A DNA stretch of 64,000 nucleotides, taken from the NCBI RefSeq assembly GCF_964204645.1, contig NC_134028.1, positions 6,634,001-6,698,000 of the forward strand, read 5' to 3'. The notes below the pieces were generated by a model. That model was not told where the DNA came from, made no database searches, and saw only the letters and a program-made list of their open reading frames with translations. Below, piece by piece: positions 1 to 64,000 of the stretch. Each line of letters opens with the position of its first letter. The first letter of the stretch is position 1. The position numbers and the translations under genes are program-made. This DNA is from Tubulanus polymorphus (lineage: Eukaryota > Animalia > Nemertea).

Positions 1-2510
1 CGGTAATTTTTTTTACCCAATTAGGCGGTTACCAAGTTAGTAACTGAATCCTTGTTAACTCCTTATATCCAGGAATGACTGATCCATAGGGACCTTACCC
101 TGCTTGAGGATACAAGCCATTTTTTACTTTGATCTCACATAAACGAGGCCTATTTTCATGTTGATATTCCTAATTTTAGGTTATTCATATATTAGCTTGC
201 TCGGCTACAATATTTTAGCCCAGTTTGGAACCGCCTAACTGGTTCGAATGAACCGGGTTGGCAAACTTGCCTCTCTGAATCACGGTTAGCAAGTAATTAA
301 ATCTTATCCACTAGCGAGGAGATTTACAGCGTTCGAAACCCTAAAAGCACCACGGATATTTGAGTTATTAGACTACATTTTCCAGGTATTGCCGAATCGA
401 TACAATACTAGTTTCATTAGTCGATACGGTGTACCACCGAACTGAGTTTGTTTGTATCTAAATTTAGACGTTTGTTTAGTGTATTTTATATATAAACCTA
501 TATTGACGTGCCTACACCCAGGCATACGCTTTGATTGTCTACGAGTGAAAATCAAATCTCCGTTTAGGTATATTCGGTGAATAAATTTGTCTTAATTTAG
601 TTGATCCCTCTTAGATGTGGATTCGCTTGCGTCGGTGATTTTAGTGGAAAGCTGTAGTTACTTCCGTTTGTATAGGCCTAGTAATTGTTACGTTTAACGA
701 TGAATTTGAGGAATTGAAATCAAGATTGTCGAGGTCATCCAGTAACTGCTATGGCAAAAAAATGTCCCTAGTTTAGCATGTTTTGCCAAATATCTGACTG
801 TTTGAAAATTATCGAAACAACTCGAAGTACATCCAAGTGTGCGCAGGGGAACTCCAGTGCGCTTTGCTACACTGCTTTCCTTGCCGATGCATATGCATTA
901 TTACTCAACCAGAAACTGGCACCTTAAAAATAGCACGTATATCGCTCGATGTTCTCGACAAACAATGATATGATATCGAGGATCGATGAAGTTATTTTCG
1001 ATTTGATAATAACCAATTTGAATGCGCTTGTCCGGAGGATGTAACGATGCATGAAACGAGAGTGTTTTTAAGACTTTAAGAACATGGACACATTACGTCC
1101 ATATTTGAATTCATCGACACACATCGACCTAGCTCCGGCTACGTTCAGTCCGTTCCGAAGTCAGATGGCGACTTAGAAAAAAATTGTCGGCAATAAAAAA
1201 ATTGTTCCATGTTTGATGGTAAATTGTGTTATCACTGTGTTGTAGTCGGCATTTGAATTCGTCGCGCTTACCATACATTAATATGTATGCGATAAGTCGA
1301 CCTTGGCACGCAGCGGAGCCGGCTCTGATTTCCTACGGGATTCCGGTTTTGAAATGTATTTCTCGCCGGCGGCAGCGACGACGGCGACATTTTTCACGAG
1401 TTCGTTGAATTTTTGAATGCAATTATCAGACGTTGAGATATTGCGTGACTATGACAGGAATGCTAATTATTGCGGCGTCTGTCCTACTGGGGGAATCAAC
1501 TCTCCTGCTAAGTTTTTGTTTGCTTCTTTACAAAATGTTCCATATATGGAAAAACCGTGGAAGACATTTTTCAACCCTCGGCTATTCGACCTAAATGTAG
1601 ATCAGCGATTGGGTATCTAGTAATCAATGGGCATTAGTTCTAGAGTTCCTCTGTAGATGGCAGTACAGTCAGTCTGTTATGTATTTTTCTCCACGCACCA
1701 AGCAAATGGTTGGAGAGTAATTAAATGATCTTATCATAGGCCTATCTTGTATTATCATATCTCATTTTTCTGGGTGGCATCTTGTCCTGGAAAACTCAGG
1801 GAGTCAGAAAAATTGAGAAAAAATCAAGCAAAACTCTGGAAATTTGGTAAATTTTGTAAACAAAAAAAAAAACCCCTGTGAACAATGGAGAATTTGTATA
1901 TTAACCGCACGTTGTTTATAAATAGGTGAAAGTTTCATCTAGGGTAACGTAGTGACTACTAACTAGCATCGATGTCCTATTGCACACTATCGCCACCTGT
2001 TGGATCTTCAATTGATTGCGATATATTGAAACGAAATGTTCTCGGCTGAAACTTTTTATTCGGAAAAAAAGACGTTCACGTACATTCGTGGGCGGCTTGC
2101 ATCGGCAATGCCACGTGTCGATCTGATTGGTTTTGCTCTTTATCATCCGTTGTCCGTAGACGAGTTTCATTTCCTGTCATATTCACTAGACCAGTAAACA
2201 AATCTCCAGTCTCCGAATGACTTCAGCTTCGTTGCCGTTCTCATTATAGCGGCTGCCGAACAACAAATCATTCCAGTTGGCGATTGTCATGGCAATTCAG
2301 TTACGTTCAATGCATGCGTCTCGTTTTCTTCGAAAATAAATTCACTCAGAAGATGGTAGGTAGGTTAGTTAGTGTATTCATGCTCGGGTAATGTGAAGCT
2401 CAAGATAAATGAACAATCGGGTTTCATCATTTAAACCTGAATGTGCTTGAATGTAAGCTGGAAATGGTTGGATTTTATGTATGTTTTAGGTTTTATAACA
2501 AGCCTATGTT

Positions 2511-2820
2511 AGGAGCGGTGTGGCCGAGTGGTTCGAGCGTTTGACAGTCTGGGAAGCAAGGTCGTGTGGACTCAAACCCGGTTCATAGTGTCCCCGGGCA
2601 AGACAGTTATCCTCATTGCCTCTCCCCACCCTGAAGTAAATGGGTACCTGGCCTGATAGAAGAGTCCTGAGCGCCTAGTAATTGCGCGGATGTGACTTCT
2701 CTCTTGACAGTGAGAAATGGCTGATACATGGTTAGGGCTAAACGTATGGGCTGTAGGTGATGATACAAACTAGTAACAGGAGTGTAAAGGCAGGCTGGCC
2801 AGGTATACCTAGTAATCAGG
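2511..2820 (+). mobile_element. tRNA-derived SINE (CORE-SINE-like), degenerate
   Basis: A-box TGGCCGAGTGG (2521) and B-box-like GGACTCAAACCC (~2568), followed by GTGTCCCCGGGCAAGACA...CATTGCCTC...GTAAATGGGTACC, which resembles the CORE domain of animal SINEs; 3' end approximate. Confidence 0.7.
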
Positions 2821-3469
2821 GAAAATTCAGGAAATTTCCTCCTCTTCGCTAGTCCAGGGAATCGGGGAATTTTGTAAAGCTAAAAATCAAGAGAAAAGTC
2901 AGAGAAATTTGTCGAGATTGCTAGATTGCGCATAAAATCTAACACTTTCCATGTCTTGGCATTTGTGGATTCTTGTGTTTTATTCAACTAACTACGGAAC
3001 TGGCTACATGTCTATAGGATCTATCTGTCAAACTTAACAGAAAATCTTAACCTCAAGTAGGGTTTCGTTTGAAATTTTGAAAAATCATGCGCAATGTGTA
3101 TATCTTAGCTGACTAAATACCTGCTTCCTGTGACGAACATTCAGTTTGATATAGAAGAGGCTTGTAATAGACATCAGGCCTTTTGGCTGGTCGGATCTTC
3201 TTTTACTTTACCTGCTTTATAGATGGATTATGAAACGTGTATCTGTATGAGGAGGTATCTATAATACAAGAGCGCGTATGATACTATCTAATTATGAGGC
3301 GACTCTCTGACTCTGTATCTATCTTTGTAGGGATGATGATGATGATAAGATATGCGAGTTGATGAGGCATTTATCCGTCTTGCCGTTTTCAGTTAATTAC
3401 CCGTTGTGTCCGATCAATCATTTTCAGCGAAAAGCTCGCTCTGTCTTTCTTCCGCGGTAAATAGCCATT

Positions 3470-3476
3470 ACGTTGC
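3470..3476. repeat. left target-site duplication ACGTTGC of the KDZ element
   Basis: Identical 7-mer at 28871-28877 immediately outside the right TIR; can also be read as 8 bp ACGTTGCC if the left end is shifted by 1 nt. Confidence 0.85.
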
Positions 3477-3615
3477 CACCCGATACACATCCCCTTCGTC
3501 GATACTTTATCAAAGAAGGGTAAACCTTCATTTGATAGTCTATCGCCTCGTGTTATAGTATACTATATTATGGTAACCCTTCTTAGATACTCATTGCCAG
3601 AAGGGCGCGCGCGTT
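3477..3615 (+). repeat. left terminal inverted repeat (139 bp)
   Basis: CACCCGATACACATCCCCTTC...GAAGGGCGCGCGCGTT is the reverse complement of 28732-28870. Confidence 0.95.
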
Positions 3616-3825
3616 GGTCGCAAATTTATATTTTGGTACTTAGTTCGGCATGACTGTCGGTTGTTATCGACAGATCCATCTTCTCAAGGACGAAGCCTAT
3701 TTGGGCCATACAAAACTCCTCCGGCTGGCATAACAATCGCGTTTTACAAGGATTTTAGGCCTGAATTCGATCAAGACGACAATCTGCATCCAATCCCCGT
3801 GTACACTGGTAAGTAAGGTGGCCTA

Positions 3826-4775
3826 ATGTCTATTTCATTTTCAATTTCAACCTGACTTGTGACATTTCGTGAGAAGCATACCGGGTGGCCTACTCAGTCA
3901 GTTATGGTGGTACACGTATACCTGTCCTGATAAAAGTCTCACTACGACCGGAAAGCAATGGCAGCTGACCTAAAACATCGTGTTTTAATCAATTTTAAAC
4001 TGCTTTAAAGGACATCCAAAAAGTCTGCATTGAAAGAGGTTCATGAGAGAAAAGAGACTCCATGATTATGATTTAAATATTTATCAATATCTGAATATGT
4101 TTCCATGCCTACCAACTCAACTGAAGTTTGGTGTGTAGGCATGGAAACCTATTGTTAAACTTTCAAATTATGGAGTCAAATTTCTTTATTTAAGCCCGGC
4201 ACACACCTTTGCGATTGATCGTATGATCGCTTCATCGCATGGTTTTATCGCATCATTGTAAAGGTATGCGGTGGCATCCGGAGCCGATTACATCGCAACA
4301 AATCAAACATGTTTCTTATTTTCGTATGCGATTTTTCCGTGAGATAAGAAAGGTCTGCGGGCTACGCTGCCGATGTTCCGGATAAAAATTTTTAGTAACC
4401 AATCAGAATTAAGGATAAAGCAGTCATATGATGTTCAAAATCAGCGGCTCAGTCACGTGATTGAATCCAACTCGAGGCCCTCTTAAAAATAGCAAAGGTA
4501 TGCGGCGATGATACGATTTTCATCGTGTCATCGCTACATCGCATGCGATGATACGATGTCGCGATGATCGCAAAGGTGTGCACCCGGCTTTAGGCGGCCT
4601 AATCCCCTTTCAATGCAGACGTTTTGGATATCTTTTAATACAGTTTCAAATGGATTAAAAAATGATGTTTTAGATCCACTGCCAGTGCTTTCTGGTCTAA
4701 TAAGACCAGGTATGTACTACCAAAAATGAGCGAGCTAGGCCACCTGATGTGCTCTCAAGTCAAGTTGAAATAGAC
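3826..4775. mobile_element. degenerate fold-back (long inverted-arm) non-autonomous element
   Basis: Arms pair, e.g. AAAGGACATCCAAAAAGTCTGCATTGAAAG (~4007) with CTTTCAATGCAGACGTTTTGGATATCTTT (~4607), and GGTGGCCT with AGGCCACC; ends approximate. Confidence 0.6.
4193..4589. mobile_element. PIF/Harbinger-like MITE nested in the fold-back element
   Basis: TIR AGCCCGGCACACACCTTTGCGAT / ATCGCAAAGGTGTGCACCCGGCT, TTA on both sides. Confidence 0.75.
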
Positions 4776-4829
4776 GTAGTAGTTCGGGTTTTCCACGCCT
4801 CATGCTTGACATTATTAGCAGGCCTACTT

Positions 4830-5001
4830 CGGGGATCATTCATTTATTACGTACAGTACGCATAGTATTTGAATTTTTCAACCCCCCTCCCCTCAGTATG
4901 CAAAATCGGCCATTTTTGCATCTACATTAAGCATTACAGTACGCTATTGCACTTATCCCTTCCCCCCTCCTGGCTCTAGCGTGTAATAAATGAATGACCC
5001 C
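4830..5001. mobile_element. short MITE
   Basis: GGGGATCATTCATTTATTAC ... GTAATAAATGAATGACCCC inverted ends. Confidence 0.55.
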
Positions 5002-5442
5002 TGTTAGTGTTAGCTTCACGCCTGTTTCTCTGTTGTATGGAAGCCCTGAGACGACATCTTGGGTTCACGAGTTCCCCAGTTCATAACTTCCCAAGTTAAT
5101 GAGATTTCGAGTTTATTTGGCCATGCACGACATTATGAAATTACGCGACATAAAGATTCGTCTCAGGGCTTCCGTACTATGTTGGGATATCTCGCTTACT
5201 TTTTGGGGAACGTACCTCATTTAGGTCTTAACAGATTCCCAAAAATCGTGGACAACAACCGAAATCCAATATTATTCCAGTTCTGCACCAATTAGATGGA
5301 TTGGCAAAAAGACTCCTTTAGTCCAGTTGAATAGGAGAGAAAATCCTCCATTTTGTGAGATTTCTTGAATTTGAACATTGTCACCATGACTGACGAACAT
5401 ATTTTCCACATAGGGTGAATTTTAATGACTTAAAAATGAAAC

Positions 5443-6717
5443 TTTTTTAGCCCACTTGGGACTTTAGTCCCAGCGGGCTATTGCGTTCACTTTTCGTCCG
5501 TCCATCTGTTCGTCTGTCCGTAGACGGAATCCAGTTATTTTGGGAAGTTTTGAAGACGCTTCAAGGTAATGGCTTGATATTTGGTTTATACATGCATCTA
5601 CCCTAGACACATCTTCAGCCCAAAAACTGGCCCTATCAGAATCAACATGGCCGACTGGCAGCCATTGTTGTTTGCCAAAATCAGCACTTTTTACACATTT
5701 TCGAAGTTTACGAGGGAAATTTTGAAGACGATATGATCAATTACCTTGATCTTTCGAATATATTTGAATCTACCAAGGGCCCATCAGCATAAGAAAAATT
5801 GGGTCCATCTGACTCAAGATGGCCGTCCTATGACCTTTTTAGTGCCCAAAAATGTCAATTTTGGCCAGAATTCTAGGTCCTGTAGCTTCCTACTGGTTTG
5901 CCATTTCTCATTGCAATTTGTGATGGGTATTCTTTGTAAAGGGATGTTTTATACCCGAGATAGGTATTTTTGATCCGCCAATTATGACGCAATTGGCAGC
6001 CATCTTGGTGTCATTAGTACTCATTCGTAGGTGGGAAAAAGTTTTGTTCGACATTATATTGGTACCTAAGCATATTTTGTTACAACAATGAATTAGAAAG
6101 TTTTAGAGTATAATGTGTTCTATGATTGGGGTGAGTTTCAAGTTCATTGTTTTTTGTATATGGCCACCAGGGGGCGTTGAATAATACAATATCTTAGTAT
6201 TTCTATATTATATTTGTACCAATACATATTTTGTTACCGCAATCAATTGCAAAGTTGTAGCTCATGACATCATCTATGATTGTGGTGAGTTTTAAGGAAA
6301 TTAGTAATTCTACATAGTCACCAGGGGGCGTTGAATAGTAGAATAACCTGGTATTTCCTTATTATATTGGTACCTAGGCATATTTTGTTACCATGATCAA
6401 TTGCGAAGTTGTAGTTCATGACATGTTCTATGAATATGGTGAGTTACAAGGTTATTGGGTTTTGAATATGGTCACCAGGGGGCGTTGAATAGTAGATTAA
6501 CTTAGTATTTCCATATTAAATTAGTAACGTGGCATTTTTTGTTATCACAATCAATTACAAAATCGTAGCTGCTGACATGTTTTATGATTGTATTGGGTTT
6601 CAAGGTCATTGGTTTTTGTATATGGTCACCAGAGGGCGTTGAATATTGAAATTGTTAGATTGTTGAGCATTTGAAACCACTTCCCAAGTGGGCATGGTGT
6701 CCCTGGACCCCTAGTTT
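5443..6717 (+). mobile_element. Helentron-associated non-autonomous element (HINE/DINE-1-like) with 154-bp internal tandem repeats
   Basis: T-run + subterminal IR GCCCACTTGGG with nearby hairpin, CCGT/CTGT microsatellite, four 154-bp units (CACCAGGGGGCGTTGAATA at 6165, 6319, 6473, 6627), 3' CCCAAGTGGGC + hairpin + CTAGTTT. Confidence 0.75.
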
Positions 6718-7326
6718 CGATCACAATAAAAACTTCTTGGGTACTGCCACAGAGACCGTCTGCAGGCTGCTCGGATCCAAATGGGGGCATGCTCATCGAT
6801 TGCGTCCCCTAACCCCTAGTTGATATTTGATTGCATTGTAAAGATTTTGTAATACGACTAAATAGAGTAGATGTGTTAAACTTAAAAATCGTCTTTTATA
6901 CATGAGTATCACATTTGTAATTACATTTATATTCGATTTCATTTGGACAGAATCAACAAGATGAATGGACCCTTCGATATCAAGTTTCTCACATAACCTA
7001 TGTGCGATTCATACAATCAAATAACAGGCAAGTTGTAATAGCCCCCAACAAATTACCGGTACCTGAATTATGGCACTGAAGGAACTTGGGGATTTGCTCA
7101 GTATTCCATTTCGTTCAGTAATCCATTTGGGCTCTGTTCCAATCACAATATATGTATTGATTTCAGCATTTCTAATATTTTCTTTTCCAGAAAGACTGAT
7201 GTAGACTAAACTATAATTTAATTGTTAAATTCACCAAAGCAAGTGAAGTTTCCTCAACAGCTCTACTCCGATCTCAATGAATGAAAAATGTAAATGAATT
7301 GGTTTCTTGTACTATAATAAATTCTT

Positions 7327-10300
7327 TTATTCTTTCAATTCAATTGGTTGATGTTTTTCTACAATACTTTGTATCTTTTTATCATACGAGATCACCATAT
7401 CCATAACGGATGTCAGGTTTTCAATCGGCTCCCATGTGTTGTGTTTTGAAGAGAAGTCCAACCACTTAATTTTGTAATATTGTTGACCTCCTTTCGATTG
7501 ATGACCAACAATTTTTTCCACCAAGAATATGTCTGGAATTAAAGATTGATATCAAATATACTACCACAGGCTACATATTACAATTGAAATTTTGCGCTTT
7601 AAGATGCTGTTTCTGCATAAATACATACCATCATTTGGTTTCTTTCTGGATTTATTTGCTAAAATGAAAAAAAACTCAATCATTTTTTTTTTAAACGAAA
7701 CTACAGTGAACACCTCCCTTAGTGAACTCCTCTATTTAGTGAACGCCTCCCTTAGAGAACACTTTTACCCGGGAACCAAATTTTCCCTACTCATTTTCAA
7801 TTAAACAGAACCACCATTTAGTGAACTTTACCAAATGAGTATTTATAGTGAACAGTGGTCCCATCCCAAAATAACCTTGTCCTCACTAGCGTGTTGTACC
7901 CAGGTTTCAACGTACCTGGGTTCAATGAAAACCCGCGTTCACGGTGAGTAGCGTCTACACTTAACACAATTTCGGTAGTAAGAAACAACATCTTTAGTGC
8001 AAGTTCAAGGTCAATTGTGGCGCCTGAACTCTGCATTGAACGCGGGTTCACTGTCTAGACTAGCAAAAAATGCAGAGTTTTACGTGACAGGGGGTTTCAA
8101 TGTGGAGTGTTCTTCTTCAAGAAGGGTTTCTAAAACCTGGGTTTTGCGGAAAAATATGTGCTACCTCCAATTAGTGAACACCTCTCTATAGTGAACAATT
8201 TCTTAGGAAGCGAAGTGTTCACTAGAGAGGTTATGCTGTATTCGATTGGTATTAACTGAATTGAAGGCTGCATACCTGATTTCTCCTTTTTCTTTGTGAC
8301 AACTTCGGTTTTTCTTTTTGTCATAGGTTCTGTTGAAAAAAAGAAAGGATAATTCAGCCTAGCTATTCAATAATATCTCATTTTATTTATTTTCTAAATA
8401 TAAAGAACAATACGTACCTCTGATGATCTCTGCACTATCTGAATCTACAATGAGAAACAAGATAATTTACCCCAATATTACCATAGCTTGTAAGTTTATA
8501 AGACAAAAAGACTTAGTTGTACCTTCAGTGGCTTCTGGAAACAGAAGTTCTTCAGTTGGTGACGCTGCTTCTCCGTGGCTCATAGTATCAACTAATAAGA
8601 AATAATTCTAATATTATCCATCAGTTTCATTTCCATTTCATTTCCATTAAAACATATCAATTGATTTTGAAATAACAGACCAATGCATTACTTGGAAAAA
8701 AGCATATTGTATTTGTGATATAAGGAAAAAAGAATTGATACCATGTTTCTTATTTCTGAGCTTAAAAATTGACGCAGGTGGCCATGTATCTACTCTGTAT
8801 ATTTACTTTTTTTGAAACCATTAACAAGCTAACAATAACAGACCTGGCAGTTACAGAAATAAACTGATTAGAAAATTTATTGCCGAGGACAAACAAGGTA
8901 TCAATTTTTTACCTTATAAAACACAATAATGCTGATCTGGCTGCTTTGAAATATTTCTTTAAACGTGCATACCCTACCATTATTTATTTTCCTTTTCTTG
9001 ATGCCAGTTTTGATTACTGAAAGAGAACAATTTTTTAATTGATTTTGTGCAATTATACTTCATCAAAGACTGCATAGCTTAGTGTTAAAAACGTACCTGA
9101 TTTCCCTGTTTTCTTTGTGAGGACTTCGGCTTTTCTTTTTGCCATATTAGGTTCTGTTGAAAAAAAGAAAGAATAATTCAGCCTAGCGATACAACAATAT
9201 CTTTTTTGCTTAAACGTAAGAAAAACATAAGAATACGTACCTCTGATGATCTCTGTAGCATCTGAATCTACAATGAGAAACAAGATAATTTACCCCAATA
9301 TTACCATAGCTTGTAAGTTTATAAGACAAAAAGACTTAGTTGTACCTTCAGTGGCTTCTGGAAACTGAAGTTCTTCAGTTGGTGACGCTGCTTCTTCGTG
9401 GCTCATAGTATCAACTAATAAGAAATAATTCTAATGTTATCCTTCCATATTCCATTAAGACATATACCAGTACCAGTACATTGTATTTCAATACATTAAG
9501 CCCACACAAAGAAATACCCTAGTTCTTCAAGGTCAAATGCCACCCGCATCATAAAAAAAGTAAAAATCGAAATTAATTAAATTAAAATCGAAAATTCAAA
9601 TGCGCTAACCCGCATTGGCAAACCATCAATCTGAATCGTCTTTTTTTATTATAAAAATTAAATCCTGCTCGCCCGCACCGCTGTATTTGTTATTTACTTA
9701 CTTCCCGCATCTCTTATATAAGTCTCTGGTTTCGAGCTTTTTATTTCAACTCTTTTTCAAAGGAGCTATGAAAATATAATTTGCTCACCAGCGTCACTTT
9801 CCAGAAAAAACCTGAGAAACTACGGTATTTCTTTGTGTGGCCTAATAATGACATTCAATATATCAACATCAAGATAAATGTTGATATATTATGTAATAGT
9901 GTGTCTAACTTAGTGTGTTAAATATCTATTACCGGTAAGTTGAAACAGTGTACCTTCGAAGTATATTTTATCTTCCTTTTTCAAAAGTGCTTTCAGCGAG
10001 TTTTTTGCATAAGATGATGGTCTTTTCAAAATTATTCCAGTTGGCAAATTAAATGCCCTGACTTGACCAGCATCAACCGCTTTGTAGCTGCATCTCGTCC
10101 CGGAGATACCCTTTATTGCTGAAGCTATATAATGGCGCATATGAAATGATTACGATTGTCAAATGCTGAATTTTTCGACTATTTGAATGTATAATCAAAT
10201 CAAGTAGCTAAAATATATGCTTACTGTATTTACGATTGAACATATCTGTGACTTTCGATCGCAGTACGTTGACATCTTCTAATTGATTGTCATCATCTGA

Positions 10301-11516
10301 ATGTAGCAACAAACGTATAGAAACTGAGACTGCCTGAATTATCTTAGTTAATGATAGTGAAAGTGTGTATGTTTGAATTATCTTTACCTGGCTGATAAAG
10401 TGACTTCAGACTTTGCTGAACCTCTCTCTGTTTTTCAAACCACTTTGTTGGAATTGGTGATCCACATATAAACATTCTATTCCCATCCTTAGTAATAGCA
10501 ATAGCCACAACATCCAACTTTTCTGTTGTCGAAGTAAATTTATTTACCTGAAGTATAATTATGTTATTTAGATGACTGCAAATAACATAAACGTTAATGG
10601 TTAAATGAAACGGCCTACCTTTTTTTCTAGTTCATGCACCAGAAATTCAATGTTATTTTCTTTATTTTCTGGGCCGATAGGCTGGCTGTGGCTTGCAGCC
10701 CTCTGTGCGTATGAAGCCATTGCTTCCTCTGTTTGGTCATTCCAATTTCCCTGGCCTAAAATGATATACAAATTACACACACCTCACTTTAAACAGGCTC
10801 AGCAACTACATAGAGGTTGACTAAAATCAACATGTATCTAGCTTACATTTTCCTTTTTTTTTATCAGAGAGATAAACATCGTACGGTCTGCATGATCGAA
10901 TGCGCTGCTTCTTACTCAGATTTTCATAGTTGTAAATCCCAGCTTTCTTTCGACATTGTACCTTGTGGTTCTCTATCCATTTCTTAAACAGAATAAACTA
11001 AAACTTTTAAAATACAGTTTATCAATTTATTATTTTAGTAAAAGTGCTTCATCACAAAGTCTGGAGAAAACACCGTAGGCCCTAGATCATAAGAAAAAGT
11101 TATATAGGCCTACCTTAACTGATTTCTCTGGCATGCCTGTAGCAACACTGGCTTCTCGAACCATTCCTTTGGTAAATTCATTTCCACAATGAGTCATCCC
11201 TTTCTCATAATAGGACACCAAAGTAGACTGTCTGAATTCAAATTGAAACTAAAGCAGTTAACGACTGTTAAATGTAAGTAGCTTAAAAGATCTTTCATAG
11301 TCAAACTCGCCAAAGTTCATCAGAGAGGTTGTCATAAGTTATCTCTGATCTTGGAACGACATTAGGCTAAGTCAACAACGTAATGATAGTGCATGTATCA
11401 GTTAATTATAAGAACTAGGTCTGAATGGTTTGATAGTAGAGACCTGCCCAAGTGCATGCTTACCTTTCCTTGGTGTTTAATAATGGCCCATGGGTATTTT
11501 CAAATTCTTTGTCCAT
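7327..11516 (-). CDS. transposon cargo protein: HDX-like homeodomain + degenerate HMG box + GTF2I-like repeat + acidic/basic linker + C-terminal chromodomain (~461 aa, ~15 exons)
   Basis: In-phase GT-AG exons 11516-11464, 11231-11114, 10982-10847, 10755-10619, 10547-10388, 10296-10225, 10124-9954, 9414-9346, 9267-9241, 9153-9097, 8591-8523, 8444-8418, 8329-8276, 7658-7629, 7532-7327. Motifs: RQSTLVSYYEKGMTHCG...ATGMPEKSVKKWIENHK; RPYDVYLSD...WNDQTEEAMASYAQRA; LRSKVTDMFNRKY...NLPTGIILKRPSSYAKNSLKALLKKEDKIYF; FLVEKIVGH...YKIKWLDFSSKHNTWEPIENL. Linker exon set is least certain. Confidence 0.8.
7704..8238. mobile_element. Tc1/mariner-pogo-like MITE in an intron of the cargo gene
   Basis: TA|CAGTGAACACCTC...TAGTGAAC and GTTCACTAGAGAGGTTATGCTG|TA; repeated TTAGTGAAC subterminal motifs. 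Confidence 0.7.
8276..9445. repeat. tandem duplication of a ~340-bp three-exon block (8276-8620 and 9097-9445)
   Basis: Near-identical exons and introns (DTMSHxEAASPTEELxFPEATE / DSDxxEIIR / EPxxxKRKxEV). Confidence 0.9.
9500..9842. mobile_element. PIF/Harbinger-like MITE
   Basis: TAA|GCCCACACAAAGAAATACC ... GGTATTTCTTTGTGTGGCC|TAA. Confidence 0.7.
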
Positions 11517-13057
11517 CTAAAAATAAAAAAGAATAATTGTTGACATCTTTTCATTCACTCAATGAAAAATGATGTGGCTGCTAGGCCTATAGTCTAGTCC
11601 TACTTCAAAATGGCCAATTGGTAGATCAAAAATGGTAGTGGATATTTGATCATTTCACCCTTTCGAAGCTAAACCCTAAACAAAGTGATGCATAATAAAG
11701 GTAGATAAATTGATTACAGTGGCGTTGGAAGTGCAGCGACTGCAGCGACAATAATTTATTGATGACGTTTTTTTTAATACCAAGTTTTTGAAGAAGTTAA
11801 GTAAATTCGCTGTGGCAATATTTAGAATCTGTCCAAAATCGGCATTTGGCTGCAGCAATAAAAAATTGCTTCCACCGCCCCTGGATTAGTTTGCTTTTTA
11901 GTAGGCCTACTGACTTAATAATTCAATACTCATTCCTCACTGAGTCTGAGCCTGAGGTACTAACAATGCGTCTATTCATCATTGTAGGAGTTAACAGACA
12001 ATACACAATGCCATACACCAAGCCCGCCACACTTATAGCAACAAGCCTTTTCAGTGAGAGTCAATGAGCAGATGAATAGGACCTGTTCTCTCTCGCTCCT
12101 CCAGACCTAGGCTCTCGAATCCCCTATTTTTGCCCAGTAGTTACGAAATGAGTCGTTTAGGCTAGCTGTTTAAAGGCAACGTGACCAACTTAATTCTTAC
12201 CTTTAAGATTTTTTTTTTGAACTGGAAGAAATAGGATCTGAGAGATCTTATGTCGTGAGTTGAACTCTTATCAGTCGCACGGCTGCTGCGGTGTGCAATG
12301 CCGGGTGGTACTGGTACCGGTAGTTTGGATGATGGATGAATCGCAATGTTGCACGCATTAAATGCATGATGGATCGAAACATTTTCACGAGTCAACTTCT
12401 GATTTGAAACTCGCTCTACCGGTACTTGAGTTATATTTCTTTTTACGATAATGTAAACCAAAATGATCCCGAGAAAAAAATTCAACCCAGTCAACAACCA
12501 ACATTTAACAGTACACGAAGTTTGGCTGATAAGGATAGTCATTCACTAGATTTCATCTACCTGCCACATTCCAAAACTAAAAAAATAAAATTCAGTTTCG
12601 TGTACATTTAAAAACAGTTTTTATTGAAATAACCTTTTGCAGAGAAAAAATATAATGAAATGCTGTGCAACTTAGATCATAATAATACAATTGCAATTAA
12701 TCCTCGCAAAGTTTTTACAGGCCTAATTAATTCTATTATTTAAGATTTATGGATCATAAGTCTGTACGTAGTTATTACAGTCAATAGTACATATAATAAA
12801 AAACAACTTTTAAACAGCATCACCCTTCTAAAAATCATCATTAAGTTATTATAACAAATAAATTCTATCATTTGATATCTATATGGATAATAATCCTGTA
12901 GTTATTACAGTTGATATGATAGTACACAGACACAATATAATAAAATACAACTTTTAAAAAGCATCAAACTTCAAAAAAGAAAACTAACTTTGAAAGTAAC
13001 AACAGGCCATGAGTATAACCGATTGACCCTGCTACTTATGATTAAAAGCCAAGATTT

Positions 13058-14751
13058 TCAAAACAAATGAGAAGAATAGCGACAAGTACGTGTCCAAATA
13101 TGTGCTTTCTTCTCCTCGTGGAATATGCGAGTAAATTTCATAGGACACTCACATAGATAACAATTATGATTGCTGCCAACCCAACGGTATATCCAGATAT
13201 CATGGTTCGGACAATGGCAATTTGTGGTGGTACTCGAACTACCTAATTTTTTGTCAATACTTTTTTTAACCGCTTCGTTATAGGCACATATCGTATCTAG
13301 TTTATGCATTTGTCGAGCATGCTGAAGGAGATCTTTAAATTTTTCACCATACTTTTTGCAGTAAGGCAAAATACATCGATCAGCAATAACAACTTTTTCA
13401 GAAGTGTGACGCTTTTTATGGTCAGTCAGGTTGCCTCTAGACATAAATCTTAATCCACAAATATTGCAAGCATATTGTCCTTTTGGCACATGTCTTTTAA
13501 CATGAACGTTCAAATTGCTCTTATCGGTAAAGCTTTTACCGCATATCTCGCATGAAAATTTCAGTTCTTTGCAATGTATTCTTGAATGACGATTAAAATT
13601 TGATTTATTGCCAAAAATTCTGCCGCACACCGAACATTCATATCCACTGTCTACTTTTTTACATAATACTGTAGCTGTATCGGGCGCAATAACTGATGAC
13701 GAGTCCTGGTTCTTTTCGCTAACGTCACTTTTTAGAACGGAAACAACACGACGTCTATTACTTTTACGCCTGGACAAAGTTGTCGTAACATCAACACGTT
13801 TTACAGATACATTTTCTTCGATGTCCTGTTGCTGCTTGAGCTTTTTTAATTGGTCGACATGAATATTCCACTGTTCTTCGAAACTAATCGAATCATACTT
13901 CCATGCGAGGAAATGAAGTCCAATATTTAGGGAGGGCTTAAGTCCAATTGCTTTTTTTTCCATAAACAATGGTATAATCGATTTTGCATGTTCTTTAACT
14001 TCCTCCATTGGCCATGGCCCAATTGGCAATGCTCCACCATACTTTAACCGCAGAGCTTCCACGCGTCTAATCGTATCAATTTCGCCAATAATTGGGCAGG
14101 AGGGAAGAAATTCTTGAAATTCATGAGTATAAAAGCTGAAAAGAAAGATATTCAATTAGAAGATAGTTTAGTACAGGTAAGATAAGAATTTTGGTTGATA
14201 AGAGGATTTATTGTCCATACTTACAAATAACCATAGCCATTTCCGTGTATTTCAACGACCAGGTCCCCACTTCCATAGGGGCATGTTGGTGGAATATCAT
14301 GTAGTCCACAGATCTGTTTTTGGGCCTGTGTATTTTCCGCTACATTTATCACACCCATACATCTGGGAGGAAACTTACGAACATACGCAAATCCCACTCG
14401 TATTCTCTCTGACTCTGTGCGAAGTAAATAAAGAGGTTTCTTACTTATCATTGACATCAGATCAGCTAATACCAAGTCCTACAGCTATGCCTTGACAGTA
14501 TATAAATTTAATCAATTACGGTATGTACCTTTTACAGCAGCTCCAGTAAGCTTGTTGGCCGGGTACTGGTTGTTGAGTCGGAGCCCATCTGTTTCAACGG
14601 GCGTACCGAGGATCGGGGTTTCACTGCCGACTTTCTTCTGCCGGCCTTGTTCTTTGTCACTATCGTCTTCGACTTCATCACTTACATCGAATGGTTCTAT
14701 TCCACTAATATCGCTACTTGCATCCAGATCCACGCCTAGACATTCAGCCAT
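13058..14751 (-). CDS. transposon cargo C2H2 zinc-finger protein (~515 aa, 3 exons)
   Basis: Exons ~14751-14536 (donor uncertain), 14478-14225, 14135-13058; the exon 2/3 junction is in phase (GY-F-FYTHE). Three tandem C2H2 fingers (YECSVCGR...HSRIH; FSCEICGK...HVKRH; YACNICGL...HKKRH), an atypical fourth finger and a Cys/His-rich tail; AATAAA on the minus strand near 12620. Confidence 0.8.
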
Positions 14752-14885
14752 CACGATGCAGATGCGTTCAGTTGATATAATTGATATAATTTATAGAAAG
14801 AAAAGAATTGGATCGTATCGTCGCTTCGAGTATGATAAAAGAGAGCTGATGTTAGATGTTACTCTTGACGCACCCGTGTTGTGCA

Positions 14886-14897
14886 TGCGCATGCGCA
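14886..14897. promoter_or_regulatory. NRF1/Erect-wing-type palindrome upstream of the zinc-finger gene
   Basis: TGCGCATGCGCA, ~135 bp upstream of the ATG. Confidence 0.5.
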
Positions 14898-15032
14898 TTG
14901 CCTGGACCGTACGATTTTAGATTATAATCAAAATCATTGTATTTCACAAACGTCATCGCTTCAAACACTCGATGAAGTTTAAAACAAAATACGAAGCAAG
15001 TACGTCACCACGATTATTATAGTAATTATAGT

Positions 15033-17850
15033 GGTCGTTCTTATTTGAACGACGATATCAGAAACGCGCAACTGCTAATATATAACCATATTCGCAATTC
15101 ACCAGAAACATACTGAGACAAGAACGACCAAGCAGGCAGAAAACATTAAACAATCATCAATATCCACATTTTTCGACTATATTTAGCGTGAAATAGAAGT
15201 TTCGATCAATTTCTCATTGTTGGTCGTTCTTGTTTGAACGACGATATCAGAAACGCGCAACTGCTAATATATAACCATATTCGCAATTCACCAGAAACAT
15301 ACTGAGACAAGAACGACCAAGCAGGCAGAAAACATTAAACAATCATCAATATCCACATTTTTCGACTATATTTAGCGTGAAATAGAAGTTTCGATCAATT
15401 TCTCATTGTTGGTCGTTCTTGTTTGAACGACGATATCAGAAACGCGCAACTGCTAATATATAACCACATTCGCAATTCACCAGAAACATACTGAGACAAG
15501 AACGACCAAGCAGGCAGAAAACATTAAACAATCATCAATATCCACATTTTTCGACTATATTTAGCGTGAAATAGAAGTTTCGATCAATTTCTCATTGTTG
15601 GTCGTTCTTGTTTGAACGACGATATCAGAAACGCGCAACTGCTAATATATAACCACATTCGCAATTCACCAGAAACATACTGAGACAAGAACGACCAAGC
15701 AGGCAGAAAACATTAAACAATCATCAATATCCACATTTTTCGACTATATTTAGCGTGAAATAGAAGTTTCGATCAATTACTCATTGTTGGTCGTTCTTGT
15801 TTGAACGACGATATCAGAAACGCGCAACTGCTAATATATAACCATATTCGCAATTCACCAGAAACATACTGAGACAAGAACGACCAAGCAGGCAGAAAAC
15901 ATTAAACAATCATCAATATCCACATTTTTCGACTATATTTAGCGTGAAATAGAAGTTTCGATCAATTTCTCATTGTTGGTCGTTCTTGTTTGAACGACGA
16001 TATCAGAAACGCGCAACTGCTAATATATAACCACATTCGCAATTCACCAGAAACATACTGAGACAAGAACGACCAAGCAGGCAGAAAACATTAAACAATC
16101 ATCAATATCCACATTTTTCGACTATATTTAGCGTGAAATAGAAGTTTCGATCAATTTCTCATTGTTGGTCGTTCTTGTTTGAACGACGATATCAGAAACG
16201 CGCAACTGCTAATATATAACCACATTCGCAATTCACCAGAAACATACTGAGACAAGAACGACCAAGCAGGCAGAAAACATTAAACAATCATCAATATCCA
16301 CATTTTTCGACTATATTTAGCGTGAAATAGAAGTTTCGATCAATTACTCATTGTTGGTCGTTCTTGTTTGAACGACGATATCAGAAACGCGCAACTGCTA
16401 ATATATAACCATATTCGCAATTCACCAGAAACATACTGAGACAAGAACGACCAAGCAGGCAGAAAACATTAAACAATCATCAATATCCACATTTTTCGAC
16501 TATATTTAGCGTGAAATAGAAGTTTCGATCAATTTCTCATTGTTGGTCGTTCTTGTTTGAACGACGATATCAGAAACGCGCAACTGCTAATATATAACCA
16601 CATTCGCAATTCACCAGAAACATACTGAGACAAGAACGACCAAGCAGGCAGAAAACATTAAACAATCATCAATATCCACATTTTTCGACTATATTTAGCG
16701 TGAAATAGAAGTTTCGATCAATTTCTCATTGTTGGTCGTTCTTGTTTGAACGACGATATCAGAAACGCGCAACTGCTAATATATAACCATATTCGCAATT
16801 CACCAGAAACATACTGAGACAAGAACGACCAAGCAGGCAGAAAACATTAAACAATCATCAATATCCACATTTTTCGACTATATTTAGCGTGAAATAGAAG
16901 TTTCGATCAATTTCTCATTGTTGGTCGTTCTTGTTTGAACGACGATATCAGAAACGCGCAACTGCTAATATATAACCATATTCGCAATTCACCAGAAACA
17001 TACTGAGACAAGAACGACCAAGCAGGCAGAAAACATTAAACAATCATCAATATCCACATTTTTCGACTATATTTAGCGTGAAATAGAAGTTTCGATCAAT
17101 TTCTCATTGTTGGTCGTTCTTGTTTGAACGACGATATCAGAAACGCGCAACTGCTAATATATAACCATATTCGCAATTCACCAGAAACATACTGAGACAA
17201 GAACGACCAAGCAGGCAGAAAACATTAAACAATCATCAATATCCACATTTTTCGACTATATTTAGCGTGAAATAGAAGTTTCGATCAATTTCTCATTGTT
17301 GGTCGTTCTTGTTTGAACGACGATATCAGAAACGCGCAACTGCTAATATATAACCATATTCGCAATTCACCAGAAACATACTGAGACAAGAACGACCAAG
17401 CAGGCAGAAAACATTAAACAATCATCAATATCCACATTTTTCGACTATATTTAGCGTGAAATAGAAGTTTCGATCAATTTCTCATTGTTGGTCGTTCTTG
17501 TTTGAACGACGATATCAGAAACGCGCAACTGCTAATATATAACCATATTCGCAATTCACCAGAAACATACTGAGACAAGAACGACCAAGCAGGCAGAAAA
17601 CATTAAACAATCATCAATATCCACATTTTTCGACTATATTTAGCGTGAAATAGAAGTTTCGATCAATTTCTCATTGCTGGTCGTTCTTGTTTGAACGACG
17701 ATATCAGAAACGCGCAACTGCTAATATATAACCATATTCGCAATTCACCAGAAACATACTGAGACAAGAACGACCAAGCAGGCAGAAAACATTAAACAAT
17801 CATCAATATCCACATTTTTCGACTATTTTAAGCGTGAAATAGAAGTTTCG
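15033..17850. repeat. satellite array, 189-bp unit x ~14.9 copies, nearly homogeneous
   Basis: Unit starts GGTCGTTCTT at 15033, 15222, 15411 ... 17679; only a few variant sites. Confidence 0.98.
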
Positions 17851-18393
17851 TTGTTGCTGTTGTTGTTGTTCTTCGACTCTACGGGCCTCCTGGTTTTTGA
17901 AGATCATTTTCAATCCAAAATACCACAAAATAGATCTAGCCGGCTCATTCACGTATTATATTCAAAGAAATAACGAACAACGAAATCATCTTCAATGTAT
18001 TGTGAATGACAAATGAACGTTTAGCGTCACATATCTATTTATTCATGAACACGATAATTACACACATACACATATTATATAAATATTCATATATCATTAC
18101 ACTAGCATACCACGCATACAGGCATTGACTAATAAAAACAAACATCGCATTTCTAGCCAAAATATATCACAATATAAATTATTATAAATTGTACTCTATG
18201 TTAATAAAATCTGATGTACACGAGTTTTTTATTCAATAATTTGATGCAAAAATTCAGAAAAATACTTAAAAACACATTTGATATAATTTATAATTTCCAT
18301 TGAAAAGAAATCAATACTGAAGCTGGCCAGGACATATTTGCAAAAATATTGTTCCAAATTCACAGGGGAACAGTAGTGGATGAACAGAGATTG

Positions 18394-19562
18394 AAAACTA
18401 GGGGTCCAGGGACACCATGCCCACTTGGGAAGTGGTTCCAAATGCTCAACAATCTAACAATTTCAATATTCAACGCCCCCTGGTGACCATATACAAAAAC
18501 CAATGACCTTGAAACTCATCACAATCATAGAACATGTCAGCAGCTACAATTTTGTAATTGATTGTGATAACTAAATATGCCTTGTTACCAATCTAATATG
18601 GAAATACTAAGTTATTCTACTATTCAACGCCCCCTGGTGACCATATACAAAAACCAATGACCTTGAAACTCATCACAATCATAGAACATGTCAGCAGCTA
18701 CAATTTTGTAATTGATTGTGATAACTAAATATGCCTTGTTACCAATCTAATATGGAAATACTAAGTTATTCTACTATTCAACGCCCCCTGGTGACTATAT
18801 TCAAAACCCAATGACCTCGAAACTCACCACAATCATAGAACATGTCATGAACTACAACTTTGCAAGTGATCATGATAACAAAATACGCCTAAGTACCAAT
18901 ATAATAAGGAAATACTAAGTTATTCTACTATTCAACGCCCCCTGGTGACCATATAGAATAACTAATGTCCTTAAAACTCTCAACAATAATAGATGATGTC
19001 ATGAGCTATAACTTTCCAATTGATTGTGGTTACAAAATATGCATAGGTACGAATATAATAAAGAAATGCTAAGATATTGTATTATTCAACGCCCCCTGGT
19101 GGTCATTGACAAAATCCAATGACCTTGAAACTCACCACAATCATAGAACACGTTATGAGCCACAACTTTCTAATTGATTGTGGTATCAAAATACGCTTAG
19201 GTATCAATATAATGTGGAAAAACTTTTTCCCACTTACAAATGAGTACTGGCGACACCAAGATGGCTGCCAATTGCGTCATAATTGGCTGATGAAAAATAA
19301 CTGTCTCAGGTTTTAAAACATCCCTTTCCAAAGAATACCCATCACAAATTGCAAATTGAGAAATGGCAAACCAGTAGGAAGCTACAGGGCTCAGAATTTG
19401 GGCCAAAATTTACATTTTTGGGCACTAAAAAGGTCATAGGACGGCCATCTTGAGTCCGATCGACCCAATTTTTGTTATGCTGATGGGCCCTGGGAAGATA
19501 CACATACATCCGAAAGATCAAGGTAATTGATCAAAGCGTCTCAAAAATTTCCCTCAAAAAGT
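18394..19562 (-). mobile_element. second, inverted, 5'-truncated copy of the HINE-like element (five 154-bp units)
   Basis: Reverse complement of ~5700-6717 (AAACTAGGGGTCCAGGGACACCATGCCCACTTGGGAAGTGG...). Confidence 0.8.
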
Positions 19563-20042
19563 TCAAATTTTTAGTCAGGAAATATGATCAACAGCTAGTA
19601 GACCACAATAATAAAAGGAAATTGAGGTGTTTGTACAATTACCTATAAAAAATTATATTTTGAACATATTTCACGGAATTCCGGGAATTTTAATTTTACA
19701 ATCCAAGGTCGCCATCAATGTCCGATTAGCAAAGTTGTCTGAGCATGGCTGCACCATTTCCATGGCTGCACCATTTCCAATCAAATTTGTAACATCCGAT
19801 GTAATAAAATATTTTTTGATAATGATCTGTGCCGATATAATGATTTGATTTAAAAAAAAAAAAAATTACGAGAAAGGAGTTTGGTAGTCGGTCGGCCATA
19901 TATATTTTTGAAAAAAGTTATTTCACCCAAAATTTTGAAAAAGGGTCGATAGGCAATTATATCTTATTCTGAAAATGATTATTTTTACAGAGTTTTCTTT
20001 TCTGTGGCCTAAATTCCAAATTTGTGTGGCCTAAATTCAAAA

Positions 20043-23000
20043 TTAAACAACTACTTCTGTGTCAGACTCTTGATCATCAGAATCAAAAGTATACAGTGCG
20101 GAATTGGAATCTTCTGGTTCAGCAGTTTGTTTTTCCACTAAATTTGAGTATATTTCTTGACACGAGGAAATGCGTTTATGAAGGAACTTCAGTTTTTCAT
20201 ATATCAAACTCTTAAGTCCCTGATCTACATCGTCATCTTCCCTGGCAGCAAGAAGATCAGCTCGTTGAATCTCTAAATTCTGTATCACATGAGAAAGTTC
20301 AACCTGAACCATTTGCTTTTCTTCTATCGACCTTTTCAGAGTAAACCAACTGCCTAAGGCTTTACGTTGCATTGTAGTTAAAGCTGACATCTAAAGGAAG
20401 AACAAGACAGGAAATCAAATACGAGAAAAATTTTGTAGCAAGCTCCACCGAGAAGAATAAAGACCAACCTCGTTAGACAATGGCTGGTAAATTGTGCTTT
20501 CGAGATTCAGAGCATCTTTAGAACTAATTCTGTTGATATCCGCAGTCAGACAATTGTACAAGTTAATGGCCTTTTTTATACTTTTCACAACCCGCTTCCG
20601 CTGCTTGATCAGACGACTTGCAATTTTCTGGCCACCTAAAATTTAGTGGGGTATATACATGAGTTATGTCTGTTCTGAAGGGATTTACAAGGGAGGAATG
20701 ACAATGTAGCAATTATGTCACATGGGATGGCAGTTTCACCTGCATGTTTTTTTGAAGCTTTATCAAGAACCTTCATCTCACATGCTAAGGTTCGCATTTG
20801 TCGAAGATATGCACAACGTTTCCTGTCATTCATTGCTTCCATTAGATTGATGTATTCGTATTGAGAACTGGACCATCGAGTGAGATTCCGAATATTTTCA
20901 ATTGATTGAAGTCTTGCATCCAGTCTAAACGAGACAACAGTATCAGTATCATCACAATGCCACCATAATGAAAACTGACAGAAAACAAGCTGAAAACTAA
21001 TACCAATGTACGTAGTTACTCCAACTTACTCATCTCTCTCTTTAACAAGGGTCATACATGTGGTACCATCATTAGAGCTCTTTATCATTGTACTGAGAAA
21101 AAAAAATATATATTTACATTCATATTTCATTTAAGTACTTAATAAGTGCACCTCTGATGATTTATCTCATAATTACTATAACTTACCAGACAGTGTAGTA
21201 TGTAGACAAGAGCTTGACGTATTTTTCTTGCCATGAGGATGGGTTTCCTTAATATTGAAAAAGAAAAATAATCAATACAACAGGCCTTAAAACTCTTTCC
21301 ACACCGTGGGTTAAATATTTCGCCTCATGAGATGACTATAGCTGATGTCGAGGGCAAACTCATTTGCCAGGGATATATCTAAAATAATTTCATTGAAAAA
21401 AAGTTTATAGGGCAATTTTTATTGGTTTGTCAAGTGGATGAGATCTCAGTCATGTATCTGGTATACTATAGTATAGAACTATTAGATGGCGAAGCTGTGC
21501 CCACAGTAACTTATGGCAGGTGACCTCCATTTTTTCCCAGATTTCTAATTCAAAGGTCAATAAGTCAGCGTGACCCTCAATGGACCCAAACCCTAGAGTG
21601 TATCATATAACCATTCATGAGCTTTCAGAAAATTATTGGTTTTGGGGTGTTGACTTAGTTCAATGCCACGTGTTCACAACCCCGAAAAGGTCCAGCACAG
21701 CTGAGTGGAATTTCATTAATGATGATCAACATGGAAAGAGTTAAACTTGTTAACACCATGCCATAACTTTTACCTTTATCTCTTTTATGAGTCACTGATA
21801 CCTTTTCCTGGAAATTCCACTGTTCAAAGATATCATCTCTCCCAGTAGCTATTTCTAAAAATAATGAAAAGATACATGTAAATTCAGCTTTATTCCTCTA
21901 GCAAATAAGATACATGGTGACAAATCGAGACCTGGAATTATCAATGATATATCGGCAAGTTCCTTTTCTGCTTGTTCTATAGCTACATCTGCTCTCTTAA
22001 ACCGCTCAAACAATGCGAATTCTAAAACCACAAACAAAAATGATGTCAAAATTATCAATATGTGATAACCATACCATCCTGGATTTACTTACCAATTTTA
22101 TTCATTTTCTTCCATGTATAATGCTGGGCTGCTAATGTAAGTAACTCTAACCTACGATTTGGAGTCTGTTCCTTTGTAATTTGAGCAAATCGTCGGATAT
22201 AAGACCAAAATCGTTCCATAGTTTCTCCATCCGTCAAACCAAAATTTTCCAAGCGACGTGGACTTAAGTTTGTCTGAGCGATAATAAAAGATAAAAAAAC
22301 ATTTTTTTTTTCAAATAAATATAATGATCCAGTCAGAAGAAAACTTAAACCTAGGTTAGATCCATACTTGACAATTGGCTTGATGACCATAGCAGTGAAA
22401 TAATGGAATGGCAAATTGGAGATTACCCGGCAACATTCTTGAAATATCTGGTTTCTGAAAAAATATCAAATGCACGTGGTAGTTAGAATGGGTTCAGGGA
22501 AACCATTCTCATTTGGGAACTAGGGATATTGTTTCAATAACATGGTCTATGGGCAATAACTAAGAAATGGCATCTACCTTTAGATATTTTTGCAATACAC
22601 AAGCTATGTCATACATAACTACCAATTCTAATTGATTATGCTCAACTTGCAGCTCTGCAACCATATGATTCAACAGCGAAACAACGTAACTGAGCCTGGA
22701 ATATGAATCAAACACATTCTCACACATCAAAACTAGGGATCCAAGGACTCCATGAAATCATTGACTATTTCAATATTCAATGGCCTCTAATGAACATACA
22801 CAGAAACCAATGATCTTGGCACTCATCAGAGAAGATTTCATGAGCTACATATTTGCAATTGATTGTGGTTCCAAAATATGCACATGTAAGATACAGAACT
22901 AGATTACCTTTCACCGTGCCTTAGATTTAGCATCGCTAGTGGAATCTCATGTCGTGAACATGCCAAACCCATCACACCAGTATAATCCAAATTGACAGCT

Positions 23001-26000
23001 TTGTTTTTGGCACGGATGTCTGTTCCTGCCTGGAAATTATTACATTCCTGGAAAAATTAATCAAATGGCAATTTCAATTAAATATATTAATATATATTGT
23101 ATACAATCAAAACCATTTTTTTCAAAACCAAAATATTTACACCATCATCAAGTTTGGATGTATCACAACATCTCAAAACATACGAATCTACATTGCCTTG
23201 GTCTAAAAATATTGGTCTTAAGATTTGTGGGGTAGAGTAACTCCTTCCTGCATTCTTTTTCCGAACCAATCCAAAATTAGCATCAGCTGACACAAAAAGT
23301 TTACCATTATCCTAGGAAGATGAAAATTGATTTTCAAAAAATATTTCAGAATACAGAAGACTCTGCCTGTCCGGTAATCCATTCAATCTAAATGAAGGTC
23401 CAAATGGTACCGGTTAAGGCGGGGTCTATTTTATATGGCAAACCAGTGTCAGAAATGCAGCCAGAAGCCATACCTCAGGACAAGCCAAGCACCGCTTATA
23501 AGTGTAAGATTTCGACAACAGATATTCCTCACAAGTTATCAATCTAAATCTACTCAGACTCTCACTTGTCAGCAGTCTATACAACTGTGAGACCTACGTA
23601 ACATCAAAGCACATCAAATTTTAGTTAACAATGAAATATAGACAGGAGATGTGCACTTGGGGTGTATTACTTTACCTGGTCAAGCGAATAAGCGTTCATC
23701 ACAGCATACGTGTCTGCAAATGCTCTTGCTGACAGCTGACCTTCTATTTGGAGAGTCGTAAAAAGTTTGAGAAAATCAAATGATGCAGCGTATGTTGGCT
23801 GGGAAGGAGATGCAGGCCACAAACGATGATTGGTTAAAGCAATAGGTAGACTTTGACATTCGCAGTGCTGAACTTTTTTCGCATCACATCGACCTATTAA
23901 TCAATATCAAACATAGCAGTGAATAAATCTGAAGTAAATTATGGTTGATTTTGATTTTAACCGTCCTGGTGAATTCTTGCTGTTTGGTTAAAGAAATTTA
24001 CTTTTTTGGATCTAAATCCAGATACTGGCATGCATTTTAACCTACTGACAGATAATGTCATTTATAAAACAAGAGTTAAATCTTGAGCAAATTATACATA
24101 CCATAAGAATCGAAGACTGTAATAATTTTTTCTTCAATCAAGGTACAATTGCATGGTAATCTGCTGAGGAGGGGTGGCTCCCTAGGACACACATGGTTAA
24201 AAAAACCATCCATCTGTGCAAAATAAAAACATCATAAAATACAATGTACGTAGAGTTTTTACCATTCATTCACGTTTCCACTGGTAAGGCCAGGACAAAA
24301 AGAAGTACTAAGGACTTTTTCAGCAATTTTAGACCCAAATGGAAGGACTTCTTGACTGAAAAAGAATACTTTCCAGCAAAATTAGGACCCAAGCAGGGCC
24401 CACAATAGGCGATTTTTATCACTGAATCCAGGCATCCTCACTTGCCAGGGCTTGATTACCGCCCGCTAAAGCTCCCGTCAACACAAACCCTGGCCGTATA
24501 CCCTTCATTGGTCTATTACATCGCCCAAAATTTCGTGGGCCGAGAGGTTAACACTGAATGCCCACCAGTCTATATATCTAGCCAAAGAGATGCATGATTT
24601 GTCCTACAGCATTACCACGCATATGATTGACTGGAGTGAAATATAGACTGGCGGACACTGTCTGGCCAAGAAATGGACAATGTAATAGACCATATGAAGG
24701 GTTTGTGGCCAGGGTTTGTATTGGCGTGAGCTTATTATTCAAAAACATTTGCAATGTGTACCAATGTCAAATTTTGTGCAATATTTCCAAGCAAAGAAGC
24801 GATAGAGACATGAGATTTCAAATAAAAAACAACCTTTTTAGACGCAAAAAAAGACCTTGAGTGAACAAATTTTGACCAAATATACCAATTGACCATGAAG
24901 TGTATTAGAAATTTCCCTTGAAAACTTCAAAAGAGCTGATTTTAGCAAGCCAAATATATGGACAGACAATTGAATTAAGTGTCTTCAAAAGTTCGCCTTG
25001 ACAGAATAATGGACATATGACAGTTGAATAGTGAAAGCTAGGCCCCTGGGACTTGAGTCCCACATGGGCTATAAATACTTACAGCTTGCCACTGCTTCAA
25101 TCGATGGAAAGGCAAATATGTATGTAAGTTTATGCTGCATTCCAAACAGTATGTAGCAAATGGATGACAATCATCACATCGAAAAGGCTCTTGTTCGATT
25201 TTTTCGCAGATAAAACATTCAAACGACATCGGTTTGTACTGCTTCAGAGCAGATTCAGTGAGCTTGTCCGATAACTCATCCCACGCATGGACTTCAGACA
25301 CTCGTCTCTTTCCATAATCACCATAACTGCCTTTCGTTGCACTTTCAGAATGACCTTTTGAGTTAAAAGAATATTCATTTGGATCAATCATTTTAAAACA
25401 AGATGTAGTTATAGTAGTACAATGCCATCACCAATGCCTAATGGGACATCCGGCAAATTAACTAGGGGGCACCATGCCTACTGGCTGGTTGAAAGGCTCC
25501 ACAATCTGGCGATCTATAAAATACAGATATCAATGACCTTTTGCAACTACAATTTTGCTTTTGATCGTGGTAACAAAACATGCAATATGGAAATATCATA
25601 CGTTATTCCACTATTCAATGCCCCCTGGTGAACATTACAAAACAGAGAGTCATGACCTTGAAACTGACCACAATCATGGAACATCTCATGAGCTACAGCT
25701 ACGCAAAAAAATTGCTGCTACAAAATGTCCCCCCCCCCCTGTTTTATGATGAGATTTTACAAGGACCACCTTCACAGCACTCAAGAGTTCAAAGAGATCG
25801 GCTCTATAACGGAAAACGGCTCTATAACTTTTTAGTGCTTGGCCCGTAGTATCTACATTCCCAGTTTCGTCAAGATGAGATTATAATTGTTGGACAAGAA
25901 GCGATTTAAAGATTTTACAAGCGCCACCCATACAGCGCCCTCTAGAGATCAAATTCGGAAAAACGGCTCCATAACTTTTTAGCCCTTGGCCCATTTTCAC

Positions 26001-26476
26001 TTCATACCAAGTTTGGTCAAGATTAAAAAAGAACTGTAGCACTAGTAGCAAATTGAAGCAAAAGCTGATGGAGGAATGGACGGACGACGACAGATAATCA
26101 CTCTAACCCATCAGCTCCTCTGACCTTCGGTCACAGCCGAGCTAAAAATTACATGTACCATACAAATGGATTTCTCTCAACGAATTCATTTGATTGAATA
26201 AGAGTGTATTAGTATTGACTTACTATCAGTTGGATCAAGTGATTCATAGTCCGAAGATTCAGGCTCAGTTAAATTAGATGAGCCAGAATCAGGAACATTT
26301 CCTTTTATTTCCGACTGCCCACTGACGCTATGAAAAACACCATCTTTGACCAGGTATAACATCGGTTCTTTTTGTTTCTCTCTTACAACTTTAATAGGCT
26401 TCATTTTTCCAGATTTTACGATGGTTACCTCAGGATAATCTGTATGCAATTCTTTAATAGTTCTTTTGCGAGGCAT
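20043..26476 (-). CDS. KDZ (Kyakuja-Dileera-Zisupton) DDE transposase with N-terminal CxC (CxC2-like) cysteine domain, ~888 aa, 17 coding exons
   Basis: In-phase GT-AG exons 26476-26224, 25354-25083, 24213-24102, 23893-23676, 23593-23474, 23311-23141, 23047-22908, 22695-22578, 22454-22368, 22273-22093, 22021-21932, 21854-21774, 21247-21187, 21092-21030, 20924-20740, 20635-20469, 20390-20043 (2667 nt, no internal stop found). Motifs FRCDDC...CLEC...LPFHRLKQW; HCEC...LWPASP; CLACP; SADANFGL; TGVMGLACSRHE...HGER; MYDIAC; IPLFHCYGHQANCQ; GLTDGETMERFWS; GQKIASRL. Confidence 0.93.
25420..26148 (-). mobile_element. HINE-like element in intron 1 of the transposase
   Basis: Minus-strand 5' end TTTTAGCTCGGCTGTGACCGAAGGTCAGAGGAGCT + CGTCCGTCC microsatellite; internal similarity to the 154-bp unit family. 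Confidence 0.55.
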
Positions 26477-27323
26477 AATGGATAGACTGAAAAATAAGTG
26501 CTGGTAAAGGTTAGAAGTAATCAGATTGCATGTAGCCTTTCTGGTCTTTCGTTATATTAGTACACTAATAGGAAAGCACCAGTTCAAGAACTCAACGGGG
26601 GCCAGGATTAGTGCCTATTTTCCTCCCCTATTATAAGATGCGGTCCACCAGCTGAACCAGAGGCTCAGGAAACATGACCACTTGTCACAAAATTCAATGC
26701 CCCCTGTTGACCATATATAGAAACAAATGAGCTTGAAACTCACCACAGATAACTGGATTCCAGTGGTGCCCGAGGTGGAATGGTGTATTACATTGACTAG
26801 GCACCTGGTTTAGTGTGGCAGGGGTGCGCGCTGTGGCTGTGTAGCAATGCCAAAAGGTTTAACTCCCTGCCGAGGGAGGATGATTTTTATTTACGATTTG
26901 ATAGAACTGATTTAAGTGTAGGGTGCAGGGGCGGATCTAGGGGGGTCAATAGGGTGGCTAGGCACCCCCTCAAACGCCTTCAAAAAATTTTTTCGTGTAA
27001 ATAGCCTATCTCTAAGAAAATAAGAATGTTAGCTGCCTCAGAATCAGAACTAACAGTAGCGTTGCGACATTATTGGATGTCACCGTATGCTACGAGCATT
27101 CATCGAGATGATCGCTCGTAGATACAAGTAATGACTGACAAAGGTGGCTATTTGAGGATATTCAAGCGGGAAGTGATCAAATCGAAGTGCTGACAGTGTA
27201 CCCTGCTTAGCAGGAGAGAATTAACAAATCTCATTATATAAAAAATGCATCATAGGCCCATGGCTATTTGGTTGATAAACGTCAATCACCGGCTCAATAC
27301 GTCCAGTGCGGGTGTAAAAATAA

Positions 27324-27748
27324 GGGTGTGGTTATTCAGCTGGATCCGGTCACCGACTTCTGAACAATATTTTGCCGGATATTTCTCCGCGCATATGCGC
27401 AGAGAGGTGCGCGACTTGAAGGAAGTATGGAGAAAAGAGTTTGAGAAAGCAGAGCGCATAGAGCGAGACTCGAATCCGGGTCAGTAAATTCACCTAGCGC
27501 AGCGTCTTCCCACTAGACCACCGAGCTCGCTGAAAACCACCCGAATGTTTTAACTAGATATATAGCCCCACCTAACCCTATCCCTAGTTGTGAAACAAAA
27601 CCCTGGACCCTCTTCTCACCCTCTTGACATTAACCCTATCAAAACCCTAACCCTAAACCCAATATAATGATTTTACTAATACATGATATATGGATCCGGC
27701 AAAATATCTTTTAAGTCGGTAACCAGATCTGGCTAAATAACCACTTCC
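27324..27748. mobile_element. Mutator-like MITE with 9-bp TSD, containing a tRNA-like segment
   Basis: ~55-bp imperfect TIRs (GGGTGTGGTTATTCAGC... / ...GCTAAATAACCACTTCC), TAAAAATAA on both sides. Confidence 0.75.
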
Positions 27749-28046
27749 TAAAAATAATCGGCCGAAAATTTTAAGTTTGATTCAGGTGATTCACTAGGCG
27801 TTTGTCGTCACCGACTGAATATTTCGGGCGATTAATGCAGTAGCCATTTTCGTACTAGGCCTAAAGCGGTGATTCACTGGCAGCACTTTGAGTATACGGC
27901 CATGGTGGCGCACTGCCTATTTGATTTAATAAAATAATGAAAAGGTCGGCAAAATACTGAATAGGCCGAGGCTAAGTTGGAATTTATACTAGGCCCGGAA
28001 ATCTAAGGCATTATGCATTACCCATTTTCGATTTCCATTATAAAAG

Positions 28047-28481
28047 GGTCCTCCTTATTACCGAGATGACGTAATTTACCGAGATGACAATGACGTGAAA
28101 TATAGTATATTTAACTATTCCTTATCAATTTTAACACTTGAAATAATGTTGCATCAGTAATAAATACCTTCTAGAGTCATATTTTACATATTTTTCCGGA
28201 TATTTTGTAAAAAAAATTTGACTTAATCGTAATCTTGGTTAGCAATAAAATTTCATTAGATTTGATTGATCGACGATCTCATCTCAGTAAAGATATTTTT
28301 CTACAAAAATATCCGATAAAATATGTAAAATATGACTCCAGCAGGCATTTATTACTGATATAATATGATTTCAAGTGTTAAAATCGATAGGGAATAAATA
28401 AATATGTTATATTTCTTTATGTCATCTCGGTAAATACGTCATCTGATCTCGCCCTCTCAGTCTCGGGTAATAAGGAGGACC
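28047..28481. mobile_element. fold-back MITE
   Basis: GGTCCTCCTTATTACC...GGTAATAAGGAGGACC with ~160-bp pairing arms. Confidence 0.75.
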
Positions 28482-28731
28482 GTTATTAAATGCATTTGGA
28501 TTAACGGTAAGGCTTTCTTCTTCGACGACGTGCAAATGACTTACTTGATCAATCTACTTAGAGATAATAATAGACTTTAATTCACGTTTATCGACGACGA
28601 TGTATCGTAAGATCCAGTGGGTTTTAAGTAAAAAAAGTAACGCGCGCCACGTTCACTAAAAATGCAGAATGTCGACCGATTTACGGCCAATACTGTTGAT
28701 GTTCGAATCCCAGAATAAACGACCGAGTGTT

Positions 28732-28870
28732 AACGCGCTCGCCCTTCTGGCGATGAGTATCTAAGAAGGGTTACCATAATATAGTATACTATAACACGGG
28801 GCGATAGACTATCGAATGAAGGTTTACCCTTCTTTAATAAAGTATCGGAGAAGAGGATGTGTATCGGGTG
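28732..28870 (-). repeat. right terminal inverted repeat (139 bp)
   Basis: Reverse complement of 3477-3615. Confidence 0.95.
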
Positions 28871-28877
28871 ACGTTGC
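28871..28877. repeat. right target-site duplication ACGTTGC
   Basis: Matches 3470-3476. Confidence 0.85.
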
Positions 28878-31800
28878 CATAGTTTTGAAAAAGTGAATAA
28901 ACAGCTTTCATTAAACTGAATGATGTAGGTTTATGCTCTTACGGGAGCGTTCTGCCCAACTTAGAGGGTGATCAAATTTTTTTGTTTATTTGCATTTTTT
29001 TCTACAGCCCAACGCACACGACGTAGGGAAACGCAGAAGCGTTTGATCGCGGAAACATTGTTTCCCGAAACCATGTTTCTTGTAGAAAGCGCTACATAGG
29101 GAAACAACGAACATGTTTGATCCAGAAACACTGTTTCCCAAAACCATATTTCTGGTTTCTCACGAATGCAGACCACACAGGGAAACGTTCGGAAACATGA
29201 TTCTGTTTCTGTTTCCTGTTGTAATGTTTTCCGGGTCGGTTGTGTTGGGCATGAGTATCGAGCTCAGAGTCACTGCGTGGACTCCTACATTTTGAAAGTT
29301 CCGAATTCATAAAAAGATGTTTGCTTGAAAATTCATAGATTTGACTTAGAGAAAGTAAGATCTTTAGCGGCCTTTTCATATATTCAGGCATTTGTTTCCA
29401 TATCTCGAAGTGTTGCTGGAATGAAAACATCGATAGCAGGCCATTATGAAGGCTCTTTGAGTGATAGATAAAAAGATTCATGACTCCTATTTTCAGTCAC
29501 CGCCAAGAAATAGCTTTCAGCGTTCATTGTTGGCGATCGCATAAACTTGAGATATCAGCGCTATTCCGGGCATTGCGAGAATGTCTCTGGAAGAAATTTT
29601 CAGCCTTTTAATTCGTCCTCGGAGAACGTCAACTATTGTCGTTAACCGCGATAACGTGATATTTGATTTCACTCGTGGGAAATTCGAAAATTCGTCGAGA
29701 TAAATTCGTCATTGTAGCTATCGCGACGTTTCACCTGCTGTTGTTAGTCGGAAAGGGGCGGGTCTGAAATCTATAATTAGTTTAAACGCATGATTTGTAA
29801 CAAGTCAGCGCTTGCTTCTTTTTGGAAAAGTGTGTTGAGGCCCTAATTTGGCTCACTTTTCATAAGAAGGTTTCTGAAGTGCAGAAAAGTGCTATTTTAT
29901 CCCTTACGAAGTCATCTTAATAAGGTTTGTCATTGTGATACTGAATATTGGTCAAATAGTCATAAGCAAAGCTCATATCACTTCAGGACACTGGTAACAT
30001 CGTATCATTCTTGCAAACCAACAGAAGGCTTTTTTAAAAGCCTATTACTAGGTGTAACATGTCCTAGTGCATCAATGCCATGAGTGATTTGTCCACTGGT
30101 TATTGATGATTTGAATAGTCATGATGAGCAGTAACAATGTCTATCGTGGGCGCAATTCAGTAAAAAAGTGCTACTTTTTCCGCCAAACGTGCCAACATAT
30201 ACAGCTTGGAATAAAACGTTTTTTCTGCGTGGAAAATGTTTTCGATATGCTTTTGTTATGCTGTGTGTGTGTGTTGAAGTCAAAACAGAAAACATCAAAA
30301 CTTTTTAATAAGGCTTCATTTGCGAAAAAAAACGATTTGTGTCGGAAACTTTTTTTGTTTATGCGTTTCGCAAAACAAAAATAGCTGAACAACCAATCAG
30401 TGAGCATCGCTGCATCACATTACATGACACAAAAAATGATGTGAATAACTGAGTAAATTATTGTTGTACTATGGACTCTATGGTGCAATCAACTGTTTTC
30501 GCTATGTTGAACGTGTTGTTTGCGGGTAAAATGTTTTGCCGTGTGCGCGTTGGGCTCTACCGCTGCAAACCATGATACATGGTTCGAGCGATTATTCAAC
30601 AGTCCGCCGAATAAGCCCGCGATTTCCTTATATATCTGGCCATTATCATTTTGCGAGCTATTATCGTTCATCGTCGTGTGGTATTAATTGTCGCGATGTC
30701 TCTTGCTAAAAGCCTCTCGAAAATGATAATTCTATCCTCGATATCCAAGGACGTCACTCTCCCCTCGCTCGAGGCGGTTCCCGTATTATTTGACATGTAA
30801 TAGCTCGCCGTTACAATAGCGCTCGCATTGTCGACAGCTTACTTAAATATTGATATGTCGATGAAAAGCTTGTTAATAGCAAGAGAGAGTGAGAATCTAT
30901 CTACGAGTACTGTTTAATATCAATATTAGTCTATCATCTAATCGTTTAATGAAATATTATTGAACTATACGCGATAAATCTTATTAGTTCAATGAAAGCC
31001 GCGATCCCGCGAGTGTTTTTGGCACGGGCAAAATTAGGCTCGGATAAACGGGCGCCAAAAATGGGTCCGTGCCTGTTTGGCCCGACCAAAAACGTCGGAC
31101 CAGGCCCGTGCTAAAATATAGCTATTCCGCGTTATGAACAGCCAATCAGCGCTGAGATGAAATATCATGTTCTATTCCCGTAATGGCGGCCACTTCAAAT
31201 GAATTGGTGCCAACAACTAGTGGCGCCACTTAGCGGCCGGCAATTCAGCTACAAAAAAGTGGCGAGCAAGATTGAGTTCAGGTTGGTACGGAATTTTTTT
31301 CTATAGGACGAGTCTTGAAAACTGATAATAGGGAAACGGAAATGAAAAATGCGTAATGCCTCGATATAGCGAATTTATGCCGCAAGTTATCATTATGTTA
31401 TCAAAAACGATGACAATGACTTGGATGAGAATCCGATTACATTACGAGGGGTTAATGAGATAATCGATGATAATTGGTCGAAACCGGTCGTATGTTGCGT
31501 CTCTCTCGTTATAAACGCCCCCTCATCCGCTCTCCACCTCCCGACTGACGGATCGATCTGCTTCAAATCACCATACGAGACAACCGTCGCATTTTTGCGG
31601 CGCGCGGTGAATTAAACGATAATTCAGCCGGAGCGACGATTATGAAAATTAATTCCGTTCACGTAGACGCAGATGTTTCCAATGAAAATTGACGACGACT
31701 GCGTATATGTCACTGTATCGTTATAGCGTGTCTAATGTGACATTGTAATCGACGACGCGGTGTATGTGGCTGTTGCGCGTGGATTTTATACACCGCATCG

Positions 31801-32169
31801 TAGCGTCTGCACGAACTCTCTCTCTTTCTCTCTGGCATAGCAGTGGAGTCGCGTAAATTCCATCCCGGATTATCTGCGAGCTCTTCCGTTAAAGCGCGTA
31901 GGCACGGATAATAAGGATTTTCGTTCGTGTGGATCCTACGTACTTTCAGGGTCCGGTTGTGCATTTGTCGCTGAATCGTAAGATTCTCCGGTTATATCAG
32001 TGAGACCCGTCGATTCAAAATTCCTTTTTTTTTTACAAATCTGATATCGATCGGTCTCGATGCCGGTGTTGGTCTCATGATTTAAAGGTCGGTGGTGCGG
32101 TCATAGCTTAGATTCATGACCGGTCCTACGATCTACGGCCACTTTCGAACTTAAGGCTATGAACATGCA

Positions 32170-32500
32170 ACTGAGCACAGTTACCATAATCGAGACTTTA
32201 GTCCAAAAGTGGTCTTAAATCTTGAGACTGGTCTTAGGTTGTTAGATTGGCTAAATTACGTAGAACTAAGGTGGTCTTAGACCGATCGTAAGTCTTAAGT
32301 CTTGACTGAGGAACCAGCCCCTGGGGCCAGTTGTGCAGTTATTGCTTAGATTCAAGACCAGGCTTAGACCAACTCAGTTCTATAGCTAATCTAACAACTG
32401 AAGACCACTAATGATTTAGAACCATTTATGGACTGAAATCACGACTAAGCAACTGGGCGGTGATCATAAATCTGAGAGTTTCAAATGCACAACTGGTCCC
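32170..32500. mobile_element. tandem pair of short palindromic MITEs (CTTAG/CTAAG-rich family; related copies at ~39465-39725)
   Basis: GGGGCCAGTTGTGCAGT...AACTGG ends; shared AAGTGGTCTTAAATCTT internal motif. Confidence 0.55.
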
Positions 32501-32781
32501 GGGTAATATCCGCTTGTGTACATACTCTATTCAAACTCTGAAATTTGTCTCAGGGAATTATTATTCGTTGTTGTCCACCGTGCAGTCGACTGGTCCGATA
32601 TTGTACGAGGTGAATAAGGCAGTCGTCATCGCGGAATAATGAAATCAACTCGGAAATATTTGTGCTTCTGCAGCGAGAAGAAAAAACAATCGCGGAACAG
32701 TAATAGTGGCGATATTAGTAATCACGTTGAAAAGGTTGGTTGATCCGTTCGATCGCTGAACACGTTTCAGAGGTTCTGACA

Positions 32782-33043
32782 TAAGCCATGATCGCACGGG
32801 GACTATTTGCTCCGGGTCAAATCAGCCCGGATCAGACCCCGCAGTTAAATTTGGTCCCTGCCTAATTGGAGATCGTGTTCACTCGGAAAACCGATCACTT
32901 GATACCAAACAATGCGGCGAAAAAGTGACACGAGTTACTTCAGATATCAGTAAGCATTTGACCCGTGCTAAAATTTGGCTGGGGCCTGGTCCAACATTTT
33001 TAGGTGCATTTGGTGGTACTGGTTGTCTCGTGTGACCGCGGTT
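32782..33043. mobile_element. copy of abundant PIF/Harbinger-like MITE family (TAAGCCGCGATCACACG termini)
   Basis: TAAGCCATGATCGCACG ... CGTGTGACCGCGGTTT; other copies at ~30997, 36440-36650, 37480-37740, 38563, 41595-41937, 43660-43979, 44996-45262, 58677-58935, 61260-61430, 61790-62270. Confidence 0.7.
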
Positions 33044-34794
33044 TTATTTCACTCCCCTTTAACGATAAGTTGTAGAATTTTTATCAGATTCCGATTGGTA
33101 AGAATCTAGCGTATCTTACTTTACCAAAATTCGGGGTACCAAAATTCGGGAGTCTGAATCCATTGGCCTGTGCTAGAATGACTGTGTATGACCATGCCTG
33201 ATATGTGATGGCTAGGTTGGTTGTATAAGCGCTGGGCTTTACTTATCAGTATTTTGGGACAGCATTTTGAATTGCTTTGTGAAACGAGATCAATGGTGTT
33301 TTTTTTTGTTGCCTGAAACTAAACCTTTTTTGCATGTTTGTTTATTTATGATATTCAAAGTGGGCTTGTGCAAAAGATCTATATTATTAATGCAAGCAGT
33401 TACGATGCAGAGAGCTATGTATTTCTCGTTGGTTATTTATTCAGTCGGCCAGGCAGCTGAACCGGCTCTAATGGCTATTCAGGCGGCTGATACGTTTGTA
33501 GGCTATTATCATGTAATCTGTTATACCAGTACTTGTTCAACGCGTCCATCCCTCTCCTGAAATCCCTCACCGGACAACACCACCGGGCGAGCGCAGTGGT
33601 AGTAAATTTGCGACCGAGCACCGGCGCGTCTATAACGGTTCTAAAGCAACTCGACCGTTTCTCAAGACGTGTCATTATAGTTCAGCTGGGGCCTCGGCTG
33701 GTAGTTCGAGTCAGTTATATCATGGACTCTAGAGTCCTTGGTTATATCATGGATACGGAATCCTGGGCCGGTCCAATCTATCATACATTAATGTAGAGAG
33801 TTATATTTCGTATGCCCTCCTACCTGTAATTGTATGCCTAGAGTTTTCATAGGTGTCATCGATGCAGAGATCGAAATCAGCAAAACTTGGAACATGAGAA
33901 CCTGAGGCACTAGCTGATGAGCAGAGCCAGACTCGTTCTGACTCCTCCTGGTGATGCCCATGGTTTTAATGATTCACTCTGGTCATTTGTATCAATGATT
34001 TACCTCTCAAAAGATCCCAAATGATGGAAAATATAGTTCCGAGATATAAACAAGAAAACTAACTTCCAAGTTTATTGATACCTTGGAAAATGACACATAT
34101 GTATTGCTTAATATTGTCAACAATAAATAATATGATGTAGATTATATAATATTTGGGATCAATAAAGTTGATTTGGATTTGAATATATTGATTATATCGA
34201 TAACGGTTTTAACTGCGTCAATAACCAAGATATGGCGAGATTGTATGAACGCTATTAGAATTTTTGCTAAAACATTTTCAGTCTGCATATACCCAACAGC
34301 AAAAAGCTGCTAACACATTTCCGATGATGGTGTTGTGTTAATCTTTCACGAGTATTTCTCCATGAAAGACCAAATGAACATACCTTCATACCTTCTGCTG
34401 GACCTGTTTTACCAGGAAACCAGGGAGACATCCCTGGTTTTATTACGGTATTAATGAATTAATGTTGTAGCCTAATACCCCATTACGGTATAGAATGAAA
34501 ACTAGTCCCCTACCTAGTATGCAAATGAGAGCCAGTCAGTGACTACAGAGCTTTATATAGGTCAGAGAAATGATGTGTTATGTTTGTTATTTTTAATCAA
34601 CTTGACCTGAAGCAGTGCATTAGCAGTGTGGTGGGTTTTACGCATGTTTTCATAGCCGGTGTAGGGCAGCCGTATACACGCTAGTCTAGAGAGTGAGAGA
34701 GAGAGAGAGAATGAGTGTAGTATGTAATATATAGGCGCTGATAAAGTTTAAACTCATAACCGCGCGCTGCTCTGTTGTTAGATCATTAACGATC

Positions 34795-34839
34795 ATGTTA
34801 AACCGATTGAAAAAGCGATTTCTAGGTCTCGGAGTAAAG
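34795..34839 (+). CDS. candidate alternative first coding exon of PKA-RI (MLNRLKKRFLGLGVK)
   Basis: ATG at 34795, strong donor AAG|GTAAGC, phase 0 compatible with the exon at 49097; TATA-like TAATATATAGG ~70 bp upstream. Confidence 0.5.
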
Positions 34840-37800
34840 GTAAGCGTTTATCAGCGGATTCGAACAATCAAAAATATCTAGGTTTTGAGTAAATAAGACA
34901 TTGATATAGTAGTAGTATACGTGTGACTCTATCCTGTGCTACATATAGTCGTTCGTGCAAATACAGTGTCGGACCAGGATAACCTTTTTAAGATGGTAAG
35001 AATTTCACTAGAATGGATTTGATAGAAATATTGTTGTATATTTGGGCGATCATCTAAGGGAATCTGATTCCCTTAGACGGTAGAATTTAGATTTTTTTTT
35101 TAGAAATATAAATCTGAGTTTTTACATTGCAATGTTTATCAAGGCTTGATAACGGTAGTGTTCTGGTATCCCGAGGGTGTTAGATCTTTCGTTGAAATTT
35201 CCGATTTCATTAGAATTGATTCTTTTGCGCGTGTTCGTCATCAGAAACCTAAGGCTGGGATGCCAAACTGTGAGGCGGCGGGATACACTGACAAGAGGAT
35301 CTGTATCCTGAGAATATACTCTCTAGAATTGTAAAAATCAAGCCTTGTCTATCATCGAAGATTTGAAGATTCAGTTGAATCAGTACTAGCGGTCTATCGG
35401 TTTAGGCCCTTGCTTGTTAGTTGTTGAATAATCTATTGGCTTGACCAAATACGGTATAAATCTCAGTTTTCAGCCCACTCTTGTCTGAGGTAATTGGGTT
35501 TTTTTATGTCATGTCTATGTCAAATTTCACGATGTTCACACGAGAAGCCAACCACCACGCAAAGTTGCTAGGCAACAGATTGCCGATGCGGAGGGTAGCG
35601 ATATCTTGGACTCGATGACTTAGCCGAACAAAACAGAGGGCCGGGTGAAATTATTAAAAAATTTCTGTCACGATTTTAACGTTTCGAAATTAAACGATGA
35701 TGAATTGATACCTAGGGATTTCAGCGTACGTGGAGGGCACTTCCTGTGAATAACTCAGATCTTTGAGGCAGAACTGACTACGACTACTATTCGAGAGTAG
35801 CTTTTACTCTTTTTAAGAGCTCTTCTCAAAAACATCGAAATACCCGCGAAAATCAGAATAATATCTAGTTCATTTTCAATGAAACTATAATAGCAAACCT
35901 CGCCTAACTCGCCAAGTGCGAGTTAAGGATTGGAAAATCGGCAGGGAAGTCCGAAAATGATTTGGCCATGTTTGAGTAAGGTGAGGTTTACTATTTTGTC
36001 ATATCAAATTACTCTCTTTTTCTGTCAAAAACTACAATATTACAGATATCAGACAGTATGGTCTGCCGAGGAACTTTGCATTTTTCAAAACTGAAACTAG
36101 CTTTTATGTAGGACCTATCGATATACTAGTGTCCCTTTCCGAAATGGTAACTGGTGGTTTCTACAGTAGTAGGAATGGATACAATATAATATGTGACTAT
36201 GTGACTTGTAACACCTGAAGTTTTATGACAATCGACTTTCATTTATCAATTTTATCAGTTTTCATTTGTTCTGTCACATTGCACTTTAAAATTTCCGTTC
36301 ACGTATATTCAATGTGAATTCTGATAGTTTACGCTACTGCTACATTAAAAGAGTCATATATCCTACCAGAGCCGGGTTTCACCTTTTCGTGTAAGTTCCA
36401 CTTAGGATATTTTAGTCACTATGGCTTTATTTGCCAGTTTCGGGTGGAATTTGCTTATTCCAAAAATGCTGGTCTAGACCCTTACTCCAAGCCTTGATTT
36501 ATTGTGGGTAAATGCTTTCCGGTTCTGGAAGTAACTCGCCTCACTTTGCCACAGTATTGTTTAGCATCAAGTGCGTGGTTTTGCATTTGAAATAGGCATA
36601 GGCCAAATCTTACTGGTCAGATCTGGGCCAAATTGTAATCGCGGCTCCTGAGGTGGGTAAAATAGGGAAGGCTACATGGGTAATGGTTTACTGGCTCGTG
36701 TACATCATCCATCCCCCTCCGCAGAAACTCAAACCTGATGGCATCAGGAATCGCTACAGTACGAAAGCCGAGTGCGCATCTACATACACTGCTAGATGGA
36801 GATGTCATTATCGGCTAATCAGAAATCCTGGCTGTTGTATTTTTGAGTCTTTCCATCAATAGTTTATCCCTCAAATTTGCCTCAGCGATTAAGCAACAGC
36901 AACATATGTTATCTGATTGGCACTGCTTGTGTTCGTGTGGTGGCCCTGCACATGTTCCTGAGGTCTAATCTGGTGGTGACTGAGTTTAGCGATGCATGAC
37001 AGAGTCCGACATTCGAATCCCTGCCGAGCCGGAGAGGTTGATGCATGTAACATTATTGTTCGGCGCGATTCACAGTAAATCTGCGAGTAGATGAAAAAAA
37101 TCTAATTCGATAATATTGTTATTCAATTTCATCAGTAACGGTGCAGCGTGATCACCGTTAAACTGCCAACACTTTCATCAATGAAAGTGTTCATTCTTTC
37201 GTCAATCGAATCTAGCTTAAAACATGGCGGTGTGTCTACGTTGAACGACTTGACACCTACAAGTAAAAGCTTCTAGTATTCTATCGATCGTGATCGAACT
37301 GACTGCATGTATATTGTTTAACGCTGTAAACCTCGCAGCTCGCCCCACTCGATATTTTTTACCTCGATTAATCAATGTAGACAGGCTATATGAAATGTTC
37401 ATCATCGTAATACCGTGCAGCTATACTTCCTCGTATTTCATGAGATCCCGTCCTCTGTCGGCCATGTTGTTACTTAAGCCGTGATTGCGCGTGCATTTTA
37501 GATATTAGATATTGCTTGTTTTACCTGGGTCCTAATTACCTGGGTCAAATTTTCTCCCGACCGAATATGTTGGACCAGGCTCATGTGCATATTTTAGCAG
37601 GAGTCATTGATTATTGCTTAGGAATTGTAACTGGTTCCGGAAGTGACTCGCTTAACTTTGTCTAGGCCTTGTTTACTCTGGAGTAAGTGGTTTGCGTGTG
37701 AACGCGCTCTCTAATCGGGGGGGGGGGGGGAATTCGATGCGGGTCTCACTGGACAAGGCCAATACAGATAAGCTGCTGCTAATGACCAACATCTTCCGAC

Positions 37801-38989
37801 AATCCAAATTAATCCCGATTAACTTTGCGAAACAGGACCATCGAGGTTCATGAACTTGCGTATCAGCGTTGTCTACTGGCTACGGTTCGGTTCGGTCGTG
37901 TTAATAATGTCCTGTCTGTCGCTGTGTCTTAATGTTACGCATGTTACGATCACTCTGTACCGTTATGAAGCTACTGCGTCAACTTGTCTATTTGCATTCT
38001 TCGTTTTCAATATTTCCTCACGGATGCGTCGTCGACGGAGACAGTTTTTCCGTCATCGTATGAATGCGTGTGTGTATGCATATATCTATATTTTGTTATC
38101 ATCTGTCTGAAATATTGTCGCAGATATTTGACTCGAGGGACAGTTCTGCCGTCAGCTTCTTCGCGAAGATTTGTGGACATGAATGTCTGTATGTAAACTG
38201 GTCTCGTTTCGCCGTTACATCCGTTGATGAAATTGATACAGAACCATACATAGATACAGTTATTTGAATACTAATCGTACAGATGTATCATTTTAATACG
38301 CGCTTATTCATTTCGATACAGACCTTTGTCATTTTGATATGAACCCAATCATTTTAGATATAGACCTAGTCGTTTTGCATTGGAACCTTGTTATTATGAC
38401 CTCGGAGATATGACGATTAATCAGTTATTACAAATTTCAACCCTAAGCGACGATTCTAATGATTTCACGCTGGATTTCACGAACCATTGTTTATAACGAG
38501 CTGATTTTCAGGTCCATAGAAAACCTAAGTTCGTCATAACAAAGTTCCACTTAGACACCGATATAAGCCGTGATCACACAGGCATTTTCGGGCCCGACCA
38601 AAAAACATCGGCACAAACTCGGCACAGGCCGAATTTGACTCGGGGCCCGATTTATGCCAATTTAGCCCGGGCCTGTCTCCGTTTGCTCGAAACGGCTGTA
38701 GTCGTATTAATACAGACATTCAATTTGATAACAGCAACAGCAGCAACGTCTTCAATCGATGGCCATTAGAAACGCACGACTACCAGGGGTCTCATTTTTA
38801 ATAACTAGTCGAAACATAAATCAAAACCGGCAACTTTCCCCGTGTGTGTGTGCGGTTGTCACAGTAATGTGCAGTACGCAGAAAGGTAATTCGATCTGGT
38901 GAGTCGACTGCGAGACCATTTTTCACCGAGTAAACACGTCAACCTTTATAGTTTGATTTCCTGCAGTCTACACAGGACGCGCGCTGCAT

Positions 38990-39091
38990 TCTCCCCTCCC
39001 CCCTTTCTCTCTCTCCCTCCCTCCATCCCTCTCTCTCTCTCTCTCCCTCTCTCCCTCTCTCTCCCTCTCTCTCTCTCCCTCTCTCTCTCTC

Positions 39092-39184
<93 letters not shown>

Positions 39185-39352
39185 CTCGCTCTCGCTCTCT
39201 CGCTCTCGCTCTCGCTCTCGCTCTCGCTCTCCTCTCCCTCCCTCCTCTCTCTCCCTCTCTCTCCCTCTCTCTCTCCCTCTCTCTCCCTCTCTCTCTCCCT
39301 CTCCCTCTCCCCCCTCTCTTTTTTTTTTCTCTCTCTCCCTCGCTCTCTCTCT
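38990..39352. repeat. (CT)n / polypyrimidine microsatellite with (CTCGCT)n segment
   Basis: Directly visible. Confidence 0.97.
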
Positions 39353-40187
39353 GCCGTTTGTTTCATTGATCTGTTCTCAATCTCTCAATCTTCGGATATG
39401 AATGCAAATTAGATCGTTTATACCCAACTCGAATACGGTCTTCGCAGATTGGAAAAAATTTTATGGGCCTGTTTGGCCAGTTCCAAAGTCGAGACTAAAG
39501 ACCAAAGCGGTCTTAAATTTTAAGATCAGTCTCAAGTTTTCAGATGGCTATAGAACTAAAAAATAGGCTCGTACCAGTCATAAGTCTAGGGCGTGATGAT
39601 GGAATCAGCCCTGGGGCCAGTTCTGTAGTCGAGACTTAAGTCCCTAAGTGGTCTTAAATCTTAAAACTGATCTTTAGTTGTTAGTTCGACTTAAGAACTA
39701 AGTTTTTCTAAGACCGGTCTTGTCGTCACAGCACGGACAGAGTTCTTCAATCCTTAACGAGAAGAAGTTATTGTTTTGTCATAGGATAGCGTGAAGCCCC
39801 ATTTGGTTTTCACAGGTCAGCTCACAGAATATTCCAGCCCCTTCTCTATGTATGTGGGTGGCTCCAGCGGGACTTCAGACTTAGCTCTAAGAATGTCCAT
39901 GCAAGGTTTTTTCGTTCATTTCTGTGGGAATATAACTTCGACAGTTCCTGATAATCAAATCCCGATGTTATAGCCAAAAGGTTTTAGATTTCTGGTTATT
40001 TTTGGCTGAGTGTTTAAGCTGCTGGATAGTTTTGGGTTGTATTCTATCGCCTGCTGTGGCTTGGCTTCTACTCACAAGATCAGGGGGATAGTAGTTTCGA
40101 ATGGCGTGAAGCTTAATATTAGTTCAGTTTTGCTACCATACGGAGAATGGAGTAGTTTAATTCAATTTTTTGCACTGAAAAAGGACC

Positions 40188-40300
40188 TGAGCCCGGTTTT
40201 TATAGACCGGTATTACCTTTAACCCGGGGGCTAACTCTATTGAAAATGAATTGAGTTAGCCCCTGGGTTAAAGGTAAAACCAGTCTATAAAACCGGCCCA
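40188..40300. mobile_element. short palindromic MITE (related copy 48622-48718)
   Basis: CCGGTTTTATAGACCGGTATTACCTTTAACC ... GGTTAAAGGTAAAACCAGTCTATAAAACCGG. Confidence 0.7.
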
Positions 40301-41594
40301 TGGCATTTGCCTGCCAACGTTCTCTCCACTTCAACCGATAAATCGAAGAGTTTTTCTGTTAGCGGGTCGAGTGTTTGCGTCTGAGAATGCATTTTGATTA
40401 ACTTCCTTTTCTAAATGAGATATGTCAACGAATGCAGCAGAGAGTGTTTATGATCTATCGTTGCGATGAGCCTATGCAAATGAGCGAGATGTTTTTGATG
40501 CATATTTCATCATTCAAGAGTGTTTCACAGTTTGTCACGCATGCGCTTGTCATCCGAAACAAGAGACAGTTGAAATACGTGTATTCATCTGTTACAAGAT
40601 ATTCATCGTTAAATCGAAATCTGGCGTTATGCGTATCTACTTTAGCTCGAGGCTCCCGTAATTACGTTCGATGAAGACTTATGTAGATTCATTTGTATAT
40701 GAAACAATGATCTATTCGCTAAGCCGCGTGCGTTCGACAACTTCATTACGATACGACGTCCGTCTGTCCGACAAATTCTGCTGATTTGTAGGATTTCACG
40801 GCGAGGAAGTGTAATTTAACAACGATGGAGTCGTCACTGGTGCTGTTTCAGATGAATCCTCACAGAGTCCGGACATCTTAACCTACCACTCCGTAATATA
40901 CCGAAATAGATAGCTTTTTACATAGAAATTACGGTGCCACTAGTTTTTCCTAGAAGCAGTCTTATGTCGTCGTAGATTTCGTAACGTTTCGTACCTAGAT
41001 GCCGCGGTTAAGATTTCAAAGTCCGTCATGATTTAAGCTCTTGTCCTGCAGTGGTGTGGTGTGGTTGGTGCATGAGAGTCAAATGCGACATTAACATATT
41101 TTGCGTTTAAAAAACAAATTATCAGGATACCTCGCCATGTGAAGAACGGGCGTAAATGCATTAGTAATAAATTCAGATCACTCGGAAAATGTCTGATTGA
41201 AAATCTTATCAAGAAGATAAAAATAAGTTTAGCAGTAGCGTGTTCTGTGCGTGGGGTACTAGCAATTAGCGCTGAAGACTAATGATTAAAACAGCTGATC
41301 GTGTTAGAACCTTCTATCTCTCTATGCCTCTCCTTTCCTTCTCACTCCATTTACACCGTTCAGTGGGTTGCTGTTTACCAGGAAGTATCTCAATTTCGCG
41401 GATTACTTTCTTTGCAAGTTCGTACAGGCCGAGGGAATATCGCGTCATGGATGTTTAGTTTCTCCTGTAGTCAACTCTTTGATTATCATGTCGTCCGTCG
41501 TAAGTTTCAAGATTAAAGTTATGAAATGTTTTATATGTTGTAATTTATTTTTCACTTGGTAAATAACCATGCAAGTTGAACAGTTTATTAGACT

Positions 41595-41937
41595 ATAGCC
41601 ACGATCACCTGGCGACTATTTGGCTCGGGCCAAATTGGCACGGATCGGGCCTGAGTCAAATTTGGCCCAAGCCTAATTAGGGATCGCGTTCACATATAAA
41701 CCACTCTTCCATACTAAACAATGCTCAAAACGAAGTGAGTCATTTCCTGAACCAGTTGAATTCAAACGCAATCATTTGTCCTGTGTTAAAATTTGGATGG
41801 GGCCTCGTCCGCGGTTTTTGGTCGAGCTGAATTTGGCCCTGGCCAAACAGGCACGGGCCTACATTTGGCACCCGTGTGAACAGTTGTTCCCAACCAAATT
41901 TGGTGCGGGCCAAAAACACTTATGTGTTCGCAGCTTA
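41595..41937. mobile_element. Harbinger-like MITE family copy (near full length)
   Basis: TAGCCACGATCAC ... GTGTTCGCAGCTTA; internal sequence shared with the other copies. Confidence 0.7.
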
Positions 41938-44900
41938 TAATTAAAGGTTTATTTGGATCTAATAGATAGCATCAGATAAATGTCATGGTGACTATTGAAA
42001 TTGTATGTTAACAATGTTGTTTGTCCACCGAATAACTCAACCTTTTAACTGGTCAAGCAACTTTTGAGCAATTGGCCCCAGAGCCGCTGCTAATAGAGCG
42101 AATCATCGCATCTAGGCTTTTAAAACAAGCGCAATCAAAAAGCTATTTCGATCAGATCACGTCGGGAGTTTCATGCAATTCATCAATTGTCGCGGATATC
42201 TGGTAAATATTCAAGCACTTTGTCACTGTCGACGACATCGTCTTTTCTATGAGACATCGTTGTTGTATAGATATACAACCGGGTACTAAATGATGGATTA
42301 CTATCCTGAAGAGTCGTCGTGTTGTCCGAGCTATTGGTTACGCAGTGATTTCTGCGATGTTTCCTGAGACGACACGCGCGTAAGACCTACCTGAGGATAT
42401 ACGCACGATTAAAGAAATTGATCGGACGATGATTCTTTTCTTTCTCATTTGATCTCTCCTTCTTCCCGTTGCAAGCTGCCAGCCAGCCGATGTTGCTGAT
42501 GTTCAGTATTTTCTTACTATTTTATCCCTAAAAATGTCGACGTCATTATTTGTTGGATGCGTACAGAAATGTGAAAGATGTTACTGAGAGTCTTGCTGTT
42601 GATTATTGATAATCTGAGACTAGTTGCCCAAAAGTTGGTTAAAGATAACCGGTGGATAAATACCATAGAAACAATGAATCTTTATTTGTCACTATGTCAA
42701 CTAGCCACTGGTTAACACTTAACCAACCGTTGAGCAACTGGGTCCCGAACATTTACTTTCATATCTCAATGAAATTTTACCGAAAAAATTCAACTTGTTA
42801 CTGATAGCACTTTGCCAATTTTGGCAACTCTCTGGAGTCAGCAGAGCGTAATGCCGCAATGTATTCAAAACCAACATTGAACTCGATTGGGGACCGAAAT
42901 TATCCCAGAACGATCGGATTACAACGAGCAGACTCTGTGGGGCGATATTTACGAAATCGTTACGAAATGCAATTTTCTCCCGGGCGTAATTAGTTTTCTG
43001 AATTAATAATTAATTTACGAAACAATATTGATCAACGATTCGCGACGTAATTAAGTTCGTTCGTGGATCGACTATTACGCATTTGTCACTTTCTTAAAGC
43101 CGGGCAAAATGATTGTCGACCCACTTCTATGACCGGCGGACATGCCCATCAAGATTTACTTCTAAGATGTAGAATATCATCGTGTCTAAATCTTGATATT
43201 TTTCGATTATACCGTGGACTTTCAAACGAGGAGTCCGTGATTATGCATAGGAATATTGCGCTTGAGTACGAGTGGCATTTGCTAGAACAAGTGTTATCCC
43301 GGACAACATTCAGGATCAGCGCCCGTCAGAATTAAACATTCATAGAACATTGAATACGAATTGTTCTTCGGCTCAGTGTTTCTATAGAGATTTATTAATC
43401 GGATTTCGCGAGCATCGATTCAAATGCAGATGTAAGAAATCTCATACGGTTTTTCGGTCACCGTTGCAGGCTTCGTAGCCAGCCGCCTAGAGGCATATGA
43501 AATTTGTTGTTCGCATTCCAGGGTTCCTGGGTTCAAATCTTGGCGTAGTATTCGCCGCGACATGTAAACATAGCTACGCAGACCTTCTTGAATGCCCAGG
43601 TGATGCCTGGGACATCTACAAATCTGTATTCCAATTCTGCTATTTTTCAGCTATTGAATTAAGCCGCAATCACACGAACGTTTTTGGCCCTAACAGATTG
43701 GACCAACCATTCGCGAGGGTGCCAAATGGACTGCGTGCCTGTTTGACCCGTGCCCATCAAAAATGATGGACCAGGCCTGTGTCAAATGCTAGCGTGGGTC
43801 AAATTATTGCATGAGAACGGTTACTGGTTCTGGAAGTGATTTACTTCGCTTCGTTAAAGCATTGTTTAGTAATTAGTGAGTGGTCTACGTGTGAACACGC
43901 TCTCAAATTAGGCACTGGCTCCGGTCTGGTTCGGGCCAATTCGACCTGCACCAAATCGTCTCCGTGTGATCATGGCTAAAATGTTTTGCCCGTGAGAAAT
44001 AAACACCTTGAACCTACTCAAATGCCCCGTAGGAGACTGGGACGTCAGCAAATCTGTCTGTATTCCAGCTCGTAATTGTCAGCTTTTGAAATGCGTTTGT
44101 TTTTCATCGTAGTACTGAAGATTTCGTGAAAGCGTTGATAAACTATATCGAAGCGACGCCGCGTACATCACCCCCTCCTCGACTCGCCGAGAATTGAAAT
44201 TTCATTAATGCGGGATCATCGTTGTTTTCTGAATTTGATTTAGAATTTAATTGTTCATATTGTCATGGCAACGTGCGATTTAAATTCTCGTCTCTCTCGG
44301 GGGCAAAGAGCGCGACAGATGCAAACGTACATCTTTTTCCCCTACCCCTTCCGCAAATCTGACAACTTACAAACTTTTATCGTAGACATTTTCTAATAAT
44401 TGTGATGGTTTTACGTTATCATCGAAGGCTTAGGTGTAATTGCTACTATGCTATTAATAGTGATGAAACATTTATCAAAATGTGATGAGAATTTTTCCCG
44501 ACTAAATAAACCCGGTGAACGCGTGAATAGCTCCGAGGCTCCGGCGATACGGAGTAACCTCTGAACCTGATTAGAGTGAATCGTGCGGCACGAAACTTCC
44601 TCGTACGCTCGGCGCGGCGCCTGCCTTTCTTCATCCTCCCTCGGCAAGGATACGTAACCTGTTGGTATCGCTAGACTCGGCTTATGACATGGAACCCCGC
44701 ACCGAGTGTGGGCGGATATGCATGCAGCGTTCGAACGCCATATTCAGATTTCCTGTTTCTCTGGCAACTATAAATGGAATAACGTGGGCTAAAATAAAAC
44801 GTGATTTCAGATTGGCTGATAATGACTTCATCTTTTAAGCCGAGCACTTGGGCTAGTGTGGTTGGGTTTTATACCGTGGCGAGTGTCAATGCCATCGCGT

Positions 44901-44995
44901 TCAATCCATGCTGAAGGAGAAGATACTTCCTCAGTGCTCAAAGTATCGTTCGTCCTTTACACCATGTAGAGTCCATGCTTACACGAAGCAATACA

Positions 44996-45262
44996 TAAGC
45001 CGCGATCACGCGGACATGATTTGGCCTGGGCCAAATTGGCACGGATCAGGCTCGGGCCAAATTTGGCCCATGCCTAATTAGAGAGCGCATTCACGCGCAA
45101 ACCATTCACTCAAAACTAAACAAAGCTCAAACCAAGCGGAGTGGATCATTTCCGTTACCAGTTGCAATTCAAACGCAATCATTTGTCTGGTGCTAAAATT
45201 TGGCCCGAGTCTGTTGGTCACTAAATTTGTCCGGGCCAAAAATGCTCGTGTGATCGCGGCTA
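44996..45262. mobile_element. Harbinger-like MITE family copy
   Basis: TAAGCCGCGATCACGCG ... CGTGTGATCGCGGCTA. Confidence 0.75.
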
Positions 45263-45896
45263 TATTGTCCAGGGACGATGAGGAATGTTTACCACACATT
45301 CGATGATGATCGTGCGTAGAAGTCAAAGTATTCTGACATCACTTATTCTGATCTGAAGTTCACCTGCCATTTCGAGTTGGTAGTGGTTTACCTGATTGAA
45401 GAAGTGTGAATTATGTCGTCATTCTGTCCACGCATTAGTGCCATGTTCTCCTGGGATTTCAGTTAAATTAACACGCGTGTTATTGGAATGGCATGTTTAT
45501 CTCGCGTGAACCTAGGCGTCGCCTTCTTGACTTGTCACCAACACTCGTCGATAAGCAAAAATTTTGATTATCATGGCGGGCGGGGATCACCGGGGTGCGA
45601 TATTGTTGATCGATTGTCATAATAACGCGTAGTCATGCAGTGTCCCCGTTACCTGACGTCGCCTAGCAACTTATCTCCCCGATACGTGTTATATCTCGTT
45701 CGGTTGTTATTGAATCGTCGTTAAATCATGGAAAATGAAATCGATTCATTTGGTCGTTGTAAGTGTGTCAATAACAGCGTGTGCGTGCTCGAAGCAATTA
45801 CCAGTTTCTTTCTCATGAACAAATGCTTTTTCTCCCAGTACCGTCTCTGTTCGCGATAGACTGTCTACTTCGCTCTCGTTCCTGCCTGCTTCTCCC

Positions 45897-46130
45897 TATT
45901 GCTGGCTGTCTTGTGTCTTCTCCCTAGTTGCTGGCTGTCTTCTGTCTTTTTTCTCATTCCTGGCTGTCTTGTATCTTCTCTCTCGTTGCTGTCTGTCTGG
46001 TTGTCTTTTGTCTTCTCTCTTGTTGCTGTCTGTCTGGCTGTCTTGTGTCCTTTCTCTCATTGCTGTCTGTTTGGCTGTCTTGTATCTTCTATCTTGTTCC
46101 TGGCTGTCTTGTGTCATTCTCTTCTGCATT
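45897..46130. repeat. degenerate pyrimidine-rich minisatellite (CTGGCTGTCTT core)
   Basis: Repeated TGGCTGTCTTGT motifs. Confidence 0.8.
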
Positions 46131-46644
46131 TTGTGCAGTACCCTGTGGGCTGCACTTTCGTTATTTTTTCTTCTGTACTGCCCGATGGTCTCGCGTCTGC
46201 TGCATTCTCGTTCAATGTAGCGCATCATGCCACAAGAGAAAGTTTCTCCCTTTGGGCCGTACTGGCTGATATCGACTTGATTTGTTTCCCTGACTTATCC
46301 ACCGTGCTCAGTCAGTTCCAGTTCTGACAGAATGATCGCTCCTAGGTGCAGTATAACTGCTCTCGCATCTTACCATAAGTAGTGGAGGCAGGAGTGACCT
46401 CCTCAACATAAGCTACAGTGCCTGGTATTTCCACTTGCCTGGACTCGTGTAAGACTCTCCCTTCTAGATCTTCTATAATTAAGATTACTGGTCTTGCTCA
46501 TTTACGTCGTTGTTATTCTGTCCTTGACAGTACGTTGAACCACGGCAATGTCCAGCTTCGCCTGAACTTGTTTTTCTCACAGATCAACTAAGGTTACATT
46601 AACATTATCATGAAAGCAAACATACATTAAGAGGATATGTTTGT

Positions 46645-46875
46645 GTTAAGAGAAAATGTATTTAGGTATCTGCAGATATGTTGATCATGATAATAATGAT
46701 ATCTATTTTCATCTTACTATAAATCTTACATAATAAGTTATTTCCATTACGAGTTTTTGTTAAGAGAAAATGTATTGGGGTATCTGCAGATATGATAGGA
46801 TAATAATGATAATAATGACATTTATTTTCACCTTACAATAAATCTTACAAAATTAGTTATTTTCATTATGAGTTT
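46645..46875. repeat. local direct duplication (~115 bp x2)
   Basis: GTTAAGAGAAAATGTATT...TATCTGCAGATATG...AAATCTTACA occurs twice. Confidence 0.8.
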
Positions 46876-49096
46876 ACATAGGAATTCGAAGCGTTTCATT
46901 TCATATCTGCGTACGGAATTTTGACTGCGCAACTGGTAACTGGATGGGACGTCGTGATCTTCAAACTCGTCAGTCACGAGTAATGAGGTGATCCTCGTCA
47001 AGGACACAATTCTATGCCATCACAGGTTCAAACGCTTACCGAGGGATTACGATGCTTGATTGCTGATTTTCATGTCTCATTGACTCTTCAAATGAGCGTT
47101 TAATGGGCGCGCGCCGAGCTGAAAAGAAAAGAAAGTGTCTCATAACAATATTCCTCCCATTCATGCGAAGCGCGCTCGTTCGCGTGTATGAGTTACATAA
47201 GTGCATCTCGATTTACGTCGCCCCACGTATTATCAATCGCTATTGATTAACCTATGTCAATAGTCAATCGTTATTGATCGTTTATTGATCGGATCGCGTC
47301 GTCAATAGCGCTCGGGAACGTATGAATAGGAAATGATGCTGGATATCTGCCGCTTGCGGGTATTTAACGTGTAAATGACTAGTTAACAGACTTATGTCAA
47401 CTGTGGGGGGGACATAGCAACATGCAGCTTTCAGTCAACAACTTCGTCTTAGGCCTATAATGCTCTATATGTGTATGTGAACATTTCTAAGGTCCCTGTC
47501 CGGCCAATTTCTTGACAACGATCATATAACGGTCTTTCTTGGAAAATGTTGTCGGTAAAGCCAATTGACATTCTAAGTCATATTGTTAGCCGTTTTTTCG
47601 CGGAACCAAAAATCTTATAGTTACGTATAGATATAGATTTAAGACCTATTCTACATAATTTAGGTGCTTAACCAAATATGAAAAACTAAGATTTGTCTTT
47701 GAGAGATTCAAAACTTTTTTTTTTGGTCATGTCATATATATGTTCCTGCCAGGGGCTGATTTGATTGACTCGCATTATCTTTAACCATGGCTGACTAAAT
47801 TCATATTTAATTGATAATACCTTGGCCATTTTTTTCCTGGCCATTTTTTCCTTGGCCATATTTTCCGATTTTATTATTATTTTCCGTTCACCCTGTAGAA
47901 ACCAGGCCTGGGTACTGATCGACATTTTACACTGTTTCATTACTGCGGCTATGATAATCCTCGGCTTTAAAAAGAAACAAAGAAAAAAAAAACGTATTCT
48001 TCATGGGTGTATTTTTTCGAAATGGATTAACAATTCAGGGGTGGTTGTTTTGCTTTTTTCGTCCTCAGTTGCAAAGTTGATATTTAGTTGTGTTGCCACG
48101 AGGTGTCATTTTAATGTCAGAGTTCGATATTTTTCACCGAACGTTACCTGCAGAAATCGGATCTCACAGTGTTTAGTGATCGCGTGTGGGAGTCAGATGG
48201 ATTGTGTTGAATAGCGCGCGGTGTTATTTTTTTTGTAGCAGACCTTGTTGTTGACTGGTGTTTTTTTTTTCATATAGCAGGTGATCTCTCGAAGGTGATT
48301 GTATTCAATCGATATCGTTCATACTGAAGTATGGTGCCTAATACGCCATCTACCAGTAGTTCTCTATACTAATGATTGTTCTACACCATTAAAGCCGTTA
48401 CAATGATGTTTACAGATGTTGCTATGAAAGAAGAACAAGAACAACGGCATTGTCTACAAGGGCAGGGGTTCATAACATGTCTTGTTCAAACCAGATTTCA
48501 ATCGTTAGGAATAGGAGTATGGGCCTTTGGGCTGGTTTTTTTACTGGGTTCAGAGCCATCAGGCTCAACTCCTGTCCAATGAAGAAACTGAAAAATGACT
48601 ATCCAAGGGTTACAGACACCTGGGGGTGGATTTATAGACTGGTATTAACTTTAACCAGCTGGCTAACTTAATCCATTTCAATAGAGTTAAAGTTGATGCC
48701 GGTCTGTAAAACCGGCCGCAGATGGCTTGACAAAGTACAGTTACATAGTGAAAATTAGTTCATTTTCAATGAACTTTGAACAGGACTTTAAGGCTCCTTA
48801 ATGGAAGTGTTGCCGAACAAGTCATTACTTAGATGTACTAGATATAAGATTGATGCTCCCGTTGAGTAAGTGTATGGTATAGTTTACTGAAAATTGACTA
48901 ATGAGAAAAGTCGATACAAATTCTATTGAAATGTAGAAGAGATAGAAGTGCAGTAACCACAAGCGAGCCTGGCATAATCCTCACTTGCCACAATAACGGT
49001 GTGCTGGTACCCCATTTCACGGTACTCGTATCCGTTTTGAATATCTCAGTTCTGGAGAAATATTTAATCATTTTCTTTTCTTCTTATTTCTTCTAG

Positions 49097-49264
49097 GAAG
49101 AAGCTGCAGCTGCCCAGAAGAAATCTTCCACGCCCCCTAGTGACGAAAGGGATGAAGACGTGTCGCCGACCCCGCCGCAGCCCGGCCCGAAAAAACGAAT
49201 CCGTCGCGGCGCCGTCAGTGCTGAGGTTTATACCGAAGAAGATGCAGCTTCATACGTTAAAAAG
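49097..49264 (+). CDS. PRKAR1: cAMP-dependent protein kinase type I regulatory subunit, hinge/pseudosubstrate exon
   Basis: TTCTAG|...|GTAATC; [56 protein letters not shown] contains the RI inhibitor motif RRGAV/ISAE. Confidence 0.95.
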
Positions 49265-50358
49265 GTAATCATTTATTGACATGAACGTACGCAATGCTAT
49301 CAACCCATGATTCAACTGCTGTGCCTTGACCTATTATCCCTAAGCCACAGCACAAAATCCTGCCTGATCAGCTTGAACGCTCAAATGCGCAGTGCAAATC
49401 AGAAAATGGAATAGGCCAAGCTAAAATAGAATTCGATTTCTGGTAAGATGAATACAACGAGATGAGTAGTACTTTTATGGGTTCACTATTTTCATCGAGT
49501 GAATGGGACCCATTAACTGGATGAAGCTACTATTCATTAATAGCCAAAGCTCGTGCATCAAATAAAATAGTTAACCTATAGAGCATTACTTGTCTCATTG
49601 TATTTATTCCATACCAGGTTAACACGGCTCCTCTACGAGATTTCTGATTGGCTAATAATGTCATCATCTAAGCTGCGCACTCCGGCTAGTGTGACAGGGT
49701 TTCGTACCATGGCGAGTTGCGATGCCATTAGGTTCGAATTCCTGTGGACGGACGAATGGTTTCGGTAAACGATCTTAAGTGACTTGACTGTCATCTGTAG
49801 TTCATTCGAAATCTGATAGATGTCAGCGCTGTCTCGTCAATCATGGATTGTAGTCGTTGCCGTACGGATTATGCCCAGGCGATGTAAGAAATGATCTTGT
49901 TGCCTAGGAGATACGGTGCGGCAACCATCGTCCAATCACCTGTGTGCGTTGTACGATAATGTCCCTCTACACCCGGCTAATGATGACTTTATTAGAAAAA
50001 TAGATCTTAACCCAGTTCAACGGAACTGTGAGCTTGGGTTGACTCCTCAGTGGCTTTTCGCACCTAGTTACGAAAATCAGAAGGTGGCGCGATAAATTCG
50101 ATAGATTGATTGGTTATCTTTGTCAATTTCTAATTAAAATGTATCTAGGAAGGGTGAGGTCTTAAAGGAACACCATGTGAAGTGTAGACGGTGATAAAGC
50201 AATGAATGAACATCTAAGGCATACCTGACTACAAATTCTATTCGAGAGTAGTAACTAGATAGTCCAGGAGCTAGGTGTCTAGGTATAGAGTTTTAACGAT
50301 GTTCAAAAATATCAAAATATTCCAAATCAGAATTATTTCTAGTACATTTACGATAAAG

Positions 50359-50728
50359 CAGGGATGAAAATCTTCCGACCATAGACGGATTTCCGACCTT
50401 TTCTAACCTTTCTTTATTCCTGAGAACAGTGTAAATCATCTCAATTGCTTTAATCACCTAAATCGCGGGCGTCACATCGGAGCGCTCTGTAGTTAGGAGT
50501 CCTCCTTAAGATGGTTTTCGGCAGTTGTTAGCAGAACTGTGGAGTCGGAGAAACCAATATGGCGTCTCATTCAAAAAGCGGCTCTAATTCAGGCCCAAAC
50601 TATTAACATTTTGACCAAAAGGAAATAAGTTTTTTGGCTAAAAGTTACTGATTTTTGTTCCCCAAAAAATTCTTTTTTTTTTTGAAAAAATTTTCCGACT
50701 TTTTCAATATGGGCCGTTTTCATCCCTG
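50359..50728. mobile_element. hAT-like MITE
   Basis: CAGGGATGAAAA ... TTTTCATCCCTG, ATAAAG directly flanking both ends. Confidence 0.65.
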
Positions 50729-53700
50729 ATAAAGAGAAACAACGATTACGGATACCGGCTAAGTCTGGTCTGTCTTGATGGGTTATGCGTCCAGCCAGCT
50801 GCAGATTGATATGCTATTTTCAGTCGAGTGTCACCGATGAGAATCAAACTGAAGTGCGCTTGTTCTAGCCCCACCTTTGTAATGTCATCGCTTTTTAAAA
50901 ACGACAGACATCATTTGATTGCAACCATCATTTTCCGCTGACAGTCGCGTGTTATTCCACTGTCTATCATTCGAGAGGAGTAACTCGCCGAACGACCATT
51001 TCACTGCCCCCTCAAAAAAATGGATGGATTTTCCTTGTAATTTTTTTTCTTCGGTTGCGAAAGAATTCGAGAAGAAGTATGGGAAAATTCGGGGAATTTT
51101 ACAAACAACCCGGATAACTTCGGACAATGCCATTGACCTCGTGAAAGATGACTGAATTCTGACATTTTAAACCTAGAAATTTTTCTTAATTATTCAGGGA
51201 ACTTAGTTTAATCACATGGAAAATCAGGGATAAGTCAAAGGGGTAAATGGGCCTCGGTGAATAAGAAAAATCTGTATAAACATCAGAGAAAACTCAGGGG
51301 ATTTCGAAATGGGCGTTAAGTTGCCACCGTGAATAAGAATAATCCAGAAAATATCACGGAAAACTGCGGGGATTTGTAAATCGGCGGAAAGTGGCCACGA
51401 TGTAGAATGAGTTAAGATCAGTGAATCGCGGATCTGTTTTTCATCCTCAAACAGGTGTTTTTGAGTTTCATCCGCACACGTTTCGTTGTTGTTAATAACG
51501 TGTTCTTTCCGTCGTCTAATTAAGTACGAACCCGAACTTGCCGATGACGATGACGACGACGATGAAGGCGCCTCGGGTCATTCTTACCACCGTCAGGTCG
51601 GCGCTAATTGATCGTCAAATGGATTTTCATAACGGCATCGAATGATCGACTATCTCGATCGCGAAGAAAAAATTCGACCAGCAAATTGAAAATTACACTT
51701 CACGACGGTCTTTGATAATGATTGAAAAAAAAAAAATGTTTTTGATGCGTGTAAATTTCAACTTTCGTTTTGAAGAGGCGATTGCCTTCGAGTATTTTTC
51801 GAACGCCGATCCGATATTTTCGTTCTTGATATTACGCCGATTAATTTGCGGAGGTGAATGAGTTCTTGATTGTCACGAACTGAATGGCAATAAATAGTCT
51901 GACGCGCAGCTAAAATGATCTTTGTTGCTATTTACGGGTGAATCTTGTCTCCCAGATGTCTAAAGTGAAAGGACCGGCTTTTAAAATCCTCCCTCGCGCG
52001 TCGTAAGATCCAATAGTCAGTTTCTCTAGATCATATTTTTTTATTAATCAGTCTTTAGATTCTTTCCGCACTTTCCCTACAGTGCGGATGACAATTGAAA
52101 TGGCTGAACATAATTAGTAATACACTTAGCAGCATCTGATTCGTTTTTAGAGTCCACGGTCGCTTCGAGTAACTAATTTTGCAACGGCTTTTAATCTGAC
52201 GCGCAAATGAATCACTGACAATCTTATACTTTTATTATTGTTGCTATGTGCGTATTTGACTTAAGATTACAAAACTAAACTATTAGATAAAACCGGGTTG
52301 AAGAATATTATTTTCCAATCATAAAATTCAAAATGAGATGAATTTGAAGTTAGTACTCGATCATGTGTCAATGTGCGTTATTGCGAAGCTTTTGGTGTTT
52401 ACCGAACTCGGAAGTTAATACCGTGTCTTTTGCCTGTTTCTGTTATTGAATATTTTTGCATTTATTGTATGCAATTTCTCTGTGGTTGCTTACGGGAAGA
52501 AAACAGCGGTGATGAATATTCACCGAATACTTCGTAGATTTCGTTAGTTATCAATAAGTGTTGTACGGGCACTCAGAACTGCTGTAGTGCGTTTATGATA
52601 CCCAGCACAAAATGAAAGAATTGAAATAACTCATTCAGAGTTTTTCTGATATCAATATTTGATGATTATGAATTCAGATTAGTTGAATGATTAGATGATT
52701 AGATGAAAACTTTTTTTTACCCCATGGCCATCAGATCCTAAGGGGCAATAATGGCTGACAGACATCCTGGAGGAGTTTGTTCCCATTCTATGGTCTACAG
52801 TTTTGAACCAAGTTCTTCATAACTTGGTGTGTGGATTATGGCTGGGCGGAGGGTGGGCCCTATTGATTTGACCTATGTATATCATCCAAGATGGCCACCA
52901 TAGGCATATTTGTGTATGAGATAGGCACGGCACTTGTTCCCGATCTACTTACCATAGTTTTTGAATGATCTTCTTTTAACTTGGTATTTATGTTAGAGGT
53001 AGACGGTGGATGAGCCCTTTTGTTTTAAACATATGTTGGTCATCCAAGATGGCCGCCATAGGCATATTTGTGTGCAAGATAGGCATGGACTTTATTCCCG
53101 CTCAATATTTTTGACTGATCTTCTTTTAACTTGGTATTTAGGTTAGGCATAAAAAGTAATCGAAGATGGCCGTCACAGCCATATTTGTAGAGCCTTCATA
53201 TTTAAGGTTATTGCAAGCGTTGCCAAGTCAGGATTCCTGATTCCCAATCAACAATGCGTAGTAGATAGATAATTAGATTCAGAACTCCATTCGGCCGCAG
53301 CCTTATCTTTTTGTTTTTTGGCTCAGAGAAATTCAGCGCGAATGAGTTCTTTCTCGAAGACTTTTTTGCCGTATTGAGAATCAGTTCGGTAATTCACAAT
53401 TACTTACAGCAGGTTTATTAATTGATGTTATTACGTAATGAACCGCAATATTGAACGCCTCGTTCAAGTCTTTGATCAACAATTAATAAACCGTAATTGT
53501 TTTCGTCGCGCTCCTTAATTAAGAGTTGATTAATAATCTATTTGTTTGTTGATTATTCGCCTATAGCAAATCTTCGGCTTGTTTTTCTTTATCGTTTTTT
53601 TTCTGGCTCCAACTGAGCGTTACGTCACCATGTGACCTGGGAGAGCTCAGACCACTATTCCAAAATCTTCTTTATCCTATAGTAAAAAGAAATTCAAACG

Positions 53701-55458
53701 TTTAGTTCACATGATATAAGCGCCTAAATTCAGGGGAAATTCTGATTATGGCTCATAAGCCAGTATCTTAGCTACGCATTGAAGTGGTTTTCGCCCAAAA
53801 TACCCGACCTAACCTTTGGAATAATCAAACCTTAGAAGGTAGGGGTATCCCAGCGCAGGTATGCCGGTACATCCGAGCCGATAATATCGAAGGGAATCCC
53901 CAACTGTGTTTGGTACCGTAACTCCAAGCAAAGAAGTCCAGGGAATCCCTTATCTCATTGTCAATCTGTCTCTCAGGACAAATGGATTTCATTTCATTCA
54001 TATAACCAAAATTCGTTACCTATCCCATTTGCCGAATTATGACAACATATATCAGGGACCTCTTCTACACTTTTTGGGTTCCGGTCCTATGCATCTTCAA
54101 GCTACAAACCTTATTGTAATCCGATGCCAGACCGAGTTTCGAACAGTTCGAAAAATTTGATCCCGAATTATTGCGAATTTGGAACTGCGTGATGCGGTGT
54201 CTTAACTAAGTCCATCACTGATTTCTACACGGCACCGGGGTGTAGAGACGCGCCGAACGGGTTAACAATAGTTGTTCGAAATTCCTACGAGCAATTACAA
54301 ATGCTTTAGGATATTCGGACATTGAAAGCATCGGCGGACGATGTAACGATCAGATGTACCCACCTGGAGATATAACATCACCGTTATTCGAGGGACAATT
54401 TCATCTGCAATGCTAATCATACCGCTAAAGGGCTTGGCTATTCAATTTAGGCTCCGCTGTTACGCCGAGGCTGAAATCGGTACTCTTGATTGCCGAGTTA
54501 AAATGTCCCCGACCGCACTGCGAATTTATTGGGGAATATAACTGGCGTTGTAAAGTTTTTTTTATGTTTGCTAATGCCTTTAAAACTTCCGTGAATATTA
54601 TTAAAGTTATTTTATGCTCGCGAAAGGCTTTAAAACTTGCCCGTTATCGATGTCTTTTAATAAAACTCGTAAACAACTTTTAACGCCGCCTCTTAGTCGA
54701 AGTAATTGTCGGCTACAGACACGAAGGCTCGAAATTTATTTTATTTTATTCGCGAGACTTAAATGGAATCATCGGAGAGACTGAGCGAATGGGTTCGAAT
54801 AGACTTAGCGGGTTATATTGGCTTGCCCGTAATTTAGAAAAGATCTTATCGATTCGAATTCAAAACGAGAAAACTAACTCGAAAGTTTTATCGGTGCCTC
54901 GAAAAATGACACTTATATGATCTAATGTTATCGACAATGAATAATATAATATAGATTGTATGATATTGAGGGTCAATAAAGTTATTTTGGATTTTAATGT
55001 ATCGATATTTGAATTGAATTGACTGGCAACCAGTCTATAATTCTATATTTTATTATTCTTTGTCGACGATGCGTTTTTTAAGGCGTTGATAAACTTTCAA
55101 ATCAGTTTTCTTGTTATTAGTTCTCTTGGGTTGCTATGAATTATCTCCGAATTTGAACATCCTAAAGCGACAATGCCGCCCAGAAATACGACTAGATATC
55201 TCCTGTTCGAATTCATGCGCGAATTTTAGAGGCTTTATGGAAATAAAGATTTTTCTCTGGCGTGTAAACGTTTTATGCGCGAGAGAAACGTCGATTGTGA
55301 TTGGTCGATTCGTCTGAGACGACAGCGTTTACTAATATAGCAACAGCGGTTACAGTCAGTCAGTCAGTCAGTCGATCGGTGAATGTGCATAGAACAGTCT
55401 CTTGTCAATCCGTCAACCATCTAACTGTAACGACAACAACCACTGGCGAGTGAGCGGC

Positions 55459-55521
55459 ATGGATTTGGATTTTAGGAAACAGTTTCCGATGGAACTACCC
55501 GACGACTGGAAACCACCGGAG
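55459..55521 (+). CDS. candidate internal alternative first exon of PKA-RI (MDLDFRKQFPMELPDDWKPPE)
   Basis: GGCATGG start, donor GAG|GTAATC, phase 0 in frame with VVPKDYKT exon; ATTGG (CCAAT) box at ~55300 and TCAGT initiator-like repeats upstream. Confidence 0.65.
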
Positions 55522-58519
55522 GTAATCTGTTGAATAGATGCGTGATTGATATTTTGTTGTAGTTGTAAAATTGATTTTGATTTCGTACATTCAGCTTATA
55601 GCAGCGGTACCGTGGAAATCAGGAATACCTTTTCAACAAAAAAAAGTATTTTACAGTTTTGAAATATTTGGGAACTCGAGATAGATTTAGCCTACCTCGA
55701 ATCTGGGAAATATTTGGGAAATTTTTTCAACGCTTCACGTAGCATCGTTCGCGGATGTCGATTGCTTGCCAGCGCGTGACTGCGATTTTTCTTGAAAATC
55801 ACTTTATCGACCAGTCACCATTATCCCTGTAGTGTGATGGTACATTCACTTTCGTGAATGCCCCAAAACTTGGGAATATTGAATTCGTGTTGCTGTGGAA
55901 ACAACGTAGTGGTAATTCAATGTTCCCACGGGTTTTGGAAAGTATTTTTACGAAGTCTTGAAAAGTTTTGCAAAATGGCAACTTTTCTTCCAAACCCTTG
56001 AAAAGATATGGAAATTTTGTTTTATTCTCTGTGGCTAGTGGAAAAGGTATGGAAAATCAGACAATGGTCACAAAATGAAATTTTGAATTATAGGCTATAT
56101 GCCCAATTACCAGGTATATGTTGTTCGTAGACTTAAAGTGGTCAGTGCCTTATTCGATGATGTAGGTCATTTTTCAGCATTTCACGTAGTATAGCTTAAG
56201 CTTTGATGTTGCGGAGGCATCAACAGTTTTGCGTAGACTGGAAACAATGGTCTTAACGAATTTAAATCTGGTTCTCGTCGTGGTCGTCATCGCGCGAAAT
56301 CAGGTTTAGCATATTTTTTTTCCCCACCGTACATTTATGCGGTAGACGACAATACCGCGTCTGACGTCCTCTACTTTATGATTCTGCGCGTCCTTTGGTC
56401 GTGTTTTCTCTCGCGAGCTTAATCCTTCCGGTTTTCTTAGAAAGTCCGTGGACCGTCTTCCATTGTCTCCTTTAGATGATCACGTATCTATTGTCTATTT
56501 CGAGCTAGGCGAATTTTTTTTTCATCCGGGTCGGGGAACGTTTAATTGTTATTTGTAATTAGCGAATACGATTTCGGTGGATTAGTATTTAACACTCATT
56601 AATCAAAACCCGTTGACTGCGGAGAAACCTTGTTAAAACTTCCCGCGCCTTACGCTGTTGTACGCCTCGCTGTCATCTTTGCGGTCATTTAAAGCTAATG
56701 TTTTTCTTGATATTGAAAGCCACAAGCAATCTGTTCGCTTCGAAACTAACCGACCTTATGGAGTGATCTTCGCATACCGGTATATATTGCCGAATGCACA
56801 GCTGCCAACTGTTCTTGATTATCAGTATTTGTTACTCTTTTTTTTAACGAGAAATACCGATTTGATTTGTTTGATGCATACAGAAAATTATAATATGGAA
56901 GATCTTACTGAGGGTCTTACCCATTACTGATTAATTTCATCATTTTCTGTCATATTTCAATGAAAAATTAAATTTTTTTGTGATATCATGTTTCAGAGGT
57001 AAAGCAGCCCTGGTCTTCGCACGTATATTGCCATTGTTATTTAGGTTTGACGATTCATCCATCATTTCAGTACCCACGGCCTTGTTTAATTCATCGAGAT
57101 TAACTTTAAGCTTCGAGTTTATCAGGCAGTTGGAAGAAGAAACCGATTCAAACCTGGCAGAACTCTTTTGTCTACGGTTTAAAGTAATTAAACGGGCCCG
57201 CCCCATTCTTCTATGAAAATGCAGCTAATTCTTTCAAAATGTCGGCTAGTATGGACATCAGCGCCGATTTGACTCCGATCTTTACGACCATGTCGTAAAC
57301 GTTATTCGTATTTCAAATCTTGACGAGTTTCGACTTTTTCGATACCTAATAGATCAGATGATCGACGCGGCAACGTTTGGTTTATCTCTCCTCCGAGGAC
57401 CGCGTTATTAGATTCGCCGATGACCGAAAACTTGTTATCCGTTGTAAATGATTTAGGCCGGCTCGTGTGTTAATAATGATGAATGGCCGATAAGTGAGCG
57501 CGAAAAGGGGGCGAAATTCCCCTCAAACCCCCCATCGCCCCCCCCCCTCCGCATGTTTCGATGTTCTGAATATTTTGTCTGACTCGTTCCGACGGAACGG
57601 CAAAATGGTAAACAAATGAACCTGGCTCTCTCGTCTTCTTAGCGACTAGTTTTGTTGTTTTATGCGTAATCGTGATTTATGAATAGTCTGACAAATGGAA
57701 TCAGGGGTTCCGGTAATCCCTATAAACGCATACGCGCATCCGGACTCGTTTTTGGATTAATCACCCGATGATGGCTCGGGCGTCGAGGGCGGCGAGCGTC
57801 TGACTGGAGGTTTATCGACGAGAATAAACCGGACCGACGCGGGATCACGTAATGTTTATAGTCGTAATCTAGCGGCGGGCGCCGCATCATTAGACTGCTC
57901 TGAATTACAGTGTAATTTAGTGAATTTAGAAGAAATTTTGTGCGTTGACACGAAACATGAAGAGTACACCACTTTACCATATACAGCCATACTCGCGGTA
58001 AAAAAACTGCATATCCGTTTCGTTGATATTTCTCTCGTGGTATCTGAGCTGTCTGAGCCATTGACAAGGACAGTTTATCGACATACTAGATAAGCTGATC
58101 TAAAGGTGTTCACGATTCAGAAAAATTCATAGCTTGGCCACTTCCATCTTCCCATGACAGTGATTTTGACCCTGTTGGCATTGTGACACTCAGCCACATG
58201 AAAACTTGCCGTGCCAATCAAATTGCCTGTAGTATTATCTCCGAGACAAATTTTAGGGATAACTATAAATGGAAAAACCCAGGTTAAGATAAAACAGGAA
58301 ATCTGATTGGCTAATAATGACATCATCTAAGCTGTCCATGTATGCAGCTGCGCAACCGGTCTAGTCTTAATGCCACCGTGTTTGAATCCCTGCCACCGTG
58401 TTTGAATCCCTGCCAATGGAGGATGGGCCATGTAGATGGAGATTCTAGTTGTTAATTTTCAGCGGTCACGAAATACGTTTTTATTAGCAATAATCTTATT
58501 CGCTTATTTTATGTTTCAG

Positions 58520-58611
58520 GTTGTGCCAAAAGACTATAAAACCATGGCAGCATTATCGAAGGCCATCGCCAAAAATGTACTTTTCGCTCATTTAGATGAT
58601 AATGAGAGAAG
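58520..58611 (+). CDS. PRKAR1: PKA type I regulatory subunit exon (start of cAMP-binding domain A)
   Basis: TTTCAG|GTT...AG|GTAAGG; [30 protein letters not shown]; gene continues beyond the window. Confidence 0.96.
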
Positions 58612-59809
58612 GTAAGGGAAGAATGAATGTCTGGATGATCAAAAGATCAATTTGTTGAAGGTGATTCAATAGTTCTTAGGCCGCCATCACACGGAGATGA
58701 TTTGGTCTGGGCACAAATTGGGTCCGATTCAAATTTGGCCAGTGCTAATTAGAGTTCAGATAGATCATGCACTCAAAACTAAACAATCATTTCAGGAACC
58801 AGTTGCAATTCACGCACAGTAATTTGACCCGTGCTAGAATTCGGCTCGGGCCTTGTCAGACATCTTCGGTTGGGCCAAACAGGCACGAGCCCATTTGTGA
58901 ACAGTTGTTCCAGGCCTAATTTGGCAAAGGCCAAAAAGCCTGGTCCTGTAGTGGGAAGTTGACCTCAACTGCTGTTAGACCTAGAAGGAGTTCATTTTGC
59001 GATCAGTTATCTCAGAGTTACCTCTAACTATGTATCCATCCATGTTAAGCTGAGGCAACTCCGGATCCAATTTTGACTGACCTATCACACCCTAAAAGGG
59101 CACTTTAATGTCCAAAAAGGCGATATTAAATACTGATACTAAAATGCACTGATTATCTTTGTTGACAAAATGAAAAGGGCACTAAAAATATTTGATGCAC
59201 TCGTACAAGTTTCATAAGTGCCCGTGGATCTGCTGCTGTTTAGCCCGATGCTGGAGATGAGTTAAATCGAGCATTGGTGATGTAGCACGAGTGAGGTTCC
59301 CCATCGCAATCTGCTCGATCGATACAATTTTATTACGATTCATTGAATACCGGATTGAAATTCTTCAGTAAGTTTAATTCGTATTAGTTTAGTGTGTAGT
59401 TTAATTGACTGTGTTGGTGTTTTTGCGGATACGTTGTCATCCGCACGCGTTGAAAGGTTATATCGTGCCCACGGCGAAAACCAGTCACTCCTCTCGCGTG
59501 CCCTTTACTTCGGTACGCGCAGTAGAAGGTCGATCTTTGCCCTGAGTTAAGGAAAAAGTTATTTTCATTTGTGTGTGGATGGATTTAGTAGATGATTAAA
59601 TTTTCTAATAAGCTCTCGGGCGGGCTTATACGCGATTTTTATGTGGTATTGTATTCATCGATGAATCCCACTACTTGGGGTATCATGAAGCGGCTGACTC
59701 GAAAACAATGGCCGTTAACAAACCGGGTGGAAATCAGGCAAAAGTCGGGGTGATTAATAAATTTTGAAAAAGTCGGAGAATAGACCACACTCAAACGTGG
59801 TGAACGGAT

Positions 59810-59991
59810 AATAAGATAAAATCCCACTATTTACAGATTAAAAGGATTTCAAAACAAGAATTTATTCAGGTGTGACGATGATCTCTAGGGTGAGATCGAA
59901 ACGTCGTGTCTTTTAAATATTTTAGATTTAATAAATAAATTCTTGTTTTTAAATCCTTTTTATCTGTAAATAGTGGGATTTTATCTTATTA
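59810..59991. mobile_element. inverted-arm repeat with central hammerhead-like motif (Penelope-like pLTR remnant)
   Basis: ~57-bp arms TAATAAGATAAAATCCCACTATTTACAGAT... / ...ATCTGTAAATAGTGGGATTTTATCTTATTA; centre TGACGA-T-GATCTC(TAGGGT)GAGATC-GAAAC. Confidence 0.55.
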
Positions 59992-61900
59992 AGTCGGAGA
60001 ATTTTGTACATTTTGTCCAAAAGCTAAAAATCAGGGAAATTTGCTAGATCGTGTATAGAATCATAGTTACCGTTTACGTGTTACATATTTGATTGTGTTA
60101 ATTGATTGGATTCTTAGCAGGTCGAGTCAAGTCAGGCAAAAACGATGTAGGGGAATAGTCAGAAAATTTGATTTCTTTGAAAAAAGTCAGTAAATTTTGT
60201 TGAGAAAAAGCTTAAGATCAGGGAAAAGTCGGGGAAGTTTGATTGAGATGCTATGATCGCGTGTAAAATCATACAGTTTCCAACTATGTCTTTGCTAGAA
60301 ATTCAATCGATTGACGCAGTCAAATACGTAAGCATCTTATGTATTTGACTGTGTTAATTGATTGAATTTTTAGCAGATCAAATCAAGGAAAACAATGAGA
60401 GAAATGCCACAATAAATTCAGCCAAAACGAGAAACTTGAATAAAAGAGTATATATATTGCACAATGTTTCGGCTAAAGACTATTAGCCATCATCGGGCGT
60501 ACTGAGAACAGGAGAATATTACAAGATATTTATTCAAAGCCAAAACAATAGAAACTGAGTGAGTGATTAAAATGTTGCGAGGGGAATAGATTTGATATTT
60601 GATTGGGAATAGATATTGTGTATCTTCTCGTCTCAAGGAAAACAACGTGCATGTTAAGGAATAGTCAGGGAATACGCGAGTTGCCACTGTGATAAATGCT
60701 CATAATCTAAATCCCCTTGCGCATTCGATGATATAAGAAGAAATTTGAATTTTCTATCGAGATATCGTTGCCTATATCTGAGTGAATATCGCTTTTGTTT
60801 CTGATTTAAGGCGTGTGTTTATCCCGCCAGGTAATGATGTCGCTATGAATTATTTTCCGAGGCCCGCGGTAATAGAATAGAAGCGCTATCTGACTGCTGT
60901 AAGGTGCTGCGACCGCGCGAGGGGCAATGATAGTATTATCACAGCGTCTTTTGACTTGTAAATTTTTTTTGCTTTTTCGAAATGTCAATCGTTATAATTA
61001 TTCATTTTCGCCTCGTCGCCAAGTCAAGACTGCCGGCTTCACGCGGTTTACGCGAGAAATTTCCATATGAATTCGATCGTAATCATGAGTTTCTTGCGTC
61101 GTTGGTTGGAAAATGATCAGTCACCGAATGCAGTCGTGCAAGAATGGTTGCTTTTTCGAGCCCCTGATATTTGAATTTTATTAGTTTTTTTTTCATTTGG
61201 CACCAATGTGAATAGTTGTTCCGGTTTTGATGGACAAAATGCGACTGGTGTAGAAAGACAAAAGCCGCCAATTGGGTGCCAATTGGGCCCTAGGCTTTTT
61301 GGGGCGGGCCAAATTTGGCCCAACCAAAAACATCAGACCAGGCCGGAGCTAAATATTAGCACAAGACAAATGAGTATCGAGTGGTTTACGTGTGACCCGG
61401 GCCAAATCATTGTCGTTTGATCGCGGCTTTGATCTTCAATGGAAATTATTAAAATCTCAACTATGAAAACAAATGTTCCGTTCTCAATAATGTCACATCT
61501 CTCCCTCTCTCTCCTCTCTTCTCTCTCTTGTCGATGTCTCTCCTCCGTACGCATTCGAAACACAGCTGCCTACTTGAACTCGATTGTCGGATTCTATATT
61601 AGGTTAACAAGCTTCGAATTTTTACTTCAAAGAATCGTCGTCGCCCGTAGTAATTGCGGATTCACCGCCGCCACGTGGAGCCGAGTCGCAAATTATTATC
61701 GGTTATACGTTTAACAGCGTTGTCACAGCCTGCAGTTATACGTGTAGATATATTACAGTTTGAGTCGGTCACCGAGTTCAACTCAGATAAACCACCATGA
61801 TCGGGCGAGCAGTCTGACCAGACCTGTGCCAAATTTCAGCGCATGTCAAGTCATGCTTGCTGGTTCCGGGAGGAAGAAGTGAATCGCTTGCTTAGTTTAA

Positions 61901-62191
61901 CCCTTTCAGTGCGTCTACACCGCAGTGCGATGTATGAATCAGTGATGTATTTTGCTAGTACACCGCACTGCGGTGTATTGATGTAATTAGTAATTAGTTT
62001 TTATCTGTATTGAAAGATGGCAGCACCGGTCAAACACAGTGAAATATTAGTAACTAGCGCCACACCGCGCCACAGTGAGGAGGCACTATAGTGTTATTCC
62101 CATTATTCAACACACTAGGGTGGAATTTTTTTTTTCAATTTTCAAATTATCTCCAGTACTATAGGGTATTGATTAGTCAGCACTGAAAGGG
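61901..62191. mobile_element. piggyBac-like MITE inserted in a Harbinger-like MITE
   Basis: TTAA|CCCTTTCAGTGC ... GCACTGAAAGGG|TTAA. Confidence 0.85.
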
Positions 62192-63167
62192 TTAAGCATT
62201 GTTTAGGCATCGAGTGACTGGTTTACGGGCGAACGCCCTCTCTAATTAGGCAAGGGCCAAATTTGACATTTCAACTGAACTAAACGAGTTCGTTTCGCGG
62301 GGAACAAGAAACATTGTTTCGATTGCTGTATGCGAGTAGCTAAACAAGAAACATCAATACACAAAAACCAATCATTAAAGAGCGTACTCTGATCAATTAG
62401 CTACTTTTCACTTGAGGAGCTGTTTGTTCAGTATGTTTCTTGTTTTCCTGTACGCAATCGCAACGCATAAACACAAAATGTGTTTCCATCATCAAGTTTT
62501 TACTCGCTGTGCATACTACGCGTTGGTCTATTTTAGAAAAAAGTATTGGTGAGACGGGAACCTTTACACGGGATTATGTCTAAATTTACCACATTATCCA
62601 TGTTTATCGTTGCTGTTACCATGGTAATTAGCTCGTTAGGTTACAGACAAGCCGGACTTCGTCTCGTGTGTAAGAAAAAATTGTTTTTTGAATCGATTAT
62701 ATTTTCATATAAATCTTTCGAGCGTAAAAACCGAATTCGGAGACGATTTCCTGAAACCTGATACGAAGCAAAAATATGGCAATGAGCCATTTATTCGGGG
62801 CGCTCTAGAAAAAGGTCCGTCGGTGTTTACAGTATCATCGTCTGCCGAACGCCCGGAACAAACTGACGATCATATTTCTTATCAGATGATAAACATTAGC
62901 CGGGGATAAGGACCTTACGGTCGTAAATAATGGAGATAAACACCGATCCCTCGCGGTTCCTCCTCAATCCTCCTCGGCGACCATGAAATGAAATTATTTC
63001 GTTACCGAATAGAATTGATTTTTGTTTGAATTCATAGATTAGTTTTAAACTGAATGTGTCGTAAACGAAAAAAGAGTCCGTTTATTTTTGTCTGGGATCG
63101 ATTTTTTTTAAGGATATTTCGCTTAATCTTTTGAACGTATACCTCAAAGTTATCATAATACGACCAA

Positions 63168-63396
63168 TGAAACTGTGCCGTCTGAATAAACCATTGTTTT
63201 TATATCGATTTAGCAAAGTATTGAAGAATTGCCTAAAAGTCTCTTCAACTCATTTGAATTGGGGAAAAGAAACTGATCTGAAAACGGCTGATCTTTTTTC
63301 TCGGATTCAAATGAGTTAAAACAGACTTTTTAGCAATCTTCAAAACATTAGAAAATGAATATAAAAACGATGGTTTATTCAGACTGCACAGTTTCA
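63168..63396. mobile_element. small fold-back element
   Basis: GAAACTGTGCCGTCTGAATAAACCATTGTTTTTATAT ... ATATAAAAACGATGGTTTATTCAGACTGCACAGTTTC. Confidence 0.65.
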
Positions 63397-64000
63397 CCGG
63401 TCGTATTAAGGCCAATTAGAGGTATGCGATCAAAAAATTAAGCGAATTATCCCCCCCCCCTCCCCAAAAAAAAAAGAATGGATCACAGTCAAAAATGAAT
63501 AGACTTTTAGTATTTAAGTAGTTGGTAGTTACCATTCCAACAATAAACCGAAGTTGGCACCACAACTGACTAAATGATACCTCCCTTAAGACCGAAGCTT
63601 GACTAGTTTCATGACCTGAGCTTTAGACGTTGTCCCTAGAATACTCGACACCTTATAACGATTTTTATCTTCTTAAGAATAAATTTAATAAAGCGGCCTG
63701 TCACTGATTTGACGTGCTGCTGCGACGGTGCCAGCGATATTATTGCGAAATGCTTTCAAATCCCTCGTTGACCGTACGTCGATCGAGATCCTGAGAGAGA
63801 AATGAGTTTTTCATCGGTTCAATCGCCGATAAACAAATGTCCAGACGTTTTTTATTACCGCTTTCAGAAACCGAGGAATGTTTTTTTTTTTTTTGAAAAA
63901 CAAGATCGGCCAACAAATAAAAAACCCCGACAACCTGGGCGAAGTTAGTCGACTATTTGCAAACTAGATGAAAACTGAATGTCGGTTAGACTATAAACCA

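Follow-up and report, generated by a model that had tools for sequence, protein, structure and literature searches.

What kind of element lies at positions 3477-28870 of the Tubulanus polymorphus window (the whole 64,000-nucleotide stretch of DNA analysed), and what do the genes beside its transposase do? The interval is a giant, ~25-kb KDZ element with three minus-strand genes, A, B and C, between terminal inverted repeats (TIRs). The left TIR (3477-3615, plus strand) begins with CA and contains palindromic words, and the right TIR (28732-28870, minus strand) ends with TG, giving the element 5'-CA..TG-3' termini; each is 139 bp long, and the two are complementary at 131 bases. An exact 7-bp direct repeat, ACGTTGC, lies at the TIR edges on both sides (3470-3476 and 28871-28877); two random 7-mers from the window would match by chance with p of about 1.3e-4. 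TIRs and a flanking direct repeat had been claimed in a preliminary description, and both were borne out. So was the claim of three co-oriented spliced genes, as all three have open frames without internal stops and every internal splice site is GT-AG. An element with full ends and three open genes is present in the window, which supports the proposal of a complete multi-gene animal KDZ element. It has the defined ends, the target site duplication (TSD) and the dispersed copies of a KDZ transposon, the ends being taken from the window copy alone. The preliminary description had missed the Kyakuja-like character of the TSD and ends, and the homology of gene C to the TFII-I N-terminus. Rfam gave no matches in the 64-kb window, and none of the five pattern matches among viral contigs was related to the element.

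Gene A (20043-26476, minus strand; 17 exons, 888 aa) was recognized as a KDZ transposase from Pfam matches on its exons and from RefSeq relatives, and its exon model follows two exons implied by the RefSeq models. The protein consists of a Cys/His-rich N-terminal region, a CxC cluster (196-275), the KDZ domain (329-548) and a helical C-terminus. Pfam matched the KDZ domain PF18758 on the transposase copy P0001 (E 7e-42), and four gene A exons of the window matched it singly. The CxC cluster of P0001 matched CxC2 (E 7e-9), CxC1 (E 9e-7) and CxC3 (E 0.05); no SWIM, SAP or CxC4-6 match was found in gene A at Pfam E values up to 1. Acidic residues D335, D458 and E514/E517, located in the window protein itself rather than by alignment to a reference KDZ, are present and are what we take to be the putative catalytic triad. 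TET/JBP domains had no Pfam match in the 23 exon/ORF pieces scanned, which were longer exons and modelled ORFs, or in full-length copies. The earlier suggestion that the accessory genes encode DNA- or chromatin-binding proteins, in place of TET/JBP, is supported by the Pfam content of genes B and C.

RefSeq contains five T. polymorphus transposase copies, 0-7 residues from the window protein, on five contigs (23.0, 27.4, 11.5, 16.7 and 31.9 Mb). Aligned with the window transposase, P0002 (834 residues) and P0003 (490 residues) show no difference, and P0001, P0004 and P0005 differ from it by 5-7 residues. All five contigs also carry an annotated gene C (the fifth assigned from consecutive accessions); gene B is annotated on two only. 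The transposase, B and C are consecutive at one locus (LOC141909802/803/804), and B and C are adjacent at another (LOC141907197/198); on three of the five contigs, linkage of transposase and gene C means co-occurrence on a chromosome-size contig only. Two situations had been put forward earlier as ways to overturn the transposon interpretation, TIR-like sequences that are independent dispersed repeats without TSDs and cargo that consists of single-copy host genes syntenic in species without the transposase; as far as the available data reach, neither was encountered: neither B nor C is single-copy, and C and the transposase are multi-copy on the same contigs.

Read depth inside the element relative to the right flank was about 5.7 in X1 contigs and about 2.1 in X5 raw reads from another study, ratios to be read with the provisos that Logan contig depth is not copy number, that X2 gave a lower ratio than X1, and that reads were placed at 88% likeness. 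X6 offered almost nothing in this region. At five listed sites not one X5 read agrees with the window (20115, 18/18 differing; 20227, 22/22; 22178, 16/16; 22182, 15/15; 26330, 27/27), so the X5 animal apparently lacks the window's subfamily while retaining the flank. We infer an insertion polymorphism between individuals. The element is apparently young and multi-copy. Because the TIRs and TSD occur together with copies 0-7 residues apart, we infer cut-and-paste mobility by the encoded transposase.

Gene B (13058-14751, minus strand; three exons, 513 aa) encodes an N-terminal domain, three C2H2 fingers, which Pfam matched, and a Cys/His-rich tail. No relatives were found outside T. polymorphus (one match among 163 candidates), and the N-terminus gave no usable Atlas match and no PDB match. 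P0014, a candidate member of the gene B cluster, gave no window match above 70% and is not counted here. We consider it more likely that gene B joined the element later, as an addition specific to this lineage, and it may regulate the element through an upstream array. That array, correctly placed between the genes by the preliminary description, occupies 15032-17850, lies 280 bp upstream of the gene B start codon and comprises 14.9 units of 189 bp with 99% matches. Each unit carries one 14-bp word in both orientations, giving about 30 word copies, and the array is CpG-rich (CpG o/e 1.66). The element also harbors two nested copies, absent from the first list of features, of a high-copy host repeat whose core consists of 154-bp tandem units: one at about 5700-6717 (minus strand; its left edge may reach about 5460) and one at 18395-19567 (plus strand), inverted relative to the first and 86-89% alike. 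X5 read depth at the latter was about 8,400, against about 10 in the flank. The inverted pair brackets gene B, gene C and the array.

Gene C (7327-11516, minus strand; 16 exons, 481 aa) was annotated from Pfam, a structure model and a family alignment, and its domains are numbered here by the residues of P0009. From the N-terminus these are a homeodomain (about 15-70), HMG-like helices (about 85-125), a middle domain (about 128-200) and a GTF2I repeat (213-283), followed by an acidic/basic linker, within which an exon is duplicated (8273-8622 / 9094-9445), and an HP1-type chromodomain in the last exon (7532-7327). Pfam matched the chromo and GTF2I-like domains on gene C directly. The HMG-like call derives from Pfam matches in 4 of 15 family members, none of them gene C itself, and HMG did not appear in the structure-match lists for gene C. 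A fold computed from 15 sequences (pLDDT 69.5, pTM 0.28) is usable domain by domain only, and the single-sequence fold was poor (pLDDT 39). The modelled middle domain resembled MADS/SRF (Z 7.7, rmsd 4.7, 85 aligned residues) and NRF1 (Z 7.2, rmsd 13.9), both below our bar of Z 8, and we treat a MADS/NRF1-like fold as a lead. The chromodomain is nearest to those of CBX5/HP1, Rhino and MPP8; CBX2 and LHP1, which read K27, score well too. In the alignment with CBX5, three aromatic positions presumably form the methyl-lysine cage, and there gene C has F/W/F where CBX5 has Y/W/F. On sequence grounds the chromodomain is predicted to bind methylated H3K9. The chromo shadow domain of HP1 proteins had no Pfam match in gene C.

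The gene C family is patchily distributed across animals. A profile of the middle domain was matched by 21 of the 150 listed representatives, and named members come from amphioxus, carp, Cottoperca, sea cucumber, starfish, crinoid, limpet and cephalopods; the cephalopod proteins are long, conserved across Octopus species and Sepia, and host-gene-like. Also in the family is an Atlas cluster dominated by Cnidaria (166 members, score 0.95). A Basidiomycota cluster scored 0.80 and is a lead only. One predicted gene model from another organism, P0064, contains a KDZ fragment (35% identical to P0001 over 112 aa, E 5e-15), then a GTF2I repeat, then a chromodomain, and it is the only pairing of family C with KDZ outside T. 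polymorphus among the 176 proteins compared. Because P0064 pairs KDZ and C in the same order elsewhere, gene C is probably an old accessory gene of the element lineage and not a recent passenger.

The middle domain and I-repeat of gene C align with the N-terminus and first repeat of vertebrate TFII-I/GTF2IRD1 (HHalign 99.0%, E 4.4e-18, 157 columns). Gene C thus has the N-terminal domain and I-repeat of that family, with one repeat only in place of five to six, and by sequence we classify it as a homologue of the TFII-I family, not a member. In a tree of 21 rows, from which 15 near-duplicates or isoforms were left out together with P0064, P0047 and P0017 (in which the full segment is absent), TFII-I-type proteins formed one group (100/98); the base has long branches and gives no direction for the TFII-I link. 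A metagenome scan with family C gave one match of 170, L001, a multi-repeat GTF2IRD1-like fragment without a KDZ match. We offer only tentatively, as a scenario that may well not hold, that gene C is a standing accessory of an animal-wide Kyakuja-like lineage from which vertebrate GTF2I, GTF2IRD1 and GTF2IRD2 were domesticated, keeping the MADS-like domain and I-repeat, multiplying the repeat and losing the homeodomain, HMG and chromodomain, while cephalopods separately domesticated the whole gene.

Our preferred reading, to which we assign a probability of roughly 70%, is of a KDZ transposon, young and multi-copy, whose ends are Kyakuja-like and whose cargo is B and C, gene C likely being the element's own helper. 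In the predicted protein the homeodomain, HMG-like and GTF2I-repeat modules would contact DNA and the chromodomain would read methylated H3K9, so that the transposase or new insertions would be directed to silent chromatin. A possible but somewhat doubtful alternative is that the target of gene C, together with B, is the element itself: it would bind motifs in the element's array or TIRs, read H3K9me and keep the element transcribed in a VANC/Vandal-like manner. The homogenized, CpG-rich array with its many word copies close upstream of gene B is consistent with this, as is the transcription-factor nature of the TFII-I relatives of gene C; transposon-borne anti-silencing genes are described in the introduction of PMC12730594. 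However, what the array word shares with the TIRs or with other parts of the element does not exceed chance (longest common words, 12-13 bases), and no catalytic eraser domain is among the Pfam matches. CpG depletion of the gene A and C bodies (o/e 0.55 and 0.63, against 1.06-1.14 in the flanks) is expected after germline methylation, but also fits ordinary gene-body methylation.

We consider it unlikely that B and C are captured, Pack-type host passengers without a role in transposition, with family C an old host transcription-factor family. The conserved, host-like cephalopod members, TFII-I in vertebrates and the restriction of gene B to T. polymorphus would agree with capture, of which the inverted host repeats around B, C and the array could be a scar. 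Yet every T. polymorphus gene C record lies on a transposase-bearing contig with no diverged host paralogue among them, KDZ and C are paired in another organism as well (P0064), none of the three frames is interrupted, and A and C have the same low CpG signature. It is very improbable that the copies arose from a domesticated locus by segmental or assembly duplication and that the TIRs and TSD are relics: the TIRs do mismatch at 8/139 positions, but the 7-bp duplication at their edges is exact, the copies occupy five contigs with subfamily differences, and in two studies depth rises within the element but not in the flank.

With its full ends, this intact and apparently young Kyakuja-like element from an animal provides a testable substrate in a superfamily whose chemistry and helpers have barely been studied. 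Here a DNA transposon carries, as a separate gene, a predicted DNA binder of four modules joined to an HP1-type reader, with which chromatin-guided targeting or self-regulation could be tested directly. The I-repeat and the TFII-I N-terminal domain are tied to a transposon-borne invertebrate family, and we did not find their origin discussed in the literature searched. If the link runs from transposon to host, a transposon origin would follow for three human transcription factors of the Williams-Beuren region.

The same search, with Repbase, Dfam and subscription journals beyond its reach, found neither a KDZ origin of I-repeats nor the window's cargo architecture on a KDZ element. The preliminary view that the architecture is undescribed agrees with this search for the cargo combination, but is overstated for giant KDZ elements with accessory genes, which are already published. 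A third, HMG-domain gene reportedly lies beside fungal Kyakuja; our literature search gave no match for it. We know of no separate reader gene in Zisupton. The vertebrate proteins GTF2I, GTF2IRD1 and GTF2IRD2 have no homeodomain, HMG or chromodomain match and differ from gene C in repeat number; in the sources available in part, the sole link in print between TFII-I and a transposon is the Charlie8 hAT fusion of GTF2IRD2, which is unrelated (PMC10641963). Partial texts also report enrichment of the KDZ domain in oyster (PMC10546077) and CxC2 preceding an intact KDZ in Pleurotus (PMC7641404); KDZ goes unmentioned in the passages of PMC6431247.

Giant KDZ elements reach 30.3 kb in Ectocarpus and 31.7 kb in Chlamydomonas, and share size, nested repeat insertions and additional genes with ours; they are algal, their accessory genes are mostly without assigned function, and none in the accessible part of the report has the window's architecture (PMC12477816). 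Cryptococcus KDZ1-3 (Dileera) and KDZx1 (Zisupton) likewise combine TIRs, a TSD, a KDZ/CxC transposase and extra ORFs, and their movement has been observed; as far as the available text goes, they are 6-11 kb long, with 8-bp TSDs, extra ORFs without recognised domains, and CxC1 or CxC4+SWIM (PMC11343200). Fish Zisupton, as summarized in the accessible parts of PMC12730594 and PMC12477816, are animal KDZ elements with TIRs, like ours, but have an 8-bp TSD and SWIM/CxC4, where ours has 7 bp and matches neither domain; the Dileera TSD is also 8 bp. Mushroom Kyakuja, in the sections available of Kojima 2025 (PMC12730594), agree with the window element in KDZ transposase, 7-bp TSD, CA..TG termini, extra gene(s) and large size, one consensus in Table S1 measuring 16.5 kb; the two Laccaria families described there carry TET/JBP and lack TIRs, whereas ours has 139-bp TIRs and C2H2 and reader genes. 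By its ends and TSD the element fits a Kyakuja-like assignment, not Zisupton or Dileera, and because of its TIRs, which the two Laccaria families lack, we file it as Kyakuja-like and not as a Kyakuja member.

The feature at 3477..28870 of the window is a genuine animal KDZ element of Kyakuja-like type; it holds three genes and appears to be young. Its location in the preliminary description was borne out by comparison of the window with itself. The TIRs (3477-3615 and 28732-28870) pair with each other at 131 of their 139 positions, with the likeness ending abruptly beyond, and the element termini are CA..TG. Immediately outside each arm lies ACGTTGC (3470-3476 and 28871-28877), a direct repeat of 7 bp that fails to extend to 8 bases; two random 7-mers from the window would match by chance with p of about 1.3e-4. 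Further inverted-repeat structures lie near the ends, at 3870-4757 and 28097-28415, the latter probably a nested MITE because its bin has a read depth of about 480. Between the ends are the three co-oriented spliced genes originally reported, all on the minus strand, with GT-AG introns and without internal stops.

Gene A (26476-20043, minus strand, 17 exons) encodes 888 aa. P0001, a T. polymorphus record near-identical to its product, matched the KDZ domain PF18758 (E 7e-42; the window exons were scanned too) and the Pfam cysteine clusters CxC2 (E 7e-9) and CxC1 (E 9e-7); the Pfam domain scan gave no match to SWIM, SAP or CxC4-6 in this protein. Judged by its domains, gene A is a KDZ transposase. 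One extra base at 25445, in transposase intron 1, is present in sequencing runs X1, X2 and X5 (26/29 reads in X5); this difference reflects either a private deletion or misassembly.

The genes had been taken for parts of one mobile unit, and the transposase and gene C indeed proved multi-copy, together on five contigs. The transposase cluster has five RefSeq members of T. polymorphus, one on each contig, that differ from the window protein by 0, 0, 5, 6 and 7 residues; as two differ by none, the window copy is probably one of two loci with an identical transposase. Gene C is annotated at five loci, on these same contigs (27.4, 23.0, 11.5 and 31.9 Mb as tabulated, and 16.7 Mb as inferred from consecutive accessions), and gene B at two. 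Transposase, B and C stand in a row once, at the consecutive LOC141909802, 803 and 804; elsewhere the transposase number is non-adjacent, so that linkage of A and C is deduced from the common contig only. The ratio of element to right-flank depth was about 5.7 in X1 contigs, where contig depth does not equal true copy number, and about 2.1 in the X5 raw reads (from a different study), with X2 lower; raised depth inside the element agrees with the annotated multiple copies. At five sites (20115, 20227, 22178, 22182 and 26330) no X5 read agrees with the window, and the X5 animal therefore probably lacks the window's insertion. Three of these differences match H49Q, Q528L and V828A of the other transposase subfamily.

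The proposed cargo of a zinc-finger gene and a chromatin-reader gene was recovered as C2H2 fingers in gene B and a chromodomain plus GTF2I repeat in gene C. Gene C (11516-7327, minus strand, 16 exons, 481 aa) matched the Pfam GTF2I-like repeat (E 6e-10) and chromodomain (E 7e-14). A structure model built from 15 sequences adds an N-terminal homeodomain (best Z 8.4 against a threshold of 8; rmsd 2.4 over 59 aligned residues), which many further homeodomains also matched, and HMG-like helices. The middle domain, ahead of the GTF2I repeat, folds as helix-strand-strand-helix and resembles SRF and NRF1 at scores below the threshold, and residues 287-406 (pLDDT below 50) make up an extended flexible linker. 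CBX5/HP1, Rhino and MPP8 are the closest matches of the chromodomain, which retains aromatic residues at the three aromatic positions of the CBX5 alignment. Among 15 aligned members of the gene C family (family C), Pfam finds a chromodomain in 11, a homeodomain in five and HMG in four, gene C itself not being one of these four. Gene B (14751-13058, minus strand, 3 exons, 513 aa) carries three C2H2 fingers (Pfam) C-terminal to a domain that received no assignment from Pfam, Atlas or structure searches. Its neutral CpG o/e (0.97), together with the lack of any relative outside T. polymorphus in the protein search, makes gene B more likely a later addition to the element.

Searching the gene C protein P0006 against 1.84 billion representatives gave 1,450 matches, mostly via the chromodomain; the middle-domain profile matched 21 of the best 150. 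Family C members include amphioxus, carp (zgc:113176), Cottoperca, sea cucumber, starfish, crinoid, limpet, cuttlefish and octopus. Atlas holds a mostly cnidarian family C cluster of 166 members (score 0.95) and a mollusc cluster of 58 (0.83). Also similar to the N-terminal half of gene C is a Basidiomycota cluster of 193 members (score 0.80), a lead that could correspond to the HMG-type gene adjoining fungal Kyakuja. P0064 starts like the window's transposase and includes a KDZ fragment with 35% identity to P0001 across 112 residues (E 5e-15); after this it has a GTF2I repeat and a chromodomain nearest the starfish-like P0068. It is best read, from its domain order, as a gene model spanning a neighbouring transposase and C-type gene arranged as in the window, the sole such pairing among 176 proteins compared. 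Cephalopod family C genes are long and conserved (P0121, P0126, P0170-P0175) and misnamed kinase-like or myb-like in databases; they look like fixed host genes, and are candidates for a domesticated chromatin reader.

Six multi-I-repeat proteins among the matches listed have N-termini matching the middle-domain profile (E 2e-13 to 7e-6; best E 0.12 in 1,200 shuffles), and two of these compare with solved structures as GTF2I-like (P0071) and GTF2IRD1-like (P0022). Profile-profile alignment joined family C to the multi-repeat proteins over 157 continuous columns, covering the middle domain and first repeat, at 99.0% probability. Together, these E-values and this alignment make homology between the family C middle domain plus I-repeat and the TFII-I-type N-terminus well supported. 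The multi-repeat proteins form one group in the tree; since its position is unsettled and cephalopod members look like host genes, we assign the link no direction. Our literature search found no paper that traces I-repeats to KDZ cargo. The sole connection to a transposon that it found for TFII-I proteins is the hAT fusion in GTF2IRD2 (PMC10641963). In P0017 (993 aa), a homeodomain-like N-terminus shares one chain with four GTF2I repeats and with ten C2H2 fingers, which brings C-like and B-like modules together in a single protein.

Five pieces of a 154-bp-core repeat lie inside the element, and none turned up in the remaining 38 kb of the window. Two large, mutually inverted copies (5700-6717 and 18395-19567) bracket genes B and C and the array; fragments lie at 22764-22891, 25543-25726 and 26681-26747. 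Its read depth of about 8,400, versus about 10 in the flank, indicates a high-copy host repeat, whose layout we take to resemble HINE/Helentron-type elements. The right flank has high-copy short repeats and a 350-bp CT microsatellite (32190-32253, 31004-31507 and 39006-39352).

Judging from the ends and from what is known of the family, the encoded transposase would recognise the TIRs, cut out the 25-kb unit and reinsert it with a stagger of 7 bases. Gene C appears to encode a helper separate from the transposase, much as the Myb/SANT protein serves Harbinger/Nuwa. It would join multiple modules for DNA binding, a domain that probably dimerises, a flexible linker and a terminal predicted H3K9me-type reader, and we favour a model in which tethering to silent chromatin serves targeting. 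An ORF scan of the window flanks found no long ORF other than low-complexity frames, which is compatible with such targeting. The main rival is that the element regulates itself via the 189-bp array (15032-17850), which was confirmed among the genes with 14.9 units and 99% matches. A 14-bp word occurs twice in every unit, in opposite orientations and about 99 bp apart, a pattern reminiscent of a paired binding site or of a small MITE with a spacer. CpG is also enriched in the array (o/e 1.66), whereas it is depleted in the bodies of genes A and C (0.55 and 0.63; flanks 1.06-1.14); both features favour self-regulation. Variants at unit positions 58 and 181 recur every three units in part of the array.

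The preliminary description of a giant multi-gene KDZ element holds for its presence in an animal, but large size and extra genes were already known for KDZ elements: PMC12477816 describes elements of 30.3 kb from Ectocarpus and of 31.7 kb from Chlamydomonas, and PMC11343200 describes Cryptococcus elements of 6-11 kb with unassigned extra ORFs. The significance of the element rests mainly on its accessory gene family and the TFII-I homology, and less on size. According to Kojima 2025 (PMC12730594), Zisupton and Dileera have 8-bp TSDs, in contrast to 7 bp here, and Laccaria Kyakuja has 7-bp TSDs, CA..TG ends and no TIRs. The window element shares the TSD length and ends of Kyakuja but differs in its 139-bp TIRs, and is accordingly filed by TSD and ends as Kyakuja-like.

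What the first reader, a model, noticed from the sequence alone, without database searches (positions are those of the whole stretch)
9954..10296. GTF2I (TFII-I)-like repeat encoded inside an invertebrate transposon
Spliced exons give LRSKVTDMFNRKYTSAIKGISGTRCSYKAVDAGQVRAFNLPTGIILKRPSSYAKNSLKALLKKEDKIYFE. This follows the I-repeat pattern LRxxVxxLFNxKY...PY...V.GLPEG+.F++PSxY....LxxIL....I.F of vertebrate GTF2I/GTF2IRD1. That family is best known from vertebrates, so a transposon-borne copy suggests a mobile-element reservoir or origin for the I-repeat (inference).
Basis: partly seen in the sequence, partly recalled or inferred. Interest (0 to 1): 0.85.

Follow-up and report, generated by a model that had tools for sequence, protein, structure and literature searches.

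The report
TFII-I-like gene riding a worm transposon
A 25-kb jumping gene in a ribbon worm carries, beside an intact transposase gene, a spliced second gene holding the repeat known from the vertebrate Williams-syndrome transcription factors (TFII-I family) and likely their dimerisation domain too, so those vertebrate factors may descend from a transposon helper gene.

Summary
Confirmed and extended. Exons 10296-10225 and 10124-9954 (minus strand) encode a full-length GTF2I repeat: PF02946 39.7 bits against a cut-off of 27, with matches to solved I-repeats. They belong to a 16-exon, 474-aa gene: homeodomain, weak HMG-like part, an alpha-beta-beta-alpha domain, one I-repeat, chromodomain. The gene lies in a 25,394-bp element (3477-28870) with 139-bp inverted ends and an exact 7-bp target duplication, together with an intact 888-aa CxC2-KDZ transposase and a zinc-finger gene. 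RefSeq Tubulanus polymorphus holds five near-identical loci of each gene; four share contigs, the fifth pair has neighbouring ids. Related proteins occur in an annelid (one model fuses KDZ CxC exons to them), a soft coral and a crinoid. The domain before the repeat aligns with the vertebrate TFII-I N-terminal dimerisation region by profile (84%; 0 of 300 shuffles), not by single sequence. Vertebrate repeats form one side of the tree (99/96), so this is no capture from vertebrates. Transposon reservoir: shown here. Transposon origin of TFII-I: plausible, direction unproven. Not found in ten literature searches.

The parts
3470..3476 (+). Left target-site duplication, 7 bp (ACGTTGC)
   Evidence: Same 7-mer in direct orientation at 28871-28877, flush with both inverted ends; not a palindrome and the inverted match stops there
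3477..3615 (+). Left terminal inverted repeat, 139 bp, begins 5'-CA
   Evidence: 131 of 139 bases match the right end
5444..6717 (.). Nested very-high-copy dispersed repeat with 154-bp tandem units; not an end of the element
   Evidence: Many contigs run on into unrelated flanks at 5443/5444 and 6716/6717; summed depth far above the element interior
7327..11516 (-). Accessory gene A: 16 coding exons, 474 aa, no internal stop; homeodomain - HMG-like - N-domain - I-repeat - low-complexity basic linker - chromodomain
   Evidence: All introns GT-AG; 473 of 474 identical to RefSeq P0003; spliced contigs in run X4
10847..11516 (-). Exons 1-3: homeodomain (about aa 8-72) and start of HMG-like part
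   Evidence: Model region pLDDT 63-82; VIA Z 8.9, rmsd 2.2, 59 aligned to the CRX homeodomain; Foldseek rows mostly homeodomains but E 0.3 or worse. HMG-like: only the soft-coral relative P0068 hits HMG_box_2, E 0.0044, below cut-off
10388..10755 (-). Exons 4-5: end of HMG-like part and the alpha-beta-beta-alpha N-domain (aa about 131-202), likely homologous to the TFII-I N-terminal 'leucine zipper' region
   Evidence: hhalign 84.4%, score 31.7, 61 columns; 0 of 300 column shuffles reach it; same order of secondary structure in two low-confidence models; single-sequence HMM test not significant
10225..10296 (-). Exon 6: first helix of the I-repeat
   Evidence: Vertebrate-repeat HMM positions 2-15, 10.7 bits alone
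9954..10124 (-). Exon 7: remainder of the I-repeat
   Evidence: PF02946 positions 34-71, E 8e-6 alone; in X4 contig 19
7327..7532 (-). Exon 16: chromodomain (aa 410-458), with F409, W430, F433 at the positions recalled as the methyl-lysine cage
   Evidence: PF00385 52-56 bits; best solved relatives HP1alpha/CBX5, MPP8, Rhino; joints 7532/7629 and 7658/8276 in X4
13058..14751 (-). Accessory gene B: 3 coding exons, 496 aa, C2H2 zinc fingers in the C-terminal half, N-terminal part without a Pfam hit
   Evidence: Exons from spliced X4 contig 21, open frame, zf-C2H2 61.8 bits
15032..17977 (.). Tandem array of about 15 x 189-bp units, 99-100% identical
18395..19567 (.). Second nested copy of the 154-bp-unit repeat, opposite orientation
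   Evidence: 86-89% match to 5700-6717; far end not fixed
20043..26476 (-). KDZ transposase gene: 17 coding exons, 888 aa, intact, CxC2/CxC1 + KDZ
   Evidence: All GT-AG, one terminal stop, 5-6 differences from RefSeq P0048/P0045; PF18758 144 bits, PF18803 36 bits
28545..28687 (-). Untranslated first exon of the transposase transcript, just inside the right inverted end
   Evidence: X4 contig 26 joins 28545 to 26486; GT and AG at those places
28732..28870 (+). Right terminal inverted repeat, ends TG-3'
   Evidence: X1 depth about 120-220 on long contigs inside, 26-29.5 outside; one X1 contig begins on the window exactly at 28871
28871..28877 (+). Right target-site duplication, 7 bp

Best explanation
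The two exons encode a true GTF2I repeat within a 474-aa accessory gene of a 25.4-kb, multi-copy KDZ cut-and-paste transposon whose transposase gene is intact, and the protein likely serves the element as a dimeric DNA- and chromatin-binding partner. Shown: the repeat, the gene, the element's ends and duplication, the transposase, near-identical copies, spliced contigs. Inferred: the transposase cuts at the inverted ends and leaves the 7-bp duplication (known KDZ behaviour); the accessory protein dimerises through the N-domain (by likeness to the GTF2IRD1 zipper region), binds DNA through homeodomain, HMG-like part and I-repeat, and reads H3K9-methylated chromatin through its chromodomain, so as to steer insertion or keep the element expressed in silenced chromatin. 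The N-domain + I-repeat module is an old animal module that vertebrate TFII-I and GTF2IRD1 share at their N-terminus; they multiplied the repeat and lack the flanking domains.
For: Repeat: PF02946 1-73/75, 39.7 bits; phmmer to 2dzr E 2e-5, 2dn4 3.6e-5; all 10 solved sequences hit by the non-vertebrate profile are I-repeats. Element: 139-bp ends, 7-bp duplication; depth step and a contig breaking at 28871; transposase transcript starts inside the right end. Co-mobility: 5 RefSeq loci of gene A and 5 of the transposase; 4 of 5 contig lengths coincide, and LOC141909802 / LOC141909804 neighbour for the fifth; transposase copies differ at 0-7 aligned residues. Gene A is open over 16 exons and spliced. 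Conserved order homeodomain - HMG-like - N-domain - I-repeat in nemertean, annelid and soft coral. Capitella: 5 related models, P0064 matching P0062, P0063, P0065 at 59/59, 60/60, 56/58 residues, and P0062 joins a CxC1/CxC2 piece (27% to this transposase, E 5e-17) to the first exon and I-repeat of that gene on an 11-kb contig. Atlas clusters: homeodomain + GTF2I mostly Cnidaria (166 members, score 0.95) and chromo + GTF2I + homeodomain mostly Mollusca (58, score 0.83, a lead). Giant KDZ elements with extra transcribed genes and fixed nested insertions are known (PMC12477816, passages).
Against: No experiment on function; a passenger gene would look the same in one genome. Adjacency is shown for the window only; for three of the other pairs the LOC ids are 540-1388 apart and one pair 57 apart, so only the shared contig is known. 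The Capitella link rests on one automatic gene model. The crinoid protein P0007 (homeodomain-like start, 4 repeats, zinc fingers) is a single-member cluster on a 1.9-Mb scaffold and may be a host gene; the neighbourhoods of the soft-coral and unnamed hits could not be seen. The N-domain homology fails in a single-sequence HMM test (P0068 1.4 bits, P0003 below 0; best shuffles 3.9-8.1) and P0003 alone scores 10.4 in hhalign, no better than reversed. The model of the I-repeat is poor (pLDDT 40-46) and no fold match to an I-repeat was listed. All runs that hold the stretch come from one study.
Confidence: 0.7

Rival explanations
1. An old animal host gene (homeodomain - HMG-like - N-domain - I-repeat) was captured by KDZ transposons once or a few times and rides as a passenger; vertebrate TFII-I descends from the host gene, not from a transposon.
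For: The architecture spans Cnidaria to Echinodermata. Gene capture by KDZ and other DNA transposons is documented for TET/JBP (PMC12730594, passages). P0007 looks like a host gene. The tree is unrooted.
Against: In both genomes with usable context (Tubulanus, Capitella) the gene is multi-copy and tied to KDZ sequence, and their repeats are only 23 of 68 identical, so the link would be old or repeated. C-terminal domains differ in every lineage, as is usual for transposon proteins. The N-domain's nearest Atlas clusters are unnamed, mostly basidiomycete proteins (0.83-0.84, leads only), the group rich in KDZ elements.
Confidence: 0.25
2. The element picked the repeat up from a vertebrate GTF2I gene by horizontal transfer, or the sequence is contamination.
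For: [quoted passage not shown]
Against: 22 vertebrate repeats stand on one side of a branch against 24 others, 99/96. The protein is on RefSeq chromosomes of the worm in five copies and has relatives in at least three other invertebrate phyla.
Confidence: 0.02
3. Only the I-repeat is shared with TFII-I; the domain before it is an unrelated helix-strand-strand-helix unit that aligns by amphipathic pattern.
For: Single-sequence tests are negative; alignments are shallow (4 and 10 rows); fold search of the vertebrate domain gives best Z 4.0.
Against: The profile match covers 61 of 72 columns in register, grows as phyla are added (14 to 31), is absent in 11 of 14 sliding windows and present only in those over the domain, and the domain sits directly before the first repeat in both groups.
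Confidence: 0.2

Closest known systems
Vertebrate TFII-I family: GTF2I, GTF2IRD1, GTF2IRD2 (I-repeat PF02946; PDB 2dzr, 2dn4, 1q60, 2eje, 2d99)
   Same: Full-length I-repeat; likely the N-terminal dimerisation region directly before it; an intron after the first helix at what appears the same place (inferred from where a bird ORF fragment P0044 and a fish model P0059 break; their DNA was not seen).
   Different: One repeat instead of 5-7; homeodomain and HMG-like part in front, chromodomain behind; multi-copy inside a transposon; outside the vertebrate clade of repeats. PMC3493543 (passages) calls the repeats unique to the three vertebrate proteins.
Kyakuja elements of Agaricomycetes (Kojima 2025, PMC12730594; passages read)
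   Same: KDZ transposase, 7-bp target duplication, 5'-CA..TG-3' termini, accessory genes.
   Different: Fungal Kyakuja are described without TIRs and with TET/JBP cargo; this animal element has 139-bp TIRs and homeodomain/I-repeat/chromo and zinc-finger cargo. Placement in the Kyakuja clade was not tested by tree.
Giant KDZ elements of Ectocarpus (PMC12477816) and Cryptococcus KDZ1-3 (PMC11343200); passages read
   Same: 10-30 kb, TIRs, extra transcribed genes, nested insertions; CxC + KDZ transposase.
   Different: Cryptococcus KDZ1 has an 8-bp duplication and is Dileera; no GTF2I-like cargo in the passages read.
GTF2IRD2 (I-repeats fused to a captured hAT/Charlie8 transposase; bioRxiv 10.1101/2020.05.07.082677 passage; PMC8700633 reference title only)
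   Same: I-repeat associated with DNA-transposon sequence.
   Different: There a host GTF2I gene captured a transposase in placental mammals; here the I-repeat gene is a separate gene carried by a different superfamily.

Membership tests
GTF2I-like repeat (PF02946) | Full-length profile match above the curated cut-off | tested here: met
   39.7 bits vs 27, positions 1-73 of 75
GTF2I-like repeat (PF02946) | Sequence match to solved I-repeat structures | tested here: met
   2dzr E 2e-5, 2dn4 3.6e-5, 2eje 0.0025, 2d99 0.021; profile A1 hits 10 sequences, all I-repeats
GTF2I-like repeat (PF02946) | Same three-dimensional fold | tested here: inconclusive
   Model pLDDT 40-46 over the repeat with a 5-row alignment; lists filled by homeodomains
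GTF2I-like repeat (PF02946) | DNA binding | not testable with these tools
   Needs a binding assay
Vertebrate TFII-I family | Several tandem I-repeats | tested here: not met
   One repeat here; 5 in shark, frog and bichir GTF2IRD1, 7 in the bird GTF2I record
Vertebrate TFII-I family | N-terminal dimerisation ('leucine zipper') region before repeat 1 | tested here: inconclusive
Vertebrate TFII-I family | Repeat within the vertebrate clade | tested here: not met
   Vertebrate rows one side of a 99/96 branch; this repeat outside
KDZ DNA transposons | KDZ transposase with a CxC domain | tested here: met
   PF18758 144 bits, PF18803 36.2, PF18802 29.5; intact in the window
KDZ DNA transposons | Defined termini with a target-site duplication | tested here: met
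   139-bp TIRs, 7-bp duplication
KDZ DNA transposons | Dispersed near-identical copies | tested here: met
   5 transposase loci on 5 contigs, 0-7 mismatches
Kyakuja subgroup | 7-bp duplication and CA..TG termini | tested here: met
   definition from PMC12730594
Kyakuja subgroup | No terminal inverted repeats (as described in fungi) | tested here: not met
   139-bp TIRs present
Kyakuja subgroup | Transposase groups with Kyakuja in a tree | not tested
   No reference KDZ sequences were in hand
Zisupton subgroup | 8-bp duplication; CxC4/SWIM or CxC7 domains | tested here: not met
   7-bp duplication; none of these domains listed at E up to 0.5; features from PMC12730594, PMC11343200, PMC12062965 passages

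The most novel reading that the evidence does not exclude
Vertebrate TFII-I and GTF2IRD1 are domesticated transposon helper genes: their N-terminal dimerisation domain and first I-repeat, with the intron inside the repeat, come as one module from a homeodomain-HMG-like-N-domain-I-repeat accessory gene that KDZ transposons have carried since before the cnidarian-bilaterian split (perhaps since a common ancestor with fungal elements), and this worm holds a living, intact example.
Probability: 0.45. Interest if true: 0.88.

Novelty: new variant of a known kind. Interest (0 to 1): 0.74.

Why it matters
The TFII-I family, central to Williams-Beuren syndrome, is described as arising in early vertebrates with repeats unique to it (PMC7298749, PMC3493543). 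An intact, recently mobile element that carries the repeat and likely the dimerisation domain makes the origin question testable: survey neighbourhoods, solve one invertebrate module, assay it. It would add TFII-I to the vertebrate regulators drawn from DNA transposons, and it gives a complete animal KDZ element with Kyakuja-type 7-bp duplication plus TIRs and a chromatin-reading partner protein whose role in targeting or anti-silencing can be assayed.

Tried and rejected
The 1-kb inverted arms at 5700-6717 / 18395-19567 looked like element ends; rejected, they are two copies of a separate very-high-copy repeat. A second TIR+duplication candidate (3565/28782, 8 bp) is a palindrome inside the TIR. 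No whole genome was held, so other copies could not be read as DNA. Locus searches found nothing: metagenome contigs with alignment A4 (141 pattern matches, 0 confirmed) and with P0022 (598, 0), viral contigs (53, 0). No RNA holder was listed; run X5 covered only the nested repeat. P0019, 1 of 20 hits, has no GTF2I domain and was left out as chance. Single-sequence tests of the N-domain were negative. A MADS-box-like fold for the N-domain was my idea from memory; the fold search is inconclusive (best Z 4.0; four MADS entries among 50 rows at Z 3.1-3.6) and no solved structure of the vertebrate region was found by sequence. No I-repeat fold match from the weak model. The first tree used mis-set repeat boundaries; it was redone with the same split. 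Apparent frameshifts in the transposase were my wrong exon boundaries; one search is the corrected model. Iyer et al. 2014 is not held; Boehne et al. 2012, Repbase and paper supplements were not seen and may already list such elements.

Full report
Observation. The flagged span is two minus-strand exons, 10296-10225 and 10124-9954, with canonical splice sites and a 100-nt phase-1 intron. The second exon alone matches Pfam PF02946 at E 8e-6, just under the cut-off. A search with it returned two RefSeq proteins of the ribbon worm Tubulanus polymorphus, 100% identical over the exon, among 46 candidates. These spliced records match my independent 16-exon model (P0001 exactly over 445 aa, P0003 at 473 of 474) and score 39.7-41.3 bits over positions 1-73 of 75, cut-off 27. 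A vertebrate-only HMM gives 41.4 bits against a best of 7.7 in 5000 shuffles; an earlier, shorter version of that HMM found only this exon at E below 0.4 among 1739 six-frame segments of the window. The junction is supported by a spliced contig in run X4 whose spacing equals the 72-nt exon; X4 is not on record as RNA and the joint table was cut before that row.

The protein. 474 aa: homeodomain at about 8-72 (VIA Z 8.9, rmsd 2.2, 59 aligned), an HMG-like stretch (weak; only the soft-coral relative hits HMG_box_2, E 0.0044), a helix-strand-strand-helix domain at 131-202 (low confidence), the I-repeat at 213-283, a basic and acidic linker built from small exons, three of them duplicated, and a chromodomain at 410-458 whose closest solved relatives are HP1alpha, MPP8 and Rhino. 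That these read H3K9 methylation, and the cage positions, are recalled.

The element. 3477-28870, 25,394 bp, with 139-bp inverted ends (131 of 139 match), CA..TG termini and the same 7-mer in direct orientation on both outer sides (a given 7-mer recurs by chance about once in 16,000, my arithmetic). It holds three genes on one strand: an 888-aa CxC2-KDZ transposase, 17 exons, no internal stop, whose transcript begins just inside the right end; a 496-aa zinc-finger gene; and gene A. In run X1 long contigs inside lie at depth about 120-220 and outside at 26-29.5, and one contig joins the window exactly at 28871 with 556 other letters before it, likely an empty site; contigs of X2 and X3 bridge end and flank. 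Depth is not a copy number and the runs are two samples of one study. RefSeq lists five loci for gene A and five for the transposase. Contig lengths coincide for four; the fifth pair has ids two apart. Physical adjacency is shown only in the window.

Relatives. Of 20 hits in the 1.84-billion library, 19 scanned (the other was P0002): 18 carry PF02946, one is chance. Named non-vertebrate relatives are Capitella (annelid; P0006, P0062-P0065), Dendronephthya (soft coral; P0068) and Anneissia (crinoid; P0007); fourteen further records are unnamed. P0064 and P0068 keep the order homeodomain - HMG-like - N-domain - I-repeat with different C-termini. P0062 joins a KDZ-type CxC piece to the first exon and repeat of the Capitella gene on an 11-kb contig, the same order as here; it is one automatic model. 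The Atlas adds clusters dominated by Cnidaria and Mollusca with the same domain sets and, as leads under 0.9, unnamed basidiomycete clusters.

Relation to TFII-I. In a 46-row, 77-column tree the 22 vertebrate repeats are one side of a branch, 99/96 (one GTF2I and three GTF2IRD1 proteins used, other vertebrate records and P0062, P0063, P0065 left out; unrooted). The domain before the repeat aligns with the vertebrate N-terminal region in a profile comparison of 4 against 10 rows: 84.4%, score 31.7; best of 300 column shuffles 21.3, reversed 10.4. Single sequences do not reach significance. PMC3493543 (passages) says this region mediates dimerisation of GTF2IRD1. Unnamed ORF fragments, a bird GTF2I fragment and a fish model all begin or break at about the residue where this gene has its intron, which suggests a shared intron; their DNA was not seen.

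Mechanism. Most likely a helper protein of the transposon that dimerises, binds DNA and reads methylated histone tails, guiding insertion or protecting expression; two-gene DNA transposons with a DNA-binding partner (Harbinger, CACTA) are the recalled analogy. The function is inferred only. Whether the module began in transposons or in an old host gene is open; I put the transposon origin of TFII-I at 0.45.

Literature. Ten searches listed no paper that links GTF2I repeats to KDZ elements or describes them in these invertebrates; the library lacks most subscription journals, Iyer 2014 and Repbase. I read passages only of PMC12730594, PMC12477816, PMC11343200, PMC9297572, PMC12062965, PMC3493543, PMC7298749, PMC12428995, PMC8700633 and bioRxiv 10.1101/2020.05.07.082677. 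The databases already tag these proteins with PF02946 automatically. Two earlier AI notes of this scan reach like readings in other genomes; they are not evidence.

Verdict. Real, intact and recently mobile; a new variant of the giant KDZ elements, with an evolutionary claim that is now directly testable. Interest 0.74.

Noticed in passing
window 5444-6717 and 18395-19567: Very-high-copy repeat with 154-bp tandem units, an 11-bp subterminal inverted pair and a short 3' hairpin, between T-runs; these are recalled hallmarks of Helentron-type non-autonomous elements. An X1 contig at element depth runs into its end, so the insertion may be shared by the copies. Fragments also lie in transposase introns (22764-22891, 25543-25726, 26688-26747).
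   Followed up: partly
window 15032-17977: About 15 copies of a 189-bp unit, 99-100% identical, inside the element upstream of the zinc-finger gene.
   Followed up: no
window 13058-14751 (-): Zinc-finger accessory gene; its N-terminal 290 aa and C-terminal Cys/His-rich tail have no Pfam family. The crinoid P0007 has I-repeats and C2H2 fingers in one protein.
   Followed up: partly
window 8273-8622 and 9094-9445: Internal duplication (89.5%) of three small linker exons of gene A; RefSeq P0002 lacks 66 residues there.
   Followed up: partly
window 28046-28444, 24469-24733, 3870-4757: Palindromic or inverted-arm small repeats nested in the element; the first has many loose ends at 28046/28047.
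   Followed up: no
P0064 C-terminus; P0066-P0068 C-terminus: Relatives end in other domains: a weakly Tudor-like one in the Capitella gene (PF18336 E 0.11 on P0062) and an unassigned 190-aa domain in the soft-coral type.
   Followed up: no
window 38926-39400 and 45902-46144: Simple-sequence arrays outside the element.
   Followed up: no
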